In this document: piece by piece, positions 1 to 64,000 of the stretch
How the letters are laid out: every line of letters starts with the position of its first letter
Numbering within the stretch: position 1 is the stretch's first letter
Source of the DNA: Eubacteriales bacterium
Lineage (GTDB): Bacteria; Bacillota; Clostridia; Oscillospirales; CAG-272
Length of the DNA: 64,000 nucleotides
NCBI GenBank assembly: GCA_045127215.1
Contig: JBGVPV010000046.1
Span: 1,792 to 65,791 of the forward strand
Direction of reading: 5' to 3'
Translations under genes and position numbers: made by a program
The notes under the pieces: generated by a model
What the model was told of the DNA's origin: nothing
The model's database searches: none
What the model saw: the letters and a program-made list of their open reading frames with translations, nothing else

Positions 1-32
1 ATTATCTGGTACACAAATACCTATTAAATATC

Positions 33-70
33 AAAAAAGGTTGCTTCACTTTGGTGAAGCAACCTTTTTT
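33..70. terminator. Bidirectional rho-independent terminator hairpin
   Basis: 12-bp perfect stem aggttgcttcac / gtgaagcaacct with 4-nt loop, flanked by an A-run and a T-run. It lies just downstream of the minus-strand CDS ending at 74. Confidence 0.75.
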
Positions 71-73
71 AAT

Positions 74-442
74 TTATATTCCTCGGCGCAACTGCTCATA
101 ACGCTTTTCTACGTAAGAGAGCTTACGGTAAACTGTTCTCTCATCGCAAAAATGTCGCATTGAAGAAGCAATTACCGCGTCCTTGATGTTTCTGCCGTAT
201 TTTCTCGCCGTACCTCGATAGATCTCGCAAAAGATCATGAGCTCCTCTCTTTTTCCTTCTGCCCTGAGCAGCCTTATAAGCTCCCAGACGGCAAACAGAT
301 CACGTGCTGAGTCTGCATTCGCACAGCTCATTTTGATGCGCTGACAAACCGTAAAAACATCAAGAGAGGGATCGTACAACCCAAGACGTATATATTTTTC
401 AAACGTTCTCGCAAGTCGCCTGCGACTCGTCATATTGTTCAT
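74..442 (-). CDS. Hypothetical small protein, possibly a helix-turn-helix/sigma-region-4-like regulator
   Basis: Intact ORF. I prefer the ATG at 442, which is preceded by GAGG about 6 nt upstream, over the TTG at 454. No motif I can name with certainty. Confidence 0.5.
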   Translation of the reverse strand: MNNMTSRRRLARTFEKYIRLGLYDPSLDVFTVCQRIKMSCANADSARDLFAVWELIRLLRAEGKREELMIFCEIYRGTARKYGRNIKDAVIASSMRHFCDERTVYRKLSYVEKRYEQLRRGI

Positions 443-505
443 TCCATACCTCAAATATTTTTATAATATCTTACGTTAATATTATAAATTATTTTCGTGT
501 ATTTG

Positions 506-1120
506 TCAAGTACGCCCGTCGTGATTCTCCGCATCTACCCCATCAGCGCGCAAGACCTTGAAAACCGTCGCGGCAACTATTTTGACGTCCTGTAACACGC
601 CGAATTCCTCAAGATATTTGGCGTCAAACGCCACCTTTTGCTCATCAGGCAAATTATTTCTGCCGTGTATCTGCGAAAGCCCCGTAATACCCGGGCGCAA
701 ATTGTACACGCCGAGCCGCGCTCTGCCCTCGTGAACCTTTGTCTCCTCTGCTATTAAGGGGCGTGGCCCCACCAAACTCATATCCCCCTTTAGCACGTTG
801 AATAGCTGTGGGAGCTCGTCAAGACTCGTACGGCGAAGGAATTTCCCCACGGGGGTGATAAATTTCTTAGCGTCAAGCCTTGCGGCAGGACAGCTTCTCG
901 GAGCATTTATATACATCGTGCGGAACTTATAGCAAGTAAAACGCCTGCCGCCCTTCCCTATTCTCGTTTGGCGAAATATCCCGCCGCCCTTCGAAGTAAG
1001 CGCCACCGCAAGCCATATAATAGCCATTGGCAGCAGTAAGAGCAGTATCAATACCGCGGAGAAAATAACGTCTAAAACTCTTTTTAATACGAAATATTTG
1101 TTTGCCGATTTGTAAAACAT
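506..1120 (-). CDS. Undecaprenyl-phosphate sugar phosphotransferase (bacterial sugar transferase family, WbaP/EpsL-like)
   Basis: N-terminal TM segment, then the motifs [42 protein letters not shown] and PGITGLSQ typical of the PF02397-type family. Confidence 0.9.
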
Positions 1121-1238
1121 ACCTCACCGCCAAATATATATTTGGCATTAGCATTGACATCGGCGCTCAAAAAAATTCAATTTTAAAAAATAAATACTCT
1201 CGGAGCATACAACTCTGAGAGTATTTTTATAAAATATT

Positions 1239-2024
1239 TTAAGATTTTTGATATTCAAACAGTCGATACAGCTTTTGAGAAAATTTACCCGCATAGAGCT
1301 TTGAGAATATGCGTTTTTCAAAGCCCTTAAGCTCATTTACGTACTTTGACGGAGTCATCTCACGCTCACATACGAAACGCAGCTTATTTGTCTCAAACTC
1401 CTCAGGGTTATCAATTCCGTAAACCTCGGTAACACCCACATCGTTTATGGGGTTCTTATATTTTGACATCTTTGCGGCAAACACGGAATAAGAGTCCACG
1501 AGCATATAAAGATTTTCAAAATGATCCGAAAGATCATCTGCAAGCTTTCGCATCTGCGTAGCACCCATATACATACTCACGCCTTCCATGACTACGATAG
1601 CGGTGGCGGTTTGAGCTATACCGCTCAGCCACTCGCTCTCCCGAACGTCAGCAGAGATCATCTTATACCTCTCGGTTTCGGTATAATAACGCTTTCTCTC
1701 CTTGATAACCTCGGGAAAATCAATATCGTACCATACGTTATCCGCATGGTCCACTCTCTCGGCTCGGCTATCCATTCCGCAACCGATATGAAGCACTACC
1801 GCGCCAGGATTTTGGGAAATCTGATCCCTTACCCATTCGTCAAATACCGCGGCACGTACTCCCATATAATACGCGAGCCATTTAGATTTTGATTTTCCCT
1901 TCAGCTCAAAGCCCTCTGCCGCCCAGATCTGTTCAGCTTTTTTATCATCAAGAAATAACCCCCTGCGGCTGACGTACGCCTTACCGTACAGCGGAATATA
2001 TAAGGTTTTATTTACACTGTTCAT
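1239..2024 (-). CDS. Class I SAM-dependent methyltransferase (leucine carboxyl / TcmP-like O-methyltransferase family)
   Basis: 261-aa ORF with a SAM-binding-like VVLHIGCGMDSR motif and the overall LCM-family pattern (YISRRG-like N-terminus, EGVSMY). Confidence 0.75.
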   Translation of the reverse strand: MNSVNKTLYIPLYGKAYVSRRGLFLDDKKAEQIWAAEGFELKGKSKSKWLAYYMGVRAAVFDEWVRDQISQNPGAVVLHIGCGMDSRAERVDHADNVWYDIDFPEVIKERKRYYTETERYKMISADVRESEWLSGIAQTATAIVVMEGVSMYMGATQMRKLADDLSDHFENLYMLVDSYSVFAAKMSKYKNPINDVGVTEVYGIDNPEEFETNKLRFVCEREMTPSKYVNELKGFEKRIFSKLYAGKFSQKLYRLFEYQKS

Positions 2025-2108
2025 GATTCACCTGCAAATATATTTGTTTGATATCATTATAACACAAATCGGCAGAGAAAGCAATACTTTACCGAATTGT
2101 GTTGATTT

Positions 2109-2441
2109 TTAAGGAACACATACGACTGTCAGCGGTTTGTTATTTTTCTTCGCATAATCTAAAATATACTGTGTACCTTTAGATCGTCCGTCCCATATAA
2201 CTAAAACCGCATCAGCCATATCCACCATCAGATAGTTGCGTTTTATAGGAGCGCCACGTCCGTATCGAGCGTAATCGGGGCGTATAATATATTTCGAGAT
2301 ACGGCGACTGTCGGCATATTGCTCTGCCAAACTATCCACACCACGCGCACCACCGCTAATAATGGTATCTACTTCAGGCAAAACGTAAGCGGACAAATCA
2401 AAATTATCAATACTACGTGAACCAACTATAAGTAATTTCAT
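2109..2441 (-). CDS. SLOG/DUF2493-like Rossmann-fold protein
   Basis: MKLLIVGSR ... ISGGARGVDSLAEQYA ... VLVIWDGRSKGT pattern characteristic of the DUF2493/YspA-DprA-like SLOG fold. Confidence 0.7.
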   Translation of the reverse strand: MKLLIVGSRSIDNFDLSAYVLPEVDTIISGGARGVDSLAEQYADSRRISKYIIRPDYARYGRGAPIKRNYLMVDMADAVLVIWDGRSKGTQYILDYAKKNNKPLTVVCVP

Positions 2442-2550
2442 TGAATACCCCCTATATTTTTAGTATATCCTTATATAAGTATATACTAAAATAGGGATAT
2501 TGTCAATCAGGTATATATTCTATAAAATATATACTAAAGGGGGGATATTT

Positions 2551-2757
2551 ATGATAAAACTGACCATAGATAAATATTTGGATGCTCACGGTATAACCAG
2601 ATATGAACTGGCCAAACGCACCGAAATTAAATTTCAAACTATAGACCGCTACTATAAAAATCACGTTATCCGTTATGACGCTTATATCTTAGACAAGATC
2701 TGCAATGCATTACAGTGTGATATAAGTGATATCATAGAATACGTTGATGACAATTAA
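2551..2757 (+). CDS. XRE/Cro-type helix-turn-helix transcriptional regulator (68 aa)
   Basis: The ATG at 2551 is preceded by AAAGGGGGG. The sequence ITRYELAKRTEIKFQTIDRYYKN ... LDKICNALQCDISDIIEY is typical of small Cro/CI HTH proteins. The longer ORF from 2500 lacks an RBS. Confidence 0.8.
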   Translation: MIKLTIDKYLDAHGITRYELAKRTEIKFQTIDRYYKNHVIRYDAYILDKICNALQCDISDIIEYVDDN

Positions 2758-2775
2758 AATAACCGTTTAAATATG

Positions 2776-2809
2776 AAAACCGCTACGGATGTGATACGTA
2801 GCGGTTTTT
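2776..2809. terminator. Bidirectional terminator hairpin
   Basis: aaaaccgctacg ... cgtagcggtttt stem-loop between convergent genes. Confidence 0.75.
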
Positions 2810-2814
2810 ATGTA

Positions 2815-4092
2815 TTATTCCTTCGCGCTCTTTCTTGATATACGCTTATATATCTCCTCGGTTGCAAGACGCGCCTTGGGAACAAGATGTCTGCGCTCCT
2901 TAGGTACGCAATAATACATCGCGTCCTGATTTCCAAGACCTATAACGTCGCCTATCTTATACCAATAGAAATCGGAATTGAGCGAATAGAGAGAGATGGA
3001 TTTCTGCGAATAATTAAGCTCGCCGTTACAGCCCGTAAGCTCAAAGCCTTCGACGCTGTGCGTAAGCGTGCCCTCTCCAACGTTGAATACGCCCTTGGAG
3101 TTAACTATCATATAAATATCAACGGGCTCACTAAAGCCGTATTCGTCCTTATCAAGCTCTGCCTTTACCTGCTCGCGCTCCCATGCGTACCAATTGGGGA
3201 TATGATCAAATTCAGTATCTCCGTCCGTCGCTTTCATAAATCCAAGCTCGGTAAGCTCCCAAGCCTTTTGACAGCTACCGCAGGTAAGATAAGTTCCAAG
3301 TCCGAGCATCTGACCCTCCGCAAGACAGTGAGGGCACTTATAAAGCACTCTCTCAAGTCCGTCCGCACGGAATTTCTCGTCTATCTTGATGCCGTTTTCC
3401 TGTTGCCATTTGAAATTATCAAAGGAAAATTCGCGCTTTACTACCTCTGCTATCTCCTCGGCACTCATCTGTGCGACCTGCTCAGCAGAAAGAACGTATC
3501 TCAGCTCTGCGCTGACCTTAACGTCTCTGTTCTGCAACTCATTATAAAGCGGATCGCGGTGGTATGCGCCAAAAGTTTCAAGCATAACGAACGGCACACC
3601 GAGCATCTTGATAAACTTAGGCAAGCTATCGGGAAGCGTTGTGGTAGTTCCGTCAAAGCTGTATCCTGCCTCGGGGTACATAAGCACCGACGTTCCAAGC
3701 TTTTTGACACAGTGTCTTATATCTCTTACAAGACCGATATCAAACACAAACTTTCTCGTGGGAGTACAGCCAAGCTGGCGCATAAGCCACTCCTTACCTA
3801 CGAAAGCGTCAAGAGTCGCCACTATGTTGAACGGGCGTGGGTAAAGAACGCTTGATGCGATCTTAAGATCGATAAAGCTTGAGTGATTCATAAGTATCAG
3901 GCAAGGCTCTTTTTTGCCGAGCTTTTCCATACCTACCTTACGGCACTTAAACTTAGTTGCCATAAGATCGGGAGTAGATACTACCTTCAAAAGTGTACGG
4001 AATAAAATATTTGGCTTCTTGGGGCGTTTATTTTCCATACGCTTCATAGCCATTACTTCCGAGAATGCGCGCTGATTTTCTTTAATATTCAT
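2815..4092 (-). CDS. Lysophospholipid (1-acyl-sn-glycerol-3-phosphate) acyltransferase family protein
   Basis: HxxxxD acyltransferase motif (NHSSFID) followed by a PEAGYS-type motif. 425 aa. Confidence 0.8.
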   Translation of the reverse strand: MNIKENQRAFSEVMAMKRMENKRPKKPNILFRTLLKVVSTPDLMATKFKCRKVGMEKLGKKEPCLILMNHSSFIDLKIASSVLYPRPFNIVATLDAFVGKEWLMRQLGCTPTRKFVFDIGLVRDIRHCVKKLGTSVLMYPEAGYSFDGTTTTLPDSLPKFIKMLGVPFVMLETFGAYHRDPLYNELQNRDVKVSAELRYVLSAEQVAQMSAEEIAEVVKREFSFDNFKWQQENGIKIDEKFRADGLERVLYKCPHCLAEGQMLGLGTYLTCGSCQKAWELTELGFMKATDGDTEFDHIPNWYAWEREQVKAELDKDEYGFSEPVDIYMIVNSKGVFNVGEGTLTHSVEGFELTGCNGELNYSQKSISLYSLNSDFYWYKIGDVIGLGNQDAMYYCVPKERRHLVPKARLATEEIYKRISRKSAKE

Positions 4093-4189
4093 ACGTCCTC
4101 CGGGGCGCCGCGGCGCTTATATTTTGACTTCCGTCCTTCATTATATCACAAATGTCGAATTATTGCAATAGAAATACAGAGAAAAGTAG

Positions 4190-5683
4190 TTACTCCACAA
4201 ATACAAATCTATCAGCGCCAACCTCACCCGTCACCGAAGCAGGAGACACCTTATAGCGTTTTGCTATACTCCACAGCGTATCCTCGGGCTCGGGATAACA
4301 CACGGTAAGCTCCGCCACTCTTTTAGCGGGATATCTCTCCCCCTCCTCAAGCGCCTCTACCGCAAGCAAACGGCTTTCTGCCATACAGTCAGCGCTTACC
4401 CAAAGCTCTGCATCAACGCAGAGATTTTCACCGTCTATGCGGCATCTGAGTCCGTCAAGCGTTACGCTTGCGTCAAAGCACGCTACCGCCGCATCCTCCG
4501 CAGCGGAATGCTCGTATTTGATAGGAATATGAAGCTCTTGCGCTCCGAATTCCCCGTCCTTACGCCATATCAGAGAGAGGTCTGCGTTGCCGCTAAAGAC
4601 GTATTTTCCTGCCAGAGACTCACAACTCTGCATATACGCTTTGCCGCAGACGTCGATTATCTCGGCGTCCGCAGGTATCGTCGTCTCGGAGAGGGAGAGT
4701 CTCTCACTCAGCGTAGCGTTTCCACCGCCGCAAACGGTCATTCTTCTTGCCGCTATCGGAGCTGTAATACACCCACACTCGTATTCCGAGGAATATGCGT
4801 CAGCCGTATACTCCTGCTCGGCGTTAACGCACGCCACGACCTCGCTTACAACACCCATAGCGCACTCAACGCCCTCGTCACCTACGTTTACCGTCATATC
4901 GCAAACCGTTGCCACAGCGCGTACAGAAGCCTCACAGAGCGATATCTCATTTTCAGTCTCAAAAGGTATCTCCTTCATACGCGTGCTGAACTCACCACCG
5001 TCGCTGACGCAAAGCAGCTTGACACACACCTTGCCCTGACAGCGCACGCCGCTTTGCGTACAAGTAGCCGAGCTTACGGTAGCGGTAGCGTCCGCGATGA
5101 CTATCCTTACGTCGTCAGAGAGCGGAGGCAACACACAGCTCAGCGGTACTATCTCGGAGAGTGAGCTTTGGCAATCAAGGCGCACGCCGCGTTCCATACG
5201 TCTGAAAATGCTGTTGTCTCCCTCATTTCCCATTATCTCAGCGCCGACGTGTCTTTTGCCTATCACTCTCACACAAGGACGCAAGCGGCAACGTATACTC
5301 AGCTTTCTCGGTGCGCTGACTCGGGTAGTGACAGCGTCGCTTCTGATACCGCACAGCACGCTTATCTCGTTCTCTGTGCCCCCCACCTCGATCGGCACAC
5401 TGAAGGCATAAGCCTCGGAAAGCACGGTGCAATAAAGCTCACCGTCGCTACCCACGTAAGTAACGTGAAAATCCACCGTTCCGCTAAATTCCACCTCGGA
5501 GGCGCTTACGTACTTTGCAGGCGGCAGGACCTGAGTATCCACGCGTAATATCCTTCGTATCTCACACTGATAGTCGGGCAGAATAAATTCACCCGTCACC
5601 TCTGCAGAGATCTCACGCTCGTAAAGCGCGACGCCAAAGTAGTCGTTTTGATTTTGATCCTTACACTTATTCATCATAGCCAT
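4190..5683 (-). CDS. DUF3794-like protein with C-terminal LysM domain
   Basis: 497-aa Cys/Val-rich repeats typical of Clostridial DUF3794 proteins. The C-terminus TVCYPEPEDTLWSIAKRYKVSPASV is a LysM motif. Confidence 0.7.
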   Translation of the reverse strand: MAMMNKCKDQNQNDYFGVALYEREISAEVTGEFILPDYQCEIRRILRVDTQVLPPAKYVSASEVEFSGTVDFHVTYVGSDGELYCTVLSEAYAFSVPIEVGGTENEISVLCGIRSDAVTTRVSAPRKLSIRCRLRPCVRVIGKRHVGAEIMGNEGDNSIFRRMERGVRLDCQSSLSEIVPLSCVLPPLSDDVRIVIADATATVSSATCTQSGVRCQGKVCVKLLCVSDGGEFSTRMKEIPFETENEISLCEASVRAVATVCDMTVNVGDEGVECAMGVVSEVVACVNAEQEYTADAYSSEYECGCITAPIAARRMTVCGGGNATLSERLSLSETTIPADAEIIDVCGKAYMQSCESLAGKYVFSGNADLSLIWRKDGEFGAQELHIPIKYEHSAAEDAAVACFDASVTLDGLRCRIDGENLCVDAELWVSADCMAESRLLAVEALEEGERYPAKRVAELTVCYPEPEDTLWSIAKRYKVSPASVTGEVGADRFVFVE

Positions 5684-5770
5684 TCTCCTTTTTTATGCTT
5701 TACGCTAAAATATATGTGCGCAACTGTAAAAATATTACGCTTCGGGGAGCTATTGAACGCCTTATTTCTC

Positions 5771-5799
5771 TTGACATTTGGCTTTATAAATGATATAAT
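5771..5799 (+). promoter_or_regulatory. Consensus sigma-A promoter for the DUF512-der-obg block
   Basis: TTGACA (5771-5776), 17-nt spacer, TATAAT (5794-5799). Confidence 0.6.
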
Positions 5800-5863
5800 A
5801 TACTATGTATGACTATGCGTATATACTGATATACACGTTACATTTTTTTGAAAGGAAGCAACA

Positions 5864-7171
5864 ATGGTTACTATTACGAGCGTTATAGAGGGCAGCCGCG
5901 CCGAAAAGGCTGGAATTCTCCCGGGTGACGTACTGATCTCCATAAATAAAAAAGAAATAAACGACGTTCTTGATTACCGCTTTCATCTTGCAAACAAGTC
6001 GGTAGCTCTGCTCGTAATGCGTGGAGAAAAAACCAAGAAATTCAAGATCAAAAAGCTGGAGTACGACGATATAGGGCTTGACTTTGAAACGCCCCTTATG
6101 GACAAAAAGCATTCGTGTGAGAACAAGTGCGTATTCTGTTTTATCGATCAGCTGCCGCGCGGTATGAGAAAATCCCTTTATTTCAAGGATGACGACTCCC
6201 GTCTTTCCTTCCTTCACGGCAACTATATAACACTCACAAATCTTCACGAAAAGGATATTCAACGCATAATCGATATGCGTATTTCTCCCGTAAATATTTC
6301 AGTACACACCACAAACCCCGAGCTTCGCGTACAGATGATGCACAACAAACGCGCAGGCGAGGTACTGAAGTATTTGCAGATGCTCGCAGACGCAGGCATC
6401 TCCATCTGCGCTCAGATAGTGCTATGCAAGGGTCTTAACGACGGTAAAGAGCTTGACCGCACCATGTGTGACCTCGAAAAGCTCGCCCCCGCGCTGACAA
6501 GCACCTCAGTAGTTCCCGCAGGACTTACACGTTTCCGTGACGGGCTCTATCAGCTTGACAGCTTTACCCCCGAGGAATGTAAGAGCATTATAGAACAAGT
6601 CAATTTCTTTGGAGATATGTGCCGCGTAAAGCACGGAACGCGTCTTTTCTTCCCTGCGGACGAGCTTTACATCAAGGCAGGACTTGAGCTGCCGGGCGAC
6701 GAATTCTACGAGGACTACTCACAGATAGAAAACGGCGTTGGTATGATAACCGATATGAAGACCTCCGTGCTTCTCGCCCTTGAGGACGAGGAATGGAAGC
6801 AATACGAGGGTATTGTCCGTCGCGTATCCATTGCCACGGGAGTTGCCGCCGAGGAGCTTATGCGCTCTCTTGCCGCAAAGATAAAGCAAAAATTCAGCGG
6901 TGTGGACGTAAACGTGTATACCGTTAAAAACAATTTCTTTGGAGAAAAGATAACCGTATCCGGACTGCTTACGGGCAAGGATATAATGGAACAGCTCGCG
7001 GGACGTGAGCTTGGCGAGGAGCTTATAATCCCCCCGTCCTGCCTCAGAGCCGAGGGCGACGTGCTTCTTGACGATATTTCCCCCGAGGAAATCTCGGAGA
7101 AGCTTGGAGTTAAGGTCTCTCCCGCAGGTAACGGTGCGGAAGGATTTATACGCTCCGTACTCGGTATATGA
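5864..7171 (+). CDS. DUF512 / radical SAM family protein with N-terminal PDZ domain
   Basis: PDZ-like N-terminus (GSRAEKAGILPGDVLISINKKEI) and a Cys cluster CENKCVFCF. Position immediately upstream of der is as seen in many Clostridia. Confidence 0.85.
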   Translation: MVTITSVIEGSRAEKAGILPGDVLISINKKEINDVLDYRFHLANKSVALLVMRGEKTKKFKIKKLEYDDIGLDFETPLMDKKHSCENKCVFCFIDQLPRGMRKSLYFKDDDSRLSFLHGNYITLTNLHEKDIQRIIDMRISPVNISVHTTNPELRVQMMHNKRAGEVLKYLQMLADAGISICAQIVLCKGLNDGKELDRTMCDLEKLAPALTSTSVVPAGLTRFRDGLYQLDSFTPEECKSIIEQVNFFGDMCRVKHGTRLFFPADELYIKAGLELPGDEFYEDYSQIENGVGMITDMKTSVLLALEDEEWKQYEGIVRRVSIATGVAAEELMRSLAAKIKQKFSGVDVNVYTVKNNFFGEKITVSGLLTGKDIMEQLAGRELGEELIIPPSCLRAEGDVLLDDISPEEISEKLGVKVSPAGNGAEGFIRSVLGI

Positions 7172-7199
7172 CCGAAATAAACCAGAAAAGGAGACAGAT

Positions 7200-8528
7200 A
7201 TGTCAAAACCTATAATTGCAATAGTTGGCAGACCTAACGTAGGAAAAAGCACTCTCTTTAACAAGCTTATCGGAGAGCGCCGCTCGATAGTCGAGGATAT
7301 CCCCGGGGTCACCAGAGACAGAATATACGGAGAGACCGAATGGGGCGGCAAAAAATTCATCGTTATCGACACGGGTGGAATTGAGCCTAAGACCGACGAT
7401 ATAATTCTCTCGCAGATGCGTTTTCAGGCGCAGATCGCAATCGAGAGCGCCGACGTAATTCTCTTTATGTGCGACGTACGCACGGGACTTACCGCGTCCG
7501 ACCGCGATATTGCCGTAATGCTTCAAAAGAGCGGCAAGCCTATAATCCCCTGCATCAACAAGTGCGACAGTGTTGGACACGTTCCGTTTGAATTCTACGA
7601 GTTCTACGAGCTCGGATTTGACAGAGAGCCTATCGCACTCTCGTCAGTTCACGGAAGCGGCACGGGTGATATACTTGACGAGGTGCTGGCATCACTTCCC
7701 GAGGAGGACTTTGAGGAGGTTGAGGACGACAGCATCAAGGTTGCCGTTATCGGTAAGCCGAATGCTGGTAAATCATCTATCATCAACAGAATAGTCGGTG
7801 AAAACCGTCTCATCGTTTCCAATATTGCAGGAACTACGCGCGACGCCGTAGATACACTTGTAGAAAACGAACACGGCAAGTTTACGTTTATCGATACCGC
7901 AGGAATACGCCGTTCCTCCAAGATCAACGATAAGATAGAAAAATACAGCGTGCTTCGCGCCCACATGGCAGTTGAACGCGCTGATGTCTGCCTTATCATG
8001 ATAGACGCAGGCACGGGTATTACCGAGCAGGACGAAAAGATCGCAGGTATCGCCCATGAAGCAGGAAAAGCGTGTATCATCGTAGTAAACAAGTGGGATA
8101 GTATAGAGAAGGACAACAGTACGGTAAACAGCTTCAACGAACGTATCAGAACTGCTCTTGCCTATATGCCCTACGCGCCCATAGTTTACGTTTCGGCTCT
8201 CACGGGTCAGAGAGTGACCACGCTCTTCGAGCACATCAAGTACGTACACAATCAGGCAAATACCCGTATTTCCACAGGTATGCTCAACGACGTGCTTGCA
8301 GAAGCTACAATGCGTGTTCAGCCTCCGTCTGACAAGGGCAAGCGTCTGAAGATCTACTATATGACTCAGGCATCCGTTGCTCCCCCCACGTTCGTGCTGT
8401 TCTGCAACGACGCAGAGCTTTTCCACTTCTCTTATCAGAGATATATTGAGAACTGCCTGCGCCAGACCTTTGGCTTTAGCGGCACTCCCATACGCCTGAC
8501 CATTAGAATGAAGGGCGACAACAAGTAA
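7200..8528 (+). CDS. der: Ribosome-associated GTPase Der (EngA)
   Basis: Two tandem GTPase domains (GRPNVGKSTLFN and GKPNAGKSSIIN, DTGG/DTAG, NKCD/NKWD) plus a KH-like C-terminus. The start at 7200 gives MSKPIIAIVG. Confidence 0.97.
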   Translation: MSKPIIAIVGRPNVGKSTLFNKLIGERRSIVEDIPGVTRDRIYGETEWGGKKFIVIDTGGIEPKTDDIILSQMRFQAQIAIESADVILFMCDVRTGLTASDRDIAVMLQKSGKPIIPCINKCDSVGHVPFEFYEFYELGFDREPIALSSVHGSGTGDILDEVLASLPEEDFEEVEDDSIKVAVIGKPNAGKSSIINRIVGENRLIVSNIAGTTRDAVDTLVENEHGKFTFIDTAGIRRSSKINDKIEKYSVLRAHMAVERADVCLIMIDAGTGITEQDEKIAGIAHEAGKACIIVVNKWDSIEKDNSTVNSFNERIRTALAYMPYAPIVYVSALTGQRVTTLFEHIKYVHNQANTRISTGMLNDVLAEATMRVQPPSDKGKRLKIYYMTQASVAPPTFVLFCNDAELFHFSYQRYIENCLRQTFGFSGTPIRLTIRMKGDNK

Positions 8529-8558
8529 GCTCCAAAACCCAAATAAGGAGGAAAACTT

Positions 8559-9839
8559 ATGTTTGTAGATAACGTAAAAATATATATAAAAGCCGGAGAC
8601 GGCGGTAACGGCGCTATCGCTTTCCACCGAGAGAAATACGTTTCTCACGGCGGTCCCAGCGGCGGTGACGGCGGTCACGGCGGAAATATCGTTTTCCGCA
8701 TAGACGAGGGCACCAATACCCTGCTCGCGTTCCGTTACAAGCACAAATTCATAGCTCAGAACGGCGGAAACGGCAAAACCGAAAAGTTCCACGGCGCAAC
8801 AGCTGATGACCTTATAATAACCGTGCCCCCCGGAACTATCATTCGAGACGCCGCAAGCGGCAAGATAATTCACGATATGACCGAAAATGACGGTGCTGAC
8901 TACGTTTGCTGTAAAGGCGGCAGAGGCGGTTGGGGTAACAGACATTTTGCAACGCCCACCCGTCAGATCCCCATGTTCGCGAAAAACGGTACCAAGGGCG
9001 AGGAAAAGGAGGTTATCCTCGAGCTTAAAATGCTCGCTGACGTCGGACTTATAGGATATCCCAGCGTTGGAAAATCCTCTATTCTCTCTTGTATCAGCGC
9101 GGCAAAGCCTAAGATCGCGGATTATCACTTCACAACGCTTTCCCCAAATCTCGGCGTGGTATCCACGGGCGGTGAGGGCGGATTCGTTGCGGCAGATATT
9201 CCCGGACTTATCGAGGGCGCATCCGAAGGACTTGGACTCGGACACGCATTCCTTCGTCACGTTGACCGTTGCAGACTGCTTCTGCACGTGGTCGACATCT
9301 CCTGCTTTGAGGGCAGAGATCCCGTAGAAGACATCAAGATGATAAACACCGAGCTTGAAAAATACAGCCCCGAGCTTGCTACGCGTCCGCAGGTCATAAT
9401 TGCCAACAAGGTGGACTCCCTTGACCGCGAATACGTTGACGTTGACGCGTTTGAGGCATACGTAAACGAGCTTGGATGTCCGCTACTCTACGTTTCCGCG
9501 GCAACGGGAGAGGGACTTGACGAGATGGTTAAGCTGTGCGCAGAAATGCTTGCAGAGCTTCCTCCCATGCTCATCTACGAGCCTGAATACACAAGCGTCG
9601 ACGAATACGTTGAGAGCGCAAGAGAAACTGTTATACGCCGTGAAAATGACACCTTCTACGTTGAAGGCGATTGGCTCTACAACCTTATGGGACAGATCAA
9701 CTTTGACGACTACGAGTCGCTCAATTACTTCCAGAAGGTACTCAAGAACAGCGGAGTTTTTGCAATGCTTGAGGCAAAGGGCTGTGCAGACGGACACACC
9801 GTTTCAATTTACGATTTTGAGTTTGATTACGTTAAATAA
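8559..9839 (+). CDS. obg: GTPase Obg/CgtA
   Basis: MFVDNVKIYIKAGDGGNGAIAFHREKY Obg fold, Gly-rich region, G domain (GYPSVGKSS, DIPGLIEGAS, NKVD) and an OCT-like C-terminal domain. Confidence 0.97.
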   Translation: MFVDNVKIYIKAGDGGNGAIAFHREKYVSHGGPSGGDGGHGGNIVFRIDEGTNTLLAFRYKHKFIAQNGGNGKTEKFHGATADDLIITVPPGTIIRDAASGKIIHDMTENDGADYVCCKGGRGGWGNRHFATPTRQIPMFAKNGTKGEEKEVILELKMLADVGLIGYPSVGKSSILSCISAAKPKIADYHFTTLSPNLGVVSTGGEGGFVAADIPGLIEGASEGLGLGHAFLRHVDRCRLLLHVVDISCFEGRDPVEDIKMINTELEKYSPELATRPQVIIANKVDSLDREYVDVDAFEAYVNELGCPLLYVSAATGEGLDEMVKLCAEMLAELPPMLIYEPEYTSVDEYVESARETVIRRENDTFYVEGDWLYNLMGQINFDDYESLNYFQKVLKNSGVFAMLEAKGCADGHTVSIYDFEFDYVK

Positions 9840-9868
9840 TTGAATTTTTATCAGAAAGGAATAAGCTT

Positions 9869-10420
9869 ATGAACATTTGGCACGATTTTCCCCCGAAAGC
9901 TATAACGCCCGAGGATTTTTCCGCCGTTATAGAGATCCCCAAAGGAAGCAATTGCAAGTACGAGCTCGACAAGGACACGGGACGTCTGCGTCTTGACCGA
10001 GTTCTCTACACCTCCACGCACTATCCTGCCAATTACGGTTTTATTCCGCGCACCTATGCGGATGACGGCGACCCGCTTGACGTTCTCGTACTGTGTGACG
10101 TTGCTATTCACCCGCTGACGCTCGTGCGCGTTTATCCCATTGGCGTTATGCGAATGATAGACGGCGGTGCGCTTGACGATAAAATTATAGCTATTCCCTT
10201 TTCAGATCCCACCTACAATAACATCAAATCTGTCGAAGAACTTCCGCATCACATCTTCGATGAAATAATGCACTTCTTTACGGTCTACAAGCAGCTTGAA
10301 AACAAGCAGACCGCCGTAAAAGAGTTGCTTTCAGCGAAAGAGGCGTGCGATATCATAAAAGAGTGCATTGATAACTACAACAAAAAATTCGGCGACAGAG
10401 AACAAAGATTCCCCTCATGA
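9869..10420 (+). CDS. ppa: Inorganic pyrophosphatase (family I)
   Basis: EIPKGSNCKYELD ... YPANYGFIP ... DGDPLDVLVL signature. Confidence 0.95.
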   Translation: MNIWHDFPPKAITPEDFSAVIEIPKGSNCKYELDKDTGRLRLDRVLYTSTHYPANYGFIPRTYADDGDPLDVLVLCDVAIHPLTLVRVYPIGVMRMIDGGALDDKIIAIPFSDPTYNNIKSVEELPHHIFDEIMHFFTVYKQLENKQTAVKELLSAKEACDIIKECIDNYNKKFGDREQRFPS

Positions 10421-11046
10421 ACACGAACGAAAAGATAAACTACCAGCTCATACTTGACAAGACTATCGCCGAGCACGAAAAGCGCGGTGAGCGTCCGCGG
10501 CTTTTACTTCACGCCTGCTGTGCTCCCTGCTCGAGCTACGTGCTCGAATATCTGAGTCGGTATTTTGGCATCACGCTGCTGTTCTTCAACCCCAACATCT
10601 CTCCACAATCCGAATACGATCTGCGCGCAAATGAGCTTGGCAGGCTGATATCGGATATGGGGCTTGGTGATCTGCCGCTTATAACGGCGGAATACACACC
10701 TGAGCTTTTCGAAGAAATAGCCGCAGGGCTTGAAGACGCCGCAGAAGGTGGCGAGAGATGCAAGAGATGCTATCGCTTAAGGCTTGAAAACGCCGCAAGA
10801 GCCGCGAAAGAGGGCGGATACGATTACTTTACCACAACTCTTTCCATAAGCCCTCACAAGAATTCTCGTTGGTTATGCGAGATCGGGGCGGAGCTTGAAA
10901 AACAATACGGCGTATCGTATCTCTATTCTGACTTCAAAAAGAAAAACGGTTATAAGCGTTCTATTGAGCTCTCGGAAAAATACGGCCTTTACCGCCAGGA
11001 TTTCTGCGGATGCAAATATTCAAAAGCGGCAAAAGAAAAAAGGTGA
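10417..11046 (+). CDS. queH: Epoxyqueuosine reductase QueH (DUF208)
   Basis: LLLHACCAPCSSY plus downstream CxxC and C-terminal FCGC motifs. 4-nt overlap with ppa. Confidence 0.85.
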   Translation: MNTNEKINYQLILDKTIAEHEKRGERPRLLLHACCAPCSSYVLEYLSRYFGITLLFFNPNISPQSEYDLRANELGRLISDMGLGDLPLITAEYTPELFEEIAAGLEDAAEGGERCKRCYRLRLENAARAAKEGGYDYFTTTLSISPHKNSRWLCEIGAELEKQYGVSYLYSDFKKKNGYKRSIELSEKYGLYRQDFCGCKYSKAAKEKR

Positions 11047-11150
11047 GCTTGATAACAGGCTCACCTTTTGCATTCACATACATATTCGGTAATTTGTGTG
11101 ACAATAATATTCATATAATAAAACAATAAGTCTGAAAGGATAAAAATAAT

Positions 11151-12461
11151 ATGAGTAAACCGCAAATAGTAAAGTGCTGTGCGCGAGAAATACTTGATTC
11201 ACGCGGCAATCCCACGGTTGAGGCATCGGTATTTTTGGCTGACGGAACGGTGGGAATGGCAAGCGTTCCATCGGGCGCGTCAACGGGAATCTACGAGGCG
11301 CACGAGAAAAGAGATAACAACCCATCAAGATACGGTGGCAAAGGCGTTGAGGACGCCGTATGCGCCGTCTGCCGACATATCTCCCCCGCGATCAGCGGAA
11401 TAAACGCGACCGAGCAGGCGGAAATCGACCGAATCCTCATTCAGCTCGACGGCACGCGCGACAAATCTTCGCTTGGCGCTAACGCCATTCTCGCCGTTTC
11501 TCTTGCCAACGCTCGCGCCGCGGCTAACTGGTATCACCAGCCGCTCTACCGCTATCTCGGCGGTCTTGACGCGCACCGTCTCCCCGTACCGATGATGAAC
11601 ATTCTCAACGGTGGAGCGCACGCTTCAAATAATCTTGAAATACAGGAATTTATGATAATGCCCACAGGCTTTACCCGCTTTGCCGAGGCATTACGCGCGG
11701 GAAGCGAGATATACCACACGCTCGGCAGAATTCTCCGCCAAAAAGGGCTTTCCACGGGTGTGGGTGACGAGGGTGGATTTGCCCCCACGCTTGAAAGTGA
11801 CGAGCAGGCGATCGACCTGATACTCACGGCTATCACCGAAGCGGGATACGACACAGACCGAGTAAAAATAGCGCTTGACGCCGCCGCGTCAGAGTGGTTT
11901 GACGAGGAAAACGGCAAATATATTCTCCCCAAGACGAAAAAACAGATGAGCACCGAGGAGCTTATCGATTATTGGGAGAAGCTCTGCGACAAATACCCTG
12001 CGATAGAATCCATTGAGGACGCGCTTGATCAGCGAGACAACGAGGGCTGGAAGGCACTCACCGAAAAGCTCGGCAAGAGAATCATGCTCGTCGGAGACGA
12101 TCTGTTCGTTACAAACGCCAAGCGTCTTGCCGCAGGTATTAGCGAGGGTATCGCGAACGCTATTCTCATAAAGCCCAATCAGGTCGGAACGCTCACCGAG
12201 ACGCTTGAGACCGTTCACACCGCGCAAAACGCAGGCTACCGCTTTATAATCTCTCACCGTTCAGGTGACACCGAGGACACAACCATCGCCGATATTGCCG
12301 TGGCGCTCGGCTCGGGCTTTATCAAGACCGGCGCGCCCTGCCGCAGTGAGCGTGTGGCAAAATACAACCGTCTGCTTCGCATAGAGTCCTCTCTCAACTG
12401 CTCCGCACGCTACGGCTGTGATAATACCGACGCATATTCCAAATCAATATACGAAATCTGA
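11151..12461 (+). CDS. eno: Enolase (phosphopyruvate hydratase)
   Basis: [36 protein letters not shown] and [10 protein letters not shown] motifs. Confidence 0.98.
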
Positions 12462-12476
12462 ATCATTCAATAAATG

Positions 12477-12514
12477 CAAAAACAGCGTATCTCGAAAGAG
12501 ATACGCTGTTTTTC
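12477..12514. terminator. Bidirectional terminator between eno and rpoC
   Basis: acagcgtatctc gaaa gagatacgctgt hairpin flanked by A- and T-runs. Confidence 0.85.
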
Positions 12515-12519
12515 TATTA

Positions 12520-15500
12520 TCAGCCTACGGCTGTTTCATCCTGCACGGGCTCTTCCTTAACGACGTCAACGTTATGGTAGCACTGCATACCCGTACCTGC
12601 GGGGATCAGCTTACCGATAATAACGTTTTCCTTAAGTCCCAAGAGATGGTCAACCTTACCCTTGATAGCCGCCTCAGTAAGAACCTTGGTGGTTTCCTGG
12701 AAGGATGCGGCAGACAAGAAGGACTCTGTCTGGAGAGATGCCTTGGTAATACCGAGAAGCTCAGGTGCGCCCTCTGCATAAGCAGCTTCCTCACCTGCCT
12801 CGATACGTGCGGTGATCTTGTTGTTCTCTTCCTCGAACTCAGTCATATCAACGAGAGATCCAACGAGCATTGCGGTATCACCGCTCTCGGAAATTCTGAT
12901 CTTTCTCGTCATCTGACGTGCAATGATCTCGATATGCTTATCGTTAACGTTACACTCCTGAGAACGGTAAACCTTCTGCGTCTCACGGGTAATGTACTCG
13001 TAAACCGCATCAAGTCCGAGAATTCTCATGATATCGCTCGGAGCCTTGTTACCCTCTGTAAGAGCATCGCCCACCTCAACCATATCTCCGGTCTTAACGC
13101 AAAGACGCATACCGAAGGGGATCTGGTAACGTGCAACCTCAACAGAGTCAGCAACGATAGCAACCTCATTTGTATTGAGGTTTTCACCTGCGTGAACGTG
13201 AACTGTACCCTTGAACTCTGTCATAACGGCAGGCTTCTTAGGTGTTCTCGCCTCAAAGAGCTCTTCAACTCTGGGAAGACCCTGAGTAATATCGCTTCCT
13301 GCGACACCACCGGAGTGGAACGTACGCATGGTAAGCTGTGTACCGGGCTCACCGATAGACTGAGCCGCGATAATACCAACTGCCTCACCAACCTTAACAA
13401 GATTGCCGGATGCGAGGTCTGCGCCGTAGCAGTGCGCACAGATACCGTGTCTTGCATGACACTGAATTGCAGTTCTGATATAAACTCTTTCAATGCCTGC
13501 AGCCTCGATAGCCTTAGCCTGCTCGTCTGTGATCATCTGGTCGTCGCCAACGATAACGTTACCCTGGGCATCAACCACGTCACCAATAGTATATCTACCA
13601 ACGATTCTGTCGGACAGAGGCTCAAGCACACTGCCTACCTTATCGTCGTAAATTGTGCTTACCCAAGCACCCTTTGTGGTATCACACTTCTCCTCGTGAA
13701 CGATAACTTCCTGAGATACGTCAACAAGACGTCTTGTAAGGTATCCGGAGTCTGCCGTACGGAGAGCGGTATCGGAAAGCGACTTACGCGATCCCTTAGC
13801 ACCCATAAAGTACTCAAGTATATTAAGACCTTCACGGAAGTTTGACTTAATAGGAAGCTCGATAGTCTTACCGTTTGTCGCGAACATAAGTCCACGCATA
13901 CCGGCAAGCTGTCTCATCTGCTTTACAGATCCACGGGCTCCGGAAACTGCCATGATGTTGATCGGGTTGTACTCATCAAAGCTGTCAAGCAAAGCGTTGG
14001 AAACGTCCTTGGTGGTCTCTTCCCAGATCTTGATAACGTTATTATAACGCTCGTCGTTAGTAAGAACGCCCTCGTTATAATACTCGTTGACCATATCAAC
14101 CTTGCTCTGAGCTTCTGCGATATACTTACTCTTTTCCTCGGGAATAGTCATATCGTAAACCGAGATAGAGAAGGAAGCCTTTGTGGAGTACTTGAATCCA
14201 AGCTCCTTAACGCTGTCAAGCATTTCAGCACAAACCGCAAAGCCGTGCTTCTTGATACAGCTATCGATAATACGTCCAAGCTCTTTCTTCTTTACAACGC
14301 TCTGGATCTCAAGCTCGAACAGAGACTCCTCTGTATCTCTTGCCGTAAATCCGAGGTCCTGAGGAATAGGCTGGTTGAAGATAAGACGTCCAAGGGTTGC
14401 CTTGACGATTCTTGTCTTCATCTCGCCGTCGATTTCCTTTGTCATACGAATGTGAATAGGAGCGTGAAGTCCAAGATCACCGTTCGTATACGCCATCATC
14501 GCCTCGTTGAAGTCGCGATAATAGCTTCCCTCTCCGGGCTCGCCGGGCTTATCCATTGTAAGATAGTAAGCACCAAGCACCATATCCTGTGAAGGAACTG
14601 CAACTGCGCGTCCGTCCATAGGCTTGAGAAGGTTGTTTGCGGAAAGCATGAGGAATCTTGCCTCTGCCTGCGCTTCCGCAGAAAGCGGTACGTGAACAGG
14701 CATCTGGTCACCGTCAAAGTCCGCGTTAAACGCCGTACATACCAGCGGGTGAAGCTTGATAGCTCTTCCCTCTACGAGTACAGGCTCGAACGCCTGAATG
14801 GAAAGACGGTGGAGCGTAGGAGCACGGTTAAGAAGCACAGGATGCTCCTTGATAACGTTCTCCAGCGCATCCCATACGCAAGGATTATCGTGCGCCTTCT
14901 CGATCTTCTTAAGCGCGTCCTTAACACCGGGAACCTTGCCCATCTCCTCAAGTCTCTTTACTACGAAGGGCTTGAAGAGCTCGAGAGCCATTTCTCTGGG
15001 AAGACCGCACTGATAAATTTTCAAGGAAGGTCCTACGACGATAACCGAACGTCCGGAATAGTCAACACGCTTACCAAGCAGGTTCTGACGGAAGCGTCCC
15101 TGCTTACCGCGACGAAGCTCGGAAAGTGACTTGAGAGGACGGTTGGAGGGACCTGTTACAGGCTTTCCGCGACGTCCGTTGTCTATAAGGGAGTCAACTG
15201 CTTCCTGAAGCATTCTCTTCTCGTTACGGATAACGATCTCGGGAGCGTTGATCTCGATTATCTTCTTAAGACGGTTGTTTCTGCTGATAACTCGTCTGTA
15301 AAGCTCGTTAAGGTCGGAGGTTGCAAAACGTCCACCGTCAAGCTGTACCATAGGACGAAGGTCAGCGGGAAGCACGGGAACTACGTCGAGTATCATCCAC
15401 TCGATCTTGTTGCCCGACTTTCTGAAGGACTCGACTACCTCGAGTCTCTTGATAAGACGAGTCTTCTTCTGTCCGGAAGCGGTGAGAAGCTCATTTCTAA

Positions 15501-16071
15501 GGCTTGCCGCAAGCTCGTCGATATCTATCTTCTGCAAAAGCTCCTTGATAGCCTCAGCACCCATGCCTACGCGGAAATCGTTTCCGTAAAGCTCGAGCTT
15601 TTCCTGATACTGCTTATCGTTGAGGACCTCGCCCTCGCTAATTCCCGTAGAACCGGGATCGAGAACGATGTACTCAGCAAAGTAAAGTACCTGCTCAAGC
15701 TGCTTGGGAGACATATCAAGCACAAGCGCCATCTTGGAGGGAATAGCCTTGAAGTACCAGATGTGAGATACGGGAGCCTCAAGCTCGATGTGTCCCATTC
15801 TCTCACGACGAACCTTCTTAGTGGTTACGTCAACTCCGCACTTCTCACACTTATGGGGCTCTTTGTTGTGGGAATTCTTATACTTTCCGCACATACAAGC
15901 GCCGTCCTTGGTAGGACCAAAGATACGCTCACAGAACAATCCGCCTACCTCAGCCTTAAGCGTACGGTAGTTGATCGTCTCGGGCTTTGTTACCTCACCA
16001 TAAGACCATTCTCTTATCATCTCGGGAGATGCCAGACCTATTTTTATTGAATCGAATTCATTATTCTGCAT
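12520..16071 (-). CDS. rpoC: DNA-directed RNA polymerase subunit beta-prime
   Basis: NADFDGDQM catalytic motif and Zn-binding CxC...CxxC N-terminus. I prefer the start at 16071 ([12 protein letters not shown]), which is preceded by GGAAGGAGAA. Confidence 0.98.
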
Positions 16072-16088
16072 ATCTGTTCTCCTTCCAA

Positions 16089-19000
16089 TCAATCTTCGTA
16101 ATCTTCAACGTCATCAAAATCGTCAACGAGCTCGCCGTCAGCGTTTTCGATGAGGAAGTTCTTGGAAATCTCGTCCTCGTCCTCTTCAGACATATCAATA
16201 CCCTCTGCAAAAGCAGAATCATGCTTATTGGAATAAGTAAAGGTATCGTCATCGTTGCAGATGGAGGAGAGCTGTACCTCGTCACCGTTCTTATCAAGCG
16301 TACGGATGTTAAGACCGAGAGACTGAAGCTCCTTAACAAGCACCTTGAAGGACTCGGGAACTCCGGGGGTGGGGATATTCTGACCCTTGATGATAGCCTC
16401 GTAAGCCTTACGGCGTCCGTTGATATCGTCAGACTTAACGGTGAGTATCTCCTGAAGTGTGTATGCCGCGCCGTATGCTTCAAGCGCCCAAACTTCCATT
16501 TCTCCGAAACGCTGTCCACCAAACTGCGCTTTACCGCCGAGAGGCTGCTGCGTTACGATGGAGTAAGGACCGTTGGATCTTGCGTGGATCTTATCGTCAA
16601 CGAGGTGGTGGAGCTTGAGGTAGTACATAATACCTACGGTTACGGGGTTATCGAAGGGCTCACCGGTTCTACCATCGTAAAGAATGGTCTTACCGTCAAT
16701 TACTCTTACGTTACCCTGGGCGTAAAGTCTTGCCATTTCCTCTGCATCTTTTCTCTGCTCGTCTGTGATCTTAACAAGATCCTTCTTGCCGTCAGCAGTA
16801 ACTGTCTCAATGAACAGCTCCTTACCGTCAACGTTTTCACCGGGGCAGATCTTTCTGCAATGGCCTGCCATACGCAAGCACTCTATAATATCACGCTCGT
16901 TGGCGCCGTCAAATACGGGAGTTTCGATCTTCCAGCCAAGCTTTCTTGCCGCAATACCAAGGTGTACTTCAAGCACCTGACCGATATTCATACGGGAAGG
17001 AACACCCAGAGGGTTAAGAACGATATCAAGAGGTGTACCGTCAGCGAGGAAAGGCATATCCTCGGGAGGAAGAATTCTGGAAACGACACCCTTATTACCG
17101 TGACGTCCCGCCATCTTGTCTCCTACGGAGATCTTTCTCTTCTGAGCAATATATACGCGTACAGTCTTGTTAACGCCTGTGGGAAGATCATCGTTATTCT
17201 CGTGAGAGAATACCTTTACGTCAACTACGATACCGGAAACACCGTGAGGAAGTCTGAGAGAGGTATCTCTTACTTCTCTTGCCTTCTCACCGAAGATAGC
17301 ACGGAGAAGTCTTTCCTCTGCGGTAAGCTCTGTCTCTCCCTTGGGAGTGATCTTACCAACGAGAATGTCACCCGCTCTTACCTCAGTTCCCTTCTTTACG
17401 ATACCCTCAGCGTTAAGGTCCTTAAGCGCATCCTCGCCAACGTTGGGGATCTCGCGAGTGATCTCCTCCGGTCCGAGCTTGGTATCTCTTGCGTCGTGAG
17501 TGTATTCCTCAATATGAAGTGAGGTATATACATCATCTCTTACAAGTCTTTCATTAAGAAGAACTGCGTCCTCGTAGTTATAGCCTTCCCAGGTCATAAA
17601 TCCGATAAGCGCGTTCTTACCGAGAGAGATCTCACCGTTTGCGGTTGCAGGACCGTCTGCGATGACCTGTCCCTTTTCAACTCTCTCACCGCAGCTTACT
17701 ACGGGCTTCTGGTTGAAGCAAGTGCCCTGGTTGGTCTTCTTGAACTTGATAAGCTCGTAAACGTCCTTATGTCCGTCGTCACAAGCCACAACTATCTTTG
17801 TTGCCTCAACGCGCTCAACAATACCCGCGTCCTTAGCAACAACCACAACGCCGGAATCTACCGCAGCCTTGTACTCCATACCTGTACCAACGATAGGAGA
17901 GTCAGTAACCATAAGCGGAACTGCCTGCTTCTGCATGTTAGATCCCATGAGCGCACGGGAGTTATCGTCGTTCTCAAGGAATGGGATCATTGCGGTAGCA
18001 ACGGAAACCACCATCTTGGGAGAAACGTCCATATAGTCAACCTCAAATACAGACTTCTCAACGAACTCACCCTTATCACGCGCAGTAACTCTTGCGCTGA
18101 GGAAGTGGCCGTTCTCGTCGATAGGCTCGTTTGCGGGAACTATAACGTAATTATCTTCTTTATCCGCGGTCATGTAAACTACCTCGTCGGTAACCGTACC
18201 GGTAGTCTTGTCTATCTTGCGGAAGGGCGCCTCAATGAAACCGTAGTCATTTATACGCGCGTAGGTTGTAAGGTAGGAAATAAGACCGATGTTAGGTCCT
18301 TCAGGAGTCTCGATAGGACACATACGACCGTAGTGGGTGTAGTGAACGTCACGGACGTCAAAGGATGCTCTTTCTCTGGACAGACCTCCGGGACCGAGAG
18401 CCGAAAGACGACGCTTGTGCGTAAGCTCTGCGAGGGGGTTGTTCTGGTCCATGAACTGAGAGAGCTGAGAAGAACCGAAGAACTCACGGATAACCGTGGT
18501 AACGGGCTTAATATTGATAAGCGCGCTGGGAGTAAGCTTTTCGTTATCCTGGCTTATCATTCTCTCCTTGATGATCTTATCCATTCTTGTAAAGCCGATA
18601 CGGAGCTGATTCTGAAGCTGCTCGCCGACAGAACGGATACGGCGGTTTCCAAGGTGGTCGATATCGTCTATCGAACCAACGCCGTGCATAAGGTTGAGCA
18701 AGTAGTTTATAGTTGCGAAAATATCATCCTTGGTGATGAACTTGGGGCAAAGCTCTGCGATTCTTGCCTTTACGCTTGCCTTGATGGCGTCTACGTCGCC
18801 CTCACAGGTCTCAACGATATCCTGAAGCACCGCGATGCTTACCTTCTCGTTGATGCCGCAATCCTTAAGATCGTAGCCGAGAATTGCCTCGGGCATAATG
18901 GTATTGTTGGAGAATACCTTTATAACCTCACCGTTGTCAAGCTGAATGAGAACTTCGTTAACCGCGTTGTCTTCAACGAGGAACGCCTTTTCTCTGTCGA

Positions 19001-19958
19001 TGTACTCGCCCTTGTTGATAATAACCTCACCGGTAAGACGGCTTACGATATCCTCAGCGGCAACGTGACCTCTGATTCTGGAGTGTATTGCCATCTTCTT
19101 GTCGAACTTATAACGTCCAACGGGGGCGATATCATATCGCTTGTTGTCAAAGAAATAGTTGTTGATAAGCATCTGGGCAGACTCCACCAGAGGAGGCTCG
19201 CCGGGACGAAGCTTCTTGTATATTTCCTTGAGGGCTTCGGTTGTACAGTCGGTGTTATTATGAAGAGCGAGAAGCTCACTCTCGTCCTTATCAAAGGTTG
19301 TGGTAAGAGCAGCCTCGTCACCGAACATTGCATAGATCTCGTCACGGCTCTCAATACCGAGCGCGCGAATAAACATTGTAAGAGGAAGCTTGCGGTTTTT
19401 ATCAATACGGACGTACATAACTCCGCTCGCGTCTACCTCATACTCAAGCCATGCGCCTCTGTAAGGAATTACCTGAGCGGCGAAAAGCTCGTTACCTGAC
19501 TTGTCGATGCTCTTATCGTAATACATACCGGGTGAACGGATTATCTGAGAAACTATGACACGCTCTGCTCCGTTAATAACGAAGGTACCCGTCTCTGTCA
19601 TTATCGGGAAATCTCCCATGAAAATGTCAGTTTGCTTTACCTCTCCCGTTTCCTTGTTGGTGAGGCGTACGTTGACCTTAAGGGGAGCTGCATAGTTTGC
19701 ATCTCTCTCCTTGCATTCCTCAACGGTATATTTGGGCTTGGAATCAATAGAGTAAGAAACGAACTCTATTACCAGCTTTTCAGAATGGTCTGTGATGGGG
19801 GATACGTCGCGAAGTACCTCCATAAGACCTTCTTCCAAAAACCATTTGAATGATTTTGTCTGCACCTCAACGAGATTGGGAAGCTCACACGGGAACTGAG
19901 ATTTGGAAAAGCTCATTCTCGTATTCTTACCAAGCTTGTGCTCTTTTACGTTGACCAT
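16089..19958 (-). CDS. rpoB: DNA-directed RNA polymerase subunit beta
   Basis: Full-length RpoB with conserved blocks ([31 protein letters not shown]). I prefer the ATG at 19958, with GGAGTG 7 nt upstream. Confidence 0.98.
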
Positions 19959-20130
19959 TATCAATCACTCCATTCAAAGTAATACTCCACTATTGTGCGA
20001 TGTGGAACTCGCGCCATTACGCTGACTTTGAAGCGCTTACACACGTGCGTACGTATATATAAAATAATATCGTAGCAAACCTGCAAAAACTTAAAAGAGG
20101 GCATAATAAGCAATTATAATGCAGTTTACA

Positions 20131-20159
20131 ATTATAGCACACTTGTCAAGAGTTGTCAA
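20131..20159 (-). promoter_or_regulatory. Consensus sigma-A promoter upstream of rpoB
   Basis: On the minus strand: TTGACA (20159-20154), 17-nt spacer, TATAAT (20136-20131). About 170 nt upstream of the rpoB start. Confidence 0.55.
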
Positions 20160-20239
20160 GAGATATTTCTCAAAAAAACAATATTTTTTCAAAAAAAATA
20201 TATTTTTGCGTTTTTTACCCCACTATTTTGTCAAAATAC

Positions 20240-20268
20240 TTGTCAAAAAAGAATTAATATGGTATACT
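20240..20268 (+). promoter_or_regulatory. Sigma-A promoter of the alkaline phosphatase gene
   Basis: TTGTCA, 17-nt spacer ending in TGG, then TATACT. Confidence 0.55.
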
Positions 20269-20298
20269 GAATTCATAAACAGACAAGGAGTTTGACGT

Positions 20299-21486
20299 AT
20301 GAAAACAACCTTTATAAAATTCTTAGCGTTACTTACGGTGCTGTGCCTGCTCTTTACCTTCGCGGGCTGTACCGACAATACCCCCGATGATCCTTCGCAG
20401 AATGACGCAGGTAAGATCGACGACGTAGGACTCGGAGATCTCGGCACTCCCACAGGAGAGATCAAAAACGTCATATTCATAATCGGCGACGGTATGGGCA
20501 AGAACCATATAGAAGCGGGCGCGCTTGACAGAGGAAGCAAGTACGCCTTCCAGTCCTGGAAGCAGGTAAACGTTAATACCGATTCCATCGATAAAGATAC
20601 GGGCGCACTCGTGCTTACCGACTCAGCCGCATCCGCTACCGCGCTTGCAACGGGCAGCCTTACCCAAAACAAGTACGTCGGAATTGACGCCGAGGGTGAT
20701 CCCTTAAAGACTATAATGGACTACGCAAGAGCTACCGGTAAGTCTACGGGAATAGTCACGACCGACTATCTCTACGGCGCAACCCCCGCAGGCTTTTCGG
20801 CTCACGCTGACGACAGAAACGCCACCAAGGCGATCACCGAGTCTCAGCTCAGATCGGGCATAGATTTCCTTGCAGGACTGACGAGCGTCGTCTACGAGCA
20901 GACCCTGTACAAAAATATGATCGCGGCGTCTCCCTATTACTTCACCACCTCGCTTGACGACAGTGAGATCGCGCAAAAGGATATGGTGATGCTCTCCCTC
21001 AATATAGAAAACGGAGAAACGGGCAGCGTTACCCTCAGCGACACCGCCAAAACAGCGCTGAACTATCTTGAGAAGAACGAGAACGGCTTCGTTCTTATGA
21101 TAGAGCAGGCTTACATAGACAAGTACTCCCACAATAACGAGTTCGGCAATATGCTAAGCAGAATGCACAGTCTCGGCGACACCGTCGACGCGGTTATGGA
21201 ATGGGTAGGCGACCGCACTGACACCGTTGTTCTGGTCAGCGCAGACCACGAGACAGGCGGACTCAACGTAAGTGCCGACGAAGCCCTCAAGAACACCCAC
21301 AACGGTCAGAACGGCAGCTTCTTCTACAAGTGGACGAGCACCGATCACACCCAGGCGTTCGTTAACCTTTACGTATACGGAATCGACGAGGATTTTGGCA
21401 CGTACAAGAATTTCCTTGATGAAAATCTTATTAAAAACACCGACATTTTCTTGCTTATGAAGCGTCTTGTGACCACGGGAGAATGA
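20299..21486 (+). CDS. Alkaline phosphatase family lipoprotein
   Basis: Lipobox LFTFAGC. Motifs FIIGDGMG and the active-site region LTDSAASATALATG, with a later DHETGG metal site. Confidence 0.9.
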   Translation: MKTTFIKFLALLTVLCLLFTFAGCTDNTPDDPSQNDAGKIDDVGLGDLGTPTGEIKNVIFIIGDGMGKNHIEAGALDRGSKYAFQSWKQVNVNTDSIDKDTGALVLTDSAASATALATGSLTQNKYVGIDAEGDPLKTIMDYARATGKSTGIVTTDYLYGATPAGFSAHADDRNATKAITESQLRSGIDFLAGLTSVVYEQTLYKNMIAASPYYFTTSLDDSEIAQKDMVMLSLNIENGETGSVTLSDTAKTALNYLEKNENGFVLMIEQAYIDKYSHNNEFGNMLSRMHSLGDTVDAVMEWVGDRTDTVVLVSADHETGGLNVSADEALKNTHNGQNGSFFYKWTSTDHTQAFVNLYVYGIDEDFGTYKNFLDENLIKNTDIFLLMKRLVTTGE

Positions 21487-21545
21487 TCCCCTGCCCCGCA
21501 AAACGCGAAAATAGTAAATTTTTAAAACTTTTTTTAAAAAAGGTA

Positions 21546-21574
21546 TTGCAAAAAACAAAAAGTTATGGTATCAT
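21546..21574 (+). promoter_or_regulatory. Sigma-A promoter of rpsT
   Basis: TTGCAA, 17-nt spacer with TGG, then TATCAT. Confidence 0.5.
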
Positions 21575-21662
21575 ATATAACTGTATGAATGAATACGGAG
21601 CGTAACCTCTCATGCGCACCGTCAAGATTTTACCTAACAAATTCTAACGGAGGTGAATTTCA

Positions 21663-21923
21663 ATGCCGAATATCAAGAGTGCAAAGAAGCGTGTTCTCGT
21701 AATCAAGACAAAGACAATGCAGAACAAGATTTTCAAGACTCAGCTCAAGACTGATATCAAGAAGTATCAGGCTGCAATTGCTGAAGGCAACGCAGAGGCT
21801 GCTCAGACAACCTACAAGGCTGCTGTTAAGAAGATCGACCAGGCTGCTGCTCGCGGAATCATCCACAAGAACGCAGCTGCCCGTAAGAAGAGCCAGTTCA
21901 CAAAGGCGCTTAACAATATGTAA
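21663..21923 (+). CDS. rpsT: 30S ribosomal protein S20
   Basis: MPNIKSAKKRV start and a basic 86-aa helical protein with the typical bS20 pattern. Confidence 0.97.
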   Translation: MPNIKSAKKRVLVIKTKTMQNKIFKTQLKTDIKKYQAAIAEGNAEAAQTTYKAAVKKIDQAAARGIIHKNAAARKKSQFTKALNNM

Positions 21924-21927
21924 TTTT

Positions 21928-21970
21928 AACCGTACGCGGACTCTCACCTCCGTGTACGGTTATTTACTTT
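21928..21970 (+). terminator. rpsT terminator
   Basis: aaccgtacgcgga ... tccgtgtacggtt hairpin followed by a T-rich tract. Confidence 0.7.
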
Positions 21971-22122
21971 TCAGCGGACAAATAAAAGAAGCCATACCTT
22001 TCGGCGAGGGAACGTCGCGAGGACATTTTATATTTCCCCACTCTCCCAAAGGATGAGCCTTTATTTAAGCCCGTATCGAATACGGGAAATTCATAAAAAT
22101 CGGATCTCGTTAAACAAAAATC

Positions 22123-22206
22123 GTAGGGACAGGCGTCCTCGCCTGTCCGCCGTAGCGTAAAGTAACATTTTCGCCCGAACGGACAGTCGAGGACGCCTGT
22201 CCCTAC
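22123..22206. repeat. 84-bp palindromic (REP/MITE-like) element
   Basis: Perfect 19-bp inverted repeat gtagggacaggcgtcctcg / cgaggacgcctgtccctac separated by 46 bp. Each arm can also fold on itself (gacaggcg tcct cgcctgtc). Confidence 0.6.
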
Positions 22207-22343
22207 TGATTTATGATGTTCCTACGTTGCAGATGAAGCGCTGCGCTCTCCCCTGCCGTACAAGAAAATATTTATATTAAATAAATTAATCAGCGCACCC
22301 GTTTCATTACGGGTGCGCTGATGCGTCTGTATGTAAATGCTTT

Positions 22344-22649
22344 TTAGAAAAATCCTTTAACTGTGTTTACAGCCATTATAATAAAGTCAACTATTGCCTC
22401 GCCAAGCACGAACAGTAAATTAAGCAAAACAGAGAAAATAATAAATACAGTATAAACGATAAAGAAAATAATACCTACGATAACTGCCAGAGCACCCGTA
22501 ACTACCTCCGCTATCTTATCCCAGACCGTGGGAGCTTCCTCCGCTACCTCGCCGTCAGCCGCAGCCAACACGGGCATTGCAAACGTGGATACCAGCATAA
22601 TTGCCATCATAAAGATGGAAAGAAACTTGATAAACTTCTTGTTTTTCAT
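22344..22649 (-). CDS. Small secreted/membrane protein, paralog 1 of 3
   Basis: Signal peptide MKNKKFIKFLSIFMMAIMLVSTFAMPVLAA, acidic linker, then about 60 aa of very hydrophobic sequence. Clear paralogy to 22923..23225 and 56107..56409. Confidence 0.75.
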   Translation of the reverse strand: MKNKKFIKFLSIFMMAIMLVSTFAMPVLAAADGEVAEEAPTVWDKIAEVVTGALAVIVGIIFFIVYTVFIIFSVLLNLLFVLGEAIVDFIIMAVNTVKGFF

Positions 22650-22922
22650 AGTGATTTCCTGCTTTCCAAATAAAAATAATTTGCAAAATATCTTTGCACT
22701 GCCATTTTAACACGCAGAGCGTTACAAATCTGTTACAAATGGAAAAATGAAAAATATTTTTTTAAGTAAAGATTAGGACGATGACTTGCTGCCGCCGAAA
22801 ATAAGCGGTATAGAAATAATAAAACGGCGGGAGATAAACCCCCGCCCTACAACTAAAGGAGTACGAACAAAATTGTTCGTACTCCTTTTTCATACTTTAT
22901 TCGTTTTGGGTTAATCTATTAG

Positions 22923-23225
22923 TCAGAAAAGACCGATGATGCCGTTTACGATAAGAGAGATCAACTCAAACAGCGCTTGTGCTAATTCGAATATCAACGC
23001 GAACGCGATTACAATGGCGATGAAAACCACGTACAATACCAGTAAAATCGCCAACGCGATAAGACCAAGCACGGACATAATAGCCTCAAGCAAGTTATCA
23101 AAGAAGTTTGATACAGGTGATTCCTCGCCGGGTACGGTTGCAAATGCCGGCATTGCAAAGGTGGATAGCAATAAAACAGTCAATACTAAAAGCGAAATGA
23201 TCTTGATAATTTTTCTGTTTTTCAT
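22923..23225 (-). CDS. Small secreted/membrane protein, paralog 2 of 3
   Basis: MKNRKIIKIISLLVLTVLLLSTFAMPAFAT signal peptide with the same architecture. GGAGGAG RBS upstream. Driven by promoter cassette A. Confidence 0.8.
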   Translation of the reverse strand: MKNRKIIKIISLLVLTVLLLSTFAMPAFATVPGEESPVSNFFDNLLEAIMSVLGLIALAILLVLYVVFIAIVIAFALIFELAQALFELISLIVNGIIGLF

Positions 23226-23262
23226 TTTTCTCCTCCAATTTTTTTATTGTTTTTGTGATTTG

Positions 23263-23393
23263 ATTATAACATACTAAAAAATGGATGTCAATACGGTGGG
23301 GAAAAGTTTTTGTAAAAGGCGCTTTTTGAGGTCAAAGTGGTGGAAAAAACCTGAATCGTGCTGAATGCGGTGTTATGCGCCTATTATTTTTCA
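23263..23393 (-). promoter_or_regulatory. Repeated promoter cassette, copy A
   Basis: Minus strand: TTGACA (23291-23286), 17 nt, TATAAT (23268-23263), plus about 100 bp of conserved upstream sequence. Only 3 mismatches to copy C. Confidence 0.7.
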
Positions 23394-23399
23394 AAAAGA

Positions 23400-24866
23400 T
23401 CAACCCTTGCCGCCGGGCGCATATGGAATGATTGTTTCCCCCGTGTTTTTATCGATCCAGATCTCATCAAAGGTAGAATAGTGATCGATAACATATCTTC
23501 GAATGACTAAAACGTAAACCGAATCCGGAGCCCAAGAATTGTATCCGTGTTCAACATGATATCCGTTTGTTTCAATATCAAATCTTTCCCAATAATCCTC
23601 CGCAATCGTGATTGCCTCATAATGGGAAATTTTATTTTGCCAAGGCAATACCATAGGAGAAAATTTAATGTCTGACTTTGGATTTTCTTCGAAATATTTT
23701 TGAATTTCCTCAAGGCTGACCTCTCTGTCGCCGATATAATATCTTGCATCGGGCTCGCCGTCGTTAACTATTCTCCAAAGCTCCCGCTGTTTTATATCAA
23801 CTCCCTCAAAATAGATCTGATACTCGCCGTATTCAAAATCGCTTCCTGTGTGATTCCAGGAGTGCGAGCCGTCTGTTTGGAGATAATACAAATTTCTGAA
23901 GATAAATGAATAAAGAAAAACTGTGCCGGCGTAATAGCGAAGTATCAAGGTATCACCACAATCAATTACCAGCTCGCATACTCCGTCCTTGTCCATATCC
24001 GTATATGCATATCTCAGATCCGTCGCGCCTTCCAGAGGAATCATCATATAGGGTGTTCTGACGTCTTTAAGATAGACGCACGACTCCCAGAGCTCGTCAA
24101 ACACCTGTCTGCTTCCATTTAATACTTGCTCATACGCCATAATCGCCGTGTCAGCTTCTGTAAAGGCATTTTGATCAAATGTGCTTGTGCGGATAGGCAG
24201 GGTAACAGACTCATCTACCTGAGAGTTTTGGTTTAAGTAAACCAGCTCCAGCGCCATTTCACGCTCCGTGAATTCCGCTTTCAATATGGGCATAACTTCA
24301 CGGAGAGAAAAATCCAACGAAAACGTTTTGAAAAATTCGTTTCTGTCGAATATATCTCTTACCACAATAGCGCCCTTATTTGCATCATTTTCCTGCGTTG
24401 CATCAACGTAAGTCAAAAGATTACCCGAAATTGCAATAACGTCAAGAAATTCCTCAGAAAAGCGATTGTTCTCTGCGTCATAATATTTGCTGACCGACGT
24501 GCCTGTTCCCATTTCAATGCGTATCTCAATTACCCATTGATCGATCGTGGAGATAGTAAGCGGTCTATCGGTGACCTCAACGAGCACCTCTCTTCCCCAA
24601 CGGTCATAAATGTGATATTCGCTTTCTCCGAGTCCAATGTCAACTATTTTATAATGCTTATCAGCTTCAACGATCGGCCCTAACTCCGTGTCGTCGGTAG
24701 TGTTATTTTCTTTATTGTCGTTATTATTGGAATTATCATTACCGTTCATATCGTTTTCCGTATCGCTATCCATACCGGGCAATTCATTACCGTCATTTTG
24801 CACAGTACAGGAAATCAGCGAAAATATCATAATCAAGCAAAGCCAAAAAGCGATATATTTTTTCAT
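23400..24866 (-). CDS. Hypothetical lipoprotein (488 aa)
   Basis: Lipobox IFSLISC, then an Asn/Asp-rich low-complexity linker and globular domains of unknown family. Confidence 0.8.
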   Translation of the reverse strand: MKKYIAFWLCLIMIFSLISCTVQNDGNELPGMDSDTENDMNGNDNSNNNDNKENNTTDDTELGPIVEADKHYKIVDIGLGESEYHIYDRWGREVLVEVTDRPLTISTIDQWVIEIRIEMGTGTSVSKYYDAENNRFSEEFLDVIAISGNLLTYVDATQENDANKGAIVVRDIFDRNEFFKTFSLDFSLREVMPILKAEFTEREMALELVYLNQNSQVDESVTLPIRTSTFDQNAFTEADTAIMAYEQVLNGSRQVFDELWESCVYLKDVRTPYMMIPLEGATDLRYAYTDMDKDGVCELVIDCGDTLILRYYAGTVFLYSFIFRNLYYLQTDGSHSWNHTGSDFEYGEYQIYFEGVDIKQRELWRIVNDGEPDARYYIGDREVSLEEIQKYFEENPKSDIKFSPMVLPWQNKISHYEAITIAEDYWERFDIETNGYHVEHGYNSWAPDSVYVLVIRRYVIDHYSTFDEIWIDKNTGETIIPYAPGGKG

Positions 24867-24897
24867 GTGTAATCTCCGAATTTATATTGATAAAACA

Positions 24898-24990
24898 AGT
24901 ATAGCATACTAAAAAATGGATGTCAATACGGTGGGGAAAAGTTTTTGTAAAAGGCACTTTTTGAGGTCAAAGTGGTGGAAAAAACCTGAA
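24898..24990 (-). promoter_or_regulatory. Repeated promoter cassette, copy B (truncated)
   Basis: Minus strand: TTGACA (24926-24921), 17 nt, TATACT (24903-24898). 86 bp nearly identical to copy A (1 mismatch), after which the sequences diverge. Confidence 0.7.
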
Positions 24991-25157
24991 ATTTGATTTG
25001 TTTGACAGATTGTAAATTCAAATTTGACAAATTAATACGCAAATTCCATAAAAAAGCTTGCATAATATGGCAAACGGTGATATAATGGTTACATCACAAT
25101 GACCACCGCAAAAAAGCACCGCGCCTTCCTTGCGGGATCTTTTAGGAGGAAAACAAA

Positions 25158-26975
25158 ATGAAAAAGATATCAGTATTACTGATAGCACTTGTTCTTGCGC
25201 TTTCGCTTACTTCCTGCGCTTTTGTCAAGGGAATACTCGTTAATTACGAGGTTAAATTCGACCTTAACGGCGGCGTAGCCGGCGAAGGATTTGTTGAAAG
25301 CGTTACCGTAAAGCACGGCAAAACAGTCGCTATGTCCACTCCCACGATGGAGAACTTCACGTTTGAGGGTTGGTATGACGGAGATACCCTTTACACCGCC
25401 GAAACCCCCATCGAAAAGAACGTTACCCTTGTAGCAAAGTGGAAATTCAACAACACCTACACACTCACCTTTGAGACAGGCGGCATGGCAGACGTTCCCG
25501 TATCCCACCCCGTGATCGGTGAGCTTCCCGATATCCCTGCAGCGCCTCAGGTTGAAGGCTACGTTTTCGCGGGTTGGTATTTTGATCCCGAATTCACAAC
25601 AAGATTTTTCTTTGATTATTCCTTGAACGAGGCAACCACTCTTTATGCTAAGTTCTATGATCTTGCCCTCGGCGAGTACACGGTAATTTCCAACTACGAG
25701 CAGCTCGCAGCTATCAAGGACGCCCCCGATGCAAAGTATCTCCTTGCTTGCGACATCAACTGTAAGGGTGAAACACTTGATGCTATCAATGAATTTACAG
25801 GCGAGATTGATGGTAACGGATATAGGATATTCAACTTCAGCATTAATAAAGACGCTGATTTCGTGTCATTTATCAATGTAAACAAGGGCACTGTAAAGAA
25901 TCTCACATTTGATGACTTTACATTTGACGTATTATATAACGCTGGCGGCTCATCATATTATGGTGTTGTTTGCGGTATAAATAATGGAACTGTTGAAAAC
26001 TGTCATACAAAAAACGGCGTAATAACAATAAATTACAGTATTTATGCTACAAGAATCAATGTATATTTCGGTGGAATTGTTGGATATAATACCGGAGTAG
26101 TTGAAGGATGCACAAACAACGCGACTATCAATACTTCTTTTTCTGCAAGCGGCGACGGGGCTTGGTATTATACGAACAACGGTATTATAGCTGCTAATGT
26201 AGCAGGAATCTGTGGTTATATTGAGCCAACAGGTAAGGTAATTGATTGCGCTAACCTCGCTGAGATTTTTGTTATTGCACAGTCCCATAACGGATATGGA
26301 TATAACTATATTCACGCTGCTGGCATAGTCGGCGAAAATACGGGTAAAGTTGAAAGCAGCAAAAACATCGGAAATATTGATGTTAATTTGATAGACTCAG
26401 GATATATTTCTTTCCATATCGGTGGCGGAGTTGCTATCAATCAAGCCGGAAGCGTTATAAATTCCTATGCAAAATGTAACATCAATATTAAGAACAATTC
26501 CAATGACGCCGATAGCATACTCGGTGGATTCTCAGGATATAACAGCGGTAAGCTTCATAACTGCTATAGTGCCGTTAACATAAAGGATACCACCGCTACA
26601 CATAAGGCGCTCGGCGGCTTTGTTGGCTTCAACGAGCTTTTGTCCGGTAGCGAGTCTCTTGTAAATAAGTGCTTTGCTATGGGTAGCATTGAGATCACGG
26701 GAACTCCCAAAAACATTGGAGCTTTCGCGGGTCTTTCCACAGGTACTATCAAGGACGCTTACTACGCGGATACCTTGACGATCAATAAGGTCGTTACAAC
26801 TACTGACGAAAACGGTGAAACAACCGAAACACTCGAGCCCGTAGCTACCACGAATACCCTCGGCACCGCAAAGACCGAGAGCGAGCTTCTCGCGCTTGAT
26901 TTCCTTGAAAACACACTCTATTTCGATAGAATGGTTTGGTTCTTGGTTGACGGCAAGCTCCCTGAGCTCAGATAA
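25158..26975 (+). CDS. Surface lipoprotein with Listeria-Bacteroides (InlB B-type) repeats and GLUG-like motifs
   Basis: Lipobox LSLTSC. Two F(E/A)GWY...TLYAKW/F repeats. Multiple GG(I/F)VG / GLUG-like repeats in the C-terminal half. Confidence 0.8.
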   Translation: MKKISVLLIALVLALSLTSCAFVKGILVNYEVKFDLNGGVAGEGFVESVTVKHGKTVAMSTPTMENFTFEGWYDGDTLYTAETPIEKNVTLVAKWKFNNTYTLTFETGGMADVPVSHPVIGELPDIPAAPQVEGYVFAGWYFDPEFTTRFFFDYSLNEATTLYAKFYDLALGEYTVISNYEQLAAIKDAPDAKYLLACDINCKGETLDAINEFTGEIDGNGYRIFNFSINKDADFVSFINVNKGTVKNLTFDDFTFDVLYNAGGSSYYGVVCGINNGTVENCHTKNGVITINYSIYATRINVYFGGIVGYNTGVVEGCTNNATINTSFSASGDGAWYYTNNGIIAANVAGICGYIEPTGKVIDCANLAEIFVIAQSHNGYGYNYIHAAGIVGENTGKVESSKNIGNIDVNLIDSGYISFHIGGGVAINQAGSVINSYAKCNINIKNNSNDADSILGGFSGYNSGKLHNCYSAVNIKDTTATHKALGGFVGFNELLSGSESLVNKCFAMGSIEITGTPKNIGAFAGLSTGTIKDAYYADTLTINKVVTTTDENGETTETLEPVATTNTLGTAKTESELLALDFLENTLYFDRMVWFLVDGKLPELR

Positions 26976-26995
26976 TCTGATAAGATAAAAAATTT

Positions 26996-27027
26996 AACGG
27001 CTACTCCTCACGGAGTAGCCGTTTTTA
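26996..27027. terminator. Terminator hairpin between convergent genes
   Basis: aacggctactcc tcac ggagtagccgtt followed by TTTT. Confidence 0.8.
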
Positions 27028-27110
27028 GTATTTTGTTATGTATGCTCAATGGTAACCTTGGTCAACGCAAGTCTGATGAATAATTGTAGTGTTACTCGAT
27101 GCTCCCGGCA

Positions 27111-29198
27111 TCACGTATACCATGGACCGGTATCTTCCCATTTTCCGTATTCATACCATTGACTGCATTTAATTCCCATTTTATCATCTCCGGATTTTTT
27201 ATCCAATTTGAGTTTATTACCATCAATCGTTACGACGCATTCGCATTTATTTTTTTCGATTTTTATTGTTAATATATATTGCCCTGATTTGTATGCAAGG
27301 CTCCAGGTACCTTCATACCAGGCGCAGTTATCAGTTTGTATATATCCGACACCGACGATAATCTCACCATTTTCCTTGAAGGTAATATCCCATGCTTTGT
27401 AACGTTCCCAGCCGTTCTCTACAACTGTTTCAATGTAATACCATTCACCGATAAGTCTTTCTGACATTGATCCTGACGAAAAAGGCGGTAATATTATATT
27501 ACTTCCGGAAGAATCGTTAGTTTTCAGGAGATTAAGATCTTCAAGGTATTGGCGGATTTCTTTTGTGTAATCTTTTTTGCTGTTTATTTCATCATTTTCT
27601 TGTGCTAACAAACATATTTCAAAATTGCCAATCATTTCATTAACGTTCTTATAATATCCGTCTAACAGTCCCGCACCACCATATACAGACATATATTTAT
27701 CTTTAGCTTCAAAGCATTTGCGCGTTGCTTTCAGATAAATTATGGCTGTCATACGGGATATTTCCAGCGCTTTCGCATCTATTTCGCTATTTGTTATCTT
27801 TGAATCTAAATATGCATCAAAGGCATTTTGCTGGATAGCGGTATATGCGGATAATTTGGAGATTTCACTAGCCGCTTTGTTAACCGGCCAAAATACTGAA
27901 AATGCGGCATCCATGACATCCAAGTACGTTCCTATGGATGAAATGTGAATACTTGTTCCTGCTGCTTCTGCCCATATATCAATGGTATCTTTTACCAGTT
28001 TATCACAAGCGTCGGCAGTAAACTTACCCACTAAGGGCTTTGCGCTTTCCAAAATAGCAACAATGTTAGAGTTCATCATTGCACAAACTTTTTGCGCCGC
28101 AAGCTTTTCGCCGCCAGTCGTTTTTGCACCTTTTCTTAGGTATATATATTCCAATGCGTCGGCATAGGATTCCGTATCTGCCATCATAATATTTAAACAG
28201 GCAAATCCGGCGTTTAGCATTTTAAACGCGCTGTTGATCTGCTTCATGGTTTTAGGAAAATCGCCGGGGTCGCCCTTCCATGACTCGTAATCTCCGAGAA
28301 CTTCTGAGCCCTCTTTTATTAACATCTCACGATATAATTTAGGGTCACTCATGGTATCGGATATATCCTTGGTCAACTTTTTTCCGAGCGCGTAGGCTAT
28401 TTCCTCATAACACTCTTTAGATGTCAATCCTTCTACCAAATCTACGGAAAGTGTAGTGAAATTTGAAAATGATTTTCCTATTGAATTTACAATCCCAAGC
28501 GTTTCCGAGGTTGTATCCTCCGGAATGCCAAAATCTCTGAATGTATCAACATATACTTCATAATCATATAAACTGGTATCGTCTTTATCTCCTGTAACGG
28601 TAACCGTTTTTTTCCACACGTCATCAAGATTTAATAGACTATCAAGTACATGCATCGCCGTCAATCCTGCTACGGCCCAGGGATCATCGCCCAATTCTTC
28701 GACATAAAAGAAGTAAAAGTCCATAGGGTCAAACTCATCTATTACTTCCCAATAAGACAAAATGTCCGATTCAAGACGAAGACATCCCTTTTCGATGTCT
28801 ATCGAAACGTTTAACCAGGGGGCTATTTCACTGAACGGCAAAAAGTAATTACCGTCTAATGAGATGGCACCTGAGAAGGACTGCTTTATATTATTGACTT
28901 TTAAAGTTTGCCTTTTGTAGTCAATAACTACTGTTTTCATTCCCAGCTTGAAGATACCTCGATTGTCTTCGGTTACTTGGTAGCTGTATCTTGTCAGATC
29001 TGAAAATTGTTCTGCTTTAATATAAATGTCATTTTCGTTAACCAATGCATCTACAGTTTTTATATATCCGTTGCCCTCCTTAGATACTACAATATCTATC
29101 AGCACAGGCTCAAGATCATCGTTCTTGGCAAACGCAGAAAACGAGAGGACATTGATTATAATCGCTATTAATAATATGGTTGAGATTATTGATTTCAT
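27111..29198 (-). CDS. Hypothetical secreted protein (695 aa)
   Basis: Signal peptide MKSIISTILLIAIIINVLSFSAFA. No catalytic motif recognised. The start overlaps the upstream gene stop by 4 nt. Confidence 0.75.
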   Translation of the reverse strand: MKSIISTILLIAIIINVLSFSAFAKNDDLEPVLIDIVVSKEGNGYIKTVDALVNENDIYIKAEQFSDLTRYSYQVTEDNRGIFKLGMKTVVIDYKRQTLKVNNIKQSFSGAISLDGNYFLPFSEIAPWLNVSIDIEKGCLRLESDILSYWEVIDEFDPMDFYFFYVEELGDDPWAVAGLTAMHVLDSLLNLDDVWKKTVTVTGDKDDTSLYDYEVYVDTFRDFGIPEDTTSETLGIVNSIGKSFSNFTTLSVDLVEGLTSKECYEEIAYALGKKLTKDISDTMSDPKLYREMLIKEGSEVLGDYESWKGDPGDFPKTMKQINSAFKMLNAGFACLNIMMADTESYADALEYIYLRKGAKTTGGEKLAAQKVCAMMNSNIVAILESAKPLVGKFTADACDKLVKDTIDIWAEAAGTSIHISSIGTYLDVMDAAFSVFWPVNKAASEISKLSAYTAIQQNAFDAYLDSKITNSEIDAKALEISRMTAIIYLKATRKCFEAKDKYMSVYGGAGLLDGYYKNVNEMIGNFEICLLAQENDEINSKKDYTKEIRQYLEDLNLLKTNDSSGSNIILPPFSSGSMSERLIGEWYYIETVVENGWERYKAWDITFKENGEIIVGVGYIQTDNCAWYEGTWSLAYKSGQYILTIKIEKNKCECVVTIDGNKLKLDKKSGDDKMGIKCSQWYEYGKWEDTGPWYT

Positions 29199-29782
29199 TT
29201 TGTGTTCTCCTGATCTAAGAACTCTATTAAATATTCCTGAACGGCATGAGTATTACCGTTGCAAAAATTTACGATTTCTTCTGTGAATATTGGTGAATAT
29301 CCGTCGTCATCTCTAGAGAATTTTACGGTAAACTCTTTTTTTACGACGGGGGCTTTTTCAAGAACCGATTCAAGGCGTGCTATGATTTCGCTTACCGAAG
29401 CGACTTCATCGGCGGAAAGGGTGGAAAAATATTCGATCAATACCTCTGAATAGTCCACGCTTGTGATAAGGCAGTTAGCATAATATCCTTCACTTGAAAG
29501 CTTTACTCCCAATACGTCTATTGATAGGTGTTTTTTAAGGGGAGCGCGAAAAGAATTTACATCTTCTATCAGATTAATTGTTTGATCAACTGTATCATCC
29601 ATGATACTTTGCGCTTGTTTCTTTGTTAAGATCAAGCCGGAACTAAAAATAATAATACATGAAATTACTACTATGAGTATCACGCTTATTATTGTTATAA
29701 GCAACCGTTTATTTTGGGAAAATATTCTTGTCAAGATCGGCTGTGATTCTTTGTCATTCGTTTTTTTTGCGTTCATATACAC
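29195..29782 (-). CDS. Hypothetical membrane-anchored protein (195 aa)
   Basis: Single N-terminal TM segment (LLITIISVILIVVISCIIIFSSGLIL). Translationally coupled to 27111..29198. Downstream of promoter cassette C. Confidence 0.7.
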   Translation of the reverse strand: MYMNAKKTNDKESQPILTRIFSQNKRLLITIISVILIVVISCIIIFSSGLILTKKQAQSIMDDTVDQTINLIEDVNSFRAPLKKHLSIDVLGVKLSSEGYYANCLITSVDYSEVLIEYFSTLSADEVASVSEIIARLESVLEKAPVVKKEFTVKFSRDDDGYSPIFTEEIVNFCNGNTHAVQEYLIEFLDQENTK

Positions 29783-29878
29783 CTCAAATTAAAAGATATG
29801 TGAATATATTTAAATTATATCATAGCGGTAGTTTTTTGTCAATCATATTTATATCCGTCAATTTTACACGATCGGATT

Positions 29879-29998
29879 CTATTAACATACTAAAAAATGG
29901 ATGTCAATACGGTGGGGAAAAGTTTTTGTAAAAAGCGCTTTTTGAGGTCAAAGTGGTGGAAAAAACCTGAATCGTACTGAATGCGGTGTTATGTGCCT
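29879..29998 (-). promoter_or_regulatory. Repeated promoter cassette, copy C
   Basis: Minus strand: TTGACA (29907-29902), 17 nt, TAATAG (29884-29879). About 114 bp nearly identical to copy A. Confidence 0.65.
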
Positions 29999-30105
29999 AA
30001 AATACAGTCTGCATAATAAATACAACAAAAAAAGTTGACAATCACGTCACGAATGTGATATAGTATTATCGTACATATTATATTTTTTTAAGAAAGGTCA
30101 TGTGT

Positions 30106-31638
30106 ATGAAAAGTTGGTTGAAAAATGCGGTAATATATAATATTTATCCTCAGTCGTTTAACGATTCAAACGGTGACGGTATTGGGGATATAAACGGTCT
30201 TATTGAAAAACTGGATTACATTGAAGAAATGGGGTATTCGGCTGTTTGGCTCAATCCTATTTACGAGAGCCCTTTCCGCGATGCCGGATACGATGTTTCG
30301 GACTTTTATAAGGTCGCGCCACGTTATGGAACCAATAACGATTTCAAAAGATTTTGCAATGAATGCCAAAAGCGTGGTATAAAGGTCATAATGGATCTGG
30401 TTGCCGGACATACGTCGCTTGAATGTGATTGGTTTAAAAAATCGGCGCTTCCTCAAAAAAACGAATACACCAACAGATATATATGGACAGATTCATGGAC
30501 CGAGAGAGGAAGTAATTTTATAAGTGGCTACTCGGACAGAGACGGCTGCTATATGAAAAATTTCTTTTACTGTCAACCCGCCTTGAATTACGGATATAAG
30601 CAGATCACAAGACCTTGGCAGTTGCCTATGGATCATCCCGATTGTATGGCGACAAGACGCGAGCTTCTCAACATAATGGATTTTTGGTGTGATCTGGGAG
30701 CAACCGGATTCAGAGTAGATATGGCACATTCCTTGGTAAAAGACGATCCCACGGGTGAAGGTATACGCGAGCTTTGGCAATATTTGAAGTCTGAATTTTT
30801 GAAAAAGCATCCGGGCGGAATTTTAATTGCCGAATGGGGCAATCCCGGAAAATCGATACCTACGGGTTTTGATATTGATTTTCTGCTTCATTTTGAAAAT
30901 AAAGCGTATACCACGCTGTTCAGATATGAAAAAGGAACTAATCAAAGTACCAAGTGGATAGGTGAGAGCTATTTCAGAACAGAGGGCAAGGGAGATATCA
31001 ACGAATTTCTTGATATTTATCTTCCTATGTATGAAAAAACCAAGGATAAGGGATACATATCTCTTCCTACGGGCAATCACGATATGCCAAGAATATCCCT
31101 TGGCAGAGATACGACGGATCTGAAAATAGTCTATACCTTTCTTATGACGATGCCCGGTGTTCCCTTCGTTTATTACGGAGACGAGATAGGAATGAAGTAT
31201 ATAGAGGGCTTGACCTCTAAGGAGGGCGGATATAACAGAACGGGTGCGAGAACGCCTATGCAATGGAACGGCGATAAAAACTTCGGATTCTCAGATTGCG
31301 ACGAAACCTATTTACCCGTGGATACGTCATCTGATGCTCCACACGTAGAAAAACAGCTTGCCGATGAAAATTCGCTGATAAATTACGTCAAAACCCTCAT
31401 TAAGCTGAGAAAAGAAAATCGTAATTTATGGGCTGACGTTGGATTTGAGGTGATTGACACGGGATACCCGTTTATTTACCAAAGGGGAGACGTGTTAATC
31501 GTTATCAATCCTAAAGATCAGGCTTTTGAGAAAAAGATCAAGGGCAGCATTCTGTGCGGAGTAAATGCAAATATCGATGCAGACGTATTGAATATAAACG
31601 GCAAGGGCGCGGCGATCGTTGATTTAAAATCATTTTAA
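30106..31638 (+). CDS. GH13 alpha-amylase family protein (alpha-glucosidase / oligo-1,6-glucosidase-like)
   Basis: WLKNAVIYNIYPQSFNDSNGDGIGD, GFRVDMAHS, EWGN and GNHDMPR conserved GH13 regions. I prefer the ATG at 30106 for its RBS spacing; the ORF opens at 30100. Confidence 0.9.
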   Translation: MKSWLKNAVIYNIYPQSFNDSNGDGIGDINGLIEKLDYIEEMGYSAVWLNPIYESPFRDAGYDVSDFYKVAPRYGTNNDFKRFCNECQKRGIKVIMDLVAGHTSLECDWFKKSALPQKNEYTNRYIWTDSWTERGSNFISGYSDRDGCYMKNFFYCQPALNYGYKQITRPWQLPMDHPDCMATRRELLNIMDFWCDLGATGFRVDMAHSLVKDDPTGEGIRELWQYLKSEFLKKHPGGILIAEWGNPGKSIPTGFDIDFLLHFENKAYTTLFRYEKGTNQSTKWIGESYFRTEGKGDINEFLDIYLPMYEKTKDKGYISLPTGNHDMPRISLGRDTTDLKIVYTFLMTMPGVPFVYYGDEIGMKYIEGLTSKEGGYNRTGARTPMQWNGDKNFGFSDCDETYLPVDTSSDAPHVEKQLADENSLINYVKTLIKLRKENRNLWADVGFEVIDTGYPFIYQRGDVLIVINPKDQAFEKKIKGSILCGVNANIDADVLNINGKGAAIVDLKSF

Positions 31639-31668
31639 TTAAAATGAATAATACGGTAAATTGAACGA

Positions 31669-31700
31669 AAAGACGGCACGCGATTGCGTACCGTCTTTTG
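31669..31700. terminator. Bidirectional terminator, shared by the amylase gene and the ancestral tRNA-Leu
   Basis: aaaagacggcacgc ... gcgtaccgtctttt hairpin with U-tracts on both strands. Confidence 0.75.
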
Positions 31701-31702
31701 TT

Positions 31703-31756
31703 TGGTGCGGGTAACAGGACTTGAACCTGCACGAAGTCGCCCCCACTAGAACCTGA
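31703..31756 (-). pseudogene. 3-prime fragment of a split tRNA-Leu(CAG), from anticodon loop to CCA; left junction of the element
   Basis: The first 30 nt (tggtgcgggtaacaggacttgaacctgcac) and the last 12 nt (actagaacctga) match the intact tRNA at 55390..55443, with a different 12-nt variable arm. Homology stops exactly at ACCTGA (31751-31756). Confidence 0.85.
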
Positions 31757-31900
31757 TGGTAACGTCACCTCGGTGGAAGGTTTTTCGCACCATTTTTATA
31801 TTATTTATAGTATAGCATAAAAGTCAAGGAAAATCAAGTCTAAAGTGTTAAATCTGCTTTTGGTCTGGACTTTCCGAAAGCGTTGTGATATTGTGTTGTG

Positions 31901-31968
31901 GTTCACAAAAAAGCGAAACTAAAGTTCACAAAAAAGCGATTGCTTTTGTTCGCAATCTGTGATATAAT
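31901..31968 (+). promoter_or_regulatory. Direct-repeat (LytTR-box-like) operator plus promoter upstream of the two-component genes
   Basis: GTTCACAAAAAAGCGA at 31901-31916 and 31924-31939 (23-bp period), abutting TTGCTT (31940-31945), 17 nt, TATAAT (31963-31968). Confidence 0.55.
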
Positions 31969-32050
31969 ATTTTGGGTTTTTGTATTCAAAGATATTTTTT
32001 AGTAGATCTGTGAAAGCAGTTATAATCATAAAATGAAAGAAGGTGTGGTA

Positions 32051-32764
32051 ATGCGAAGGATTGCAGTTCTTGACGATGAAAAATCATATTTAGACTCCGT
32101 CTTAGCACTTTTGGAAGAATATGAAAGTGAACGAAACGAGCATTTTGCGACGGAACGATTTATCAATCCGTCTGACTTTCTTGATAAACTGGAAAGCGGT
32201 GCGGTATATGATATCTATCTTCTTGATATCTATATGCCCGGTGTTACCGGTATGAGTATCGCAACGGAGCTTCGCAGCCGTGGGGTCAAGAGTCCTATTA
32301 TTTTTCTGACCTCCTCCACCGATCACGCTTTACAAGCCTTCGGTGTAGATGCTACCCATTATTTGCTGAAACCCTATACAAAAGACAATTTTTATGTGGG
32401 TATGGATAAAGCGATGCAAAGCATCACCTCCCACAAAGACGACAGCATCGTTTTGAAAGTGGATAATGAATACCGGAGTATCCCGGTATCCAAAATTATA
32501 TACTGCGAAGCCGAAGACAAATATCAGCGGCTCTATTTGGACAAGGCTGAAAGATTGCTTATCCGTATCAGCGGTACAGAACTTTATAAACAGCTTTCGG
32601 AATTTGATTGTTTTTACCGCTGCGGCAGAGCGCATATTGTAAATCTGAACCATATAAGCCGTGTGACACAAGACGGTGTATCGTTCAAAAGCGGTATGGA
32701 TTTGAGTCTTCCGCATACAGTGCAGGCAGGCTTGCGAAAAGCATTCTTTGACTATTTCAATTAG
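32051..32764 (+). CDS. LytTR-family response regulator (AgrA/ComE-like)
   Basis: Receiver domain (IAVLDDE ... IYLLDIYMPGVTG ... IIFLTS ... YLLKP) plus a LytTR DNA-binding domain (IPVSKIIYCEAEDKYQRLYL ... FYRCGRAHIVNLNHI). The start could be 32033 or 32051. Confidence 0.92.
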   Translation: MRRIAVLDDEKSYLDSVLALLEEYESERNEHFATERFINPSDFLDKLESGAVYDIYLLDIYMPGVTGMSIATELRSRGVKSPIIFLTSSTDHALQAFGVDATHYLLKPYTKDNFYVGMDKAMQSITSHKDDSIVLKVDNEYRSIPVSKIIYCEAEDKYQRLYLDKAERLLIRISGTELYKQLSEFDCFYRCGRAHIVNLNHISRVTQDGVSFKSGMDLSLPHTVQAGLRKAFFDYFN

Positions 32765-32779
32765 GAGGTGCCTTTTTAA

Positions 32780-33997
32780 GTGATGCAACATATTGTTTTT
32801 TTGACACTTACGATACTATCTCATATCTGTGCCTCCTTGTTTTTTGCAAAGCCACGTTTTAATAAAATCATCACTGCGGTGATCTGGCTGCTGTACAGCA
32901 GTGTGTTTTTTATGCTCAGTCCAGAGGGATATATCAATTACTTTATTTCCGTTGCGCTGCATCTGACACTGTTTTTTGTCACAACCACAGGTCGTGCCGT
33001 TGAAAAAGGGTTTCTGTTTTTTAGTTATGCCACAACCTATACCTGTTTTTCCACATTATTTAATATGCTGGTGCAGGTCGTGGATAGTATGACGGTCAAG
33101 GTCATTCTTGCCTTTGTGTGTATGGCAGTTATGCAATTTGTTTTGTATAGGCTGCTGCTTCCTTCTTTTCAAAAGGTCGCAAAGTATATTCGTGAGGGTT
33201 GGGGCAAATTCTATGCGGTGGTGCTCAGCTTTTGGGTGCTTATTGTCGGACAGTTCCTGTTTACTTGGATGGAGCTGATAAAAGGTGTTGACAAGATCCT
33301 TTGTTTGATTACGATCGTTGCTTTCTGCTTTACCTATATCGCCATGTTCAACAACATGAAGAACATCGTAGAGCTGTCACGGGAAAAGCAAAAATCCTTA
33401 CATACCGAGCTTTTGCAAATACAGGTAGATGCGCAATCAAAGGAAGCTGCCATCGTGCGGCAAAACCGTCATGATATGCGTCACCACTACCAGGAACTAT
33501 TGTCAATGGCACTTGAAGGGAAAACAGAAAAGATCATCGAATATTTAAAGATTCAGAGTAAAAGCATCGAAGCGATGAATACCGGTCGTTTCTGTGAAAA
33601 TGAAACCATTAACAATATTTTGAAGGTCTTTTATCAAAAGGCTACAAGCCAAAATATCACCATAGACATTCGTGCAGCAGCAAAACCGGATATTTCCGTG
33701 CCGTCTCCGGCACTTGTAACCATCGTTGCGAACATTTTGGAAAACGCCCTTCACGGAGCTGTGGAAAGCAAAGCGAAAAGCCCCAATATTACAGTTTCCA
33801 TTAAACACAAATCAGGTCACTTAGTGATCTCGTGTGAGAACACTTGTAGTCAGTCCCTAAAATTTGAAGAGATGCCCGAATACTTACAAGGCATCGGCAT
33901 CCACAGTGTTATCTCCACTGCGGAAAAGTATAACGGCTCCTGCCGCTTTTCGGCATCTGACGGTGTGTTCAGCTGTACAGTCATTATGGATGAATAA
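32780..33997 (+). CDS. GHKL sensor histidine kinase, AgrC/ComD-like (HPK10-type)
   Basis: About 6 N-terminal TM segments, an H-box NRHDMRHHY, an N-box ILENALHGA and a G-box GIGIHSV. Confidence 0.88.
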   Translation: MMQHIVFLTLTILSHICASLFFAKPRFNKIITAVIWLLYSSVFFMLSPEGYINYFISVALHLTLFFVTTTGRAVEKGFLFFSYATTYTCFSTLFNMLVQVVDSMTVKVILAFVCMAVMQFVLYRLLLPSFQKVAKYIREGWGKFYAVVLSFWVLIVGQFLFTWMELIKGVDKILCLITIVAFCFTYIAMFNNMKNIVELSREKQKSLHTELLQIQVDAQSKEAAIVRQNRHDMRHHYQELLSMALEGKTEKIIEYLKIQSKSIEAMNTGRFCENETINNILKVFYQKATSQNITIDIRAAAKPDISVPSPALVTIVANILENALHGAVESKAKSPNITVSIKHKSGHLVISCENTCSQSLKFEEMPEYLQGIGIHSVISTAEKYNGSCRFSASDGVFSCTVIMDE

Positions 33998-34012
33998 CCG
34001 AATAACGACAAC

Positions 34013-34050
34013 AAAAACTCCTGCCGATTGGCAGGAGTTTTTGTTGTTTT
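34013..34050 (+). terminator. Terminator after the kinase gene
   Basis: aaaaactcctgcc gatt ggcaggagttttt followed by a T-rich tract. Confidence 0.8.
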
Positions 34051-34067
34051 TACGGGTCAAGCACTAA

Positions 34068-34132
34068 CTTCACGACAAAAAAAGCGCACTTCACGACATT
34101 TTTCCGTTTTTAGAGAGCTTATGCATTATAAT
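34068..34132 (+). promoter_or_regulatory. Second LytTR-box-like direct repeat plus activator-type promoter in front of the peptidase/fibre genes
   Basis: CTTCACGACA at 34068-34077 and 34089-34098 (21-bp period). The first copy continues AAAAAAGCG, like the boxes at 31901. TATAAT at 34127-34132 with a poor -35. Confidence 0.55.
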
Positions 34133-34166
34133 TATGATGATTAATGAAGAAAAGGGGTATTTTTCT

Positions 34167-34388
34167 ATGAATATGAAAAAACATACAGAATTTTCAACTC
34201 CGCCTATCGGGAGTAAAATATCACGTTTTGATCATTGCCCATGCTTTTCAGCAAGGAGGAGTTTACTTGCCACAGAGCCGATTTGCTGGTTCTGTCGGTT
34301 TGCAAAGTTTGATCTTTTTGCCGATAAACTTCCGGAAAGCGGTGTTTGTAAACATCCGGTTGAACAAGCAGAAGACAAAAAGAAATAA
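34167..34388 (+). CDS. Small Cys-rich hypothetical protein (73 aa)
   Basis: ATG at 34167, 9 nt after GAAAAGGGG. CPC ... CWFC ... C pattern. First ORF downstream of the box-containing promoter. Confidence 0.4.
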   Translation: MNMKKHTEFSTPPIGSKISRFDHCPCFSARRSLLATEPICWFCRFAKFDLFADKLPESGVCKHPVEQAEDKKK

Positions 34389-34455
34389 CAAAGGTTTTTC
34401 TTTGAAAAAGATTATATAAGAACGCAGTTTTACTGCGAGAAATGAGGTAGCCATT

Positions 34456-35208
34456 ATGGTAAAGGAAAAGACTTCTAAATCCCACAAAACACTAACGATT
34501 ATAGGAATAGTGCTCTGTGTCATTTTAGTGCCGATTCTGCTGATTAATGTTACGCTGATTATCAAGAGTTACGTAAATAAAGATGAGGTTCCGAGTGTTG
34601 GAGGAACATTCCCTATGATCGTACTGACGGACTCAATGTATCCGGATATTAAAAGCGGAGATCTGATCTTCTGTCGTACCGTCCAGGCAGATTCTGTAGA
34701 AGAAGGAATGGTGATATCCTTTTTTGATCCTGCGGGTAACGGAAGCACGGTAGTTACCCACAAGGTGATTGAAATACTCCACAACGAGGACGGGACGCGC
34801 TCGTTCCGTACCAAGGGTATTAACAACAATACCGAGGATAGATTGCTTGTTCCCCAAGATAATCTTGTAGGGCGTTATACGGGGGTGCGTATCCCGTATG
34901 CAGGTAATGTCGCACTCTTTATGCAGACAACATACGGACTTATCGTATGTGTATTTATTCCATTTGTTTTGCTTGTTGCTTATGATATTATTCGCCGCCG
35001 AAAAAACGAGAAGAATCAAAGTAAAGATGTAGCTGCCCTTATGGCAGAGCTGGAAAAACTCAAAGCGGAAAAAGAAGAAAAAATTGACCCCCAATCAGAG
35101 AAGAAGATCTCTTCGACAGAAAATATCGAGAGTTCCGTATCGGAAGAAAAATCCGATGATGAAACTGTTATTCTTCCCTCGGAAGCCACGTCCGGGGATG
35201 GAATATAA
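34456..35208 (+). CDS. Signal peptidase I, archaeal/ER (SipW) type, paralog 1 with long charged C-terminal tail
   Basis: N-terminal TM, catalytic-Ser region VLTDSMYPDIKSGDLI, His region VVTHKVIE, TKGINNN (the GDxN-like box), a second TM, then a 70-aa Lys/Glu/Ser-rich tail. Confidence 0.85.
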   Translation: MVKEKTSKSHKTLTIIGIVLCVILVPILLINVTLIIKSYVNKDEVPSVGGTFPMIVLTDSMYPDIKSGDLIFCRTVQADSVEEGMVISFFDPAGNGSTVVTHKVIEILHNEDGTRSFRTKGINNNTEDRLLVPQDNLVGRYTGVRIPYAGNVALFMQTTYGLIVCVFIPFVLLVAYDIIRRRKNEKNQSKDVAALMAELEKLKAEKEEKIDPQSEKKISSTENIESSVSEEKSDDETVILPSEATSGDGI

Positions 35209-35312
35209 ATTGCCGCGGCAGATGCCGCAAAAAAACCGGCACTGCCGGCAAATATCTTTCCCCGCATAAGGGAAGAGTAAAAACCTACATAATCCGAAAG
35301 GAGATTAAAACA

Positions 35313-35996
35313 ATGATGAAAAACAAGATGATGAGAATTGCTTCCGTTCTTTTGGTAGCGGTTCTCCTTTCCACCTGTGCTATTTCAGGCACTTTCGCAA
35401 AGTACGTAACCTCCAAGGAAAGCACCGATACTGCACGTGTTGCAAAGTTTGGCGTAGACCTTGCTGTTACTGTTGATGGCGCTTTTGCAACCGAGTACGA
35501 TGCAGATACGGCCGCAAACGATGAGCATGGTGTTGCCATTGCAAAGACCGTAGTTGCTGCTACCGGCGATCCTGATAACTTGCTTGCTCCCGGAACCGAG
35601 GGCGACTTGATGGCTTCTGCAACCATTTCCGGCACCCCTGAGGTTGCTGTAAATGTGAAGCAGGAAGCTACCCTTGTTTTAACCGGCTGGGCAGTAGAGG
35701 GTACTTATTACTGTCCTCTGGTTATCACCGTTGATGGCACTGAATTCTACGGTATGGATTATACCTCTGCTGCAGAGTTCATTGCTGCTGTTGAGGCTGC
35801 TCTGGATAGCGACGTGAACTATGCACCCAATACCGATCTGACTGAATCTCACTCTGTGACTTGGGCATGGGCTTTCGAAGGCACCGACGGTAAGCAGACC
35901 GACGAGTTGGATACTGCTCTGGGTAATTACGCTGCCAAGACCGGTGACATCGAGATCTCTTTCACCTACAAGGTTATCGTAACTCAGATCGACTAA
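35313..35996 (+). CDS. TasA/camelysin-like secreted protein with SipW-class signal peptide (putative major subunit)
   Basis: The signal peptide ends in SGTFAKYVTS (compare GGTxAxFxD in TasA/CalY). LAPGTEG and WAWAFEG motifs. Followed by a strong terminator. Confidence 0.75.
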   Translation: MMKNKMMRIASVLLVAVLLSTCAISGTFAKYVTSKESTDTARVAKFGVDLAVTVDGAFATEYDADTAANDEHGVAIAKTVVAATGDPDNLLAPGTEGDLMASATISGTPEVAVNVKQEATLVLTGWAVEGTYYCPLVITVDGTEFYGMDYTSAAEFIAAVEAALDSDVNYAPNTDLTESHSVTWAWAFEGTDGKQTDELDTALGNYAAKTGDIEISFTYKVIVTQID

Positions 35997-36011
35997 TTAG
36001 TTTTTATAATG

Positions 36012-36058
36012 TCTCCCGCCCCGACGTGGCCGGGGCGGGAGATAAACTCTTTTGTTTT
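36012..36058 (+). terminator. Strong GC-rich terminator after the putative major subunit gene
   Basis: tctcccgcccc ... ggggcgggaga 11-bp stem followed by cttttgttttt. Confidence 0.85.
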
Positions 36059-36149
36059 TGATTTTTCACAGTTTCTAACACCTGTTGGGAACTGTGAAAA
36101 GTTAAAAATTTCAATTCAAAAAATATAAAGGGTATAAGGAGGAAGGATC

Positions 36150-37325
36150 GTGCCGGAAACAATAGAAATAAACGAAACGAATAATAGTGTTCGATCAAAC
36201 ACCTCTGCAAATGGAGCTTTTTGGACAGCAATAGCTATTTTGATACTGCTTTTAGTATTGAGTACGGTAATACTTTCAATTCAGCTTTATTCGTTTGCAA
36301 CTATAGATGAGCGTGTTCTATCTATAAAATCAAACACGGATGCTCGTTTCGATGTGTTTTCACTGCAATATGAAAACGCTTCAGGAGAGATAACCGTTAT
36401 CGGAACAGAAGGCGAAAAGATTATTGCACCCGGTACCGATGTTGAGTATGCAGTACGTCTGCGTAATGCCGACAAAGTAGCGCTTGATTACGAGATACTT
36501 CCGACTGCAAAATTTTATTCAGAGTATAAAATTCCTGTTTATGTACGAATTATCGGTCCGGATGAAACCTATGTAGCAGGTGACGCAAAAAATTGGATAC
36601 TGATTGAAGATCTGAATGACACAAGAACTACAGCAACACTGAAAAAGGGTGAATCAGTAGAGTATATTTTTCAATGGAAATGGCCGTATGAGAGTGGAGA
36701 CGACGGATATGACACCTTTCTTGGAGATAACGTATACGAAGAAAATATAGGTGTTATTGTTTCATTTGACGTTTATGCAACGGCAAATACAACTTTAGAC
36801 GATAATGATGGATTGTTCGGAAATGTTTACGGCAATACTTCCTTCATTCTTATTTTCACCGTTTTGCTGCTCATTGCAATCATTATTCTTTTGATTTATA
36901 AGTTCATCAAAAAGCGCAACAAGGATAAAGGACCGACCCCCGTTATCATACCTGCTCCTCAGCAAGAGGTCGAGATTGAGATTGCGCCTGCTCCTGTGTG
37001 CGAACCTTATATTGAACCTGAAGTAAAACAATCTAAGAAGGCGTTTGTTGGTAAGATGTCATTTGTAAATATTGATACTTTGGATCAATACTTTAACGAC
37101 GGTGATACCGTAAGTCTGGAGAAGCTGAAAGCCATGGGGCTCATTCCCGCGAATGTAAAACAGATGAAGGTGCTTGCAAGATACACAGGCGAATTTAGCA
37201 AGGTGCTTACAGTGGAAACTCAAGGAATATCTGCAGAAGCGCGAGTCGCTATTGTGAAGGCAGGCGGAAAAGTAATTATTACCGATGGAGGCACAGATAT
37301 CGCGGAAAACAAGGGTAAGCAATAA
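36150..37325 (+). CDS. Bitopic membrane protein: SipW-type N-terminal segment, TasA-like ectodomain, TM, Pro-rich linker and uL15-like C-terminal domain
   Basis: GTG start 6 nt after AAGGAGG. IQLYSFATID motif. Second TM SFILIFTVLLLIAIIILLIY. The C-terminus FVNIDTLDQYFNDGDTVSLEKLKAMGLI ... KVLARYTGEFSKVLTVETQGISAEARVAIVKAGGKVIIT resembles the ribosomal uL15 C-terminal domain. Confidence 0.75.
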   Translation: MPETIEINETNNSVRSNTSANGAFWTAIAILILLLVLSTVILSIQLYSFATIDERVLSIKSNTDARFDVFSLQYENASGEITVIGTEGEKIIAPGTDVEYAVRLRNADKVALDYEILPTAKFYSEYKIPVYVRIIGPDETYVAGDAKNWILIEDLNDTRTTATLKKGESVEYIFQWKWPYESGDDGYDTFLGDNVYEENIGVIVSFDVYATANTTLDDNDGLFGNVYGNTSFILIFTVLLLIAIIILLIYKFIKKRNKDKGPTPVIIPAPQQEVEIEIAPAPVCEPYIEPEVKQSKKAFVGKMSFVNIDTLDQYFNDGDTVSLEKLKAMGLIPANVKQMKVLARYTGEFSKVLTVETQGISAEARVAIVKAGGKVIITDGGTDIAENKGKQ

Positions 37326-37885
37326 TGAAGAAAAAAGTATTAAGAATAATCTGTACAACATTTCTTTCACTTGTGATGAGTTTCATCATTGGCTTGAGTT
37401 TCTATTCGTTTAATGCCAGAATGGTTCATCACAATTCAATGCCTATGCCGTTTGGCGTGGGTGTTTCGGTAGTCCTCTCGGGCAGTATGGAACCGAAATT
37501 TTCAGCGGGAGATCTTATTGTGGTTGTTGAGGCAGATGATTACGCTATAAATGATATTGTTGTATATCAAAGCGCAAAAAATGCTGTAGTACACCGAATT
37601 ATAGATATTGATGAAGACAGGATTATCACCCAAGGAGATGCCAATAATGTAAGTGACGAACCGATAGACAAAAGCTGCATCAAGGGAAAAGTTTTGTTTT
37701 CAATTCCATACTTTGGATACGTGGTATCATTTCTCAAATCCACACCGGGCACGCTCATTGTACTGGTGCTTGCATTTTTCCTGTTTGAATATTCGTTTAT
37801 ACGGGAGAAGAAAGAACAACGCAAAAAAATAACTGAAATCCGCAATGAGATAGAAACACTCAAAAAGGAGCAGGATATGCAATAA
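37325..37885 (+). CDS. Signal peptidase I, archaeal/ER (SipW) type, paralog 2
   Basis: SGSMEPKFSAGDLIVV, VVHRIIDI and TQGDANN motifs with TM segments at both ends. The start overlaps the upstream stop (TAATG). Confidence 0.9.
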   Translation: MKKKVLRIICTTFLSLVMSFIIGLSFYSFNARMVHHNSMPMPFGVGVSVVLSGSMEPKFSAGDLIVVVEADDYAINDIVVYQSAKNAVVHRIIDIDEDRIITQGDANNVSDEPIDKSCIKGKVLFSIPYFGYVVSFLKSTPGTLIVLVLAFFLFEYSFIREKKEQRKKITEIRNEIETLKKEQDMQ

Positions 37886-37906
37886 AACACGAAAGGGAGG
37901 GTGTCT

Positions 37907-38404
37907 GTGGAAAAGGTTAATAAAAAAACACCCATAGTGTTTTATGTTGGAATCGTATTATTAGGTTTAGTTATCATCAGTTCGTATTTCACGAATGGTT
38001 TATATGCTCGCTATGCTGTGTCGGAGTTTTCCTACGATGACGCAAGGATTGCATCCTTTGACGTAAATATTGTATCGGGCGTCAATCTTTACAGTAAGTT
38101 GATCGAACTTGGTGAAATTCAGCCAGGTGATGAAAGCAGCATATCCTTTACGGTAAACAATAATAGCGAGGTTGCGGTTGCCTTGAATATTACTGCGATT
38201 AATTTGACCGGGAATCTCCCGCTTGATGTACCGCTGAAGGGTACAATCGATGCAAATAGTCCTATTTTTTCAGAAACCTTGAATGCGGGCGAGAGTGCTG
38301 TGCTTACGTTTACAATTACTTGGGATGAAAATAATTCTGATCCTTCTGGTGCGGGAAAAACAGATATTTTGGAGCTGAGAATCGCGGTGGAGCAAGTTGA
38401 TTAA
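37907..38404 (+). CDS. TasA-like small secreted protein with SipW-class signal motif (putative minor subunit)
   Basis: I prefer the GTG at 37907, 6 nt after GGGAGG; the ORF opens at 37901. TNGLYARYAVSE motif followed by DDARIASFDVNI. Confidence 0.65.
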   Translation: MEKVNKKTPIVFYVGIVLLGLVIISSYFTNGLYARYAVSEFSYDDARIASFDVNIVSGVNLYSKLIELGEIQPGDESSISFTVNNNSEVAVALNITAINLTGNLPLDVPLKGTIDANSPIFSETLNAGESAVLTFTITWDENNSDPSGAGKTDILELRIAVEQVD

Positions 38405-38436
38405 AATGCGAGACAAAATGAGTGGAAAGGAGCAAA

Positions 38437-39273
38437 ATGGCCATAAAAAAGAAAGATAATGGAAGAATGAATATCCACATAAGAACAATCGTATGCGCGG
38501 TTTTGGCTCTTGTGATTTTATCGACGATTGCTGTAGGTGGAATATTCGCAAAATACATAGCAGGAACTCAGACGAAAGGCTATCTTTCATCCCCAACGTT
38601 TTATTTTACCAGCGATATATTGAAAGAAACTGCCGTTTCCTATACTCTCAATCCTGGAGAGAACGGTGCTACCGAAGTGTCGTTTCAAGTTCGCAACTTT
38701 GCCGATGAATTACGAATTGCGGATAAAGATATTAGCTTTTCGGTTAATGTAATGCCGTCGGATGGCGTAACCGTTATGATAAACGGTATAGTAACCTCTA
38801 CGGGAACGCTTTTGGCGTCCCCGTCTGACGGTTCTTCTGAAACCGTCACAGTTTCCGGATTAAAAAACGGTCAGACTTATATTATTACCGCAACAGGAGA
38901 TGCCGGATTTGTTAGTACCTTGCGTGCAAGTATCACCGTAAAACCTGACGAGAAGGAGATATACAAGCATTTAGATGTTTCTGATCCGAATTATGTTCTT
39001 CTTACTGTATGGACGAAAAATCTTTCAGGAGCTGTAAATGTAAAGTTCCCGGATGGACTTATACCGGATGGTACGGATAATGTTATGAGTACAGTATACA
39101 ATTATAAAGACGGTTCGTATGTAGCCTCTGAATTTATAGATAGCACAAACTTTGCCCATACTTATTCGTCGCATGTGTATAGATTCTTTAAGACAAATAA
39201 TCAAGATTATACAGCAAGTAATTTTACTGTCAGACTGGGCACTGCTGATGCTATCGAAACAATACCCGAGTAG
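38437..39273 (+). CDS. Secreted protein with SipW-class signal motif (putative minor subunit, 278 aa)
   Basis: ATG at 38437 after GGAAAGGAG. The signal segment ends in VGGIFAKYIAGT. Confidence 0.65.
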   Translation: MAIKKKDNGRMNIHIRTIVCAVLALVILSTIAVGGIFAKYIAGTQTKGYLSSPTFYFTSDILKETAVSYTLNPGENGATEVSFQVRNFADELRIADKDISFSVNVMPSDGVTVMINGIVTSTGTLLASPSDGSSETVTVSGLKNGQTYIITATGDAGFVSTLRASITVKPDEKEIYKHLDVSDPNYVLLTVWTKNLSGAVNVKFPDGLIPDGTDNVMSTVYNYKDGSYVASEFIDSTNFAHTYSSHVYRFFKTNNQDYTASNFTVRLGTADAIETIPE

Positions 39274-39289
39274 AAAGGAGCACTTAGTT

Positions 39290-42200
39290 TTGAAACTTAT
39301 AAAAACAAAGAAATATGTGCTCATGATAGTATTTTTTCTTATGAGCATCTTTTTAATTGTAACTGTTTTTGCTGCAGAAGAGCCTGTTAAAATTGACAAT
39401 AACGGTTCACGCCTTGTCGCAAAACACGCAGAGTTATCTTCGCCGTCATATCAATGGATGATTTCAGACGTGCTTGACAGCACATATTCCAATATCGACG
39501 GTGCGACAGGTCGATACTACGATATAACAGATGAAAACGAAGGTAAATATATAAAAGTATCCGTTAACGGTGTAGAAAGCCAGCCTATTGGCCCAATAGG
39601 AAAGCTTGTTGTCATGGATATAGGAAAGGGTGCAATTAGTCTCGGTACCAGTTACAGCGGCAAGGATTCCGATGGCAATTCCGTTTCCGGCACACATGCC
39701 GCTTCCAACATCTATGTGATAGTCCATAAGGAAAACGGAACCAAGACCGAAAATAACATCGTTTTCAGTGGTAATCTTCCGAGTGCGCCCTTTGATGTGA
39801 CGCTTGCAGGCGTGAATATGGGCACTACCCCAAAAAACAACAACCAGGCACCCGGTAGCAGTGGCTCAAACACGCCGACAACCGGTGAAATCAGAATCCC
39901 TGCCACAAGTAGTGCCGTAAAAAAAGTGACCCTGCGTCTGCGGGATGAGAATATTGTTCGCTACATTTCCTATTACAACGGTAGTGATACAAACCAACCT
40001 GCAACGGTTGCTTCTTCTCTGAAAATAACAAATATCAACGGAGATGGTGAAGTGGAGGGCGGATGTTTATACGTTCCAATCAAACTCGCTCCCGAAGAAA
40101 TTGAAGCATTTGTAAACAGTAAAACAAACTACAACCACTGGAATGCCGGCATTGGTGGAACGGACGGAAACTCTCTTGTTCAGAATTTGCATATTGCAGG
40201 CGGTAAGATACAGGTCGTAACCACGCTGGGCGATAACTGTACAGCTATCGGTGCCGGCGGTAACGGATACTGCCAAATGGAGATCTCCGGCGGTGAAGTT
40301 ATTGCCCATTGCAACGGCACAGGTGCGGCTATTGGCGGTGGCATTGGCTGGAATGCTGCAGCCGGTAAGGCGGACATATTGATTACCGGCGGTAAAATTT
40401 ATGCAGAAAACCACGCAAAAATTACCGCAGCCAAAGACGGAATCAATCATACGGTTGGTGGCGTGGCCATTGGATCCGGCAGCACGTTTCATTCAAGCGG
40501 TAGTAGCGGTACTGTTACGATTACCGGTGGCGAGGTGGAAGCCTATGGAGCTTACGGTAACGGTATCGGTGGCGGCAACAGCTCCTCCTATGCAGGTGGC
40601 GGTGCAACCATTAATATTACCGGCGGTACCGTAAAAGCGAACTCTATTGGTGGCGGAAACAGTGCCAAAGGTGCCGGTGGAGATGCTACGATCACTATTG
40701 ATAATGATGCCAATGTCAGACTGACCAAAGAAGGAACCGATTGCGATTTCTGCGGTATCGGTGGCGGTAACAGTCTTTCCGGTAACGGCGGAAAAGCTAC
40801 CATTACCGTGAAAAGCGGTACTATCAACTCTGACGGCTCCATCGGTGGTGGCGAAGGCGGCGGCACAGGAAATGGTGGCGACGCTACTGTAAATATTTAT
40901 GGCGGTAACCTTACGGCTGCATCTATCGGTGGTGGTACCGGAAGTGTCGGCGGTCACGGCGGCGCAGCTATCGTTGAAGTAACGGACGGATTTATTGAAA
41001 CCGGCTCCATCGGCGGCGGTAAAACCAACAACCCCAATGGTCAACTTGGATATGCCAAAGCAACTATTAAAGGCGGTGACATCGTCGGTCAATTCTTAAT
41101 GGCGGCAGGGGGAACCGAGCGCTGTTCCTTTACGATGACTGGAGGCACACTACACGGTGTGAATACAGCAGATACGTCAAAGTTTATTTATGCGCAACAA
41201 AACGGTGCTGCGGTGTATATGGACGACCCCAATGGTATCGTTTCTATCTTCGGAGGCACCATAAAGGATTGCTCTGCCAAAAATGGTGGTGCTGTTTATA
41301 TGACTGCGGGAACGTTTACCCTTTCCGGTGGCACGATTACCGATTGCCATGTCACAGGAAATGGCGGCGCTGTTTATCTCGGCGGTGGACAAATGACTGT
41401 TGTAGGAGGAAGTATCAAGGCAAACACAGCTAAAAACGGCGCAGGTGCTTACGTTAATGCGTCAACGCCAAACGACGGTGTTTTCGTGAGCGGTGGAGAA
41501 ATCACAGATAATATTGCGGAAGAGAATGGCGGTGGTATTGCCATCAACAACGGATTTTATAAAATGACAGGTGGCGCCGTTGAAGGAAACACATCAACAA
41601 ACGGAAGCGGCGGAGGTATCTATGTAGCGGCCAACGGCGTTGATGTTTTGGTCGATATCCGTAGCGGTTCGGTCAGCAATAACAAAGCAGGCATCAGTGG
41701 AGGCGCGATAGCAGTTGTAGGACAAAACAACGGATTGGAAAATATTTCGGTTACCGTTGGCGTCAATGAGCAACATTATGACGATCAGGGAAATGAGGTG
41801 ACTTGCGATCACGATTATACGGCAGTAGGTATCGTGGTAGAAGCTTGTCCTGAACTCAAAAACAACTACGCAACGAAGAACGGCGGATGTATCTATATCA
41901 CAGGTGGAGTTAAAACAATGCTCAATACATACTGCCTTGTTGAAGAAGGCAGCTCTGCGGCAGACGGAAAATCCAAGAGCAATTTTATGATGGTCGAGGG
42001 CGGTACTGTAAATATTTCCACCGCAGACGGCAACACCGAAGACGGGGGTAACTCCCACGGCAAGATCACAATCAATAACACCATTCATGTTTATGCCGGT
42101 GATATGGACCTTTATGGTTCTATGACAAACCCGCAGATTCTCGCACCGATTACGGTAGACGTTACTACTGAGCGTGGTTCTTACGAGGATCACCGAACAT

Positions 42201-44851
42201 CGGATGGTGAATACTACAAGCTACAGTATTTTGAAAATTTTACGGATCCGGATACGGGCATTCGGACAGGTCAGTATACCGTGTACCAGATTAAGCATGG
42301 AGATTCACATGAGATCCTTCTCTCTATTTATGAGCATGAAGGATACACCATTGACGGTTGGTGGACAAGTGAATTTGGAGACGTTCCGGGAAGTATAGAA
42401 TACCTGGTGAATAAGTCTTACGTGTTTACAAATGAGTCTGATGAAAATCCGGGTCATCTGACTCTGTATGCCAGATGGCTTCCTGTTGGATATTACGTTT
42501 ATTTTGAATCCGGAACGACAGATTCGTACCGAGGCGAAATGGCTCATGTCCGATATAATTATGATACCGAAAATATGCTTCCGGCCAATGAGTTTTTTAG
42601 ACCGGGATGGATATTTGCGGGCTGGGATTATGACGGTGAAGGCGATAAGGAGCTTCTTGCAGATAAGGCAACCGTAAAAAATCTGACCACGGACAGAAGC
42701 ATTACACTGGTTGCCGTTTGGGTACTTTGTGATCATAAAGATGAACTCTTTTCCTATTCTGCTTCAGGGGATACTTTGACCCGTAGCTGTTATTGCGAAG
42801 AATGTACACAAACAGCTACACTCATTGCAGAGGATACAGTTTATGTTGACAACAATACTGCTCCCTATGAGGCTGAGATAAGGATTGTTACCAATGTTAA
42901 AAACGGGGCGCAGCCTAACAGTTGGACGCTTACTCCTATATACGAAGGAAAGAAGTACAATGGCAATAATTTTGATTCTGAAGAGTTTTTGATTGGAGCA
43001 GGCCGTTATTCGGTCAGCATAACCGATGGCGGAGAAACCGTTACAGTCAATTTTGAAATCAAAAAAGCTACAAGAGATACTCCCGAAAAACCACGGTATG
43101 AAAGTAATGAAACCAATCAGGAAATAACTAAGGGGCAAATTAAAATTATTAATCCGGACGATACGACGGGCGGCATTCTGCAATATAAGATCGTATGGCA
43201 CGATGATCTCGGAACCTCTCATGAGGCCTTTGCCGATTTGAATACGGCAATTACAACGGGGTTCACTCTTACAACAAACTATACGAACTACTACGTGTAT
43301 GTAAGATACGAGGAGGATGACAATCACAACGCCTCGGAGTGGATCAGAGCAGAATCGGTACTCTTTTACGTGGGTAACGTCTATATTTATATAAACAGTG
43401 AAAAGGGTATTGAATACTCAACGACGTCGGAAGAAGCACAACGAGGCTTGGTTATCGATGTTTATGCTTCTGAGGGCTATTATTTGTTTGATACAAAAGT
43501 GACAGATGATAATGAGGCTACTGTTATTGAGGAACAAGTGCTACGACAAAGATACTACATCGCAAATATTCCGGAATCTACATCAGCTCCAATTAATATT
43601 TATGTCACTATTACGGGTGTAAAGAAAGAAATCCAAATTTCCGCTAACATAACTGAGGCAGAAGAGTTTGGTACCGTGAAAGGCATGTCTGCGCTGATCA
43701 CACGTGACTCGGCTTACACTGTGTATTTCGAAATTCAAAATTATGATGTGTACACCAATCCAAAGCTGGTATTCAACACACTGTTGCCTGAAAAAACGAC
43801 GCTGATCTTTGTGGATAAGACAACGGGAACTCCTGTGCTTTGGTATTATAATGTGCTCAATTCAACCAACGAAATTGCTTTAAGCCAGTTTGTGCGAATG
43901 GGTGCTGAAAACACGCTCTTCAGCGTTCCCGCAAGTTCAATCGATACACCTTTGAAATATCAGGTCATCATTGATTTTGCTGATAGTGAAGGATGTTCCG
44001 GAGAGAATATTACAACTACATTTTCGGCTGATGTTTCGGCTGATGACAAAAGCAATGGAGCCCCCGACTTTCCTGCAAGCTCGCTTGTAAGCCAATTAAA
44101 AGACATTGCTTCTTCATCTGTTGTTGTTACTGATTCTGAAGAAGATACTATGCAAAAGAATTTGCATATTGAATATCTGCAGATCACAGACAATGCAATA
44201 GCGTCAAAATGGAATAATCGTTGCGGTGCGTTGCTACTGACCCCATTATGCGAACTTACCGAGGATGCCCGCATAGAAGTTATAGATCATACCGGAATGA
44301 AAACAACGTATTACCGTAATTTGAGTGGGCAGTTTATTATTTCTCTCGCAGGCAGTCAAAATGAGGATTTGCAGATAACTCTGATATCTGATATTTTTCC
44401 GAATGAGCAATCCGAATATACATTCCGAGTGGAACTCATAAGTTCCTGTTCGTTGGCGGGATTAGCTCCGTTGAACGGAATAAAGGTATATGATTCGAAA
44501 CAGTTAACATTTACTAAAAATACAAAAGATGTAGAGCCTTCATTGAAAATAGACGGAGATAAGAATATATACAACGTTGGTGATACGGTTACGGTAAATA
44601 TAGAATACCGAAACTGTCCGGAATATACTGTTCTTGTACTTCGACTACTAAGCAAGGATACATCTGTAAGCTTGTCGAGCAATACTTATGTAGATACAGG
44701 CTGGAAGCAGCAGAGTGATACCGTAGAGGGGGATAATTATGTGCCTCTTGGTCAAAATTTGACGGGAAGTTGTTGCATAGTAGTGGAACTGCGAGATATA
44801 ACTGGCAACGTTATTACAAGCGTTCCGTATTACTTCGTCGTTTGCGAGTAA
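39290..44851 (+). CDS. Giant secreted beta-helix / adhesin-like protein (about 1853 aa)
   Basis: Probable TTG start at 39290, 9 nt after AAAGGAG, giving a Sec signal peptide MKLIKTKKYVLMIVFFLMSIFLIVTVFAAEE. Gly-rich IGGGxxxxGxGGxAT(I/V) repeats, GGA(I/V)Y Pmp-like repeats, two InlB-B-type repeats, and a long C-terminal region of unknown fold. The start codon is uncertain. Confidence 0.8.
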   Translation: MKLIKTKKYVLMIVFFLMSIFLIVTVFAAEEPVKIDNNGSRLVAKHAELSSPSYQWMISDVLDSTYSNIDGATGRYYDITDENEGKYIKVSVNGVESQPIGPIGKLVVMDIGKGAISLGTSYSGKDSDGNSVSGTHAASNIYVIVHKENGTKTENNIVFSGNLPSAPFDVTLAGVNMGTTPKNNNQAPGSSGSNTPTTGEIRIPATSSAVKKVTLRLRDENIVRYISYYNGSDTNQPATVASSLKITNINGDGEVEGGCLYVPIKLAPEEIEAFVNSKTNYNHWNAGIGGTDGNSLVQNLHIAGGKIQVVTTLGDNCTAIGAGGNGYCQMEISGGEVIAHCNGTGAAIGGGIGWNAAAGKADILITGGKIYAENHAKITAAKDGINHTVGGVAIGSGSTFHSSGSSGTVTITGGEVEAYGAYGNGIGGGNSSSYAGGGATINITGGTVKANSIGGGNSAKGAGGDATITIDNDANVRLTKEGTDCDFCGIGGGNSLSGNGGKATITVKSGTINSDGSIGGGEGGGTGNGGDATVNIYGGNLTAASIGGGTGSVGGHGGAAIVEVTDGFIETGSIGGGKTNNPNGQLGYAKATIKGGDIVGQFLMAAGGTERCSFTMTGGTLHGVNTADTSKFIYAQQNGAAVYMDDPNGIVSIFGGTIKDCSAKNGGAVYMTAGTFTLSGGTITDCHVTGNGGAVYLGGGQMTVVGGSIKANTAKNGAGAYVNASTPNDGVFVSGGEITDNIAEENGGGIAINNGFYKMTGGAVEGNTSTNGSGGGIYVAANGVDVLVDIRSGSVSNNKAGISGGAIAVVGQNNGLENISVTVGVNEQHYDDQGNEVTCDHDYTAVGIVVEACPELKNNYATKNGGCIYITGGVKTMLNTYCLVEEGSSAADGKSKSNFMMVEGGTVNISTADGNTEDGGNSHGKITINNTIHVYAGDMDLYGSMTNPQILAPITVDVTTERGSYEDHRTSDGEYYKLQYFENFTDPDTGIRTGQYTVYQIKHGDSHEILLSIYEHEGYTIDGWWTSEFGDVPGSIEYLVNKSYVFTNESDENPGHLTLYARWLPVGYYVYFESGTTDSYRGEMAHVRYNYDTENMLPANEFFRPGWIFAGWDYDGEGDKELLADKATVKNLTTDRSITLVAVWVLCDHKDELFSYSASGDTLTRSCYCEECTQTATLIAEDTVYVDNNTAPYEAEIRIVTNVKNGAQPNSWTLTPIYEGKKYNGNNFDSEEFLIGAGRYSVSITDGGETVTVNFEIKKATRDTPEKPRYESNETNQEITKGQIKIINPDDTTGGILQYKIVWHDDLGTSHEAFADLNTAITTGFTLTTNYTNYYVYVRYEEDDNHNASEWIRAESVLFYVGNVYIYINSEKGIEYSTTSEEAQRGLVIDVYASEGYYLFDTKVTDDNEATVIEEQVLRQRYYIANIPESTSAPINIYVTITGVKKEIQISANITEAEEFGTVKGMSALITRDSAYTVYFEIQNYDVYTNPKLVFNTLLPEKTTLIFVDKTTGTPVLWYYNVLNSTNEIALSQFVRMGAENTLFSVPASSIDTPLKYQVIIDFADSEGCSGENITTTFSADVSADDKSNGAPDFPASSLVSQLKDIASSSVVVTDSEEDTMQKNLHIEYLQITDNAIASKWNNRCGALLLTPLCELTEDARIEVIDHTGMKTTYYRNLSGQFIISLAGSQNEDLQITLISDIFPNEQSEYTFRVELISSCSLAGLAPLNGIKVYDSKQLTFTKNTKDVEPSLKIDGDKNIYNVGDTVTVNIEYRNCPEYTVLVLRLLSKDTSVSLSSNTYVDTGWKQQSDTVEGDNYVPLGQNLTGSCCIVVELRDITGNVITSVPYYFVVCE

Positions 44852-44911
44852 TGATAAACACAATATATCAAAAAGAGCCCGCAAAAACATTTGCAGACCC
44901 TTTCCAGTTTA

Positions 44912-44947
44912 CGGCGGGTAGATTTGTTTCTGCCCGCTGTTTTTTTC
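44912..44947 (+). terminator. Terminator after the giant gene
   Basis: gcgggtaga ... tctgcccgc stem (one G-U pair) followed by TGTTTTTTT. Confidence 0.7.
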
Positions 44948-45023
44948 AGTATTTTGAGAACATTAAGTAAATAAGCAAAAGCCAGACGTCCAAACGCAGA
45001 GCTATGCTTTTTGGAGGTGGAAT

Positions 45024-45197
45024 ATGGTTGAAAATCGAAAAGAATCTTTATGGGTTCATTGTCCGAACTGTGGGGGAAAGACAAGGACGAAGGTATATGA
45101 AGATACAGTTCTTGTGAAATTTCCGCTGTATTGCCCTAAATGCAAAAAGGAAATTCGGATAGATGTTGTAAAATTGAAAATGGTGTTAAGCAAGTGA
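45024..45197 (+). CDS. Cysteine-rich KTR-type zinc-ribbon protein (57 aa; below the ORF-track cutoff)
   Basis: GGAGGTGG RBS, then MVENRKESLWVHCPNCGGKTRTKVYEDTVLVKFPLYCPKCKKEIRIDV. The two CxxC pairs with KTR are typical of a family common on Clostridial mobile elements. Confidence 0.75.
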   Translation: MVENRKESLWVHCPNCGGKTRTKVYEDTVLVKFPLYCPKCKKEIRIDVVKLKMVLSK

Positions 45198-45214
45198 GCC
45201 CGACACATAAGTGC

Positions 45215-45260
45215 AGAGCCAGCTTTTCCGTTCAAAATAACGGACAAGCTGGCTCTTTGT
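45215..45260 (+). terminator. Terminator hairpin
   Basis: agagccagctt ... aagctggctct long stem followed by TTTGT. Confidence 0.65.
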
Positions 45261-45281
45261 CATTCAATAGGTAATGCGTTT

Positions 45282-46805
45282 TTGTCGCGTAAGGCTGTAA
45301 GTACAGATTGGAAAACAGGAATAAATGTTGCCGGAGAATTTTGCAGATTGTTTATGGCATTGTTGTCTCTCCATACGGGGAATTTTGCTAACATACGTAA
45401 TGATGATCATGTAAAATCCGTTATGATAACAATTGATAACGGAATCTACTATATGAATGACTTAACCGTAAAAGGCGGTGTTTATTTTAATCGTGCACCC
45501 GTGTATGATGAAATAGCACGGAAACTCAACTCTTGTGCTGTTGATGGATATAAAGATGCTAAAGAGGATTTCGGTCCCGAGCATATTAATATGTCGAAAT
45601 ATGATTGGGAAAGATTTACCGAATCTTGCGACAACTGTTTAAAGATGTTGGATAAAGCTATTGAGTTTGTACGTGATGCAGAATTGGGAAAGACATTGTG
45701 CAAAAACATGGTAGTTATCGGCGAAGCGTGTAGGGATTCGTGTTCTTGGAAGTTCGATGTTAACTCTTGGACATACGATCACTATGTACAGGAATATTCA
45801 TTTACAGCATCCGCTAAAGAATCACGCACAAAGGATATTAATGTTTCAAAGAACTGGGGCAAATTCTTTGAGCCTGCCCCTGTTGAAGCCGTAACAGAAC
45901 AATTATCAAGCGGTCGTAAAGAAATTGAGCTTGAACTCGGAAGAAAAGCATATTGGGCAGAGCATCAGTCTGAAAAGCAAAGTTTGGAAAATGAAAAGAA
46001 AACTTTACAGGCACGTATAGAGGAACTGAATAAAGAAATTGCATCACTGCCAATTTTGTCGAAAATCAGTGAGGTTAAAAGCAAAATATCCTCGTTGACT
46101 AATGAAAAGAGTAGTTTGGGATTATTCAAACTCAAAGAAAAGAAAGCTATGCAAGAGCAGATCGATGATCAAGAAGCTGAATTGAGACAACTCGAAACAG
46201 CTGCTTCAAATCAGAAAAAGCCTTTGGAATCCGAAATTGCACGATGCAAGAAACGTATTCAAGAAATTGAAAATGAATTTAATAAAGAGCGCGGAACGGT
46301 ATCTACAGAAGGAACACTTACCATTAAAGATGCTATTGCAGACGGAAAAATAACATTGAGCCCTGAACAATTGGTTAAACATCTTTTGGATAAATTGCCC
46401 TCTGGATACGAATTTGATGAACTCAGTGCATTTAGTTGTAGTTTACATAGAGATTTAGATGATTGTTGGGCGGTGGTTGTCGAACGTAAAGGAGTCGGAA
46501 GTTCAGGCATATTGCTTGTAATGCAAGCAGAAAGCGAAGAGGATCCTATTAAATCAATTATTGTTCAAACCTCTTGCGGAAGAGATGTAGATGACATTGC
46601 ACTTTGGTGTCAGATTTGCTCTCTCGTAATTATGTCCTTGTTTGATGATGTTTCTCGTGATACGGCAGAAATCGTGGCAGCCAAGCTTATGCTTGATGAT
46701 GAAAAATCGAGATTCTTCCAAGATGGACTTTGCATCGAGTATGTAACATATGAACTCAATTTGGAAGATAAAGATTTGGCTTTGAAATCTATGCTTATAA
46801 GATGA
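45282..46805 (+). CDS. Hypothetical protein with central coiled coil (up to 507 aa; start uncertain)
   Basis: Long ORF. The central roughly 130 aa are heptad-like Lys/Glu/Leu-rich (KKTLQARIEELNKEIASL ... EIARCKKRIQEIENEF). No recognised catalytic motif. The first codon of the ORF is TTG without a clear RBS. Confidence 0.65.
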   Translation: MSRKAVSTDWKTGINVAGEFCRLFMALLSLHTGNFANIRNDDHVKSVMITIDNGIYYMNDLTVKGGVYFNRAPVYDEIARKLNSCAVDGYKDAKEDFGPEHINMSKYDWERFTESCDNCLKMLDKAIEFVRDAELGKTLCKNMVVIGEACRDSCSWKFDVNSWTYDHYVQEYSFTASAKESRTKDINVSKNWGKFFEPAPVEAVTEQLSSGRKEIELELGRKAYWAEHQSEKQSLENEKKTLQARIEELNKEIASLPILSKISEVKSKISSLTNEKSSLGLFKLKEKKAMQEQIDDQEAELRQLETAASNQKKPLESEIARCKKRIQEIENEFNKERGTVSTEGTLTIKDAIADGKITLSPEQLVKHLLDKLPSGYEFDELSAFSCSLHRDLDDCWAVVVERKGVGSSGILLVMQAESEEDPIKSIIVQTSCGRDVDDIALWCQICSLVIMSLFDDVSRDTAEIVAAKLMLDDEKSRFFQDGLCIEYVTYELNLEDKDLALKSMLIR

Positions 46806-46943
46806 TTTATAATATACGTCGAGGTGTTCGCCTCGGCGTAGTTTTTTCAAAGAAATAGTTACGATTACAGCGTGAGTTCTTTACTTTTGGGTCGAAATAT
46901 GGTATAATATGTTATCAGCAATCTGTATTTAACGAGGTGTCAA

Positions 46944-47852
46944 ATGATTGTTTACCATTACTGTAGTTTAGATGTCTTCACTAAGATAATATCGGGTAAA
47001 TCAATTCGCCTATCCGATATAACAAAATCTAATGATTCCATGGAAATATTATGGATAACAAAGTACATAGAAGAAATATTTGACGAAGAATTCCAAAAGG
47101 AAACGGAGAAAACAAAATATTTCAAAGAAGACTACCCTAAAGATGTTTTTACGGAATTGAGAGAACATTACTCAAAGGAATTTTTTGATGAGAAGCAAAA
47201 ACTATATTCATATTTTGTCTGTTGCTTTTCCGAAAAAGGTGATCTCCTTAGCCAATGGAGAGGTTATGCAGATGATGGAAACGGTATTGCAATCGGATTT
47301 GACGGTGATATCTTAAAGCAAATAGGAAAGCCTTCGGCAGACGATCCTATTAGTACGGATATTTTTAATTTCAATAAAATCGAATATTCTGAATACTCGC
47401 AAAAAGTGCAAATCAGAAAAATTGCCTCGGATTTGATAACAGAGTTGAAAGAAGTCGCTAAATCCAAGCCTTCTGATATAAAGCAGAATAGTATGAAGGC
47501 ATATAATACATGTTTTCTCAAATTATTTAATTTGTCAATCTTTATGAAAAATCCTTTCTTTAAAGAGGAACAAGAATGGCGTATTTGTCATTGGACCGAA
47601 ATAACTCCTAAGAATAAAGCATCCGGCATTCACATAAATGATGGCGTTACTTTGTCAGATATCGGATACCATCAAAGACGTGATGATATGATTCCGCACA
47701 TTGATTTGAGCTTTGAAAAAAGTTCTAAATCAATGATTAAGGAAATAATTATTGGACCGAAATGCAAAGTTCGCGAAAATGATATAAAGACTTTTTTGAT
47801 TTCTAACGGTATGGATTGTCAAATTTCCAAATCAAAAGGAACTTATCGATAA
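46944..47852 (+). CDS. DUF2971 family protein
   Basis: VYHYCSLDVFTKIISGKSIRLSDITKSNDSME, CCFSEKGDLLSQWRGYADDGNGIAIGF and KNPFFKEEQEWRI are the hallmark blocks of DUF2971 as I remember them. GAGGTG RBS. Confidence 0.8.
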   Translation: MIVYHYCSLDVFTKIISGKSIRLSDITKSNDSMEILWITKYIEEIFDEEFQKETEKTKYFKEDYPKDVFTELREHYSKEFFDEKQKLYSYFVCCFSEKGDLLSQWRGYADDGNGIAIGFDGDILKQIGKPSADDPISTDIFNFNKIEYSEYSQKVQIRKIASDLITELKEVAKSKPSDIKQNSMKAYNTCFLKLFNLSIFMKNPFFKEEQEWRICHWTEITPKNKASGIHINDGVTLSDIGYHQRRDDMIPHIDLSFEKSSKSMIKEIIIGPKCKVRENDIKTFLISNGMDCQISKSKGTYR

Positions 47853-48732
47853 ACTTTATATTATACAGAAAATGCCGAGCCAAGCCCACACGGGAAGGTG
47901 TAACGACTGGACACGGAGCATCCCTCGCGGATGAAGGCACAGTCTGAACTTGCGGGTGACCGTAAGAGCTACGCAGAAATGACGCAGCCTCTGCTTTTGC
48001 AGTGTAACAAAATTGAGTAATTATGATTAAAAATATGCTGCCTCGGACTTTGTTCTCTGCGGCAAAATAGTTCGGCGAATACCTATTTAAAAAAATCGTC
48101 GATAATCTCTTTGGAACCATAACCAAAAGATTGAAAAAAGTAAAATTGGCATGTTTAAATAAAGCATCCGTAAGACGTGTAATAAAAGTTACGGCTCTGA
48201 TCCTAAGTACCCTTATTTGCCTTGGTTCGTTGGTGATAAGCGGTTTTTATTTAACGAACAATGTTTTGGACGAGCATATACTCGACTTTCAAATTGCCAA
48301 GGAGGTGAAATATTGCCTCCCCGTACAGCAATGTACGGAAAACAACTCCGTAAATTCGGCAAACATCTGTTATTGGTGGTGAGCTTTGGCTCACCGCTTT
48401 CTTTTTTAACAATAAACACTTTAGCCACTATCAAAGCGTTATTCTCACGCCGAGATAGTGTATTTTGTTTTTGATAATTTCAAGAGTAGGTATTCTTCCA
48501 AAATCACGCGTATTGTGTCAATGTAAGGCAAGGGTACATATTCCCTCCCCACTGAAGTTCGGTTCAAAAAGTAGGGGTTCACACCCCCTAAAAACGCAAT
48601 TTGGGCTGATTTTTTACGCGCAACGGGAGAGGGACCCTCGATAAGATTTAAGCAACAAGGGGCGAATTTCGCCCCTTGTAATTTTGTCGAAAATATGGTA
48701 AAATATATGTGCAAGATCAAGGAGGTGGAAAT

Positions 48733-49680
48733 ATGGAATTTGACAGAAGCTTACTCGACAAGGAAGGTGCGCCGACCGAGGAAGAAATGCGTGAGTATTT
48801 TATTAAAAACGATTACACGACGGCGAAGTCCGACTTTGATGTTTCAAAGGTGAGTCAGGCTCAGGCGAAGCTATATATAAAAGCCAAAGGCTTTTTCCTT
48901 GACGCATGGTTAAAGCAGCAGAAGAAAATGGGTGGCAAAGGCTCATTGAAGAACTTTTCAAATGACCATCCCTTGAAGCTTATGGAACAGAAAGACGAGG
49001 AGCTTATCGTTGGCGTAGTTGGTAAAATTCTTGGTGACGAGGAGCAATATGTCCAGATCATAGACACCTTCTTCGACCAGATACAGCCTCAGTTCATGGT
49101 GGGATTTAACGCATATGCCGCTTCGGTAAACAAGAATGTTGATGACCTTACCGATGACGAGATCAAAATGGTTGTGGACAAGGTTGCTGATGCTTTCCTT
49201 GAAACAATGATGGAATTATTTATGAAGTCCCAAGGCATTCCCGATGTCATTGGAATGACAAGTGATGTTCACAATCAAACGCATCAGGATTTTCCTGAGA
49301 CTGAAAATTTTGATAAAATTGATTTCCAACGTGCCTTTTATCATACACGTACAGAAATTGATACTATACTTTCTCTGGACGAATTTCAAGAAAATGATAA
49401 CGATACGTGGGAGAGCGCCAAGAGCGTTTTTGAGTTAACGGATGATGAAATCGATCACGTATCAGAGGACAAAAAAGAGCAACTTATTTGGAATGCATAT
49501 TATCAGGTGCTTGATAACGTTGAGCGCGAAATACTCGAGCTACGCATAAAAAAGTTTACCAATGAGGATATTGCAAAACAGCTTGGATATAAAACGCAGA
49601 GTGCCATATCAAAGCGACTTGCAAAGATGCGTAAAAAATTTGACGAGCTTATAAAAGAATTAGATGAACAACTAGATTAA
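48733..49680 (+). CDS. Protein with C-terminal sigma-70 region-4 / LuxR-type HTH
   Basis: ATG at 48733 after AAGGAGGTGG. The C-terminus EREILELRIKKFTNEDIAKQLGYKTQSAISKRLAKMRKKF is a region-4-type HTH. The N-terminal 230 aa are of unknown family. Confidence 0.75.
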   Translation: MEFDRSLLDKEGAPTEEEMREYFIKNDYTTAKSDFDVSKVSQAQAKLYIKAKGFFLDAWLKQQKKMGGKGSLKNFSNDHPLKLMEQKDEELIVGVVGKILGDEEQYVQIIDTFFDQIQPQFMVGFNAYAASVNKNVDDLTDDEIKMVVDKVADAFLETMMELFMKSQGIPDVIGMTSDVHNQTHQDFPETENFDKIDFQRAFYHTRTEIDTILSLDEFQENDNDTWESAKSVFELTDDEIDHVSEDKKEQLIWNAYYQVLDNVEREILELRIKKFTNEDIAKQLGYKTQSAISKRLAKMRKKFDELIKELDEQLD

Positions 49681-49684
49681 ACAC

Positions 49685-49722
49685 AGTCCTTCGGAGTAAG
49701 ATCCGAGGGACTTTTTTATTTT
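49685..49722 (+). terminator. Terminator hairpin
   Basis: agtccttcgga ... tccgagggact followed by TTTTTTATTTTT. Confidence 0.75.
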
Positions 49723-49799
49723 TAAAAATTTTTTGAAAAAATTTTATTATTTTAGGAACATTTTTGGATTTCTATGTCGGGGTACTTATGAGGGGGGAG

Positions 49800-50166
49800 T
49801 GATCCGATATCGGATATCAACCAACTGAGCAGGAGGACCAAGCCGACATTCCTTGGGTAGCAAAGCAAACACTCCTGCACAACTGAATAACCTGCCGTAA
49901 GGATACTTGGACGGTAGTTTTGCCACGACAGCAGATTACAAGATCTGTGTCAAGGGAGAAAGACGCACGAAAGTGCGTTCCGAAAGGACTTGACAAGCGA
50001 AACATTACCTACAAAGAAAACGCGCCAAAGGCGTAGGAACGTAAACGGATGTACAGGGACGCGTAATGTGAGAAAGACGCTGAACTTTCTCTCTCGTAGT
50101 TCTCGGATTACGCAAAACGTAATGTCAGCCATCACTTCTGTTGCGGGAAGTGATGGCTTTTTTCTT
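49800..50166 (+). other. Hairpin-dense non-coding region (candidate structured RNA or replication-control/origin region) ending in an intrinsic terminator
   Basis: No RBS-supported ORF. Many short perfect hairpins: tccgatatcgga, gacgcac gaaa gtgcgtc, acgcgcc aaa ggcgt, attacg caaa cgtaat. Terminal agccatcacttc ... gaagtgatggct plus a T-run at 50128-50166. Confidence 0.4.
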
Positions 50167-50193
50167 TGCAATTTTTTAAGAAAGGAGGACCTT

Positions 50194-50958
50194 ATGAAGA
50201 ATTATTTTCAGGTTCAAAGCGATCTGTTTGACTACGAATTAACACCATATGACATCGCCGTTTACAACTATCTGGCGATGAGAAGAAATCGAAGGACAGG
50301 CACAGCGTGGCCTGCGGTATCAAGTATTGCGAAGGATTGCAATATGGGAGAATCAACGGTAAGACGTTCTATCAAGCTCCTAAAGGAAAAAGGACTTGTT
50401 ATTGTAACGCCGCATTACCAGCCAACTCACAAAGGTTGGAATCGTCAGACGGCAAATATCTATGAGATACCGGGGCTGGATTCACAGTATGATACCGCCC
50501 CTGCTACAAAAGATAATGGGCCGTATCTGGAAGGTGGAGAGGAAATATATACAACCAAAATTAATAGAACTAAATCTATTGAACCATCTTCAACTGAACA
50601 GGATTTTGCCGATGAGGAATACGATGAGCTCAAAGGTATTCTGTTCCATAAAGACGAGCTTTACAGATACACTTCTGCCGATATCGCAGAACTTGCGAGA
50701 CGTTCGCTTGACTCATTATGGCAGAAGAAAAAGATGGCTGTTGATGGTATTGATTACACGCAAGACGAGATCAGGCGTCTCATAGTCGAGGAACTCGACC
50801 CGTGGGTAATGTCGGATGCGATTGAGGCGTATCTGACCGCAGATACGGTTAAAAATCCAAGTGCGTACTTGAGCACATGTATTCTTTCTTCTGCTATTAA
50901 CTATGGCAGTAAGATTGCAAGACAGGCTGAGAAGGATCACCGTGACGGTAAATGGTGA
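50194..50958 (+). CDS. Winged-helix replication-initiator-like / HTH protein
   Basis: ATG at 50194 after AAAGGAGG. LTPYDIAVYNYLAMRRNRRTGTAWPAVSSIAKDCNMGESTVRRSIKLLKEKGLV is a wHTH typical of Rep/DnaD-like element proteins. Confidence 0.75.
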   Translation: MKNYFQVQSDLFDYELTPYDIAVYNYLAMRRNRRTGTAWPAVSSIAKDCNMGESTVRRSIKLLKEKGLVIVTPHYQPTHKGWNRQTANIYEIPGLDSQYDTAPATKDNGPYLEGGEEIYTTKINRTKSIEPSSTEQDFADEEYDELKGILFHKDELYRYTSADIAELARRSLDSLWQKKKMAVDGIDYTQDEIRRLIVEELDPWVMSDAIEAYLTADTVKNPSAYLSTCILSSAINYGSKIARQAEKDHRDGKW

Positions 50959-50964
50959 TTTTGC

Positions 50965-51045
50965 GAGTTTCGCCTTTGTATTACGACCGCCCAAAATGGC
51001 GGCCGCAAAGGCATCGGGCTAAGCCCATACCCCTATATTATTTAC
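50965..51045. other. Candidate oriT (nested inverted repeats upstream of mobC)
   Basis: gcctttg ... caaaggc enclosing ccgcc caaaat ggcgg, directly upstream of the mobC-relaxase pair. Confidence 0.35.
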
Positions 51046-51066
51046 ACTAAAAGAAAGGAAATCAAA

Positions 51067-51387
51067 ATGAAAAACCAAGAACAAAAAACAGTAATTATTC
51101 CGTTCCGTGTCACACCCGCGGAGAAGGAAAAGATCGAAGAAATGTCATACGGACATTACAAGCTGATGAGTGATTTCATCAGAGAATGTATCTTTAAAAA
51201 AGATATTATTATCATCGACGGAGCTGACAAAATTGCCGATGAGCTTCGCCGTATCGGAAACAATATAAACCAACTTACAAGAGCCGCAAATGCGGGAATT
51301 ATCTCTGTGGTTGACCTAAGAGAAACAAGAAAGGAGCTGGCAGAGCTATGGCAATCGTTAAATTCGTTGCAGCGAAACGGACTATAA
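51067..51387 (+). CDS. mobC: MobC-family relaxosome accessory protein
   Basis: RIGNNINQLTRAANAG motif (MobC G-N-N-L-N-Q signature). 106 aa. Overlaps the relaxase gene. Confidence 0.85.
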   Translation: MKNQEQKTVIIPFRVTPAEKEKIEEMSYGHYKLMSDFIRECIFKKDIIIIDGADKIADELRRIGNNINQLTRAANAGIISVVDLRETRKELAELWQSLNSLQRNGL

Positions 51388-52328
51388 AAAGTGCGCTGAA
51401 TTATATTACAAATCCCGAAAAAACAAATGAAACTTTAGTATCGGGTGTCAACTGTACTCCCGAGAGCGCGGAGAGTGAATTTGATTTTACTAAAAGAAAA
51501 TTCAACAAACACGGTGGACGTGAGTACTATCACATCGTCCAATCTTTCAGTCCCGATGACAATATTACTCCCGAGATCGCACACGAAATAGGTATTAAAT
51601 TTGCGGAATATTTCAAGGGATATCAGATAGTAATCTCCACTCATTGTGACAAAGATCATATTCACAACCATATGATTATGAACTCCGTAAATTATAAAAC
51701 GGGAAAGAAATTTCATCAGAGCAAAGAAGATCTAATGCGCGTCAAAGAGTTTTCAAACAAGCTCTGCCTAGAGTACGGTCTCTCTCAAACCGAGCCAAAA
51801 TCCGATTGGAAAGAGATGCCCAAATGGAAAGCGAAGCTTAGAAATGACGCTTATTATGCGGCAAAAGTGTCACGCACAAAAGAAGAATTTATAAAGCTTA
51901 TGAAGAGCTATGGTTACAAAGTAAAATGGGAGGACGGACATAAATATATCACGTTCACCACGCGCGACGGAAAGAAATGCCGTGACAATAAACTCTTTGC
52001 CGAGCAATTATTAAGAGAAAATCTCGAAATTTATTTTGCTCTCGGAGGTTGTGATTCAGGACTAGCGGAGCAGTACGCGGAATACAGAACTCCCGTTAAA
52101 GATAACGTAGGTTATACCTTCGGCAATGGATTATTTATGTTACTCAAAAATCTGCTTGAGAGTGTGCCTCCCGAGATGCAATACGAGCCTCCAATAGAAC
52201 GAGGTGAGCTTGATAAAATGACGCTCATGGAACTTGAAGCTATGGGAATTAAAGTCGAGCCAAAGGCTTTTGTTTACTACTCGGCAAACGAACCTTACGA
52301 GGAAGAGCGTATGGGATTTTATCTATAA
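51348..52328 (+). CDS. Relaxase/mobilization nuclease (MobA/VirD2-type)
   Basis: YYHIVQSFSPDD and the histidine triad STHCDKDHIHNHMIMNSVN. Confidence 0.9.
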   Translation: MAIVKFVAAKRTIKSALNYITNPEKTNETLVSGVNCTPESAESEFDFTKRKFNKHGGREYYHIVQSFSPDDNITPEIAHEIGIKFAEYFKGYQIVISTHCDKDHIHNHMIMNSVNYKTGKKFHQSKEDLMRVKEFSNKLCLEYGLSQTEPKSDWKEMPKWKAKLRNDAYYAAKVSRTKEEFIKLMKSYGYKVKWEDGHKYITFTTRDGKKCRDNKLFAEQLLRENLEIYFALGGCDSGLAEQYAEYRTPVKDNVGYTFGNGLFMLLKNLLESVPPEMQYEPPIERGELDKMTLMELEAMGIKVEPKAFVYYSANEPYEEERMGFYL

Positions 52329-52454
52329 AAAATATATGTCTTGTATGATAACTCTTGCCGTGTGAGCTGGACTTTGAAGTCCGCTTGTGATATCATTGCG
52401 TTACACGGAGGTAGCGCAAAAACCATTTAAGAATAACAAAGAAAGGATAATTTT

Positions 52455-52622
52455 ATGAAGAAAAATAATAGCCTCCCAATCGAAAGAGTCACCTTTGAAT
52501 ACGTTGGAACTGACAAGCAGTTCAATGAATTTCTGCGCTCAGTCATCCACGATTACGTGACAGATGATAAGACCCTGCCTGAGCAGAAAATAACCGATCA
52601 TAACGAGCAAAATATTGCTTGA
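52455..52622 (+). CDS. Small hypothetical protein (55 aa) upstream of the recombinase
   Basis: ATG 6 nt after AAGAAAGGA, with a compact position between the relaxase and recombinase genes. Below the ORF-track cutoff. Confidence 0.4.
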   Translation: MKKNNSLPIERVTFEYVGTDKQFNEFLRSVIHDYVTDDKTLPEQKITDHNEQNIA

Positions 52623-52657
52623 TATGAAATATATTTCAGAAGAAAGGAAAAGAAAAA

Positions 52658-54283
52658 ATGAAAGTATGGTTATACTATCGCTTGTCCAGAGATGAGGACA
52701 AGAAACTGAACTCACTCACCAACCAAAAGAAAATACTCGTGGACTATTGTGACAGCCACGGATATGAGATCGTCGGTGAGTCATTCGACGATAACGTCAG
52801 CGGTATGCACTTTGACCGTGACGGTATCGAAAAAATTTATGAGGAAGTGGATAAGAAAAGCATTGATGCGGTCGTGGTCAAGGACCTATCCCGTTTGGGT
52901 AGGCACAAGACACAGACCGCTATTTTTATCGACTACCTTCGTCAGAACGATATCCGAGTGCTGTCGGTCACCGAAAACATCGACACAAGCAACGAGGATG
53001 ACGAGCTTATCGTTGGCTTCAAGGGAATATTCAACGATATGTACTGCCGCGATATCTCAAAGAAGATACGCGCGGGATACAAGCAAAAGCAGAAATCGGG
53101 GATAGTCCTTATTCCTCCTATGGGTTACTTCAAGGATAAGAACACCGGAAAGGTTGTAATCGTAGAGGAACAAGCCGAGATTGTCCGACGGATATTCACG
53201 CTCTATCTTGACGGATACGGGCTTAAAGCAATTGCCAATATACTCAATGAAGAGGGGATAAAATCCCAAGGATACTATCAGCAGCAGATACTCGGAAAAA
53301 GGCTTGGCAACAATAAACCCGAGATCGCGCACCGCTTCCTGTGGGAGAGCACAGGTGTTAAACGAGTTCTGCAAAATGAGTTCTATACGGGAACTCTCGT
53401 CTGCCATAAGTCCTACACAAATAAAATAAACCACGTGAGGAAAGAACTACCTCCCGAGGAACATTATCGACACGAAAACTTTGTGCCTGCTATCATATCA
53501 AGAGAGATATGGGAGCAGGCACAATTTTTACTATCCGAGAAAGTAAGAAATAATGTGAGAGCATCAAGCGGTAAGCCTTGCCACAGATACACGGGACTTC
53601 TCAAATGCGCTGACTGTGGTTCGAGCTTCAGTTGTAAGACAAGGCGGTGGAAGAATAAACCCGACAGATACGAATACGTCTGCAACGGATACCACCGCTA
53701 CGGCAGTGAAAACTGCACCTCTCACAGAATCGACGAAGCCGACCTCGACAACCTCATATATGAGGAGTTGATGAGTATCAAGGAAGATGCACAAAAGAAT
53801 TACGACAGCATTGAATCCGACGTCAAGCGTTGGCTGTCGCAAAAGAACACCGCAGAAAAGCGTATACGAGAGCTTACGGCAAAGCTGGAACAGCGAAAGA
53901 GCGACCAGCAGTTGATATTGCTTGAACGTATCCGTGATCGAGAACACGCAAGTGTGTACGATGAAATGCTTGTAAAATGCGATGCGGACATCAAGACTCT
54001 AACAGAACAGATCGATGCGATACGAAACTTCGAGGAAACTATCCGCAAGAGAAAAGCCGAGATCAAAAGCGGAATCGATATGCTGGACGAGATCATAGCT
54101 GAGGGAGCTATCAGCAACACGCATCTGCGAATGCTGATAAAGGAAATACTCATAGCAGAGGTGGACGGAAAGCTGAGGATAAAGATACAGATGAAAGCGA
54201 AGTTTAGCTCACACATTGATTTTATCCCCGACTATGACGATCCGATGTATCAGAGTATGGGGCCGTATCAAATAAAGTTATAG
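52658..54283 (+). CDS. Large serine recombinase
   Basis: Resolvase catalytic N-terminus (VWLYYRLSRDED, VVVKDLSRLGR), a recombinase domain, a Cys4 zinc ribbon (CADCGS ... CNGYHRYGSENC) and a C-terminal coiled coil. Confidence 0.93.
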   Translation: MKVWLYYRLSRDEDKKLNSLTNQKKILVDYCDSHGYEIVGESFDDNVSGMHFDRDGIEKIYEEVDKKSIDAVVVKDLSRLGRHKTQTAIFIDYLRQNDIRVLSVTENIDTSNEDDELIVGFKGIFNDMYCRDISKKIRAGYKQKQKSGIVLIPPMGYFKDKNTGKVVIVEEQAEIVRRIFTLYLDGYGLKAIANILNEEGIKSQGYYQQQILGKRLGNNKPEIAHRFLWESTGVKRVLQNEFYTGTLVCHKSYTNKINHVRKELPPEEHYRHENFVPAIISREIWEQAQFLLSEKVRNNVRASSGKPCHRYTGLLKCADCGSSFSCKTRRWKNKPDRYEYVCNGYHRYGSENCTSHRIDEADLDNLIYEELMSIKEDAQKNYDSIESDVKRWLSQKNTAEKRIRELTAKLEQRKSDQQLILLERIRDREHASVYDEMLVKCDADIKTLTEQIDAIRNFEETIRKRKAEIKSGIDMLDEIIAEGAISNTHLRMLIKEILIAEVDGKLRIKIQMKAKFSSHIDFIPDYDDPMYQSMGPYQIKL

Positions 54284-54301
54284 TATAATTATAATATAGT
54301 C

Positions 54302-54335
54302 AGGCAGGTAGTAATCAAACTACCTGCCTAAAATT
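54302..54335 (+). terminator. Terminator after the recombinase gene
   Basis: aggcaggtagt aatcaa actacctgcct hairpin. Confidence 0.7.
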
Positions 54336-54394
54336 AAATCCTAGTTGAAAAAAAGCAAAAACCATGTTATAATTATATAAAAAAGGAGGATATT

Positions 54395-55279
54395 ATGGAT
54401 TTTAAAAATACTAAATCATATTCGAACAATTTTGAATCTTTAATTTTAAATATGCCATCATTAAATGATCAACAACAATATTGTAATAGGTGGTTGAAAC
54501 ATTATGCTGATATTATAAAAAATTCAGACAAAATAGGGTTTATCGATTGGGAAATAAGAAGTTGGAAATCTATAAAAGAGATATATGCCTCAGCCATTTT
54601 TTATAAAGAAGCAGAATATGCCTACGCAAACAGATGTATGAGCTCGTATTATTTTTTGCTTTATTATAGTCTTTTTCATGCAATGTGGTCAACACTATGT
54701 TATTCAGTTAATATTAATATTGAAACTTTATTGCAACTTACACATCAAAATTTAGGAAATTCATTCAAAAATACATTTTGTACGGGTAATAATGCTATTG
54801 TCAAAGAAGAAATATATACTACTTTTACTCAGTTAAAATTATTGCGTGAATATTATAGTTATACACCCCCATTAAATCTTTCACTTTACAAAGAAGAATA
54901 TATAAAAAAACTTGACGAGTGTTTGACACAATGCTTTCAATTGAGCAACTTACACTCTTTCCTACTAGAAAAATCATTCCAGAAGCATGGATGTATTCAA
55001 AAAATTTCCACTAGTAATGAACGAGAGTATTTTTTGGAAATGTTTAAAAAAGCGGTAGCACCTAAAAACACGGACGACAATAACTGTATTTTAGATGAAG
55101 CAGATAATAATCGAAAAAAAGAAATCTTATGTCAAGGTGTTGGGGGGTACACATCAATACGTATTGAACTTGATCATACTTTTGATGAATTTAGATCATA
55201 CAATGACTCAAGTCGATTTTTTTCAAAAGGAATTAGTTCGCAAGATATTTATTCCTATATTTATGATAAAATTGTATAA
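54395..55279 (+). CDS. AT-rich orphan hypothetical protein (294 aa)
   Basis: AAAGGAGG RBS and an intact ORF. Codon usage is visibly much more AT-rich than its neighbours. No motif recognised. Confidence 0.7.
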   Translation: MDFKNTKSYSNNFESLILNMPSLNDQQQYCNRWLKHYADIIKNSDKIGFIDWEIRSWKSIKEIYASAIFYKEAEYAYANRCMSSYYFLLYYSLFHAMWSTLCYSVNINIETLLQLTHQNLGNSFKNTFCTGNNAIVKEEIYTTFTQLKLLREYYSYTPPLNLSLYKEEYIKKLDECLTQCFQLSNLHSFLLEKSFQKHGCIQKISTSNEREYFLEMFKKAVAPKNTDDNNCILDEADNNRKKEILCQGVGGYTSIRIELDHTFDEFRSYNDSSRFFSKGISSQDIYSYIYDKIV

Positions 55280-55342
55280 TAAATAATTTGGCAGACACGC
55301 AACATAAGCTAATGAGCCGTGGTTACGTGTCTGCCAACAATT

Positions 55343-55384
55343 TTCAAAAGAGAAAAGCCTCGAAAACGTAGTGTTTTCAAGGCT
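55343..55384 (-). terminator. Terminator of the element-borne tRNA-Leu
   Basis: On the minus strand: agccttgaaaac ... gttttcgaggct hairpin followed by TTTTCTCTTTT, immediately 3-prime of the tRNA. Confidence 0.7.
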
Positions 55385-55389
55385 TCCGA

Positions 55390-55476
55390 TGGTGCGGGTA
55401 ACAGGACTTGAACCTGCACCTCCTTGCAAAGACTAGAACCTGAATCTAGCGCGTCTGCCAGTTCCGCCATACCCGC
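55390..55476 (-). tRNA. tRNA-Leu (anticodon CAG), CCA-encoded, long variable arm
   Basis: The reverse complement GCGGGTATGGCGGAACTGGCAGACGCGCTAGATTCAGGTTCTAGTCTTTGCAAGGAGGTGCAGGTTCAAGTCCTGTTACCCGCACCA folds as a cloverleaf: 7-bp acceptor stem, CTAGA/TCTAG anticodon stem, loop TTCAGGT, T-loop TTCAAGT. Confidence 0.93.
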
Positions 55477-55586
55477 ATATTAAGTTTTCCTTTAATTTTT
55501 ACACGGAGTGAGGTCTCCGAAGCGGGACATGTAACAAGTCGTTAAGGCGTTCACCAAGTGTGACGATGTGTCACTGAAGTGACACG

Positions 55587-55625
55587 ACCTGAATCTAGCG
55601 CGTCTGCCAATTCCGCCATACCCGC
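55587..55625 (-). pseudogene. 5-prime fragment of the split tRNA-Leu(CAG), position 1 to the anticodon loop; right junction of the element
   Basis: 39 nt match 55438..55476 with one substitution (A at 55610 versus G). Homology starts exactly at ACCTGA (55587-55592). Confidence 0.85.
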
Positions 55626-55667
55626 ATATGAGGTAATAGGTAAGAGTGAATAGTGAAGAAGTGAGAA

Positions 55668-55702
55668 GTGCAGAATGCAGAGTGCAGAGTGCAGAGTGCA
55701 GA
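55668..55702. repeat. Heptanucleotide tandem repeat (GTGCAGA-like, 5 copies)
   Basis: gtgcaga atgcaga gtgcaga gtgcaga gtgcaga, embedded in a purine-rich tract and bracketed by the inverted repeat gagtgaat / attcactc. Confidence 0.8.
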
Positions 55703-56025
55703 GCACGAATTCACTCGTAATATTACCGGAAGCTTTGAAGCATCAAAGCATTAATTATAATACCATATTTAACATGATTTGTCAAGACCAAATTCAAAAA
55801 CATTTTAACCTTTGGCTTCCCTATTTTCATTTTTTCAAATCGGGAGGATAATATCCTCCCCTGCGGTAGAAAAACAATCCACCCGTAGTGACCGACTTAA
55901 CAAAGCGATGTAAAAGTAGGAATGGATTTTCACCGTATATTTTTCATTTTTTTCACAAAATTATATAGCAGCTATTGTCATAATAACCAAAAATATTATT
56001 TTTTTATATATTTTTTTATAAATAC

Positions 56026-56054
56026 TTGACAAGAAACTGTTGCTATGTTATAAT
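56026..56054 (+). promoter_or_regulatory. Consensus sigma-A promoter of small-protein paralog 3
   Basis: TTGACA, 17 nt, TATAAT, preceded by a long A/T-rich tract. Confidence 0.6.
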
Positions 56055-56106
56055 GGTAAAAAATTGAATAAGATTTTTTTAAAAAAATTAAAAAGGAGAA
56101 AAGAAA

Positions 56107-56409
56107 ATGAAAAACAAAAAGTCTGTTAAACTCGTCTCGCTGCTTATGGTCGCTCTCGTTTTGATGACCGTATTAGCAATGCCCGCGCTTGCCGCAAGCG
56201 GTGCCGGCGAAGCCGCAGCCCCCACCTTCATTGAGAGATTATTTGACACAATCGTAGGAATATTCACCAGCCTGATCGACGCACTTTTCTTCATTATTAC
56301 TACATTGGCTCAGGCATTGTTTGACGTACTTATGGCAATAGTTGACTCTGTTAAGTGTCTGTTTGACACCCTCGTAAACATAATCAGATCCATAATTAAC
56401 TTGTTCTAA
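56107..56409 (+). CDS. Small secreted/membrane protein, paralog 3 of 3
   Basis: MKNKKSVKLVSLLMVALVLMTVLAMPALAA signal peptide, acidic/Ala linker and a hydrophobic-amphipathic 65-aa body ending in NLF. AAAGGAGAA RBS. Confidence 0.8.
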   Translation: MKNKKSVKLVSLLMVALVLMTVLAMPALAASGAGEAAAPTFIERLFDTIVGIFTSLIDALFFIITTLAQALFDVLMAIVDSVKCLFDTLVNIIRSIINLF

Positions 56410-56420
56410 AAGTTATCCTA

Positions 56421-56456
56421 AAGGCTTACCGCCGATATCGGCGGTAAGCCTTTTTT
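56421..56456 (+). terminator. Terminator
   Basis: Perfect 16-bp palindrome aaggcttaccgccgat / atcggcggtaagcctt followed by TTTTT. Confidence 0.85.
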
Positions 56457-56587
56457 GATTTATTCTAAATTTTTTTATTTTTCCCCCGAATATTTTCCTC
56501 ACACCGCTTGACATTTTTCGATACGTTTGGTATAATAGTTGCGTTTGAAACTGTTGCGTATGCAACTATTTTTAAGAGGTATAAAAA

Positions 56588-57028
56588 ATGCTAAGTTTTA
56601 TGAAGATGCTGAACAATATCAGCCGCTCTCAATCAGTATATCGGCACTCGCGGATCTCGGCAAGTGACTTGAATCCGGGGCACTACGCCTTCATACTTGC
56701 TATCTGCCGAGAGCCCGGGCGATCTCAGGAGGAGCTTGCGCGAGAGCTGTGCCTTAACAAGAGCACGGTTGCCAGAGCGCTCAACTCTCTTGAGACCAAC
56801 GGATATATTCTGAGGACTCCCATGCCAAACGACAAGCGTCAGTTTTCCGTCCATCCCACCGAAAAGATGCTCGGCGTTCTGCCTAAGGTAAGAAAAGCAT
56901 CGGCTGAATGGAGAGACCTGCTCTCCGAGGGAATATCCGAGAGTGATATGGAAATATTCAATTCGGTGCTTGAACGTATGGAAGAACGCGCGAGAACCAT
57001 TATTGAAAATCAGGAGGCGGTAAAATGA
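56588..57028 (+). CDS. MarR-family transcriptional regulator
   Basis: 146-aa wHTH (QEELARELCLNKSTVARALNSLETNGYILRTPMPNDKRQ). Confidence 0.88.
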   Translation: MLSFMKMLNNISRSQSVYRHSRISASDLNPGHYAFILAICREPGRSQEELARELCLNKSTVARALNSLETNGYILRTPMPNDKRQFSVHPTEKMLGVLPKVRKASAEWRDLLSEGISESDMEIFNSVLERMEERARTIIENQEAVK

Positions 57029-58743
57029 AGTGGATGCTTAAATACCTGAAGCCCCTGCGACTTCGACTTACAATAGGGATCTCAATAAAGTTCGTAGCGA
57101 CGACCGTAGAGCTTCTTATTCCCTTTCTGCTCAGCTACATACTTGAAAACGTAATAGTCACAAACGACGTCGGAAATATTCTGTTTTTCGGCTCTCTTAT
57201 GGCAATATGCGCGCTTGTCACCTGTATTGGCAATATAACGGCAAACAGAATGGCGGCAAAGACTGCCATGCTTTTTTCAAGACGTATGAGACGTGATCTT
57301 TTTGAAAAAACGCTCAATCTTTCCGCAAAAAGCACCGACAAGTTTACCATTCCCTCTCTTGAAGCAAGAATAACGTCAGACACCTACAACGTACAGAATT
57401 TCGTTACCATAATGCAGAAGATGGGCATCAGAGCGCCGATCCTTCTGATAGGCGGCACTGCCATCACTATGATTATGGACGTAAAGCTCGCGCTGGTTAT
57501 GCTGGCGACTCTGCCGCTGATATTCGTGATAATATACAGCATTTCCCGTATGGGTATTCCGCTTTACTCCAAGGTACACCATTCGGTTGACGGTATGATA
57601 AGAATAGTGCGTGAGGACGCTCAGGGTATCCGCGTTATCAAAGCACTATCCAAGATAGACTACGAAAACGCGCGCTTTGACAAGGCAAACAAGGCTCTCA
57701 AAAAGAGCGAGACGCGCGCGGGCGTGATAATGGGTGTGGCAAACCCCATTATGACTCTGCTTATGAATATGGGTATCGTTGCGGTAATCGCCGTAAGCGC
57801 GCATTTCGTATCCAAGGGTAGCTCGTCAGCCACCACAGTTATCGCGTTTATGCAGTATTTTACTCTGATATCCATGGCGATGATGTCACTCTCGCGACTC
57901 TTCGTAATGTACACGCGCTGTGCCGATTCCGCAGCCCGCATATCATTAGTAATGAATGAAGAAAGCGAGCTTACCGTTTGCGAGGACGACGGACGCGGAG
58001 ATACTTCCCTGCACATATCCTTTGAGGACGTCAGCTTCTCGTATCTCGGCAAGAAAAACGACCTCAAAAACGTTTCCTTCTCCTTAAAAAGAGGACAGAC
58101 CCTCGGTATTATCGGCGCTACGGGAAGCGGTAAATCCACGCTTCTTCGCCTGCTTATGCGCTTCTACGACACAAACTCCGGTATTATCCGTATAAACGGC
58201 AAGGACGTGCGCTCCTACACCCCCGAACAGCTTACCGCTATGTTCGGCGTGGTCTTCCAGAACGACTTTATCTATGCTGACACTATCGAGGAAAATATAC
58301 GCTTCGGACGTGATATCTCACGCGAGGATATAGAAAAAGCCGCAAAGATAGCTCAGGCTCACGATTTTATCTGCGCGATCCCCGACGGATACGCTCACGC
58401 CGTTTCCACGGGAGGCACCAATCTCTCGGGCGGTCAGCGTCAGCGTGTGCTCATATCACGCGCGATAGCGGGTAACCCCGAAATACTTATACTTGATGAC
58501 TCCTCGTCCGCGCTTGACTACAAGACCGATGCAAATCTTCGTCTTGCGCTCTCCACAGCTCTCCCCGACTCCACGGTCATAACCGTAGCACAGAGAGTAA
58601 GCTCGGTAAAGAACTGTGATCTTATTCTCGTTATAGAAAACGGTGAGATAATAGGTCACGGCAAGCACGAGGAGCTTATGCAAACCTGCTCTGAATACAA
58701 AGAGATCAGCGACTCACAGATGGGAGGTGCTTTCCTTGACTGA
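57025..58743 (+). CDS. ABC transporter permease/ATP-binding protein (exporter half, subunit 1)
   Basis: Six-TM domain plus an NBD with Walker A GATGSGKST, signature LSGGQRQR and Walker B ILILDD. Confidence 0.93.
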   Translation: MKWMLKYLKPLRLRLTIGISIKFVATTVELLIPFLLSYILENVIVTNDVGNILFFGSLMAICALVTCIGNITANRMAAKTAMLFSRRMRRDLFEKTLNLSAKSTDKFTIPSLEARITSDTYNVQNFVTIMQKMGIRAPILLIGGTAITMIMDVKLALVMLATLPLIFVIIYSISRMGIPLYSKVHHSVDGMIRIVREDAQGIRVIKALSKIDYENARFDKANKALKKSETRAGVIMGVANPIMTLLMNMGIVAVIAVSAHFVSKGSSSATTVIAFMQYFTLISMAMMSLSRLFVMYTRCADSAARISLVMNEESELTVCEDDGRGDTSLHISFEDVSFSYLGKKNDLKNVSFSLKRGQTLGIIGATGSGKSTLLRLLMRFYDTNSGIIRINGKDVRSYTPEQLTAMFGVVFQNDFIYADTIEENIRFGRDISREDIEKAAKIAQAHDFICAIPDGYAHAVSTGGTNLSGGQRQRVLISRAIAGNPEILILDDSSSALDYKTDANLRLALSTALPDSTVITVAQRVSSVKNCDLILVIENGEIIGHGKHEELMQTCSEYKEISDSQMGGAFLD

Positions 58744-60535
58744 TAAGAAAACCAACGAAAAAAAGCCAAAGCTTAAAAAAGGCATCTTCTTCAGACTCAG
58801 CCGATATGTGCTTCTTCAGTGGCCGCTGTTTATAACTGCCCTGGCACTTACGCTTGGCTCAAACCAGCTATCTCTGCTCGGCCCAAAATACTCGGGCGCG
58901 GCGATTGACTCAATAGTAGACGAAAGCGGTGTAAACTTCCCTGCCGTATGGGAAAATATCGCCCTCATGATCGGCTGCTACGTAATATCCACACTGCTTT
59001 CCTACGCGCTGTCCGTGGTAATGTTAAACCTCAGCCAGCGTACCATCTACAAGATGCGTAAGCAGGTATTCGAAAAGCTGACCACGCTTCCCGTAAGCTA
59101 TTTTGACACTCACGCGACGGGTGACATCATAAGCCATTTGTCGTACGACATCGACACCATCAACAGCACCCTCTCCCACGATCTGATACAGGTAATGACG
59201 AGCATTTATACCGTCATCGGCTCGCTCGTATTTATGTGGAACATATCAAAGCCAATGATACTTATCTTTACGATAACCGTTCCCGCATCCATACTTTTCA
59301 CGCGCTACCGTTCAAAAGTAGCTCGCCCCGCTTTCCGAAAGAGAGCTAAAAAGTACGGTGAGCTGAACGGCTTTGCCGAGGAGATGCTGACAGGCTCGCG
59401 CACAATTTCCGCCTACGGACGCCAGGAGGAGATATCCTCGCGATTCAACAAGATCAACGACGAGGCAATGGACGCCTTCTGCAACGCGGAATGTCAGGCG
59501 GCAATACTCTTCCCCACGATAAATTTCATCAACAATATCTCCCTGACGCTCGTTGCCATAATGGGCGGTGTGCTTTATATGTACTCACAAAACGGCACAT
59601 TCCTTGCAACCTCCGCGTTTTTCATATCGCTTGGCGGTGTGGCACAGTTCGTACAGTATTCGAGAAGATTCGCAGGGCCTATAAACGAGTTCTCAAACAT
59701 TCTTCACGAATTCCAGTCGGCGTTCTCTGCCGCAGAGCGTGTCTTTGCAATACTTGACGAAAAACCCGAGCCCGAGGACAAGCCCGACGCGCAGGCAATG
59801 ACCGACGTCAGAGGCGACGTTGAGATAAACGACGTAACCTTTGGATACACGGACGACAAGATCATACTCAAAAACGTATCAGTTCACGCGCCGCACGGCA
59901 AGACCGTGGCGATAGTAGGCCCTACGGGCGCGGGAAAAACCACCATTATAAACCTTTTGATGAGATTTTACGATCAGCAAAGCGGTGAGATACGCATAGA
60001 CGGCATACCTTCGATAGACATAAAGCGCAAGGATATGCGACTCGCCTTTACTATGGTGCTTCAGGACACCTGGCTCTTCCGCGGAACTATATACGAAAAC
60101 ATAGTTTACGGCAGAGAGGACGCCACTCCCGAGGAGGTCTATGCCGCCGCAAAGAGCGCCAAAATCGCCTCTTACGTCGAAAGTCTTCCCGACGGCTACG
60201 ATACCATACTCACGGACGACGGCGTCAATATCTCAAAGGGACAAAAACAGCTGATAACCATTGCCCGCGCATTCCTGTCAAAAGCGCCTATCCTCATTCT
60301 CGACGAGGCTACCTCAAACGTTGACTCGCGCACCGAGATACAGATACAGAACGCTATGAATAAGCTCATGGAAAACAAGACCTGCTTTATAATCGCTCAC
60401 CGCCTTTCCACCATACAGAACGCCGATGTCATTCTCGTAGTAAAGGACGGAAATATCATAGAGCAAGGCAACCACGACGAGCTTATCAAGGCAAGGGGAT
60501 TCTACCATTCCCTTTACTACTCTCAGTTCAACTGA
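58736..60535 (+). CDS. ABC transporter permease/ATP-binding protein (exporter half, subunit 2)
   Basis: TM domain plus an NBD with GPTGAGKTT, ISKGQKQL (degenerate signature) and ILILDEAT. I prefer the TTG at 58736, 8 nt after GGGAGG; the ORF opens at 58727. Confidence 0.9.
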   Translation: MTDKKTNEKKPKLKKGIFFRLSRYVLLQWPLFITALALTLGSNQLSLLGPKYSGAAIDSIVDESGVNFPAVWENIALMIGCYVISTLLSYALSVVMLNLSQRTIYKMRKQVFEKLTTLPVSYFDTHATGDIISHLSYDIDTINSTLSHDLIQVMTSIYTVIGSLVFMWNISKPMILIFTITVPASILFTRYRSKVARPAFRKRAKKYGELNGFAEEMLTGSRTISAYGRQEEISSRFNKINDEAMDAFCNAECQAAILFPTINFINNISLTLVAIMGGVLYMYSQNGTFLATSAFFISLGGVAQFVQYSRRFAGPINEFSNILHEFQSAFSAAERVFAILDEKPEPEDKPDAQAMTDVRGDVEINDVTFGYTDDKIILKNVSVHAPHGKTVAIVGPTGAGKTTIINLLMRFYDQQSGEIRIDGIPSIDIKRKDMRLAFTMVLQDTWLFRGTIYENIVYGREDATPEEVYAAAKSAKIASYVESLPDGYDTILTDDGVNISKGQKQLITIARAFLSKAPILILDEATSNVDSRTEIQIQNAMNKLMENKTCFIIAHRLSTIQNADVILVVKDGNIIEQGNHDELIKARGFYHSLYYSQFN

Positions 60536-60677
60536 TAGCTCTATGCCGCTGCGGTATAATTTGTCAGCATTTTCCCACCGTTTTTTCGACTTAATCTCTT
60601 TACAAAATACAATATGTGTGCTATAATTAGCCACGGGGCTTGTAAAAGACCTATTTTTAAAAGCTTTGGAGAAGATT

Positions 60678-61565
60678 ATGAAAATCAAGAACACCGCAAA
60701 GCAGTTAGCTTACGATACGGTTTATTCAATAATAGCGGGATTTATAGTCGGTACTGCCTTTCACTTTTTTCAGAACAGCAACGAGTTCGCCCCGGGCGGC
60801 GTTGGCGGTCTTGCCACCATCACCTCACACCTGATCGGAAGTCAGGCGAGCTGGTCTATTCTGATGGTAGCGTTTAACCTGCCTATCTTTATTCTGCTGA
60901 GTATATTTATAAACCGAAAGCTCGGTACCATGCTCAGTATTTATATGATAACGCAGTCGGTTATGCCGTATTTTTATAACGCCATCGGCGGAAAGCCTTA
61001 TTGCCTTGCAAATAATTCCGACGACTTCAACATTGTATTTGCCTGCATAGCTACGGGAGTTATCTCGGGCGTGGGCTTTTCAATGATGATAAAGCATTTT
61101 GGAGCGGGAGGCGGCACTTACGGTATTTCCGCACTAATAAAACTCAAAAAGCCTGAGCTGAATATCGCATCCGTTTCCTTTGGAATGGACGCCGCCGTGG
61201 TCGTCATCGCATTCTTCGTTTACGGAAACAAAATCACCCCCGTTATCTGTACTATGATAAACCTCTTTATCGCGAATATGATAGTGGATAACGGTCTTAA
61301 CGGTATGAAAAACGGCTATAAATTTGAGATCATCACAAACGATCCCACCGCGCTCTCTCAGGAGCTTATGGAAAAGCTCAAGCACGGCGTTACCCGAATT
61401 CAGGTTCACGGAATGTACTCGGATACCGACAAATATATGCTGATGTGCGTTATAAACAAGCGTCAGATAGGTGAAATGATGAGAATACTCAAATCGCACC
61501 CCGACACATTTGCAAGCTTTGGAAAAGTAAACGAAGTATTCGGAAACTTCAAAAGACGTACATAA
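60678..61565 (+). CDS. YitT-family membrane protein (DUF2179 C-terminal domain)
   Basis: The N-terminus AYDTVYSIIAGFIVGTAFHFFQNSNEFAPGGVGGLA is typical of YitT. The soluble C-terminal domain ends with a GEMMRILKSHPDTFAS-type block. Confidence 0.85.
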   Translation: MKIKNTAKQLAYDTVYSIIAGFIVGTAFHFFQNSNEFAPGGVGGLATITSHLIGSQASWSILMVAFNLPIFILLSIFINRKLGTMLSIYMITQSVMPYFYNAIGGKPYCLANNSDDFNIVFACIATGVISGVGFSMMIKHFGAGGGTYGISALIKLKKPELNIASVSFGMDAAVVVIAFFVYGNKITPVICTMINLFIANMIVDNGLNGMKNGYKFEIITNDPTALSQELMEKLKHGVTRIQVHGMYSDTDKYMLMCVINKRQIGEMMRILKSHPDTFASFGKVNEVFGNFKRRT

Positions 61566-61580
61566 ATATTAAAAAAATAC

Positions 61581-61620
61581 AAAAAAAGCGCAGGAAATAC
61601 GCCCTGCGCTTTCATTTTTT
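61581..61620 (+). terminator. Terminator
   Basis: agcgcagg ... ccctgcgct hairpin followed by TTCATTTTTT. Confidence 0.7.
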
Positions 61621-61749
61621 GTGCGAATTTTTAATGAGATTGTTAATAAATTATCTTTTTCTGCATAAATGTTCAAAAATCTCTTGCAATTGTTTGTAAT
61701 ATATGATACAATATCGTATATTATCTTATTATAGCAAAGGAGAAAAGCT

Positions 61750-63840
61750 ATGAAAAAATTATTAACAGCATTATTGGCTATCGTGATGGTTCTTTCAATG
61801 GTGAGCTGTGATATCAACGACGTTATATCAAAGATCCCCTTCCTCGGACCCCACGAACACAACTTTGTTCTTTCCGAGGCTGATTCGACCCCGGCTACCT
61901 GCCTTGCAGGCGGCGTAGAGGTTAAGGTCTGCTCCTGCGGTGAGAAACAGGAAACCGCACTTGAGGCTACCGGACACAGCTTGAGAGCCGCTGCTTTCAC
62001 ACCCAGCTGTACCGAAGCTGTCACGAAGACAGAGACCTGTACTCGTTGCGGCACAAAGATACGCACAAAGATTGAAGCTACCGGACACAATTTTGAAGAA
62101 AATCCCTCCGAGCCCTCCAGACTTGCACGCTGCCTGAATGAAAACTGCGGCGCTTGCACCTGGGTTGAGTACGAAGGAAAGCATACAGAAGCTCTTACGT
62201 TCAACTTCACCAAGGAGCACGAGGCAGCGCTTGACGCAATGTACGACGAGATCCTCGCTGCCCTCGACGCAACTGACAGATACGATCCCGCCCTCCACGC
62301 ATTTGCTGAGGAAGGCGCACTTGCTGAGGCTTACAAGGCCCTTGATGACAAACACACCGAATACTACGAGATGGTTCTTTATGCAATATCTCAGAAGCAA
62401 CTCGCAGAGATCGCTTACTATTGCGATATGGATAACGATGAGCTTAAGGAAACTATGGAGTACATGAACGAGTACTACACCGCTATCATAGCTAAGTTCT
62501 ATACTCTCTCCCGTCCCTTCTACGATTCCTGCTACCGTGAGTTCTACTACCAGGGTATGACGGATGAGGAGATCAATTCCTTCCTCTTCGATTCTGACAC
62601 AGTATCCAACCCTGAGTACACCGCTCTCAAGAACAGAAACAGTGAGATCGAGACTACCTTCATAGCAATGAGCGATGCTGAGAAGAAGCTTAACGTGGCT
62701 ACACTCTACGCTGAGTTTGCTGAGAACAACAACAAGATGGCTAAGCTTATGGGCTACGACAACTACCTTGAGTACGCATACGAAAACGTTTACGGAAGAG
62801 ATTACACCTACGAGGAAGCAGGACAGTTTGCCGACTACGTAAAGACCTACCTCTCCCCCGTATTCAGCGCAGTTTACACAAAGTGGGATAATATCGCAGC
62901 AGACTCTCAGAAGTCCATCGACCAGTACTACACTCAGGTAAGAGATTCCTTCTTTGAGTCTGTCGACGGTAACACACTCGTTAACGATTACATCGATCTC
63001 CTCGAGTTCAACACCAACCCCGAGAAGATGATCACCTTCTCCGATGAGTTCAACAAGCTCATGAGCGAGGGTAACATGTTCAGAGGCGACTACGAGGGCG
63101 CATTCGTTACAACTATCGGCTTTGCAAACCTTCCCATCGCTTACTTTGGTCCCGGATATGACAACGCGTTTACTATCGTCCACGAGTTCGGTCACTACAT
63201 GAACGAAATATACAGCATGGGAGTCAGCGATACACACCCCAACTTTGATCAGTCCTACGACCTGCTTGAGATGCACTCTCAGGGTAATGAGCTTCTCTAC
63301 CTCTGCTACGTAAAGGAAAATGCAGAGTTCAGCGAGGTTGCTATCGATCTTATCGAGAGCTACACGCTCGTTAACATGCTCTACCCCGTACTTGCAGGTA
63401 TGACGATCGACACCTTCGAGCAGGCTATTTACCTCGGTACTTACGACGGACTCGGAGCTGACGTTATTATGGCAGACGGCAAGATCACCGCGGACGAGTA
63501 CCACGATCTCTACTCCTACATTTGTGAGGACTTCGGCGGCAAGGGCGTTCTCGACGGTTACTGGGAGCACGGTATGACAATTACCTCTCCTTGCTACTAC
63601 ATCTCTTACAGCGCATCTGCAATGGCAGTTCTCCAGCTCTACGAGATGGCTAACACAGACGGATTTGACGCAGCTAAGGCTTCTTACCTCAAGCTCTTCA
63701 CATACGTTGACGTAAATCCCGAGATGACATTGAACGAGACTCTTGCATACGCAGGAATGCTCACATATCAGGATAAGGGTCTTTACGAGGCTCTCTACAA
63801 TTACTTCAGCGTATACTACGCACCCTACATGCCTAAGTAA
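61750..63840 (+). CDS. Lipoprotein zinc metallopeptidase, M3/oligoendopeptidase-F-like, with N-terminal duplicated Cys-rich modules
   Basis: Lipobox LSMVSC. Two ATGH-x(n)-C...C-x-C / CxxC modules in residues about 30-140. HEFGH zinc motif at TIVHEFGHYMNE. Confidence 0.8.
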   Translation: MKKLLTALLAIVMVLSMVSCDINDVISKIPFLGPHEHNFVLSEADSTPATCLAGGVEVKVCSCGEKQETALEATGHSLRAAAFTPSCTEAVTKTETCTRCGTKIRTKIEATGHNFEENPSEPSRLARCLNENCGACTWVEYEGKHTEALTFNFTKEHEAALDAMYDEILAALDATDRYDPALHAFAEEGALAEAYKALDDKHTEYYEMVLYAISQKQLAEIAYYCDMDNDELKETMEYMNEYYTAIIAKFYTLSRPFYDSCYREFYYQGMTDEEINSFLFDSDTVSNPEYTALKNRNSEIETTFIAMSDAEKKLNVATLYAEFAENNNKMAKLMGYDNYLEYAYENVYGRDYTYEEAGQFADYVKTYLSPVFSAVYTKWDNIAADSQKSIDQYYTQVRDSFFESVDGNTLVNDYIDLLEFNTNPEKMITFSDEFNKLMSEGNMFRGDYEGAFVTTIGFANLPIAYFGPGYDNAFTIVHEFGHYMNEIYSMGVSDTHPNFDQSYDLLEMHSQGNELLYLCYVKENAEFSEVAIDLIESYTLVNMLYPVLAGMTIDTFEQAIYLGTYDGLGADVIMADGKITADEYHDLYSYICEDFGGKGVLDGYWEHGMTITSPCYYISYSASAMAVLQLYEMANTDGFDAAKASYLKLFTYVDVNPEMTLNETLAYAGMLTYQDKGLYEALYNYFSVYYAPYMPK

Positions 63841-63854
63841 TCATTAAAACAATA

Positions 63855-63892
63855 AAAATCTCCTATGGCAATTTGCCATAGGAGATTTTTTA
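63855..63892. terminator. Bidirectional terminator
   Basis: atctcctatggca att tgccataggagat hairpin flanked by A- and T-runs between convergent genes. Confidence 0.85.
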
Positions 63893-63905
63893 TTTTACTT
63901 ACCTA

Positions 63906-64000
63906 TCACGGCATCTGAGCGGTACCGCCCTCAAGCTGTGACTTTTGGAACTGAAGCATATAGAGGTCGTAATATCTTCCCTTCTTGGCAAGCAGATCAA
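63906..64000 (-). CDS. C-terminal end of an ABC transporter ATP-binding protein (partial; continues beyond the window)
   Basis: The minus-strand translation ...DLLAKKGRYYDLYMLQFQKSQLEGGTAQMP-stop is a typical ABC exporter NBD C-terminus. Confidence 0.6.
   Translation of the reverse strand, partial: DLLAKKGRYYDLYMLQFQKSQLEGGTAQMP

Follow-up and report, generated by a model that had tools for sequence, protein, structure and literature searches.

A promoter module of a lipoprotein family, probably reused before eight transcription units in a gut Clostridia genome

Three near-identical DNA segments in a 64,000-nucleotide stretch of genomic DNA (the window) proved to belong to a family of promoter modules that recurs across a genus of gut Clostridia, mostly in front of lipoprotein genes. 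Our reading, to which we give a probability of about 0.7, is that the module is the promoter of a genus-wide lipoprotein family, that it has been reused in this genome on eight transcription units, and that the three segments (copies A, B and C) are recent local copies. As an instance of promoter reuse it is, in our view, well documented yet fairly ordinary, and it reveals no new kind of mechanism.

All three copies lie on the minus strand, at 23263-23382 (A), 24898-24990 (B) and 29883-29998 (C). A repeat search returned them as one direct-repeat family (23267-23383, 24902-25018 and 29883-29999), with A and C 97% alike over 117 nt, and the mutual likeness of the three is 97-99% over 86-116 nt. 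A chance origin of this likeness is excluded because the nhmmer E-values for A, B and C are 1e-25 to 1e-26. The core of copy A (23263-23355), which would drive gene A1, comprises a distal box, TTTTTTCCACCAC (23337-23349), a proximal box, TTTTCCCCACC (23295-23305), a -35 element, TTGACA (23286-23291), a 17-nt spacer with T6 and TG, and a -10 element, TATAAT (23263-23268). Beside it, outside the conserved module, lies a 27-nt extension, AGGCGCATAACACCGCATTCAGCACGA (23356-23382), which within this genome is confined to A and C and is absent from all loci in other species. Copy B (24898-24990) is a core without extension, placed to drive the 488-aa lipoprotein gene B, with its distal and proximal boxes at 24972-24984 and 24930-24940, its -35 element at 24921-24926 and a -10 element reading TATACT at 24898-24903. 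Copy C (29883-29998) is truncated: it has the extension (29972-29998), both boxes (distal, 29953-29965; proximal, 29911-29921) and the -35 element (29902-29907), and its likeness to A ends inside the -10 region (TAATAG, 29879-29884).

An earlier reading made from the sequence only had described three near-identical minus-strand copies before unrelated genes, and this was borne out: the downstream proteins share no mutual BLASTP similarity. A and C differ at 3 positions over 116 nt (23267-23382 against 29883-29998); A and B differ at 1 position from TTCAGG to AGTATG, with a further 2 in the -10 region. Some details of that reading needed adjustment. Copy A does not begin 7 nt past the upstream stop codon, as had been stated; its homology to C starts at 23382, which is 18 nt past the gene B stop codon. 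A genome-wide profile search, which that reading had suggested, returned eight full-length copies (A to H; E 4e-26 to 6e-7) in the 1.77-Mb genome, not three. For copies D, E and F the likeness is 76-83% over 82-92 nt. On a 99-nt alignment, in which A, B and C score 88-92% mutually, these three are about 79-86% identical to their best foreign copy and 58-77% identical to D to H; D to H diverge from A/B/C as much as foreign copies do.

The module is about 95 nt long and contains a near-consensus sigma-A promoter (TTGACA, 17 nt, TRTGnTATAnT), with a T-tract and TRTG in a spacer that is 17 nt in every module measured. Upstream of it, A-tracts separate two conserved direct boxes, of which (T)nCACCAC has its centre near -86 and TTTTCCCCACC near -44; the proximal box ends 3 nt from the -35 element, and the midpoint between the boxes holds no third repeat. 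The pair of related half-sites that had been noted about 40 bp apart is present; in 38 of 41 modules their starts are separated by 42 bp, or four helical turns. A comparison of 50 distinct modules showed CACCACTT, the A5 tract, TTTTCCCCACC, TATTGACA and TRTGnTATAnT to be near-invariant, and the intervening stretches to vary. The arrangement CCACC-N3-TTGACA occurs at 10 sites against 0.8 expected and is essentially confined to modules. This comparison supports constraint on the boxes and on the distance between them. Neither the alternative sigma factors SigH, SigE/K, SigI and sigma-54 nor MraZ or DnaA boxes fit the module consensus, and a Chi-like role for GTGGTGG/CCACCAC was rejected, the heptamer not being over-represented (76 and 108 against 87.5 expected).

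The conserved sequence might instead be an antisense small ORF (MDVNTVGKSFCK...) or an antisense RNA, to which we attach negligible probability. A plus-strand frame is indeed open in A, B and C, but only 5 of 50 modules have an in-frame ATG, several carry stops or frameshifts, and there is neither structure nor an Rfam family. The doubt already voiced about the coding capacity of this frame was therefore well placed.

A promoter scan scored copy A at 12/12 with TG (TTGACA, 17 nt, TATAAT) and copy B at 11/12 with TG (TATACT); both have the -35 element, spacer, -10 element and TG of a sigma-A promoter with an extended -10, and both would be working promoters. Copy C fails the scan, its -10 reading TAATAG. 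The sequence-only reading had assigned TTGACA, a 17-nt spacer and a -10 element to each copy; the first two stand, and the working -10 of copy C does not. Copy C precedes the genes C1 (195 aa, 29195-29782) and C2 (695 aa, 27111-29198), both on the minus strand. Just upstream of C1 lies a separate minus-strand promoter at 29814-29842 that matches the consensus at 12/12 positions (TTGACA, 17 nt, TATAAT, TG). This perfect promoter of the C1-C2 operon had been overlooked. It is likely the real promoter of the operon, and copy C probably is not. Copy C would have lost its -10 element during copying and may at most lend its upstream boxes to the operon promoter 65 nt downstream.

Elsewhere in the genus, 34 of 71 species have the module, with one to three copies each; 16 other families of the order gave no strong matches. 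Of 50 foreign copies, about 42 (roughly 84%) precede lipoprotein genes, 28 of which carry the family signal peptide. The module always points toward a start codon about 25-40 nt past its end. In the 5' regions of 23 family members from different species, DNA conservation spans the module through to the signal-peptide codons and collapses past the lipobox Cys. The family members have the promoter, Shine-Dalgarno sequence and signal peptide in common, and their mature parts are mosaic and divergent; in several species, the module and short lipoprotein genes form tandem arrays. By these alignments, the family follows the pattern of variable families, in which a conserved promoter, leader and signal peptide precede a divergent mature region. 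The module would accordingly be the native 5' control region of a surface lipoprotein family in an uncultured genus of gut Clostridia, a genus-wide home with a conserved signal peptide that the first reading had missed.

In this genome, gene B (23400-24866, minus strand), with the family signal peptide MKKYIAFWLCLIMIFSLISC, is the sole member of that module-linked family. Gene A1 (22923-23225, minus strand; terminator at 22826-22846) encodes a 100-aa protein with a signal peptide, a very hydrophobic body and a weak TrbC/VirB2-like match; within the genus, its family appears specific to this species. Exported or membrane proteins are encoded in seven of the eight module units, and five of those are lipoproteins. 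All-against-all BLASTP gave no mutual matches among A1, B, C1, C2, F and H, in line with the earlier statement that the downstream genes are unrelated; only E and G are paralogous. Pfam yielded no informative domains for B, C1, C2, D or F. The idea of a portable promoter/operator module before surface-protein genes is upheld by the eight genomic copies, the conservation across the genus, the constrained boxes and spacing, and the exported or membrane products of seven of eight units.

Whether the genes behind the module always had it can be judged from their homologues. None of 22 homologues of gene F, a syntenic one included, carries the module, nor does an 88% identical orthologue of H1. A1 had no clear homologue in 60 other species of the genus; the three matches there were weak and partial (E 3e-4 to 1e-3). 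Since the homologues of F and H1 are without the module and A1 is without a clear homologue, these genes argue for recruitment of the module here. It would have been recruited in this genome before eight transcription units whose products are mostly unrelated and mostly exported; the absence at F and H in other species may instead reflect loss there rather than gain here. If the units formed a classical regulon inherited vertically, the operator and promoter of one transcription factor would have stood before all eight genes from the start, and strong purifying selection or gene conversion would account for the identity of A, B and C with no recruitment. The retention of boxes and spacing across species and the functional coherence of the products suit such a regulon, but the homologues of F, H1 and A1 do not, and selection cannot explain the identical 27-nt extension or the copy truncated in its -10. 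We consider this explanation largely refuted and leave it little probability.

The neighbourhood of A, B and C points to recent local events. The segment 25010-29923, which is bounded by copies B and C and contains C1, C2 and a 605-aa Flg_new/GLUG gene (25158-26975, plus strand), has zero depth in strains in which A1, B and the amylase side are retained, with about 96-97% identity. In those strains, contigs join a B-like 3' fragment straight to 29998, a structure deduced from contig ends, given that Logan contigs break inside repeats. The genes of this patch are low in GC (36-42% vs 46.7% for the genome), and the recent copies have three different left ends. Because the ends differ, C is cut in the -10 and the B-C stretch is absent in other strains, A, B and C would be recent segmental duplications or conversions and not a MITE. 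They would form the youngest layer of the family, laid down locally in a low-GC, strain-variable accessory patch, and we infer that copying took place by recombination, not transposition. The suggestion that the near-identity is the footprint of cassette-like duplication is supported by these features and by the 27-nt flank confined to A and C. A tRNA-linked island boundary was ruled out, as there is no intact tRNA and only a 3' fragment at 31700-31757.

The alternative that had been offered alongside duplication, a MITE- or IS-derived element with an outward promoter transposing before genes, did not hold up and is in our view very improbable. It would explain many copies in one genome before unrelated genes, and Correia elements are a precedent for mobile elements with a promoter (PMC3575422). 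However, the module has no terminal inverted repeats, no flanking direct repeats that would represent target duplications and no defined ends, is always oriented toward a start codon, and has no transposase nearby. Folding of both DNA strands showed no structure (z-scores -0.13 to +0.63), which also disposed of a REP/MITE hairpin or structured RNA, and Rfam, scanned over 20000-33000 with E values up to 10, gave nothing on the modules.

The same strain-variable segment could be read another way: the module and signal-peptide block might be a recombination handle, mainly a portable homology for swapping, inserting or deleting surface-protein cassettes, as in the mycoplasma vsp/vlp loci. The boundaries at B and C, the B-like 3' remnant at the joint, the mosaic domain sharing among family members and the tandem arrays in several species all fit this. 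We nevertheless consider it unlikely. Copies within a genome are usually no more alike than copies between genomes (0.71 against 0.69), so exchange is not frequent; a homology of 90 nt is short; no silent cassettes were found; and no inverted repeats that would allow inversion flank any of the three copies, which do not fit an invertible promoter (inverton) either. Nor does a dedicated recombinase recur beside modules: in 39 module loci, a serine recombinase was present in one locus only, and an apparent serine recombinase family near modules proved to be an artefact, produced by ORFs that extend into the module.

Clustering of ORF neighbourhoods at these 39 loci likewise yielded no recurrent regulator; XRE-type HTH genes were rejected in this role, only a generic N-terminus being common to them. 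A LytTR system lies close by, at 32033-33997, with its regulator gene 2 kb away. Operators of LytTR regulators (AgrA/ComE/VirR-type) resemble the module in having direct repeats upstream of -35. The module, unlike them, does not show two 9-bp direct repeats about 12 bp apart (21-bp period), its period being 42 bp, and it is present in many genomes and loci without that system. The neighbouring system has its own boxes, TTCAC(A/G)A(C)AAAAAAGCG, with a 21-bp period, and its regulator was rejected as the module-binding factor on account of these differences in sequence and spacing. There is also a likeness to class I/II activator or looping-repressor operators (AraC/XylS-, OmpR/PhoB-type), which also have two similar direct boxes on the same helical face with the proximal one near -35. 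We know of no operator that combines a T-tract plus CCACC with a 42-bp start-to-start distance. In a further departure from activator operators, the consensus core promoter here gives no obvious need for an activator.

From the arrangement of the boxes, we infer that they bind a putative protein, either a regulator or an RNA-polymerase contact, on one helix face, and that the eight units would be co-expressed. The module might, alternatively, be a self-sufficient, constitutive and very strong promoter, its boxes and A/T tracts acting like an UP element or through curvature in contact with RNA polymerase, with no dedicated regulator, and reused for high expression of surface proteins. We find this somewhat doubtful. 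The consensus -35 element, 17-nt spacer and extended -10 speak for it, and the stretch from -61 to -46, TTTTAAAAAAACTTTT, is A/T-rich and UP-element-like; by contrast, the invariant C-rich CCCCACC (-45 to -39) and the CACCAC near -86 are not UP-like, and two similar direct boxes kept in strict 42-bp phase point to a sequence-specific protein.

RNA bears on the same question. Few genes of the organism are visible in sparse metatranscriptomes, and A1 is one of them, which favours a strong promoter. In three bovine metatranscriptomes, RNA contigs at this gene cover 22847-23230 only, at depth 2-4, in a handful of contigs without mapped 5' ends. The covered stretch lies downstream of the predicted start (about 23256) and short of the terminator, and 23230 lies within the predicted 5' leader. 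The same runs contain no RNA contigs over gene B, upstream of A1, and none was seen for gene E, the coverage of the organism in them being very low. This silence may count against constitutive expression: either the module is not simply constitutive, or the sampled strains are without those genes.

A more elaborate proposal is that the module is the operator of a genus-specific regulator (T-tract and CCACC boxes with 42-bp phasing) and forms, with the signal peptide, an "express-and-export" cassette whose homologous exchange creates strain-variable surface repertoires, a Gram-positive counterpart of mycoplasma variable lipoproteins. We regard it as speculative and improbable. The vlp genes of M. 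hyorhinis and the vsp genes of M. bovis are variable lipoprotein families. The vpma genes of M. agalactiae are another (PMC2268961). These families resemble ours in having a conserved 5' block (promoter, leader and signal peptide), divergent mature parts and often a tandem arrangement, and the vlp genes also have a homopolymer tract in the promoter spacer. They differ from it in that no site-specific recombinase or inversion sites were found with the module and a complete promoter stands before every module gene. With a T-tract of 5-7 nt and a spacer that never departs from 17 nt, the module shows no sign of phase switching, whether by a variable homopolymer or by a recombinase with inversion sites. 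Moreover, the host belongs to Gram-positive-type gut Clostridia, and in this genome other genes have received the promoter but not the signal peptide.

Putative mobile promoters are defined as sequences at least 80% identical over at least 50 nt upstream of the starts of at least two non-paralogous genes in one genome, and not an IS, tRNA or RNA family (Matus-Garcia, Nijveen and van Passel 2012; PMC3575422). Copies A, B and C exceed this identity and length, the six genes compared are non-paralogous, and there is no Rfam match on the module, no tRNA and no transposase domain in the neighbouring genes. Unlike the putative mobile promoters described there, this one has a promoter home that can be named, with boxes and phasing defined across 35 species, a recruitment that comparison of homologues brings out, and recent copies with differing ends and strain polymorphism. 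The module thus offers a concrete, bounded case of promoter reuse in which the source family, the boxes, the recruitment and the polymorphic youngest copies are visible, features that the original surveys could not show. For an uncultured lineage of ruminant and pig guts without genetics, it provides a candidate regulon and a precise cis-motif; as a compact, strong and portable promoter, it is also a candidate expression part for Clostridia.

A repeat search of the window recovered one direct-repeat family (23267-23383, 24902-25018 and 29883-29999), and reading the minus strand directly confirmed the three near-identical repeats described in the sequence-only reading. We refer to these minus-strand units as copies A (23263-23382), B (24898-24990) and C (29883-29998). 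Copies A and C differed by 3 mismatches over 116 nt, and copies A and B by a single mismatch from TTCAGG through AGTATG. Mutual identity was 97-99% over the common stretch and 88-92% over a 99-nt alignment including the diverged bases past -10, compared with 79-86% to the best foreign copy in the same alignment. Copy A had been placed 7 nt after the stop codon of the upstream gene B, which needs correction: the A/C homology begins 18 nt past that stop, at 23382. The proposal of a promoter in each copy held for two of the three. A consensus scan called promoters in copy A (TTGACA, 17 nt, TATAAT, upstream TG; 12/12) and copy B (TTGACA, 17 nt, TATACT, TG; 11/12), whereas copy C, which has lost its -10 element and carries TAATAG in that place, was not called. 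In the same scan, the gene C1 (29195-29782, minus strand) was directly preceded by a separate 12/12 promoter at 29814-29842. Copy C is probably a by-product.

BLAST followed by an nhmmer profile search of the 1.77-Mb assembly raised the number of full-length copies to eight, adding copies D (contig C80), E (C69), F (C74), G (C18) and H (C40, 10918-11016). Their common architecture spans approximately 95 nt: GG, a T-tract and CACCAC-TT, an A5 tract, TTAAAAAAAC-TTTTCCCCACC, three bases, TTGACA, a 17-nt spacer with a T-tract and TRTG, and TATAnT. The genes downstream of the window copies, which had been judged unrelated, indeed showed no BLASTP relationship among their proteins. Copy A precedes A1 (22923-23225, minus strand), a 100-aa protein that has a signal peptide, a very hydrophobic body and a weak TrbC/VirB2-like match; copy B precedes gene B (23400-24866, minus strand), a 488-aa lipoprotein; and copy C precedes C1 and C2 (27111-29198, minus strand), respectively membrane and secreted proteins of unassigned function. 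Genes D (887 aa) and F (413 aa) encode lipoproteins, genes E and G BspA-type leucine-rich-repeat lipoproteins, and the H unit an ABC-transporter ATPase and then a 721-aa permease. The first gene thus encoded a lipoprotein in 5 out of 8 units, and products were exported or membrane-bound in 7 out of 8. The idea of a portable promoter is borne out by these eight copies, which mostly lead exported-protein units.

A1 belongs to a paralogous trio (22344-22649, 22923-23225 and 56107-56406) whose members are approximately 100 aa long and combine a signal peptide with a very hydrophobic body; their match to TrbC/VirB2 pilins is weak (E 1e-4 to 8e-3). Only 22923-23225 carries the module, and the same copy was seen in metatranscriptomes. 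An ABC-transporter ATPase, rather than a lipoprotein, lies downstream of the module in two species, in our H unit on C40 and at locus L134 of genome G064 (contig C28, ~28264-28350). The two ATPases are seemingly of unrelated types, and their recurrence hints that transporters are a second module target.

We surveyed the genus with a sequence-only model built from our eight copies. The module was found in 34 out of 71 other species, with 1-3 copies each; our genome, with 8, has the highest count. In 16 genomes representing other families of the same order, matches were weak only and resembled generic promoters. An exact-pattern search across 185,579 species genomes returned 21 loci, all in uncultured Clostridia, Eubacteriales or Oscillospiraceae metagenome-assembled genomes, and those with a stated host came from ruminant guts. 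When 50 distinct modules were aligned, information was concentrated in CACCACTT, the A-tract, TTTTCCCCACC, TATTGACA, the spacer T-tract and TRTGnTATAnT, and the stretches between these elements were free to vary. Of 41 modules, 38 had their two CCAC cores 42 bp apart, and the -35/-10 spacer was 17 nt in every module measured. With the start assumed to lie 7 nt past -10, the box centres fall near -44 and -86, four helical turns apart on one helix face. The combination CCACC-N3-TTGACA was practically confined to modules. In its sequence conservation the module has the pattern of a phylogenetic footprint, comprising a promoter and two putative protein-contact sites.

To our knowledge, no known operator matches the box sequence and 42-bp phasing. 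A LytTR two-component system is encoded 2 kb away but was rejected as the factor acting at these boxes: its own boxes are unrelated and have a 21-bp period. No regulator or recombinase was found recurring beside modules. We also rejected a structured RNA (no Rfam match) and a Chi-like site (no enrichment of the heptamer). The antisense ORF had rightly been judged non-coding: its ATG was present in 5 out of 50 modules, and several carried stops or frameshifts.

The module has its home in a family of lipoproteins. The family signal peptide, MKKYIAFLLCLIMILSLFSC or close variants, lay downstream of 28 out of 50 assessable foreign copies, and other lipobox proteins lay downstream of ~14 more; gene B is the sole member in our genome. 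Among 23 members from different species, nucleotide conservation extended from the module across the Shine-Dalgarno sequence into the signal-peptide codons and collapsed just past the lipobox cysteine. In several species, two or three units of module plus gene lay in tandem. The mature parts were mosaic: some members share the C-terminal half of gene B, others only its last 70-90 residues, and gene D has a different C-terminal domain, common to three members. The family (23400-24866; loci L021-L031 and L050-L070) had no Pfam domain. Its mature parts are assembled from shuffled blocks, with a conserved ~250-aa C-terminal half in some and only PepSY-like last 70-90 residues in others.

Comparisons of A1, F and H revealed that the module fronts genes that lack it elsewhere. 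For the A1 family, a search of 60 further species of the genus gave three matches, each weak and partial (E 3e-4 to 1e-3), and no clear homologue. Gene F had homologues in 22 out of 60 species, none with the module, including the one that keeps synteny with the downstream gene (74% identical). The closest H operon (ATPase 88% identical) had a different upstream region without the module. These comparisons suggest recruitment in this lineage rather than an old regulon, with loss elsewhere a possible alternative for copies D-H. Copies D-H were 58-77% identical to A, B and C, as distant as from foreign copies, and mean identity was 0.71 within the genome versus 0.69 between genomes; their placements are therefore not recent.

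Copies A, B and C, by contrast with D-H, form the youngest layer. Their ends differ: B consists of the core only, A and C have an additional common 27-nt flank, absent elsewhere from our genome and from every fetched locus, and C terminates within the -10 hexamer. Public gut metagenome contigs from other strains covered A1, gene B and the side of the amylase gene beyond copy C at ~96-97% identity, with zero depth at 25010-29923. In these contigs, a stretch of 54-83 nt similar to gene B's 3' end directly abutted 29998, where the A/C homology has its outer edge, and every module that continued upstream had the 27-nt flank. On the simplest reading, other strains have a longer repeat unit before gene B (B 3' end, spacer, flank, module), and the window strain gained C1-C2 and the Flg_new gene (25158-26975, plus strand) between two module copies; because contigs break in repeats, these structures are inferred rather than read through. 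Genes of this patch have 36-42% GC versus 46.7% for the genome. Because the end points vary, one copy is truncated and strains are polymorphic, we favour segmental duplication or recombination, in line with the duplication footprint proposed as one option, over a transposable unit. The suggested MITE-like element failed: inverted repeats and flanking direct repeats were absent, no fold emerged (z ~0), there was no transposase, the ends were unlike, and the orientation was always toward the start codon; an IS end was rejected likewise.

The interval 29998-30099 is a short intergenic rearrangement hot spot, where strains differ by an 8-nt insertion, CATATTTG, after 30073 and by single-base indels. 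The amylase promoter there (30035-30064, plus strand, 11/12) diverges from copy C.

This stretch was present in only three metatranscriptomes, from bovine gut, and its depth there was very low. In the region, all RNA contigs of the organism fell within 22847-23230, the A1 gene, between the predicted start (~23256) and a terminator at 22826-22846; gene B, immediately upstream, had no covering contig in these low-depth data. Contig coverage, as distinct from a mapped 5' end, is compatible with promoter A being active and with A1 being transcribed alone. Gene E had a single doubtful RNA contig.

The module fits in full the definition of putative mobile promoters (Matus-Garcia, Nijveen, van Passel; PMC3575422). 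The genus-wide lipoprotein family resembles mycoplasma variable lipoprotein genes (e.g. vpma, PMC2268961) in its conserved 5' cassette, but no recombinase, inversion sites or hypermutable tract accompany it. We regard the module as an unusually complete case of promoter reuse, which defines a motif for an uncultured lineage and reveals no new mechanism.

Two neighbouring features were also observed. A ~57-nt fragment at 31700-31757 (minus strand) resembles a tRNA 3' half (...GGTTCAAGTCCTGTTACCCGCACCA), directly past the amylase terminator and ahead of the LytTR/fibre island. ARAGORN found no intact tRNA there, metagenome contig depth was very high, and the fragment may be an attachment-site remnant. 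At 21851-22201, spanning the end of an rpsT-like gene and an 84-bp palindromic element (22123-22206), summed contig depth was 160-890x in all metagenomes, compared with 5-15x nearby, and several contigs had small skips ending at 22181; the palindromic region is therefore likely a multi-copy REP-like element common to many organisms.

Follow-up and report, generated by a model that had tools for sequence, protein, structure and literature searches.

A 23.8-kb mobilizable element, very probably inserted into the anticodon loop of a tRNA-Leu(CAG) gene by a serine recombinase, carries its own replacement tRNA

In the 64,000-nt stretch of a Eubacteriales genome analyzed here (the window), positions 31757-55590 (23.8 kb) very probably represent an integrative mobilizable element that a serine recombinase has put into the anticodon loop of a host tRNA-Leu(CAG) gene. 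According to the proposed mechanism, the large serine recombinase of the element would join an attP of about 40 bp to the attB within the tRNA by a staggered 2-nt exchange at GA (tRNA positions U33-C34). Since no sequence would be duplicated, the host gene would be left as two dead halves at the ends of the element, and the loss would be compensated by a whole tRNA-Leu(CAG), equipped with a terminator of its own and carried in the orientation of the target 110 bp inside attR.

The anatomy of the split gene was established from both of its remnants. The 3' half (31703..31756, minus strand), which forms the B side of attL, contains the CCA, the 3' strand of the acceptor stem, the T arm, the variable arm GGGGGCGACTTC, and the 3' strand of the anticodon stem, and ends at the GA crossover (31755-31756). 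The 5' half (55591..55625, minus strand), the B' side of attR, comprises the GA crossover (55591-55592) and everything up to the 5' end of the tRNA; the right boundary at 55629 given in the first-pass annotation is thus to be moved to 55625. Both fragments were detected by the tRNA-Leu profile (left, E = 2.5e-9, profile positions 1-54; right, E = 6.8e-9) and are therefore not chance matches, and profile and sequence agree with the initial reading that only the 3' part is present at the left junction and only the 5' part at the right one. Positions 31703-31756 and 55593-55625, when joined, form an 87-nt tRNA-Leu(CAG) that is accepted by ARAGORN and is 100% identical to the uninterrupted tRNA genes of two metagenome contigs (L086 and L089), in agreement with the suggestion that the fragments make up a second complete allele. 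As was also described at first, two differences separate this allele from the intact gene, one being the 12-nt variable arm (GAAGTCGCCCCC vs CTCCTTGCAAAG) and the other a single D-loop base (CCAATTCC vs CCAGTTCC); outside the variable arm, no difference exists between the 3' halves at 31703 and 55390. A terminator-like hairpin (31668..31699, minus strand; 14-pair stem followed by a T run) was confirmed 3' of the split tRNA and also closes the amylase gene of the plus strand. On the other side, upstream of the split gene, lies a near-consensus promoter (55757..55785, minus strand; TTGACA, 17 nt, TG-TATTAT; 11/12 matches), from which transcription could read through into the replacement tRNA, although this function is inferred.

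The hexamer ACCTGA, reported earlier as common to three junctions, is indeed present at 31751-31756, where it terminates the left fragment and is followed by TGGTAACGTCACC, at 55438-55443 within the intact gene, and at 55587-55592, between GTGACACG and the 5' part of the tRNA. As a shared core, however, only its dinucleotide GA, corresponding to tRNA U33-C34, is informative. The element begins with the P' arm of attL (31757..31775, plus strand; TGGTAACGTCACCTCGGTG) and ends with the P arm of attR (55572..55590, plus strand; CACTGAAGTGACACGACCT). The joined ends give a predicted attP of roughly 40 bp, the symmetry of which was established by comparison with shifted centres: the inverted arms lie in exact register around GA with 13/19 matches, and none of ten shifted centres gave more than 8. 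The imperfect dyad arms proposed for attP were thus found, but they are 19 nt long and not 5 nt. The attB site has no dyad symmetry about the GA dinucleotide, which refines the initial view of a naturally symmetric target. The same arm TGGTAACGTCACCTCGGTG follows tRNA 3' halves in other loci (L010, L014, L061, L065, and L073 among others), and at approximately 49 sites in relatives a conserved P arm (consensus CACCGAGGTGRCGyt) stands in front of the tRNA 5' half.

The extent of the core is most clearly seen in the clade targeting tRNA-Leu(UAG). The attR hexamers of this clade are AGCAAA, AGCGAA, or AACAAA and the tRNA has CCTAA, so that the identity between attP and attB is reduced to the 2 nt AA, which places the crossover at tRNA positions 33-34 and establishes it as a 2-nt exchange. 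The earlier argument that a very short core suits serine chemistry is thereby strengthened: a short attP of about 40-50 bp with imperfect inverted arms, a 2-bp crossover, and near-zero identity between attP and attB are what is expected of a serine integrase.

The recombinase gene (52658..54283, plus strand) encodes a 541-aa protein with the Resolvase, Recombinase, and Zn_ribbon_recom domains (PF00239 3.7e-28, PF07508 7.9e-26, PF13408 5.8e-15). Its catalytic motif YYRLSRDE is intact (Ser10), as is DLSRLGR, and by these domains and motif the protein is a large serine recombinase; that it catalyzes recombination of attP with attB is inferred from sequence. The best match among solved structures is the TnpX catalytic domain (2mhc, E = 1.6e-20), the top NCBIfam match is XisF, far below the cut-off, and the Ccr models match weakly. 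No recombination directionality factor, as excision by serine integrases needs, was identified. No tyrosine recombinase or Phage_integrase match was observed among the ORFs of the element or the flanking ORFs scanned, which upholds the view that the only recombinase present is of the large serine type.

The intact tRNA-Leu(CAG) (55390..55476, minus strand), recognized by ARAGORN as one intact gene, is followed by a terminator-like hairpin (55353..55387, minus strand; 15-pair stem and T run), which is kept in the four closest relatives (L001, L002, L051, and L070). A spacer (55477..55571) with a degenerate second P-arm-like copy at 55550-55569 separates it from the P arm. In two of these relatives (L001 and L051), whose host flanks are unrelated to that of the window, the recombinase genes are 91-94% identical at the DNA level and have the same tRNA allele, terminator, and spacer behind them. 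The intact tRNA thus travels with the element, as was originally proposed from its position near the right end. An intact tRNA of the element type was also detected in an island-free context (L047), which would have spoken against this proposal, but P-arm/5'-half scars follow it, and the case is not a clean refutation.

The placement of the replacement tRNA downstream of the host tRNA promoter, and hence the use of this promoter, is inferred, as is any fitness benefit of the spare gene. No sigma-70-like promoter was called in the spacer. The first ~45 nt of the spacer resemble a native tRNA upstream region, and given this similarity the replacement tRNA may have its own promoter instead of that of the host. 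In the UAG clade the spacers are as short as 35-70 nt, leaving little room for an independent promoter, which favours read-through.

Conservation of this design was established in a survey of 65 informative loci carrying relatives of the recombinase at 48-98% identity; it recurs in about 60 related genomes of gut Clostridia. In 54 of the 65 loci a tRNA-Leu lies on the opposite strand just downstream of the recombinase gene, and 36 of the 65 also have at least one tRNA 5' half beyond it; all anchorable 5' halves in those loci are preceded by the conserved P arm, and at the opposite end the inverted P' arm follows the 3' halves. A tRNA-Leu, whole or split, was found downstream of the recombinase gene in 61/65 loci, indicating high target specificity.

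Immediately upstream of the recombinase gene are located, all on the plus strand, genes for a MobA/VirD2-type relaxase (51348..52328; PF03432 4.5e-41), with homologues in 36 related loci, a MobC/NikA relaxosome accessory protein (51067..51387; PF21983 1.3e-19, PF05713 1.6e-13), with homologues upstream of the recombinase in 12 loci, and an HTH_36 protein resembling replication initiators (49990..50958; PF13730 3.6e-12, phrog_428 replication initiation 8e-14), which is 92% identical in one relative (L057). VirB4, VirD4, and other type IV secretion families gave no match in the 18 main ORFs of the element. With its own integrase, relaxase, and accessory protein and without genes for a secretion system or coupling protein, the element fits the definition of an integrative mobilizable element, and the integrase/relaxase/MobC module is conserved in relatives. 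Excision would be expected to regenerate the exact host tRNA, and a helper conjugative element could then transfer the circular form by means of the element's relaxase and MobC, although no oriT was identified; both steps, like activity at the present day, are inferred.

It could be argued that the architecture is a fossil, an immobile decayed remnant whose spare tRNA now serves as the working gene of the host. In 15 relatives the tRNA lies within 350 bp of the recombinase gene and no 5' fragment passes the filter used; most of these loci probably have a decayed attR, and many copies in the family may be immobile. Neither of the two forms expected from an active element was found: a contiguous attP, diagnostic of the circular form foreseen in the first-pass annotation, was absent from 80 loci, the attL/attP-junction pattern had no match in viral contigs, and no empty site of the same species was detected, the related contigs L090 and L091 diverging at or before the tRNA. 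Besides, an insertion of about 1 kb (54262-55289), missing from L001, L002, L051, and L070, separates the recombinase gene from the intact tRNA; this low-GC segment (GC 0.32) carries an ORF of 294 aa (54395..55279, plus strand) without a family match. Against this, the window retains intact the two att arms, the relaxase, MobC, and the recombinase ORF including its catalytic motif, and the backbone shares 91-94% DNA identity with copies from other genomes, which points to recent spread. We therefore consider decay of the window copy unlikely.

Two successive integrations at the same tRNA, with the intact tRNA or the right fragment left from an earlier element, were originally mentioned as an alternative, and serial insertion does occur in the family: the tRNA of a resident element is split by a further element in six loci, and two or three P-arm/5'-half units stand in a row in several loci (L042, L068, L058, and L080). 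For the window such a history is not needed and seems very improbable, as a second event would leave an extra fragment, whereas the window contains a single 3' half, a single 5' half, one recombinase, and no more than one matched pair of P and P' arms; L001 and L051 also share the module formed by the spacer and P arm that lie right of the intact tRNA. The single insertion inferred at the outset is supported by the same count and by the ends of the element, which are inverted repeats of each other. Hardly any credence can be given to a classical tyrosine-type island, in which attP carries the tRNA 3' half, the intact tRNA is a hybrid, and the right 5' fragment is an unrelated relic: tyrosine-integrase islands most commonly integrate at the anticodon loop and restore the tRNA (PMC4383910) and the two 3' halves match outside the variable arm, but no tyrosine recombinase was found among the ORFs scanned in the element and its flanks, the 5' fragment has on its left an inverted repeat of the sequence right of the 3' fragment, which this model does not predict, and the acceptor-stem test, applied to four relatives with both ends present (L033, L036, L059, and L066), contradicts it, since the displaced 3' half has its pairing partner in the 5' fragment rather than in the 5' half of the intact tRNA. 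An attP of Islander type, with a tRNA piece that regenerates the split gene, was rejected likewise, as each fragment supplies what the other lacks and the intact tRNA stands as a gene of its own.

Insertion by a serine recombinase, as preferred here, sets the element apart from known systems. Tn4451 and Tn4453 (TnpX) resemble it as mobilizable elements of Clostridia driven by a large serine recombinase. The att-site dinucleotide of Tn4451 is GA, the same as in our element, and TnpZ, the mobilization gene, belongs to another type. Unlike the element described here, Tn4451 carries no tRNA. Its integrase uses a 2-bp identity of the att sites for recombination, with low target specificity and no tRNA target (PMC5704250). 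Membership in the Tn4451/TnpX family was rejected: only the catalytic domain matches TnpX, the specificity for tRNA-Leu is high, and no match was found to DUF4368, which is present in most members of the multi-targeting TnpX-like clade (PMC10083194). SPbeta/spsM, skin/sigK, A118/comK, and the fdxN element/XisF share with our element a large serine recombinase and intragenic insertion without duplication, and their precise excision restores the gene. In these systems the gene remains broken until excision, or a dispensable gene is targeted (PMC5704250, PMC5357655); in contrast, a full replacement copy is carried here, and the target is an RNA gene. SCC elements also use large serine recombinases (CcrA, CcrB, and CcrC; at rlmH). 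They insert repeatedly at one site, giving composite arrays. Their insertion at the 3' end of a protein-coding gene does not inactivate it, and they have neither a replacement gene nor a relaxase module.

Genes for tRNAs are not known as targets of serine recombinases, whereas class A islands in Islander are formed by tyrosine integrases with the crossover centred on the anticodon loop of tRNA or tmRNA (Williams 2002, PMC4383910). The element shares with Islander islands the target in the tRNA anticodon stem-loop, the preserved function, fragments marking the ends, and tandem arrays; it differs in the unrelated enzyme family (serine, not tyrosine), a crossover identity of 2 nt instead of a shared block, an attP without a tRNA piece, the transport of a whole tRNA, and the dead 3' and 5' halves that remain. 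We would put at even chances the broader proposal that this is the first described clade of large serine integrases with a tRNA gene as natural attB, a crossover dinucleotide that includes the wobble base (U33-N34), and a replacement tRNA that stands behind the host promoter and serves as the next landing site. If it holds, a one-base change of attP from GA to AA would accompany the target switch from tRNA-Leu(CAG) to tRNA-Leu(UAG), and the elements would pile up and trade tRNA halves with the hosts, with arrays of 5'-half scars recording past occupancy. The insertion described here contradicts the working rule, explicit in PMC4383910, that treats tRNA genes as targets of tyrosine integrases only; a large survey of serine recombinases grouped target sites only by disrupted protein-coding genes (PMC10083194). 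The function of the interrupted gene is kept in an alternative way, by a whole spare gene and not a matching fragment. Orphan tRNA 5' halves are explained by integration of this family; tRNA-island finders, which expect mostly 3' fragments, would miss or misread them. Short att sites and an attB in a conserved tRNA-Leu of many gut Clostridia make these recombinases candidate tools for site-specific insertion, potentially in organisms that are hard to engineer, with the central dinucleotide as a simple handle for retargeting between isoacceptors.

The remaining genes, all on the plus strand, constitute cargo. Near the left end they encode a LytTR response regulator (32033-32764) and a GHKL histidine kinase (32780-33997). 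Next comes what is probably a cluster for secreted or surface proteins (34456..44851): besides an ORF of up to 1899 aa, it encodes two SipW-type signal peptidases (34456-35208 and 37325-37885) and several small unknown proteins. No homologues of it were found in related loci, and it thus represents variable cargo. Finally, a DUF2971 protein (46944..47852) weakly matches PDC-S31, a candidate defence family.

The sole intact tRNA-Leu(CAG) gene that ARAGORN finds in the window lies at 55390-55476 on the minus strand, and two partial copies of such a gene flank the element (31757-55590). The left fragment (31703-31756) corresponds to the 3' portion of a tRNA-Leu; its final hexamer, ACCTGA (31751-31756), is followed by TGGTAACGTCACC. 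In the right fragment the same hexamer, at 55587-55592, has GTGACACG before it and the 5' portion of the tRNA after it, up to position 55625. Reading the sequence confirmed the three junctions described in the first-pass annotation and moved the end of the right fragment from 55629, as proposed there, to 55625. With a profile built from 45 tRNA-Leu genes, the two fragments score E = 2.5e-9 and 6.8e-9. When joined, they form an 87-nt tRNA-Leu(CAG) that is accepted by ARAGORN and differs from the intact gene in the 12-nt variable arm and one D-loop base. Uninterrupted tRNA genes with 100% identity to the joined allele exist on two metagenome contigs (L086 and L089), and the allele therefore represents a real gene that is split in the window; a metagenome scan for this allele returned nine intact tRNAs, none of them syntenic with the window. 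Between the 5' end of the host tRNA and a putative promoter, positions 55643-55703 are occupied by 8.6 copies of the 7-nt tandem repeat AGAGTGC.

A scan of one genome per species revealed 84 relatives of the recombinase encoded in the element, of which 80 were retained; they share 48-98% identity and come nearly all from metagenome-assembled genomes of gut Clostridia. Sixty-five loci were considered informative, that is, the recombinase C-terminus was present together with at least 600 bp of downstream sequence. An intact tRNA-Leu on the opposite strand was found downstream of the recombinase gene in 54 of the 65 loci (within 350 bp in 42), and 36 of these 54 also have at least one tRNA 5' half within 1 kb beyond it. 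The downstream tRNA is already split, with the 3' half coming first, in seven of the 65, and in four no tRNA-Leu was found there. The 5' halves in the related loci are preceded by a conserved P arm with consensus tYACACCGAGGTGRCGyt, and the upstream 3' halves are followed by the P' arm, TGGTAACGTCACCTCGGTG, whose sequence is that of the P-arm core in reverse complement; exactly this signature is present at the element ends in the window (P arm, 55572-55590; P' arm, 31757-31775). Upstream of the recombinase, 36 loci have homologues of the relaxase and 12 have MobC; the cargo of the element is not common to the related loci.

Joining the element ends yields the predicted attP, CACTGAAGTGACACGACCT-GA-TGGTAACGTCACCTCGGTG, and restoring the tRNA yields the predicted attB, ...CCCCCACTAGAACCT-GA-ATCTAGCGCG.... 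The 19-nt arms of attP are inverted repeats centred on GA, with 13 of 19 positions matching, compared with 2-8 matches for ten shifted centres; a similar symmetry of attB was rejected, because the tRNA site is not dyad-symmetric about the GA crossover. Recombinases of 48-63% identity are adjoined by tRNA-Leu(UAG). For this UAG clade the hexamer at attR reads AGCAAA, AGCGAA or AACAAA, the tRNA has CCTAA, and attL has CCTAA followed by TGC; therefore attP and attB have only AA in common. Among CAG-targeting loci, variants with the hexamers GACTGA and AGCTGA narrow the common block to CTGA. The comparison of UAG and CAG hexamers thus places the exchange on the last two bases, GA or AA, which are also the symmetry centre of attP and which correspond to U33 and the wobble base 34 of the tRNA. 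Exchange over two nucleotides without other shared identity is the hallmark of serine integrases. No contiguous attP was present in the 80 loci, and the attL/attP-junction pattern had no match in viral contigs. A second, degenerate P-arm-like copy, TTCACCAAGTGTGACGATGT, occupies 55550-55569, next to the true P arm on its left side; one related locus, L001, shares this copy and another, L051, lacks it.

The origin of the intact tRNA could be addressed by comparison with the same two loci, L001 and L051. There the same tRNA allele, terminator and spacer follow recombinase genes of 91-94% DNA identity, and past the fragment the flanking DNA bears no relation to the window. A model of the tyrosine-recombinase type would make the intact gene a hybrid, with one half from the element and the other from the host. 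Four loci retain both element ends and have differing alleles (L033, L036, L059 and L066). In all four the left 3' half pairs, through its acceptor-stem strand, with the inner 5' half and not with the intact tRNA; the hybrid model is ruled out by this pairing together with the shared module. Local duplication as the source of the fragments was rejected as well, since in about 20 loci the acceptor strand of the 5' fragment differs from that of the adjacent intact tRNA. The intact tRNA is, on the sequence evidence, a part of the element. In L001 (4332-4385), a stretch of roughly 30 nt immediately upstream of the tRNA carried by the element nearly matches the host flank of the window at 55626-55660 (GTAATAGGTAAGAGTGAATAGTGAA), and the tRNA module of the element may have been captured from a host like that of the window.

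All main ORFs between the fragments are on the plus strand. The backbone consists of an HTH_36 protein resembling Rep, MobC/NikA, a relaxase of the MobA/VirD2 type and a large serine recombinase of 541 aa, which has Resolvase, Recombinase and Zn_ribbon_recom domains and Ser10 within YYRLSRDE. Carried as cargo are a LytTR two-component system, two signal peptidases of the SipW type accompanied by small unknown proteins, an ORF with a maximum length of 1899 aa, and a DUF2971 protein. At the right end, a 294-aa ORF of unknown function is followed by a terminator, by the intact tRNA, which lies on the opposite strand, and then by the 110-bp spacer and the element end. Genes for secretion systems, phage structural proteins or tyrosine recombinases were not found in the element, and from this gene content we classify it as an integrative mobilizable element of about 23.8 kb; neither a directionality factor nor oriT was identified. 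A phage origin was rejected, given a best identity of 30% in the phage collection and the lack of phage structural genes. Exact-protein look-ups with the amylase and the recombinase of the window gave no match. Within the cargo cluster at 34456-44851, which holds both signal peptidases, several small proteins have no family match, the ORF of up to 1899 aa has no Pfam match, and a 391-aa ORF (36150-37325) shows an odd C-terminal match to Ribosomal_L27A. The 294-aa ORF, with no match in Pfam, NCBIfam, PADLOC or PHROGs, is located between the recombinase gene and the tRNA in a segment of low GC content (54262-55289; 0.32) that is an insertion relative to L001, L002, L051 and L070, all related loci.

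A possible route of expression of the spare tRNA is inferred read-through from the host promoter, with the leader cut off by RNase P. A near-consensus promoter lies upstream of the split host gene (55785-55757, minus strand), and the 110-bp spacer gave no sigma-70-like promoter call. In every case the spare tRNA points the same way as the target and adjoins attR, and the spacers of the UAG clade are only 35-70 nt long. All of this fits such read-through. The first ~45 nt of the spacer recur directly upstream of the L070 tRNA (10856-10900) and after the L001 5' fragment (4529-4575), so they could represent a native upstream or promoter region of tRNA-Leu; a native promoter in this segment, which may exist, would count against read-through from the host.

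The enzyme and the type of element are of known kinds. The closest solved structure to the recombinase is the catalytic domain of TnpX from Tn4451, a mobilizable Clostridia element that recombines at 2-bp identity with low target specificity (PMC5704250), and phage relatives reach only 30% identity. The Islander paper describes tRNA and tmRNA genes as known targets of tyrosine recombinases only (PMC4383910), reviews of mobilizable elements have serine integrases disrupting dispensable protein-coding genes (PMC5704250, PMC5357655), and a systematic survey of large serine recombinases never mentions tRNA (PMC10083194). Our literature search found no prior description of serine integrases at tRNA genes; an earlier mention in the TIGER paper (Mageeney 2020) is not excluded. 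The initial observation is confirmed, and its interpretation, that a serine-recombinase element splits the tRNA and brings an intact copy, is supported by the anatomy, the att symmetry and the relatives. The apparent novelty lies in how four features come together: the target is a tRNA, the crossover takes in the wobble base, a complete spare gene provides compensation, and elements stack through that gene.

In six loci (L010, L021, L023, L061, L065 and L076) the recombinase gene is directly followed by a split tRNA with a P' arm behind it, and therefore a further element targeted the spare tRNA of the resident. Stacked units of P arm and 5' half, two or three in series, occur in L042, L068, L058, L080, L049 and L046. 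In 15 loci the tRNA is within 350 bp and no 5' fragment passes the filter; in most of them attR has probably been lost. Such scars and losses are inferred to arise by recombination between repeated tRNA halves or by excision via non-matching attL and attR, neither route having been tested. In locus L047 (18850-19400), an intact tRNA-Leu(UAG) without an adjacent recombinase gene is followed by two P-arm/5'-half units only 18-27 nt apart, a pattern suggestive of an array of scars from past elements at a site without an island. Contig JAZSIP010000094.1 (L061/L070) carries two recombinase genes, both partial, together with two tRNA 3' halves that have P' arms and are separated by 1.8 kb, one intact tRNA and no 5' fragments; it appears to be a decayed element stack.

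An empty site was not found in the same species: the two contigs with a 99% identical amylase gene, L090 and L091, diverge before or within the tRNA region, and contigs retrieved by look-ups of the right-flank genes were too short to extend as far as the tRNA. In L090 the divergence begins ahead of the terminator. In L091 (2227-2447) the terminator is followed by an 18-nt stub of the tRNA 3' end and 170 bp of unrelated DNA, beyond which lie a different terminator and, at the contig edge, another tRNA-Leu 3' end; the site in this strain is occupied differently. Both contigs also lack a 6.5-kb stretch of the window (23381-29882), a second strain-variable region, in which a surface protein (Flg_new/GLUG) and three unknown ORFs with lengths of 488, 695 and 195 aa are encoded.

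Follow-up and report, generated by a model that had tools for sequence, protein, structure and literature searches.

The locus described here lies within a 64-kb stretch of DNA, referred to below as the window, and is built around two adjacent genes on the forward strand. The first (32051–32764) encodes a response regulator with a REC domain (Pfam PF00072, 4.8e-15) and a C-terminal LytTR DNA-binding domain (PF04397, 3.2e-10, above the gathering score), the latter of which also matches the LytTR structure 3d6w in a search of PDB sequences (3.3e-7). The acidic pocket (D8/D9), the phospho-acceptor (D59), and K107 of this regulator are invariant in 20 homologues. The second gene (32780–33997) encodes an AgrC/ComD-type (HPK10) sensor histidine kinase, with ∼6 TM helices in its N-terminal sensor (hydrophobic segments within residues 1–191) and a HATPase_c_5 catalytic domain (PF14501, 5e-12). 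Its H-box, RHDMRHH at residue 230, fits (K/R)HDxxxH, which we take to be the HPK10 consensus. Across related loci, the sensor domain is well conserved (62–74%) rather than hypervariable.

Taken together, these features identify the gene pair as a predicted LytTR/HPK10-type two-component system that adds to the LytTR family a member whose operator is well defined, and the presence of both a REC–LytTR regulator and a HATPase_c_5 kinase bears out the first-pass annotation of the locus on this point. Its description of the system as Agr-like holds for the domain architecture, but not for the sequence: in phmmer searches against PDB sequences, the regulator did not recover AgrA at E values up to 1e-3, and the kinase gave no match, with AgrC not recovered at E values up to 1e-2.

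The island, its transcripts, and its cargo genes

The system is situated at one end of what is, judging from boundary and mobility features, an integrative mobilizable island of 23.7 kb at tRNA-Leu. The right boundary is an intact tRNA-Leu(CAG) gene (55390–55476, reverse strand) identified by tRNA calls. The left boundary is a remnant (31703–31756, reverse strand), uncalled by ARAGORN or Rfam, that forms a 54-nt direct repeat (30 + 12 nt exact) with the 3′ half of the intact gene at a distance of 23,687 bp. The GC content of the island is 41.1%, compared with 45.5–46.2% in its flanks, and its forward strand carries mobility genes (51067–54283) for NikA/MobC, a MobA/VirD2-type relaxase, and a large serine recombinase. 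We had expected a tyrosine integrase of the tRNA-targeting kind, but the only recombinase found was the large serine enzyme; a 294-aa ORF beside the tRNA gave no domain match.

With respect to transcription, the regulator–kinase operon is preceded by a forward-strand promoter (31940–31968) consisting of TTGCTT at 31940, a 17-nt spacer, and a TG-extended TATAAT at 31963, and this extended −10 is kept in most orthologues. Between the operon and the regulated promoter downstream lies a strong intrinsic terminator (34003–34052, forward strand), predicted by folding, with 23-nt arms, a free energy of −35.5 kcal/mol, and a z score of −8.3. Both elements were omitted by our consensus promoter and terminator scans and were checked by hand or by folding; the promoter was missed because TTGCTT is only a 3/6 match. 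In gut metatranscriptomes, RNA contigs on the regulator–kinase operon start at 31991 and 32016 and end at 34009. Contig depth in the 34064–34217 bin is zero, which for assembled, unstranded contigs is no proof that RNA is absent, and coverage restarts at 34233 at 5–10 times above the regulator–kinase depth. The contigs are compatible with two separate transcription units, of which the downstream one is deeper. The sole match in an Rfam scan was tRNA, and the leaders therefore contain no known riboswitch or sRNA.

The region downstream of the terminator appears to be a single forward-strand operon, which we refer to as the cargo. In addition to a 73-aa Cys-rich protein discussed below, it encodes two SipW-type (archaeal/ER-type) signal peptidases I: copy 1 (34456–35208; TIGR02228, 1e-28; SipW model, 1.4e-28) and copy 2 (37325–37885; TIGR02228, 1.4e-25). 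Their TIGR02228 scores of 100 and 90 bits, respectively, stand against a cutoff of 51.85, and the match to the Bacillus SipW equivalog model falls below that model's own cutoff. A 227-aa secreted protein (35313–35996), which has a TM segment at its N terminus and a T-x-AKY motif that is invariant, is the candidate major fibre subunit, and RNA contig depth over its gene is very high (60–600). Its AF2 model has a confident core for which the best Foldseek match, to chaperone-usher pilin domains, is weak (E 4e-3); none of the Foldseek matches has an E value below 0.001, and TasA (PDB 8aur) is not among them. Two further secreted proteins of 167 and 283 aa (37901–39273) have the N-terminal leader and motif in common with the 227-aa protein, their N termini matching it in BLASTP at 5e-6 and 2e-4. 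None of the three matches a Pfam or NCBIfam model, including Peptidase_M73 (TasA/camelysin). A membrane protein of 391 aa, whose C-terminal domain is ribosomal-L15-like (36150–37325; PF00828, 3e-12), is encoded between the 227-aa protein and the second peptidase, and the last gene of the apparent operon (39152–44851) specifies a giant Gly-rich repeat surface protein of ∼1,820–1,900 aa. Cargo genes vary between loci; parts of this giant protein resemble large proteins encoded behind the operator elsewhere. The SipW peptidases and the shared leaders suggest a putative fibre character for the cargo. Cargo sequences are also abundant among bovine-gut metatranscriptome contigs.

Repeat pairs at the two promoters

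The first-pass annotation placed matching pairs of repeat boxes at both promoters of the locus and proposed that the regulator activates its own operon as well as the peptidase/fibre operon. At the downstream promoter, copies of (A)CTTCACGACA begin at 34067/34068 and 34088/34089, with a period of 21 bp (site 2; 34068–34098, forward strand). An invariant A-tract separates the repeats, and the proximal core starts 37 nt 5′ of the −10 hexamer TATAAT (34127–34132, forward strand). The sequence at the −35 position, CCGTTT, agrees with the consensus at 1 of 6 bases. The repeats, the hexamer, and the poor −35 element were all located as first annotated.

Comparison with related loci provides the principal evidence for the significance of site 2. 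The motif TTCRCGAC-N13-TTCRCGAC is found right behind the kinase terminator in every related locus that covers the region (20 besides the window), and the pair and its −10 are kept at a fixed 37 nt whatever genes come downstream. Specifically, it occurs once each, in the same place, in 18 of 18 covering loci, and again in L085 and L086. The elements TTC.CGACAAAAAA, TTC.CGAC, and TA..AT are invariant across loci while the flanks drift, and the same invariance of the TAnnAT −10 is seen across orthologues. The resulting family operator consensus is WTTCRCGACA in two copies with a 21-bp period, 37 nt from the −10. In a distant clade (L021-23), in which the regulator is 52% identical, the sequence becomes ATYACGCCA in two copies, with a period of 21 and an offset of 36 to the −10. 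Scored against the family PWM, the site-2 half-sites rank 1 and 2 among ∼128,000 window positions (18.4 bits).

This arrangement corresponds to the geometry of known LytTR operators, namely 9-bp repeats with a 12-bp linker just 5′ of a weak −35. The ComE operator, for example, consists of 9-bp repeats and a 12-mer linker (PMC4005675), and the repeats recognized in the RgaS–RgaR system have critical G residues at −51 and −72 (PMC10602386). Conservation and geometry thus support site 2 as a genuine regulatory element, the predicted conserved operator of the downstream peptidase/fibre operon, and in this respect the original proposal stands. As for the protein that binds it, we infer the pairing with the adjacent regulator from proximity and co-variation. 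Binding of the repeats by another regulator, or a non-regulatory role in recombination or mobility at the cassette–cargo junction, would account for their placement exactly at the border between conserved cassette and variable cargo. Either alternative is nonetheless very improbable: the geometry is exactly of the LytTR type, including a fixed distance to a −10 without a −35 (PMC4005675), the boxes diverge together with the regulator at constant spacing, the −10 is co-conserved with the pair, and the pair is found nowhere else in 84 loci.

The repeats upstream of the regulator gene (site 1; 31901–31939, forward strand) present a different picture. Two copies of GTTCACAAAAAAGCGA with a period of 23 are indeed found at 31901 and 31924, directly abutting the TTGCTT of the TTGCTT-17-TATAAT promoter, as originally described. 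Across the whole window, 9 exact direct repeats were ≥9 nt long and had a period of 18–25 nt, compared with a shuffle mean of 3.1, and sites 1 and 2 are the longest of these (16 and 11 nt). Pairs of the form TTCAC-N14-20-TTCAC number 3, compared with 0.96 expected; the third, at 55929–55960, is without the CGAC core, has no family-motif score, lies outside the island, and was treated as chance. Site 1 and site 2 had been assigned to a common TTCAC-A-rich-GCG family. TTCAC and the A-tract are present at both, but the GCG is out of register, lying 6 nt from TTCAC at site 1 and 10 nt from it at site 2. It also falls outside the conserved motif, since all orthologues beyond the 99% clade have GGG or another sequence there, and we rejected the AAAGCG extension as part of the motif.

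Site 1 was found to belong to a 23-bp tandem unit (AAACTAAAGTTCACAAAAAAGCG) that is present in one or two copies among elements 96–99% identical, and it is missing from all orthologues with a regulator ≤86% identical. No box pair is seen 5′ of the regulator in any orthologue, and an exact metagenome scan with the proximal copy plus promoter (29 nt) gave no match. Against the family motif, site 1 scores −0.9 bits (rank 247 of 127,980) and is without G6 and C8, both of which are invariant in 30 half-sites and retained in the distant clade. On this comparison, site 1 is best described as a lineage-specific, recent, and variable 23-bp tandem duplication, and not as a conserved autoregulatory operator. 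Non-conservation in homologous loci had been named in advance as evidence against the proposal; this is what we observed for site 1, and the repeats of site 2 are kept. Autoregulation through a matching box pair is accordingly unsupported.

There is some prospect, albeit a modest one that we judge unlikely, that site 1 is a functional and recently evolved autoregulatory operator, whose second half-site was created by the 23-bp duplication and whose two TTCACAAAA repeats are weakly bound by the regulator, boosting its own operon in positive feedback in this lineage. Site 1 is oriented like site 2, and in both the proximal TTCAC precedes the −10 by nearly equal distances (38 versus 37 nt), likenesses that make some autoregulation in this lineage possible. 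TTCAC and the A-tract are common to both sites, the site-2 spacer reads AAAGCG only in the 99% clade that carries site 1, and the two-copy allele has been found in more than one upstream context, that of window/L084 and that of X2/X4. Opposing these points are the score of −0.9 bits versus 18.4 for site 2, the absence of G6 and C8, the period of 23 rather than 21, the existence of one-copy alleles in closely related elements, and the restriction of site 1 to the nearest orthologues. In addition, the A6-GCG tract next to the −35 could also be explained by a constitutive promoter having an ordinary UP-element-like A-tract.

The 73-aa Cys-rich protein and the signal

In terms of a signal for the kinase, the first-pass annotation had noted the absence of AgrB/AgrD and of a ComAB-type exporter, and this proved correct: no agrB/agrD, ComAB-type, or C39 exporter gene is present in the window or related loci. 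Among the ORFs scanned across ∼20–64 kb of the window there was no AgrB family match, and no conserved neighbour was seen 5′ of the regulator in 29 loci. The signal candidate put forward instead, the 73-aa Cys-rich ORF (34167–34388, forward strand), fared less well. It contains 5 Cys, of which four are invariant (Cx16CxxCx16C), is 58–88% conserved among loci, and in most of them takes first or second place after the operator. We found no leader, signal peptide, double-glycine leader, hydrophobic segment, or TM segment in this protein, and no Pfam, NCBIfam, or PDB match; its AF2 model has a pLDDT of 55. Leaderless, and conserved rather than hypervariable, the ORF looks like a conserved partner gene whose product resembles a cytoplasmic metal-binding protein, not a pheromone precursor.

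The contrary view, in which the 73-aa protein is a pheromone precursor processed and exported by the SipW peptidases or other machinery and sensed by the kinase, amounts to an Agr-like loop without AgrB. The ORF is tightly linked to the system and lies directly behind the inducible promoter in >15 loci, where it would close a positive feedback loop of the kind seen in agr, com, and pln systems. Nonetheless, we give this view very little credence. The four-Cys pattern is typical of metal binding, neither the ORF nor the sensor domain is hypervariable, and no exporter is encoded nearby, nor does the protein carry any segment suited to export. Moreover, most loci with the ORF have no SipW, and L018/19 and L021-23 retain the system and its boxes but no 73-aa ORF.

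Taking the 73-aa protein as a conserved partner, one may speculate that the regulator, kinase, and operator, together with this four-Cys protein, form a conserved three-protein mobile cassette in which the metal-binding protein is a third signalling component, that gut Oscillospirales swap this cassette among operons for different surface structures, and that the copy-variable 23-bp unit could tune or toggle autoregulation between strains. We regard this combined reading as doubtful. Within it, the 73-aa protein could act as a connector responsive to redox state or metal, with feedback on the kinase or the regulator; alternatively, it could be needed for expressing very long cargo operons.

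A predicted regulatory cassette and its known counterparts

The reading that we consider probable is that the LytTR regulator, the AgrC/ComD-type membrane kinase, the strong terminator, and the tandem-repeat operator constitute a portable cassette, carried by the island, that switches on the fibre operon, with site 1 being no conserved operator. Specifically, a membrane or extracellular cue would cause the kinase to phosphorylate the regulator at D59, and a regulator dimer would then occupy the two site-2 repeats, at approximately −41 to −70, and recruit RNA polymerase to a promoter without a −35. The genes induced would be those for the 73-aa Cys protein, the two SipW-type peptidases, the three secreted proteins of one leader type, and the giant surface protein, whose products may jointly build a fibre or adhesin apparatus at the cell surface. 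Transcription of the regulator and kinase genes would start from a separate TG-extended −10 promoter.

The peptide quorum-sensing systems AgrCA of Staphylococcus aureus and ComDE of Streptococcus pneumoniae, both of the HPK10/LytTR kind, likewise pair a REC–LytTR regulator with a polytopic HATPase_c_5 kinase, and their operator is also a pair of 9-bp direct repeats that are separated by a 12-bp linker and lie just 5′ of a weak −35 (PMC4005675). Unlike these systems, the locus described here and related loci have no AgrB/AgrD or ComC/ComAB and no conserved autoregulatory operator, the regulator precedes the kinase, a terminator stands before the target promoter, and the sensor domain is not hypervariable; in addition, our sequence searches did not recover AgrA or AgrC. 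Another parallel is provided by Clostridioides difficile RgaS–RgaR and Clostridium perfringens VirS–VirR, which also combine an AgrC/VirS-like kinase with a LytTR regulator, recognize repeats 21 bp apart, and have no adjacent peptide signal; indeed, RgaS is unresponsive to AgrD1 (PMC10602386). However, RgaS and RgaR come from separate loci and act on several scattered VirR-box promoters, whereas we observe one compact mobile cassette with a single operator and a box sequence (TTCRCGACA) distinct from the VirR-box.

With respect to cargo, the BsaRS system, which controls the sipW–bsaA operon (PMC7395162), offers a precedent for what is proposed here: a two-component system of the same locus in obligatory control of a SipW peptidase and secreted self-assembling proteins (PMC7395162; PMC11580942). 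The bsaRS genes lie within the regulated operon and are thus autoregulated by read-through, whereas the present system precedes the regulated operon and has a promoter and terminator of its own, and the secreted proteins here have no detectable sequence match to TasA/BsaA (Pfam M73). Bacillus subtilis tapA–sipW–tasA similarly encodes a dedicated SipW-type peptidase beside secreted fibre substrates. It is regulated by SinR, AbrB, and RemA rather than by a LytTR system, and it differs from the two SipW copies and three leader-sharing substrates seen here, for which TasA homology is undetectable.

To our knowledge, almost nothing is known about regulation in the large group of uncultured gut and rumen Clostridia to which these loci belong (Faecousia, Acutalibacteraceae, Oscillospiraceae), and our analysis defines for them an operator, its predicted cognate LytTR regulator, and a target operon. 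The general view of how LytTR systems function is unchanged. The locus is, after RgaSR, a further case of an AgrC-like/LytTR pair with no cognate peptide gene in its vicinity, and it flags an unstudied family of small four-Cys proteins tied to a LytTR cassette. Finally, the occurrence of the same cassette before different surface-protein cargoes, and on a mobilizable island, suggests that regulated surface fibres or adhesins may be exchanged among these bacteria as ready-wired units.

A conserved putative operator behind the kinase gene

The two repeat pairs and promoters described in the first-pass annotation are indeed present in the sequence. Specifically, the first pair (site 1), located before a response regulator gene (REC and LytTR domains, 32051–32764), consists of GTTCACAAAAAAGCGA at 31901 and 31924 (period 23) and directly adjoins TTGCTT, which is followed by a 17-nt spacer and a TATAAT preceded by TG (31963). 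The second pair (site 2), located behind the adjoining kinase gene (HATPase_c_5 domain, 32780–33997), consists of ACTTCACGACA at 34067 and 34088 (period 21), with a TATAAT at 34127 whose −35 position reads CCGTTT. A scan covering the entire window found 9 exact direct repeats of ≥9 nt with a period of 18–25 nt, compared to a mean of 3.1 in shuffles, and sites 1 and 2 were the longest.

With respect to conservation, a search with the regulator alignment against one genome per species yielded 29 orthologous loci, whose regulators are 52–86% identical to the query and whose MAGs are labelled Faecousia, Acutalibacteraceae, Oscillospiraceae and other Clostridia. Every locus covering the region behind the kinase (18 of 18 among 84 loci, and two further loci) contains a terminator followed by TTCRCGAC-N13-TTCRCGAC, exactly once, so the site-2 repeats are conserved in homologous loci. 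The two cores, the A-tract that follows the first of them and a −10 element of the form TAnnAT are invariant at fixed spacing, with the proximal core starting 37 nt upstream of the −10, and the sequence flanking the cores drifts; the alignment thus reads as a classic phylogenetic footprint. In a distant clade (L021–L023, regulator 52% identical), ATTACGCCA and ATCACGCCA are found 21 bp apart and 36 nt from TATAAT, and from these boxes at the same spacing it follows that the box co-diverged with the protein and the geometry stayed fixed. Moreover, when ~128,000 positions are scored with a weight matrix derived from 30 half-sites of the orthologues, the window's two site-2 half-sites rank first and second. 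The site-2 geometry is that of ComE-type operators, which have 9-bp repeats and a 12-mer linker (PMC4005675), and it also matches RgaR, whose critical G residues are at −51 and −72 (PMC10602386). By these comparisons, site 2 is a real, conserved putative operator, and one that appears unusually cleanly defined.

In terms of transcription, the stretch between the kinase gene and the site-2 boxes contains a hairpin (−35.5 kcal/mol, z = −8.3) followed by a U-run. In RNA contigs assembled from four gut metatranscriptomes, the regulator and kinase are covered at low depth by contigs starting at 31991 and 32016 and ending at 34009, 34064–34217 is devoid of contigs, and contigs resume from 34233 onward at 5–10-fold higher depth. 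This pattern is consistent with two transcription units, the second driven from ~34127, although it is consistency rather than proof because the contigs are unstranded and assembled.

The repeat upstream of the regulator gene

The proposed autoregulatory picture, in which the regulator acts at two promoters, is only half right: it is supported for the site-2 promoter and unsupported for that of site 1. No TTCAC pair was found upstream of the regulator in any orthologue, including relatives with regulators 84% and 86% identical, and the TG-extended TATAAT is kept in most. In contigs carrying the module at 96% DNA identity (regulator 99%), only the proximal site-1 copy is present, homology to the window is lost between the two copies, and a NikA-like gene is situated upstream. 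Metagenome contigs place the repeat within a 23-bp unit, AAACTAAAGTTCACAAAAAAGCG (31916–31939 in the window, directly upstream of the regulator −35), which occurs in one or two tandem copies among 96–99% identical elements. One copy is found in L081–L083 and one contig of metagenome sample X1, and X2 and X4 have two full copies; in the window, as apparently in L084, a junction with different upstream DNA truncates the distal unit. Both copy-number forms co-occur in X1. The site-1 half-sites also lack G6 and C8 of the site-2 family motif TTCRCGAC(A), positions that never vary within the family and that the distant clade retains, and they score −0.9 bits versus 18.4 for site 2, at a period of 23 versus 21.

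Judged by these sequence features, site 1 is not a conserved operator, and the claim of a conserved autoregulatory box pair at the regulator promoter is not supported. That site 1 functions in autoregulation of the regulator operon appears unlikely to us. Three observations speak for some function: its resemblance to site 2 in orientation and distance to the −10 (38 versus 37 nt), the occurrence of the two-copy allele in two different contexts, and an AAAGCG spacer variant common to both sites only in this clade. The assignment of both sites to one motif family is also weaker than it looks: AAAGCG is shared by the two sites but is out of register between them, and the site-2 spacer is GGG, not GCG, outside the closest clade. 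In an alignment of site-2 regions (A2), the spacer (34080–34086) reads AAAAAAAGCGCAC only in the site-1-bearing clade and AAAAAAAGGGCAC elsewhere; the common AAAGCG could reflect sequence exchange between the sites or coincidence.

A separate element, the imperfect palindrome GTTTTGTGAAATCATCAAAAC, is common to L001, L003, L008–L010, L012, L016 and L086, where it sits ~40–70 nt upstream of the regulator −10; on the minus strand, one arm reads TTCACAAAAC. The palindrome resembles an operator for another, dimeric regulator, and the window has only a degenerate version (31876–31895).

Cargo genes and their mobile setting

The genes behind the site-2 operator encode, in order, a 73-aa protein, a SipW-type signal peptidase, a 227-aa secreted protein, a 391-aa membrane protein with an L15-like C-terminus, a second SipW-type peptidase, secreted proteins of 167 and 283 aa, and a surface protein of ~1,900 aa, a giant Gly-rich repeat protein (39152–44851). 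The three secreted proteins have only an N-terminal TM segment and a G-x-(F/Y)-A-(K/R)-Y region in common, which suggests that the dedicated peptidases process all three. With 4,759 matches, all unannotated, the family of the 227-aa protein is very large, and the protein's model contains a confident beta-rich core with residues 21–91 unmodelled. In a fold search with this model the only matches were weak ones to donor-strand pilin domains, and TasA was not among them; the designation "fibre" is therefore only inferred, by analogy with tapA-sipW-tasA and sipW-bsaABCRSD (PMC7395162, PMC11580942) and from the logic of the operon. RNA depth over the 227-aa gene is 60–600, a level reached at 35142–35449, just before and over its start, that is far above the upstream SipW gene and accompanied by many variant RNA contigs, which suggests that the gene has a promoter of its own, that a processed transcript is stable, or that many alleles co-occur. 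The 391-aa protein (36150–37325), which L017 and L081 also encode in this operon, matches ribosomal protein L15/L27A over its C-terminal 70 residues (Pfam PF00828, 3e-12), an odd domain for a surface-fibre operon.

The regulator, kinase, terminator and operator form a modular cassette, as the cargo differs between loci. Most main-clade loci carry a membrane protein, the Cys protein, several giant Gly-rich repeat proteins and a cell-wall-anchor-type protein. In L021–L023, the boxes (ATYACGCCA, twice) precede a ~1,000-aa fusion of several solute-binding domains and an ABC permease rather than surface proteins.

In the window, a 54-nt repeat of the tRNA-Leu 3′ half (31703–31756 and 55390–55443) brackets 23.7 kb containing an HTH_36 protein, NikA/MobC, a MobA-type relaxase and a large serine recombinase, with a GC content of 41.1% versus 45.5–46.2% in the flanks. 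This region is a predicted integrative mobilizable island, and the cassette occupies its far end. The only recombinase found is the serine enzyme, with no tyrosine integrase, and a 294-aa ORF adjoining the tRNA (54395–55279) has no domain match. Three tRNA-Leu pieces, namely the 3′-half remnant at 31703–31756, an intact tRNA-Leu(CAG) at 55390–55476 and an extra 5′-half copy at 55587–55634 (94% identical to the intact gene's 5′ half), suggest repeated integration. Outside the island, 25158–26975 encodes a large surface protein with Listeria-Bacteroides repeats and a GLUG motif.

The signal, the four-Cys protein and known systems

In line with the first-pass annotation, the ORFs scanned in the island and its flanks include no AgrB, no AgrD-like gene and no C39-peptidase ABC exporter; the sole ABC pair (57025–60535) is an ordinary MarR-linked heterodimer outside the island. 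Genes upstream of the regulator vary from locus to locus. The 73-aa ORF (34167–34388), first or second behind the operator in >15 loci, is by this conservation a genuine partner of the system. Its suggested role as the signal, or pheromone precursor, is very unlikely: it has four invariant Cys (Cx16CxxCx16C), no leader or hydrophobic segment was found, its net charge is positive, and it is 58–88% conserved across loci, so that it looks like a cytoplasmic metal-binding protein. The system and boxes occur without it in L018/L019 and L021–L023. It matches no family or PDB entry, and its AF2 model has a pLDDT of 55. The four-Cys family comprises only ~24 clusters among 5.8 billion proteins, all unannotated, and stands behind this LytTR operator in every locus examined (equivalents in L001–L026).

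Within its family, the regulator shows no variation in the acidic pocket, the phospho-acceptor D59 or K107, and the kinase has ~6 hydrophobic segments in residues 1–191 and an H-box, RHDMRHH, at residue 230. Since the LytTR domain reaches only the 3d6w structure and neither AgrA nor AgrC was recovered by sequence search, the label "Agr-like" stands for domain architecture and not for close kinship. Pheromone specificity groups are expected to have hypervariable sensors. Across the main clade, the kinase sensor domain is 62–74% identical versus 74–95% for the catalytic domain, which is not that pattern.

Overall, the system would work like a LytTR/HPK10 activator switch. In logic it comes closest to RgaSR, likewise an AgrC-like/LytTR pair that has 21-bp repeats and lacks a nearby cognate peptide. 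In biology it comes closest to BsaRS-sipW-bsaA, where the two-component system is obligatory for the SipW fibre operon. Unlike the Agr system proper, the present one has neither agrBD, a conserved autoinduction operator, nor AgrA/AgrC kinship detectable by sequence search. What distinguishes it is the clean comparative definition of its operator, a four-Cys partner that is uncharacterised, and its mobility combined with the swapping of cargo.

Follow-up and report, generated by a model that had tools for sequence, protein, structure and literature searches.

Many gut Clostridia keep a gene cluster, so far uncharacterised, that probably encodes a cell-attached surface fibre of several subunits, dependent on SipW-type signal peptidases and similar in its working to the TasA and BsaA fibres. 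We put the probability of this reading, which draws on comparative analysis, at about 0.6; that the products polymerise is something that we infer. The copy studied here lies in a 64,000-nucleotide stretch of DNA (the window) and consists of eight ORFs, all on the + strand. An earlier note on this stretch had described these co-directional ORFs, the peptidase motifs, the hairpin and the N-terminal motifs, and all of them were confirmed in place. Its proposal of a TasA-like fibre stands as regards the peptidases, the paralogy of the substrates, the major subunit and the base, but not as regards TasA/camelysin membership, which HMM, profile and fold comparisons do not bear out. The features discussed below are these:

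31901-45324, + strand, 13.4-kb cassette with two-component system, putative fibre operon and Cys_rich_KTR gene (blastn)
31902-31933, + strand, direct-repeat pair TTCACAAAA, 23 nt start-to-start, upstream of the response regulator
32033-32764, + strand, LytTR-family response regulator (Pfam Response_reg 5e-15, LytTR 3e-10)
32780-33997, + strand, histidine kinase (Pfam HATPase_c_5 (GHKL) 5e-12)
34069-34098, + strand, direct-repeat pair TTCACGACA, 21 nt start-to-start
34134-34388, + strand, small Cys/His-rich ORF, first operon gene (translation)
34456-35208, + strand, sip1, archaeal/ER-type signal peptidase I, 250 aa (TIGR02228, 100.2 bits)
35313-35996, + strand, candidate major fibre subunit, 227 aa (signal-end motif, conserved strand, 3' hairpin)
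36010-36044, + strand, GC-rich hairpin 3' of the 227-aa gene (14-bp stem, 10 GC pairs, dG -29.8)
36150-37325, + strand, candidate base or anchor subunit, 391 aa (paralogous ectodomain, anchor signals of orthologs)
37325-37885, + strand, sip2, second archaeal/ER-type signal peptidase I paralog, 186 aa (TIGR02228, 90 bits)
37901-38404, + strand, putative minor subunit, 165-167 aa (hhalign to 227-aa family, family alignment)
38422-39273, + strand, putative second minor protein, 278-283 aa (hhalign to 167-aa family, gene maps)
39290-44851, + strand, giant secreted protein, about 1853 aa (translation, position in related loci)
44911-44940, + strand, operon-end terminator, 12-bp stem and then a T run, 3' of the giant gene
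45024-45197, + strand, Cys_rich_KTR zinc-ribbon protein, last cassette gene (Pfam 1.5e-21)

The block is conserved as a unit. Of the 53 related loci with enough flanking sequence, 48 show its core order of sip1, major subunit, anchor, sip2, minor subunit(s) and giant protein; where the giant protein is expected, 42 of 47 encode one of 900 aa or more. We count this conservation for the fibre reading. A literature search found no described system of equal composition; the earlier note, too, knew of none that had been characterised. At least 30 related loci close with an extra gene (about 159-225 aa), and because three of the four members tested match the BsaA model TIGR04090 (5e-11 to 1e-8), the locus type can be linked to BsaA and TasA.

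Both peptidases are of the archaeal/ER type, as had been proposed: with 100 and 90 bits they exceed the TIGR02228 cutoff of 51.85. The first carries the motifs TDSMYP and VVTHKV and a long, charged C-terminal tail, the second SGSMEP and VVHRII. The Ser/His/Asp motifs (SM, H and GD.N..D) are kept in 74 sip1 and 68 sip2 homologs, and by these motifs both enzymes are predicted to be catalytically intact. Profile comparison shows them to be clearly homologous to each other. In related loci sip1 stands 5' of the major-subunit gene and sip2 has a fixed position directly after the anchor gene, whose stop codon is overlapped here by the sip2 start by 1 nt. Since two peptidases are conserved throughout the locus type, they are not the oddity of a mobile element for which they had been taken.

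In the 227-aa protein, a predicted cleavage site after SGTFA is followed by the strand D-x-ARVAK[FW]GV. The entire signature, SGTFAKY...D-x-ARVAK[FW]GV, is invariant in 34 homologs that are 61-94% identical to this protein, and it is also present across 86 homologs from genome loci; the family comprises 4854 clusters at 50% identity. An AF2 model is confident for the core, residues 92-227, and not for residues 21-91. The N-terminal third is unstructured in the monomer, which we also count for the fibre reading. Hairpins follow this gene family in related loci (median best -24.4, with 75% at or below -20), while after five other operon genes hairpins at or below -20 occur in 0-12% (genes with at least 17 loci). 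The hairpin may act as an attenuator or terminator inside the operon, or as an mRNA stabiliser. Its conservation and the same layout in sipW-bsaA support the view, already taken in the earlier note for the gene before the attenuating terminator, that the 227-aa gene would behave as the major subunit.

How are the other substrates related to it? By hhalign, the 167-aa protein matches the 227-aa family at 99.5% probability, and the 391-aa protein matches the 227-aa and 167-aa families at 99% and 97.7%. The 227-aa protein, the 167-aa protein and the 391-aa ectodomain are paralogous beta-sandwich proteins. The 283-aa protein matches the 167-aa family at 97.2% over 84 N-terminal columns only, and its apparent relationship to the other subunits is confined to that region. 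The 167-aa protein has the signal end GLYARY, the strand DDARIASFDV and a C-terminal EQVD; GLYARY...D-x-ARVA-x-F is conserved in its family alignment. The 283-aa protein joins the signal end GGIFAKY, of which AKY[IV] is conserved in the family, to a C-terminal domain of its own. Gene maps place it, where recognisable, directly upstream of the giant gene, and it is a candidate adaptor. Both would serve as minor subunits.

A related N-terminal motif had been assigned to all four mid-sized proteins. It holds for three, whose signal peptides end in [TLI]-[FY]-A-[KR]-Y, and is conserved in homologs of the 227-aa and 167-aa families and, as AKY[IV], of the 283-aa family; in the 391-aa family the N-terminus varies. 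The strand D-x-ARVA-x-F-x-V is likewise conserved in two of the four, the 227-aa and 167-aa proteins, and not in three as the earlier note had it, because the counterpart of the 391-aa DARFDVF in the 227-aa alignment is the GAFATEY strand and not the ARVAKF strand.

The 391-aa protein keeps the subunit domain without the D-x-ARVAKF strand. An N-terminal membrane segment precedes the subunit-like ectodomain, and a membrane helix (about 224-256) leads to a cytoplasmic tail that holds a uL15-like domain at residues about 294-376 (Pfam Ribosomal_L27A, 47 bits). Most orthologs end in PxTG, a TM segment and a charged tail, and one (locus L045) carries SLH domains; here the helix and the cytoplasmic domain replace the PxTG signal. 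Judged from its sequence, the protein looks like the base of the fibre, a role proposed before and now strengthened by the PxTG and SLH anchors of its orthologs.

An ordinary-looking signal peptide opens the giant protein, which contains a Gly-rich repeat region and lacks a C-terminal anchor. Residues about 300-800 contain 20-32% Gly and 21 GGxhxh motifs, the sole basis for its former label as a beta-helix protein, which has no HMM or structure support; Pfam, NCBIfam and PDB gave no significant match. The conserved donor strand is absent from it, and this, together with the ordinary signal peptide, counts against the fibre reading. It is a candidate distal adhesin, presumably placed at the tip. 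At the other end of the operon, the Cys/His-rich ORF probably starts at 34167 and has 73 aa, in line with the gene call in a close allele. It matches no Pfam or NCBIfam family, and its homologs are limited to L050, L077 and close alleles.

Direct tests of family membership were negative. The window proteins have no significant match to the Peptidase_M73/TasA HMM (best E = 0.17) and none to BsaA TIGR04090 or to SipW-related signal and substrate models; hhalign against a TasA family profile built from 117 sequences gave at most 11.5% probability. Fold matches are weak: for AF2 models of the 227-aa and 167-aa proteins with a mean pLDDT of 65 each, Foldseek TM-scores span 0.2-0.45 overall and 0.33-0.39 to TasA and AbpA. 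TasA is not among the top 50 matches of the 227-aa model. The 167-aa model matches FimF (8e-4), the TasA fibre 8aur (1.3e-3), AbpA 7ueg (8.6e-3), CfaB and PapE, and unrelated Ig-like domains such as OCRL1 rank beside these donor-strand subunits. The 391-aa ectodomain, taken without its signal peptide, aligns colinearly with TasA (25.8 versus a block-shuffled null of 14.0 +/- 2.2).

Upstream of the operon lie the genes of a two-component system. The kinase, whose translated N-terminal half is hydrophobic, is the most divergent gene between two alleles (85% aa identity), and a LytTR regulator is found upstream in 8 of 80 related loci. The repeats at 31902 are a candidate LytTR box for autoregulation. 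Those at 34069 lie 28 nt upstream of a TATAAT (34127-34132) and are conserved in L082-L084; together they form a candidate LytTR-dependent promoter of the fibre operon. No other site has the paired pattern, whose consensus was derived from these two; in shuffles 0 are expected.

We propose the following model. Sec would export the precursors, which their uncleaved signal peptides would hold at the membrane. Cleavage after Ala by sip1 or sip2 would free the N-terminal strand, which would enter the beta-sandwich of a neighbouring subunit by donor-strand exchange. The shaft would consist of the 227-aa protein, over-produced from a short sip1-p227 transcript ending at the hairpin. At the cell the fibre would end with the 391-aa protein, with its acceptor domain kept and its donor strand absent, anchored in most species through a sortase-type PxTG signal and here through the membrane helix and uL15-like domain. 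The 167-aa, 283-aa and giant proteins would make up the distal, adhesive end. The LytTR two-component system may switch the operon on.

The products might instead form a released matrix scaffold, as TasA and BsaA do, without defined base or tip, the 391-aa and giant proteins being merely co-regulated surface or matrix components. The characterised relatives TasA, BsaA and CalY are indeed matrix fibres, BsaB of strain HN13 is not covalently linked to BsaA oligomers (preprint 10.1101/2024.11.04.621531), and the giant protein's signal peptide and missing donor strand fit such a scaffold. We nevertheless think it unlikely: across dozens of species the subunit-like domain of the third gene is fused to PxTG, SLH or TM, and in 42 of 47 loci the giant gene follows the minor subunit(s) in a fixed order, which points to a single assembly. 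Just as unlikely, in our view, is that nothing polymerises, the peptidases maturing monomeric surface proteins of an adhesin complex and the N-terminal motif serving only for recognition and cleavage. In favour of this are the lack of significant homology to proven fibre subunits, the moderate quality of the structure models and a fold that is a generic Ig-like beta-sandwich. Yet the strand D-x-ARVAK[FW]GV is invariant and lies beyond the predicted cleavage site, and so exceeds the needs of a cleavage signal; the conserved hairpin, as an attenuator, would increase the amount of a single subunit, as happens in pilus and BsaA operons; the anchor paralog keeps the domain and lacks the strand; and a BsaA-family relative is present in related loci.

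Another proposal bears on the role and could hold alongside the fibre mechanism: in this lineage, a peptide-sensing LytTR system would induce an aggregation or mating-contact fibre that promotes transfer of the element. The 13.4-kb cassette is a single blastn segment with 95% identity to L082, L083 and L084 (the Cys_rich_KTR protein is 100% identical in L082), beyond which the flanks differ. It adjoins genes for a relaxase and a serine recombinase, which are arranged in two different ways, and the GHKL domain of the kinase is of the type that we take to be found in AgrC/ComD-like kinases. We propose that here the whole unit travels as cargo of mobilizable elements. The earlier description, carriage on such an element under a two-component system, holds in this lineage, the system being of LytTR type. 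Most related loci, however, do not adjoin mobile-element genes: in 80 genome-scan loci the window relaxase and other element genes have no match and the serine recombinase has a weak one in 2. No homolog occurs among the 72,556 plasmids searched, and no signalling-peptide gene was identified. A role in transfer seems to us less probable still than either reading above.

Among known systems, C. perfringens sipW-bsaABCRSD comes closest. There, experiments showed that a terminator 3' of bsaA is read through and that a two-component system is required (PMC7395162); in most strains a BsaB paralog with LPXTG at the same position is the proposed anchor (preprint 10.1101/2024.11.04.621531). Both loci place a SipW-type peptidase gene first, the major subunit second and a terminator after it; both continue with paralogous subunit genes, encode a large secreted partner and involve a two-component system, LytTR being the candidate here. 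Ours differs in having two peptidase paralogs instead of one, subunit families unrecognised by BsaA or TasA models, the signal end [FY]-A-[KR]-Y with the strand D-x-ARVAKF, and an anchor with a uL15-like cytoplasmic domain. The partner is a giant protein of 1.1-2.2 kaa, not the 70-kDa vWA protein BsaC; the regulator is LytTR-type and upstream, not inside the operon; and the N-E-K isopeptide triad was not identified.

In TasA, the N-terminal strand drives donor-strand exchange (PMC9674648). As in B. subtilis tapA-sipW-tasA and B. cereus sipW-tasA-calY, a dedicated ER/archaeal-type peptidase adjoins its substrates, and the cleavage context T-[WF]-A|x-[FY] and the colinear motifs (a PG...N.G strand, W.W.F and a terminal ..TQ) resemble those of TasA. 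In contrast, sequence homology to TasA is statistically not demonstrable and the fold match is weak; the locus has no TapA- or CapP-like accessory protein, and its extra parts are an anchor subunit, a second peptidase and a giant protein.

Sortase-assembled Gram-positive pili consist of an adhesin at the tip, a shaft of repeated subunits and a base subunit that an LPXTG-type signal fixes to the wall. The proposed fibre shares this three-part logic, and PxTG in the 391-aa orthologs, but sorting signals are missing from its shaft and minor subunits, the locus has no pilus-specific sortase gene, and joining would be by non-covalent strand exchange triggered by signal peptidase. A scan limited to the active-site motif finds sortase-like ORFs no more than 10 kb away in only about 7 of 80 loci. 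Polymerisation of type V pili is licensed by proteolytic cleavage, and their anchor subunit remains lipid-tethered. Type V pili of Bacteroidota, chaperone-usher pili, archaeal bundling (AbpA) pili and threads have Ig-like subunits joined by donor-strand exchange, as would the fibre proposed here; the best Foldseek matches of the 167-aa model include chaperone-usher pilins and AbpA but no type V pilin. There is no sequence relationship to these systems, they belong to cell envelopes of another type, and a chaperone, an usher and a lipoprotein signal are all absent here. The novelty of the cluster would thus lie in its being a multi-part variant of the TasA/BsaA biofilm-fibre systems, a kind in itself not wholly new.

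The eight genes that the earlier note read as one co-directional block all lie on the + strand in the ORF list, and the same set is called in the 95%-identical allele of the locus, with products of 73, 250, 227, 391, 186, 165, 278 and 1855 aa. The strong GC hairpin noted after the 227-aa gene is likewise present.

Genes and signals of the candidate fibre operon (window positions)
34134-34388, + strand, Cys-rich ORF, 84 aa, probably 73 aa from a start at 34167
34456-35208, + strand, sip1, signal peptidase I paralog, 250 aa
35313-35996, + strand, p227, candidate major fibre subunit, 227 aa
36010-36044, hairpin directly 3' of p227, 14-bp stem with 10 GC pairs
36150-37325, + strand, p391, candidate base or anchor, 391 aa
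37029-37277, uL15-like domain (C-terminal half of uL15; Pfam Ribosomal_L27A), p391 residues about 294-376
37325-37885, + strand, sip2, signal peptidase I paralog, 186 aa
37901-38404, + strand, p167, minor protein, 167 or 165 aa
38422-39273, + strand, p283, minor protein, 283 or 278 aa
39290-44851, + strand, giant secreted protein, about 1853 aa
44911-44940, terminator after the giant gene

Is the block conserved as a unit in other genomes? A scan of one genome per species for relatives of p227 found 473 stretches that encode one, mostly in Clostridia MAGs from gut, faecal or rumen samples going by record titles. The locus comparisons use the best-matching 80 of these, which come mostly from MAGs of Oscillospiraceae, Acutalibacteraceae, Lachnospiraceae, Ruminococcaceae and other Clostridia and include a few Coriobacteriia and Erysipelotrichaceae. 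The core of the block is conserved: the order sip1, p227, p391, sip2 recurs in 48 of the 53 loci with enough flank, and an ORF of at least 900 aa lies within 4.5 kb downstream in 42 of 47. A recognisably subunit-like gene follows sip2 in 40 of 64 loci. At 50% identity the p227 family falls into 4,854 clusters with E <= 1e-3 (995 with E <= 1e-30), and p227 variants that are 82-96% identical form more than 90 distinct clusters, at 90% identity, in metagenomes. No Pfam or NCBIfam model matches the family, which the source annotation calls 'hypothetical'.

Both peptidases proved to be of the archaeal type proposed for them. Against TIGR02228 (archaeal-type signal peptidase I, S26B), sip1 scores 100.2 bits and sip2 90.0 bits, above the curated cutoff of 51.85; against NF046067, the equivalog model for Bacillus SipW, they score 99.8 and 79.9 bits, under the cutoff of 190. 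By these scores they are of the same broad type as SipW, not SipW orthologs. The motifs tdSM.P, vtHRv and TkGd.Nn.eD are conserved across 74 sip1-like proteins of the related loci, and sGSMeP, v.HRi and T.GDANn..D across 68 sip2-like proteins, so that the catalytic Ser, the His (not Lys) and GDxN..D are kept in both sets of aligned homologs. The two paralogs align with 100% probability in hhalign, yet are just 29% identical. Each has a fixed place in the related loci, sip1 ahead of the gene for the major subunit and sip2 behind that for the anchor, and the duplication is therefore old and conserved in this type of locus rather than an oddity of one element. Possible reasons for keeping two peptidases are a split between shaft and tip or termination, or a dosage matched to two transcripts.

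The proteins that these enzymes would process are related to one another. In profile-profile comparisons (hhalign) of families built from the 80 related loci, p227 and p167 are homologous over the full length of both (99.5%), and p227 is homologous and to residues 27-212 of p391 (99%); p391 matches p167 at 97.7%, and p283 matches p167 at 97.2%, confined to the first ~84 columns. In the p227 family SGTFAKY(V/T) and, after it, D-x-A-R-V-A-K-[FW]-G-V are invariant; the p167 proteins show GLYARY and then D-x-ARVA-x-F, and those of the p283 family AKY(I/V) and then FYF(T/E)S. Residues K45 and E110 of p227 are also invariant. An N-E-K isopeptide triad occurs in a subset of the BsaA family. In the p391 family the N-termini are variable, and the strand motif that the earlier note counted there as a third instance was misassigned: DARFDVF of p391 aligns to the GAFATEY strand of p227, not to ARVAKF, which rules it out as a donor strand. 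As aligned, p391 would fit a base subunit that accepts a strand without needing to donate one.

How might such a fibre be held on the cell? The C-terminus of most p391 orthologs is a sortase sorting signal: the motif [LIVSP]-P-x-T-G(-D), then a hydrophobic helix and a charged tail. In one locus (L045:10805-12118) the position of the anchor gene is taken by a 438-aa protein with SLH domains in place of the PxTG or TM anchor. The p391 of the window and four relatives (L003, L015, L017 and L051) are without PxTG and carry a cytoplasmic tail of 100-135 aa. In the window this tail matches Pfam Ribosomal_L27A at 47 bits (cutoff 21.5) and is 36% identical over 70 aa to Bacillus subtilis RplO; the uL15-like domain occurs only in the anchors without PxTG, that is, in the window and the same four loci. 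For BsaA fibres, the anchor has been proposed to be a BsaB paralog that bears LPXTG and whose gene holds the same position (10.1101/2024.11.04.621531).

A sortase-dependent pilus would be expected to carry LPXTG on its shaft and tip subunits. Here PxTG is found only on p391 orthologs, and the C-termini of p227, p167, p283 and the giant, read from their translations, have neither PxTG nor a hydrophobic tail. No sortase gene was found in the window, and few were found in the related loci.

Are the window proteins instead members of the TasA or BsaA families? The search for family membership in TasA/camelysin, and for a SipW-cognate signal, gave no significant HMM match. None of the four proteins matches Pfam PF12389 (Peptidase_M73, TasA/camelysin) at E <= 0.1, the best result being p167 at E = 0.17 (12.1 bits against a cutoff of 22.5), and a Pfam scan of 117 family members did not place Peptidase_M73 among the families matched by several of them. 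No window protein matches the BsaA family model TIGR04090. A search of NCBIfam with the first 56 aa of each of the four proteins, which may have omitted the short signal-peptide model, gave no match to a SipW-related signal or substrate model at E <= 10; we take the TIGR0408x/0409x series to be the SipW-cognate signal or substrate models of that collection. By eye and by position, the cleavage context of the window proteins resembles GGTWA/AF of TasA (cleavage at the slash; site GGTWA/AFND). The TasA sequence used is identical to PDB 8aur over mature residues 28-261.

Against TasA alone hhalign finds nothing significant, and against a profile of 117 PF12389 proteins the probability is at most 11.5%; the short alignments to this profile are colinear, covering the signal end, the donor region and a PG...N.G strand. 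A further comparison left out the signal peptides and took its null from block-shuffled TasA alignments. Here the score of the p391 ectodomain is 25.8, with 126 columns aligned colinearly, where the null gives 14.0 +/- 2.2 (z = 5.25); p167 reaches z = 2.4, and p227 is not significant. Structure models of p227 and p167 both have a mean pLDDT of 65. That of p227 has a confident beta-rich core at residues 92-227 and is unstructured at 21-91; a Foldseek search of the PDB with it found nothing significant, with no TasA in the top 50. The p167 model, at this pLDDT, places the TasA fibre 8aur at rank 4 (E 1.3e-3, TM 0.33), and its best matches include FimF (8e-4), CfaB, PapE and AbpA (7ueg, 8.6e-3, TM 0.39), but unrelated Ig-like domains such as OCRL1 rank beside these donor-strand subunits. 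Sequence searches against solved structures found no match for p227, the p227 family profile or the giant.

An indirect link comes from outside the window. At least 30 of the related loci have an extra gene of about 159-225 aa downstream of the giant (for example L008:17858-18442, L018:8010-8540 and L017:18072-18605), with no counterpart in the window. Its products have the signal end G-T-x-[LF]-A-Y-M-F, and three of the four members tested match TIGR04090 at 5e-11 to 1e-8, below the 60-bit cutoff. In our reading the window proteins work like subunits of the TasA/BsaA type, and may be very distant relatives of them; they cannot be filed in either family.

The giants are very divergent across loci, and some carry Flg_new, DUF285 or Hint domains; that of the window matches no Pfam or NCBIfam family. 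The earlier note called it a beta-helix protein, a label whose only basis is a Gly content of 20-32% and 21 GGxhxh motifs at residues about 300-800. At the N-terminus of the giant (39290-39420), the predicted signal peptide is followed by AEEPVKIDNNGSRLVAKHAEL. This stretch resembles the pilin strand D-x-ARVAKF, and the spacing from the cleavage site is nearly equal in the two. The closest giant homologs (L025 and L077) are without this GSRLVAKH motif, which has the same spacing as ARVAKF, and a donor strand was therefore rejected as a general feature of the giants. Those of L041, L045 and L063 have an AKY-type signal end.

The hairpin after p227, the candidate major subunit, is a family trait. 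Within 90 nt downstream of p227-family genes in the related loci, the strongest local hairpin has a median of -24.4 kcal/mol, and hairpins of -20 kcal/mol or stronger follow 75% of these genes, against 0-12% after sip1, p391, sip2, p167 and p283. The bsa operon of Clostridium perfringens has a terminator after bsaA and gives both an abundant sipW-bsaA mRNA and, by read-through, an operon mRNA (PMC7395162). Between 31 and 46 kb a scan for known RNAs and riboswitches gave only one sub-threshold Phe_leader match, over a terminator.

Upstream of the operon lie genes for a LytTR response regulator and a GHKL (HATPase_c_5) kinase; a LytTR regulator is upstream in 8 of the 80 loci. Direct-repeat pairs of TTCACRAMA, 21-23 nt start to start, occur exactly twice in the 64 kb, where none is expected by chance. 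Both sites served to derive the consensus, so that the pairs are a lead, not a test. The first operon gene after the candidate LytTR-dependent promoter is the Cys-rich ORF, whose Cys/His-rich product (HCPC...CWFC...CKH) matches no family and has homologs only in L050, L077 and close alleles.

Repeat pairs and mobilizable-element genes (window positions)
31902-31933, repeat pair before the regulator gene
34069-34098, repeat pair 28 nt before the TATAAT preceding the first operon gene
49990-54283, mobilizable-element backbone downstream of the cassette: HTH_36 protein, MobA/VirD2 relaxase, serine recombinase
51348-52328, MobA/VirD2 relaxase
52658-54283, large serine recombinase

The two-component genes, the operon and a Cys_rich_KTR gene make up a cassette (31901-45324) that is 95% identical to its counterpart in L082-L084, beyond which the flanks differ. 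In L082-L084 these hold serine recombinase, relaxase and NikA/MobC genes upstream and TnpV downstream; in the window, the upstream flank has an alpha-amylase gene, and the downstream flank the MobA relaxase (51348) and serine recombinase (52658). The differing flanks with mobile-element genes mark the block as movable cargo in this lineage, and to that extent the carriage on a mobilizable element proposed earlier holds. Among the 80 loci, the relaxase and other element genes of the window have no match and the serine recombinase alone matches, weakly, in two. A search of 72,556 plasmids found no plasmid-borne homolog, and the cassette ends show no convincing terminal repeats.

Compared with L082 (6562-20018), the window cassette shows mosaic divergence. 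The kinase (85% aa identity), p283 (278 aa; 92%), p227 (92.5%), sip1 (93.6%) and the giant (95.7%) differ most, and the Cys-rich ORF and KTR gene (both 100%), p391 (99.2%) and the regulator (98.3%) least; variation is concentrated in the sensor and the predicted surface-exposed parts. Just outside the cassette, 45282-47852 encodes a 507-aa coiled-coil protein and a DUF2971 protein (PADLOC candidate PDC-S31, 3e-8), which may be defence cargo of the mobile element. Upstream of the locus, a 605-aa protein with Listeria-Bacteroides repeat (Flg_new) and GLUG domains (25158-26975) is likely another surface protein. The presence of rpoB and rpoC (12520-19964, - strand) points to core chromosome in the left part of the window.

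How would these parts act together? The following scheme is modelled on that for BsaA (10.1101/2024.11.04.621531). Precursors would be exported by Sec and stay tethered to the membrane by their signal peptides. A tethered subunit would accept the free N-terminal strand of the growing fibre; sip1 or sip2 would then cut after Ala, freeing that subunit's own strand for the next, so that the fibre would grow at its base. The subunits made first would end up distal; gene order suggests that p167, p283 and the giant form this end. p391 would take the last strand and keep the fibre on the cell.

We put at roughly 0.3 the probability that the locus represents a widespread, undescribed class of Gram-positive pilus, with dedicated archaeal-type signal peptidases as assembly enzymes and a subunit paralog as anchor. 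On this tentative reading, one peptidase paralog would license elongation of the shaft and the other the minor subunits and tip complex, or termination; the subunit paralog would hold the fibre to the cell through a sortase signal or, as in this lineage, through a membrane anchor, and the uL15-like domain may link the base of the fibre with some partner within the cell. The nearest known system is the bsa operon of C. perfringens. BsaA/TasA paralogs often share operons with LPXTG proteins and signal peptidases, and heteropolymers have been suggested (10.1101/2024.11.04.621531). The new elements are the unrecognised subunit families, the conserved peptidase pair, the interchangeable anchors, one of them uL15-like, and the giant partner. 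In keeping with the earlier note, which knew of no characterised system of this composition, we found no description of this gene set in the literature, of which our coverage is incomplete and in which an earlier description is possible.

If the fibre is real, many uncultured gut Firmicutes would have in it a main appendage for adhesion, and work on colonisation and aggregation could target it. The locus would be a natural experiment in which strand exchange triggered by a signal peptidase has been elaborated into a structure of base, shaft and tip. Its features of interest are the paired peptidases, a giant adhesin that varies greatly between loci, and anchors that can replace one another (PxTG, SLH, or TM with a uL15-like domain). 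Thousands of proteins would gain a name from new models for the 227-, 167-, 283- and 391-aa families.
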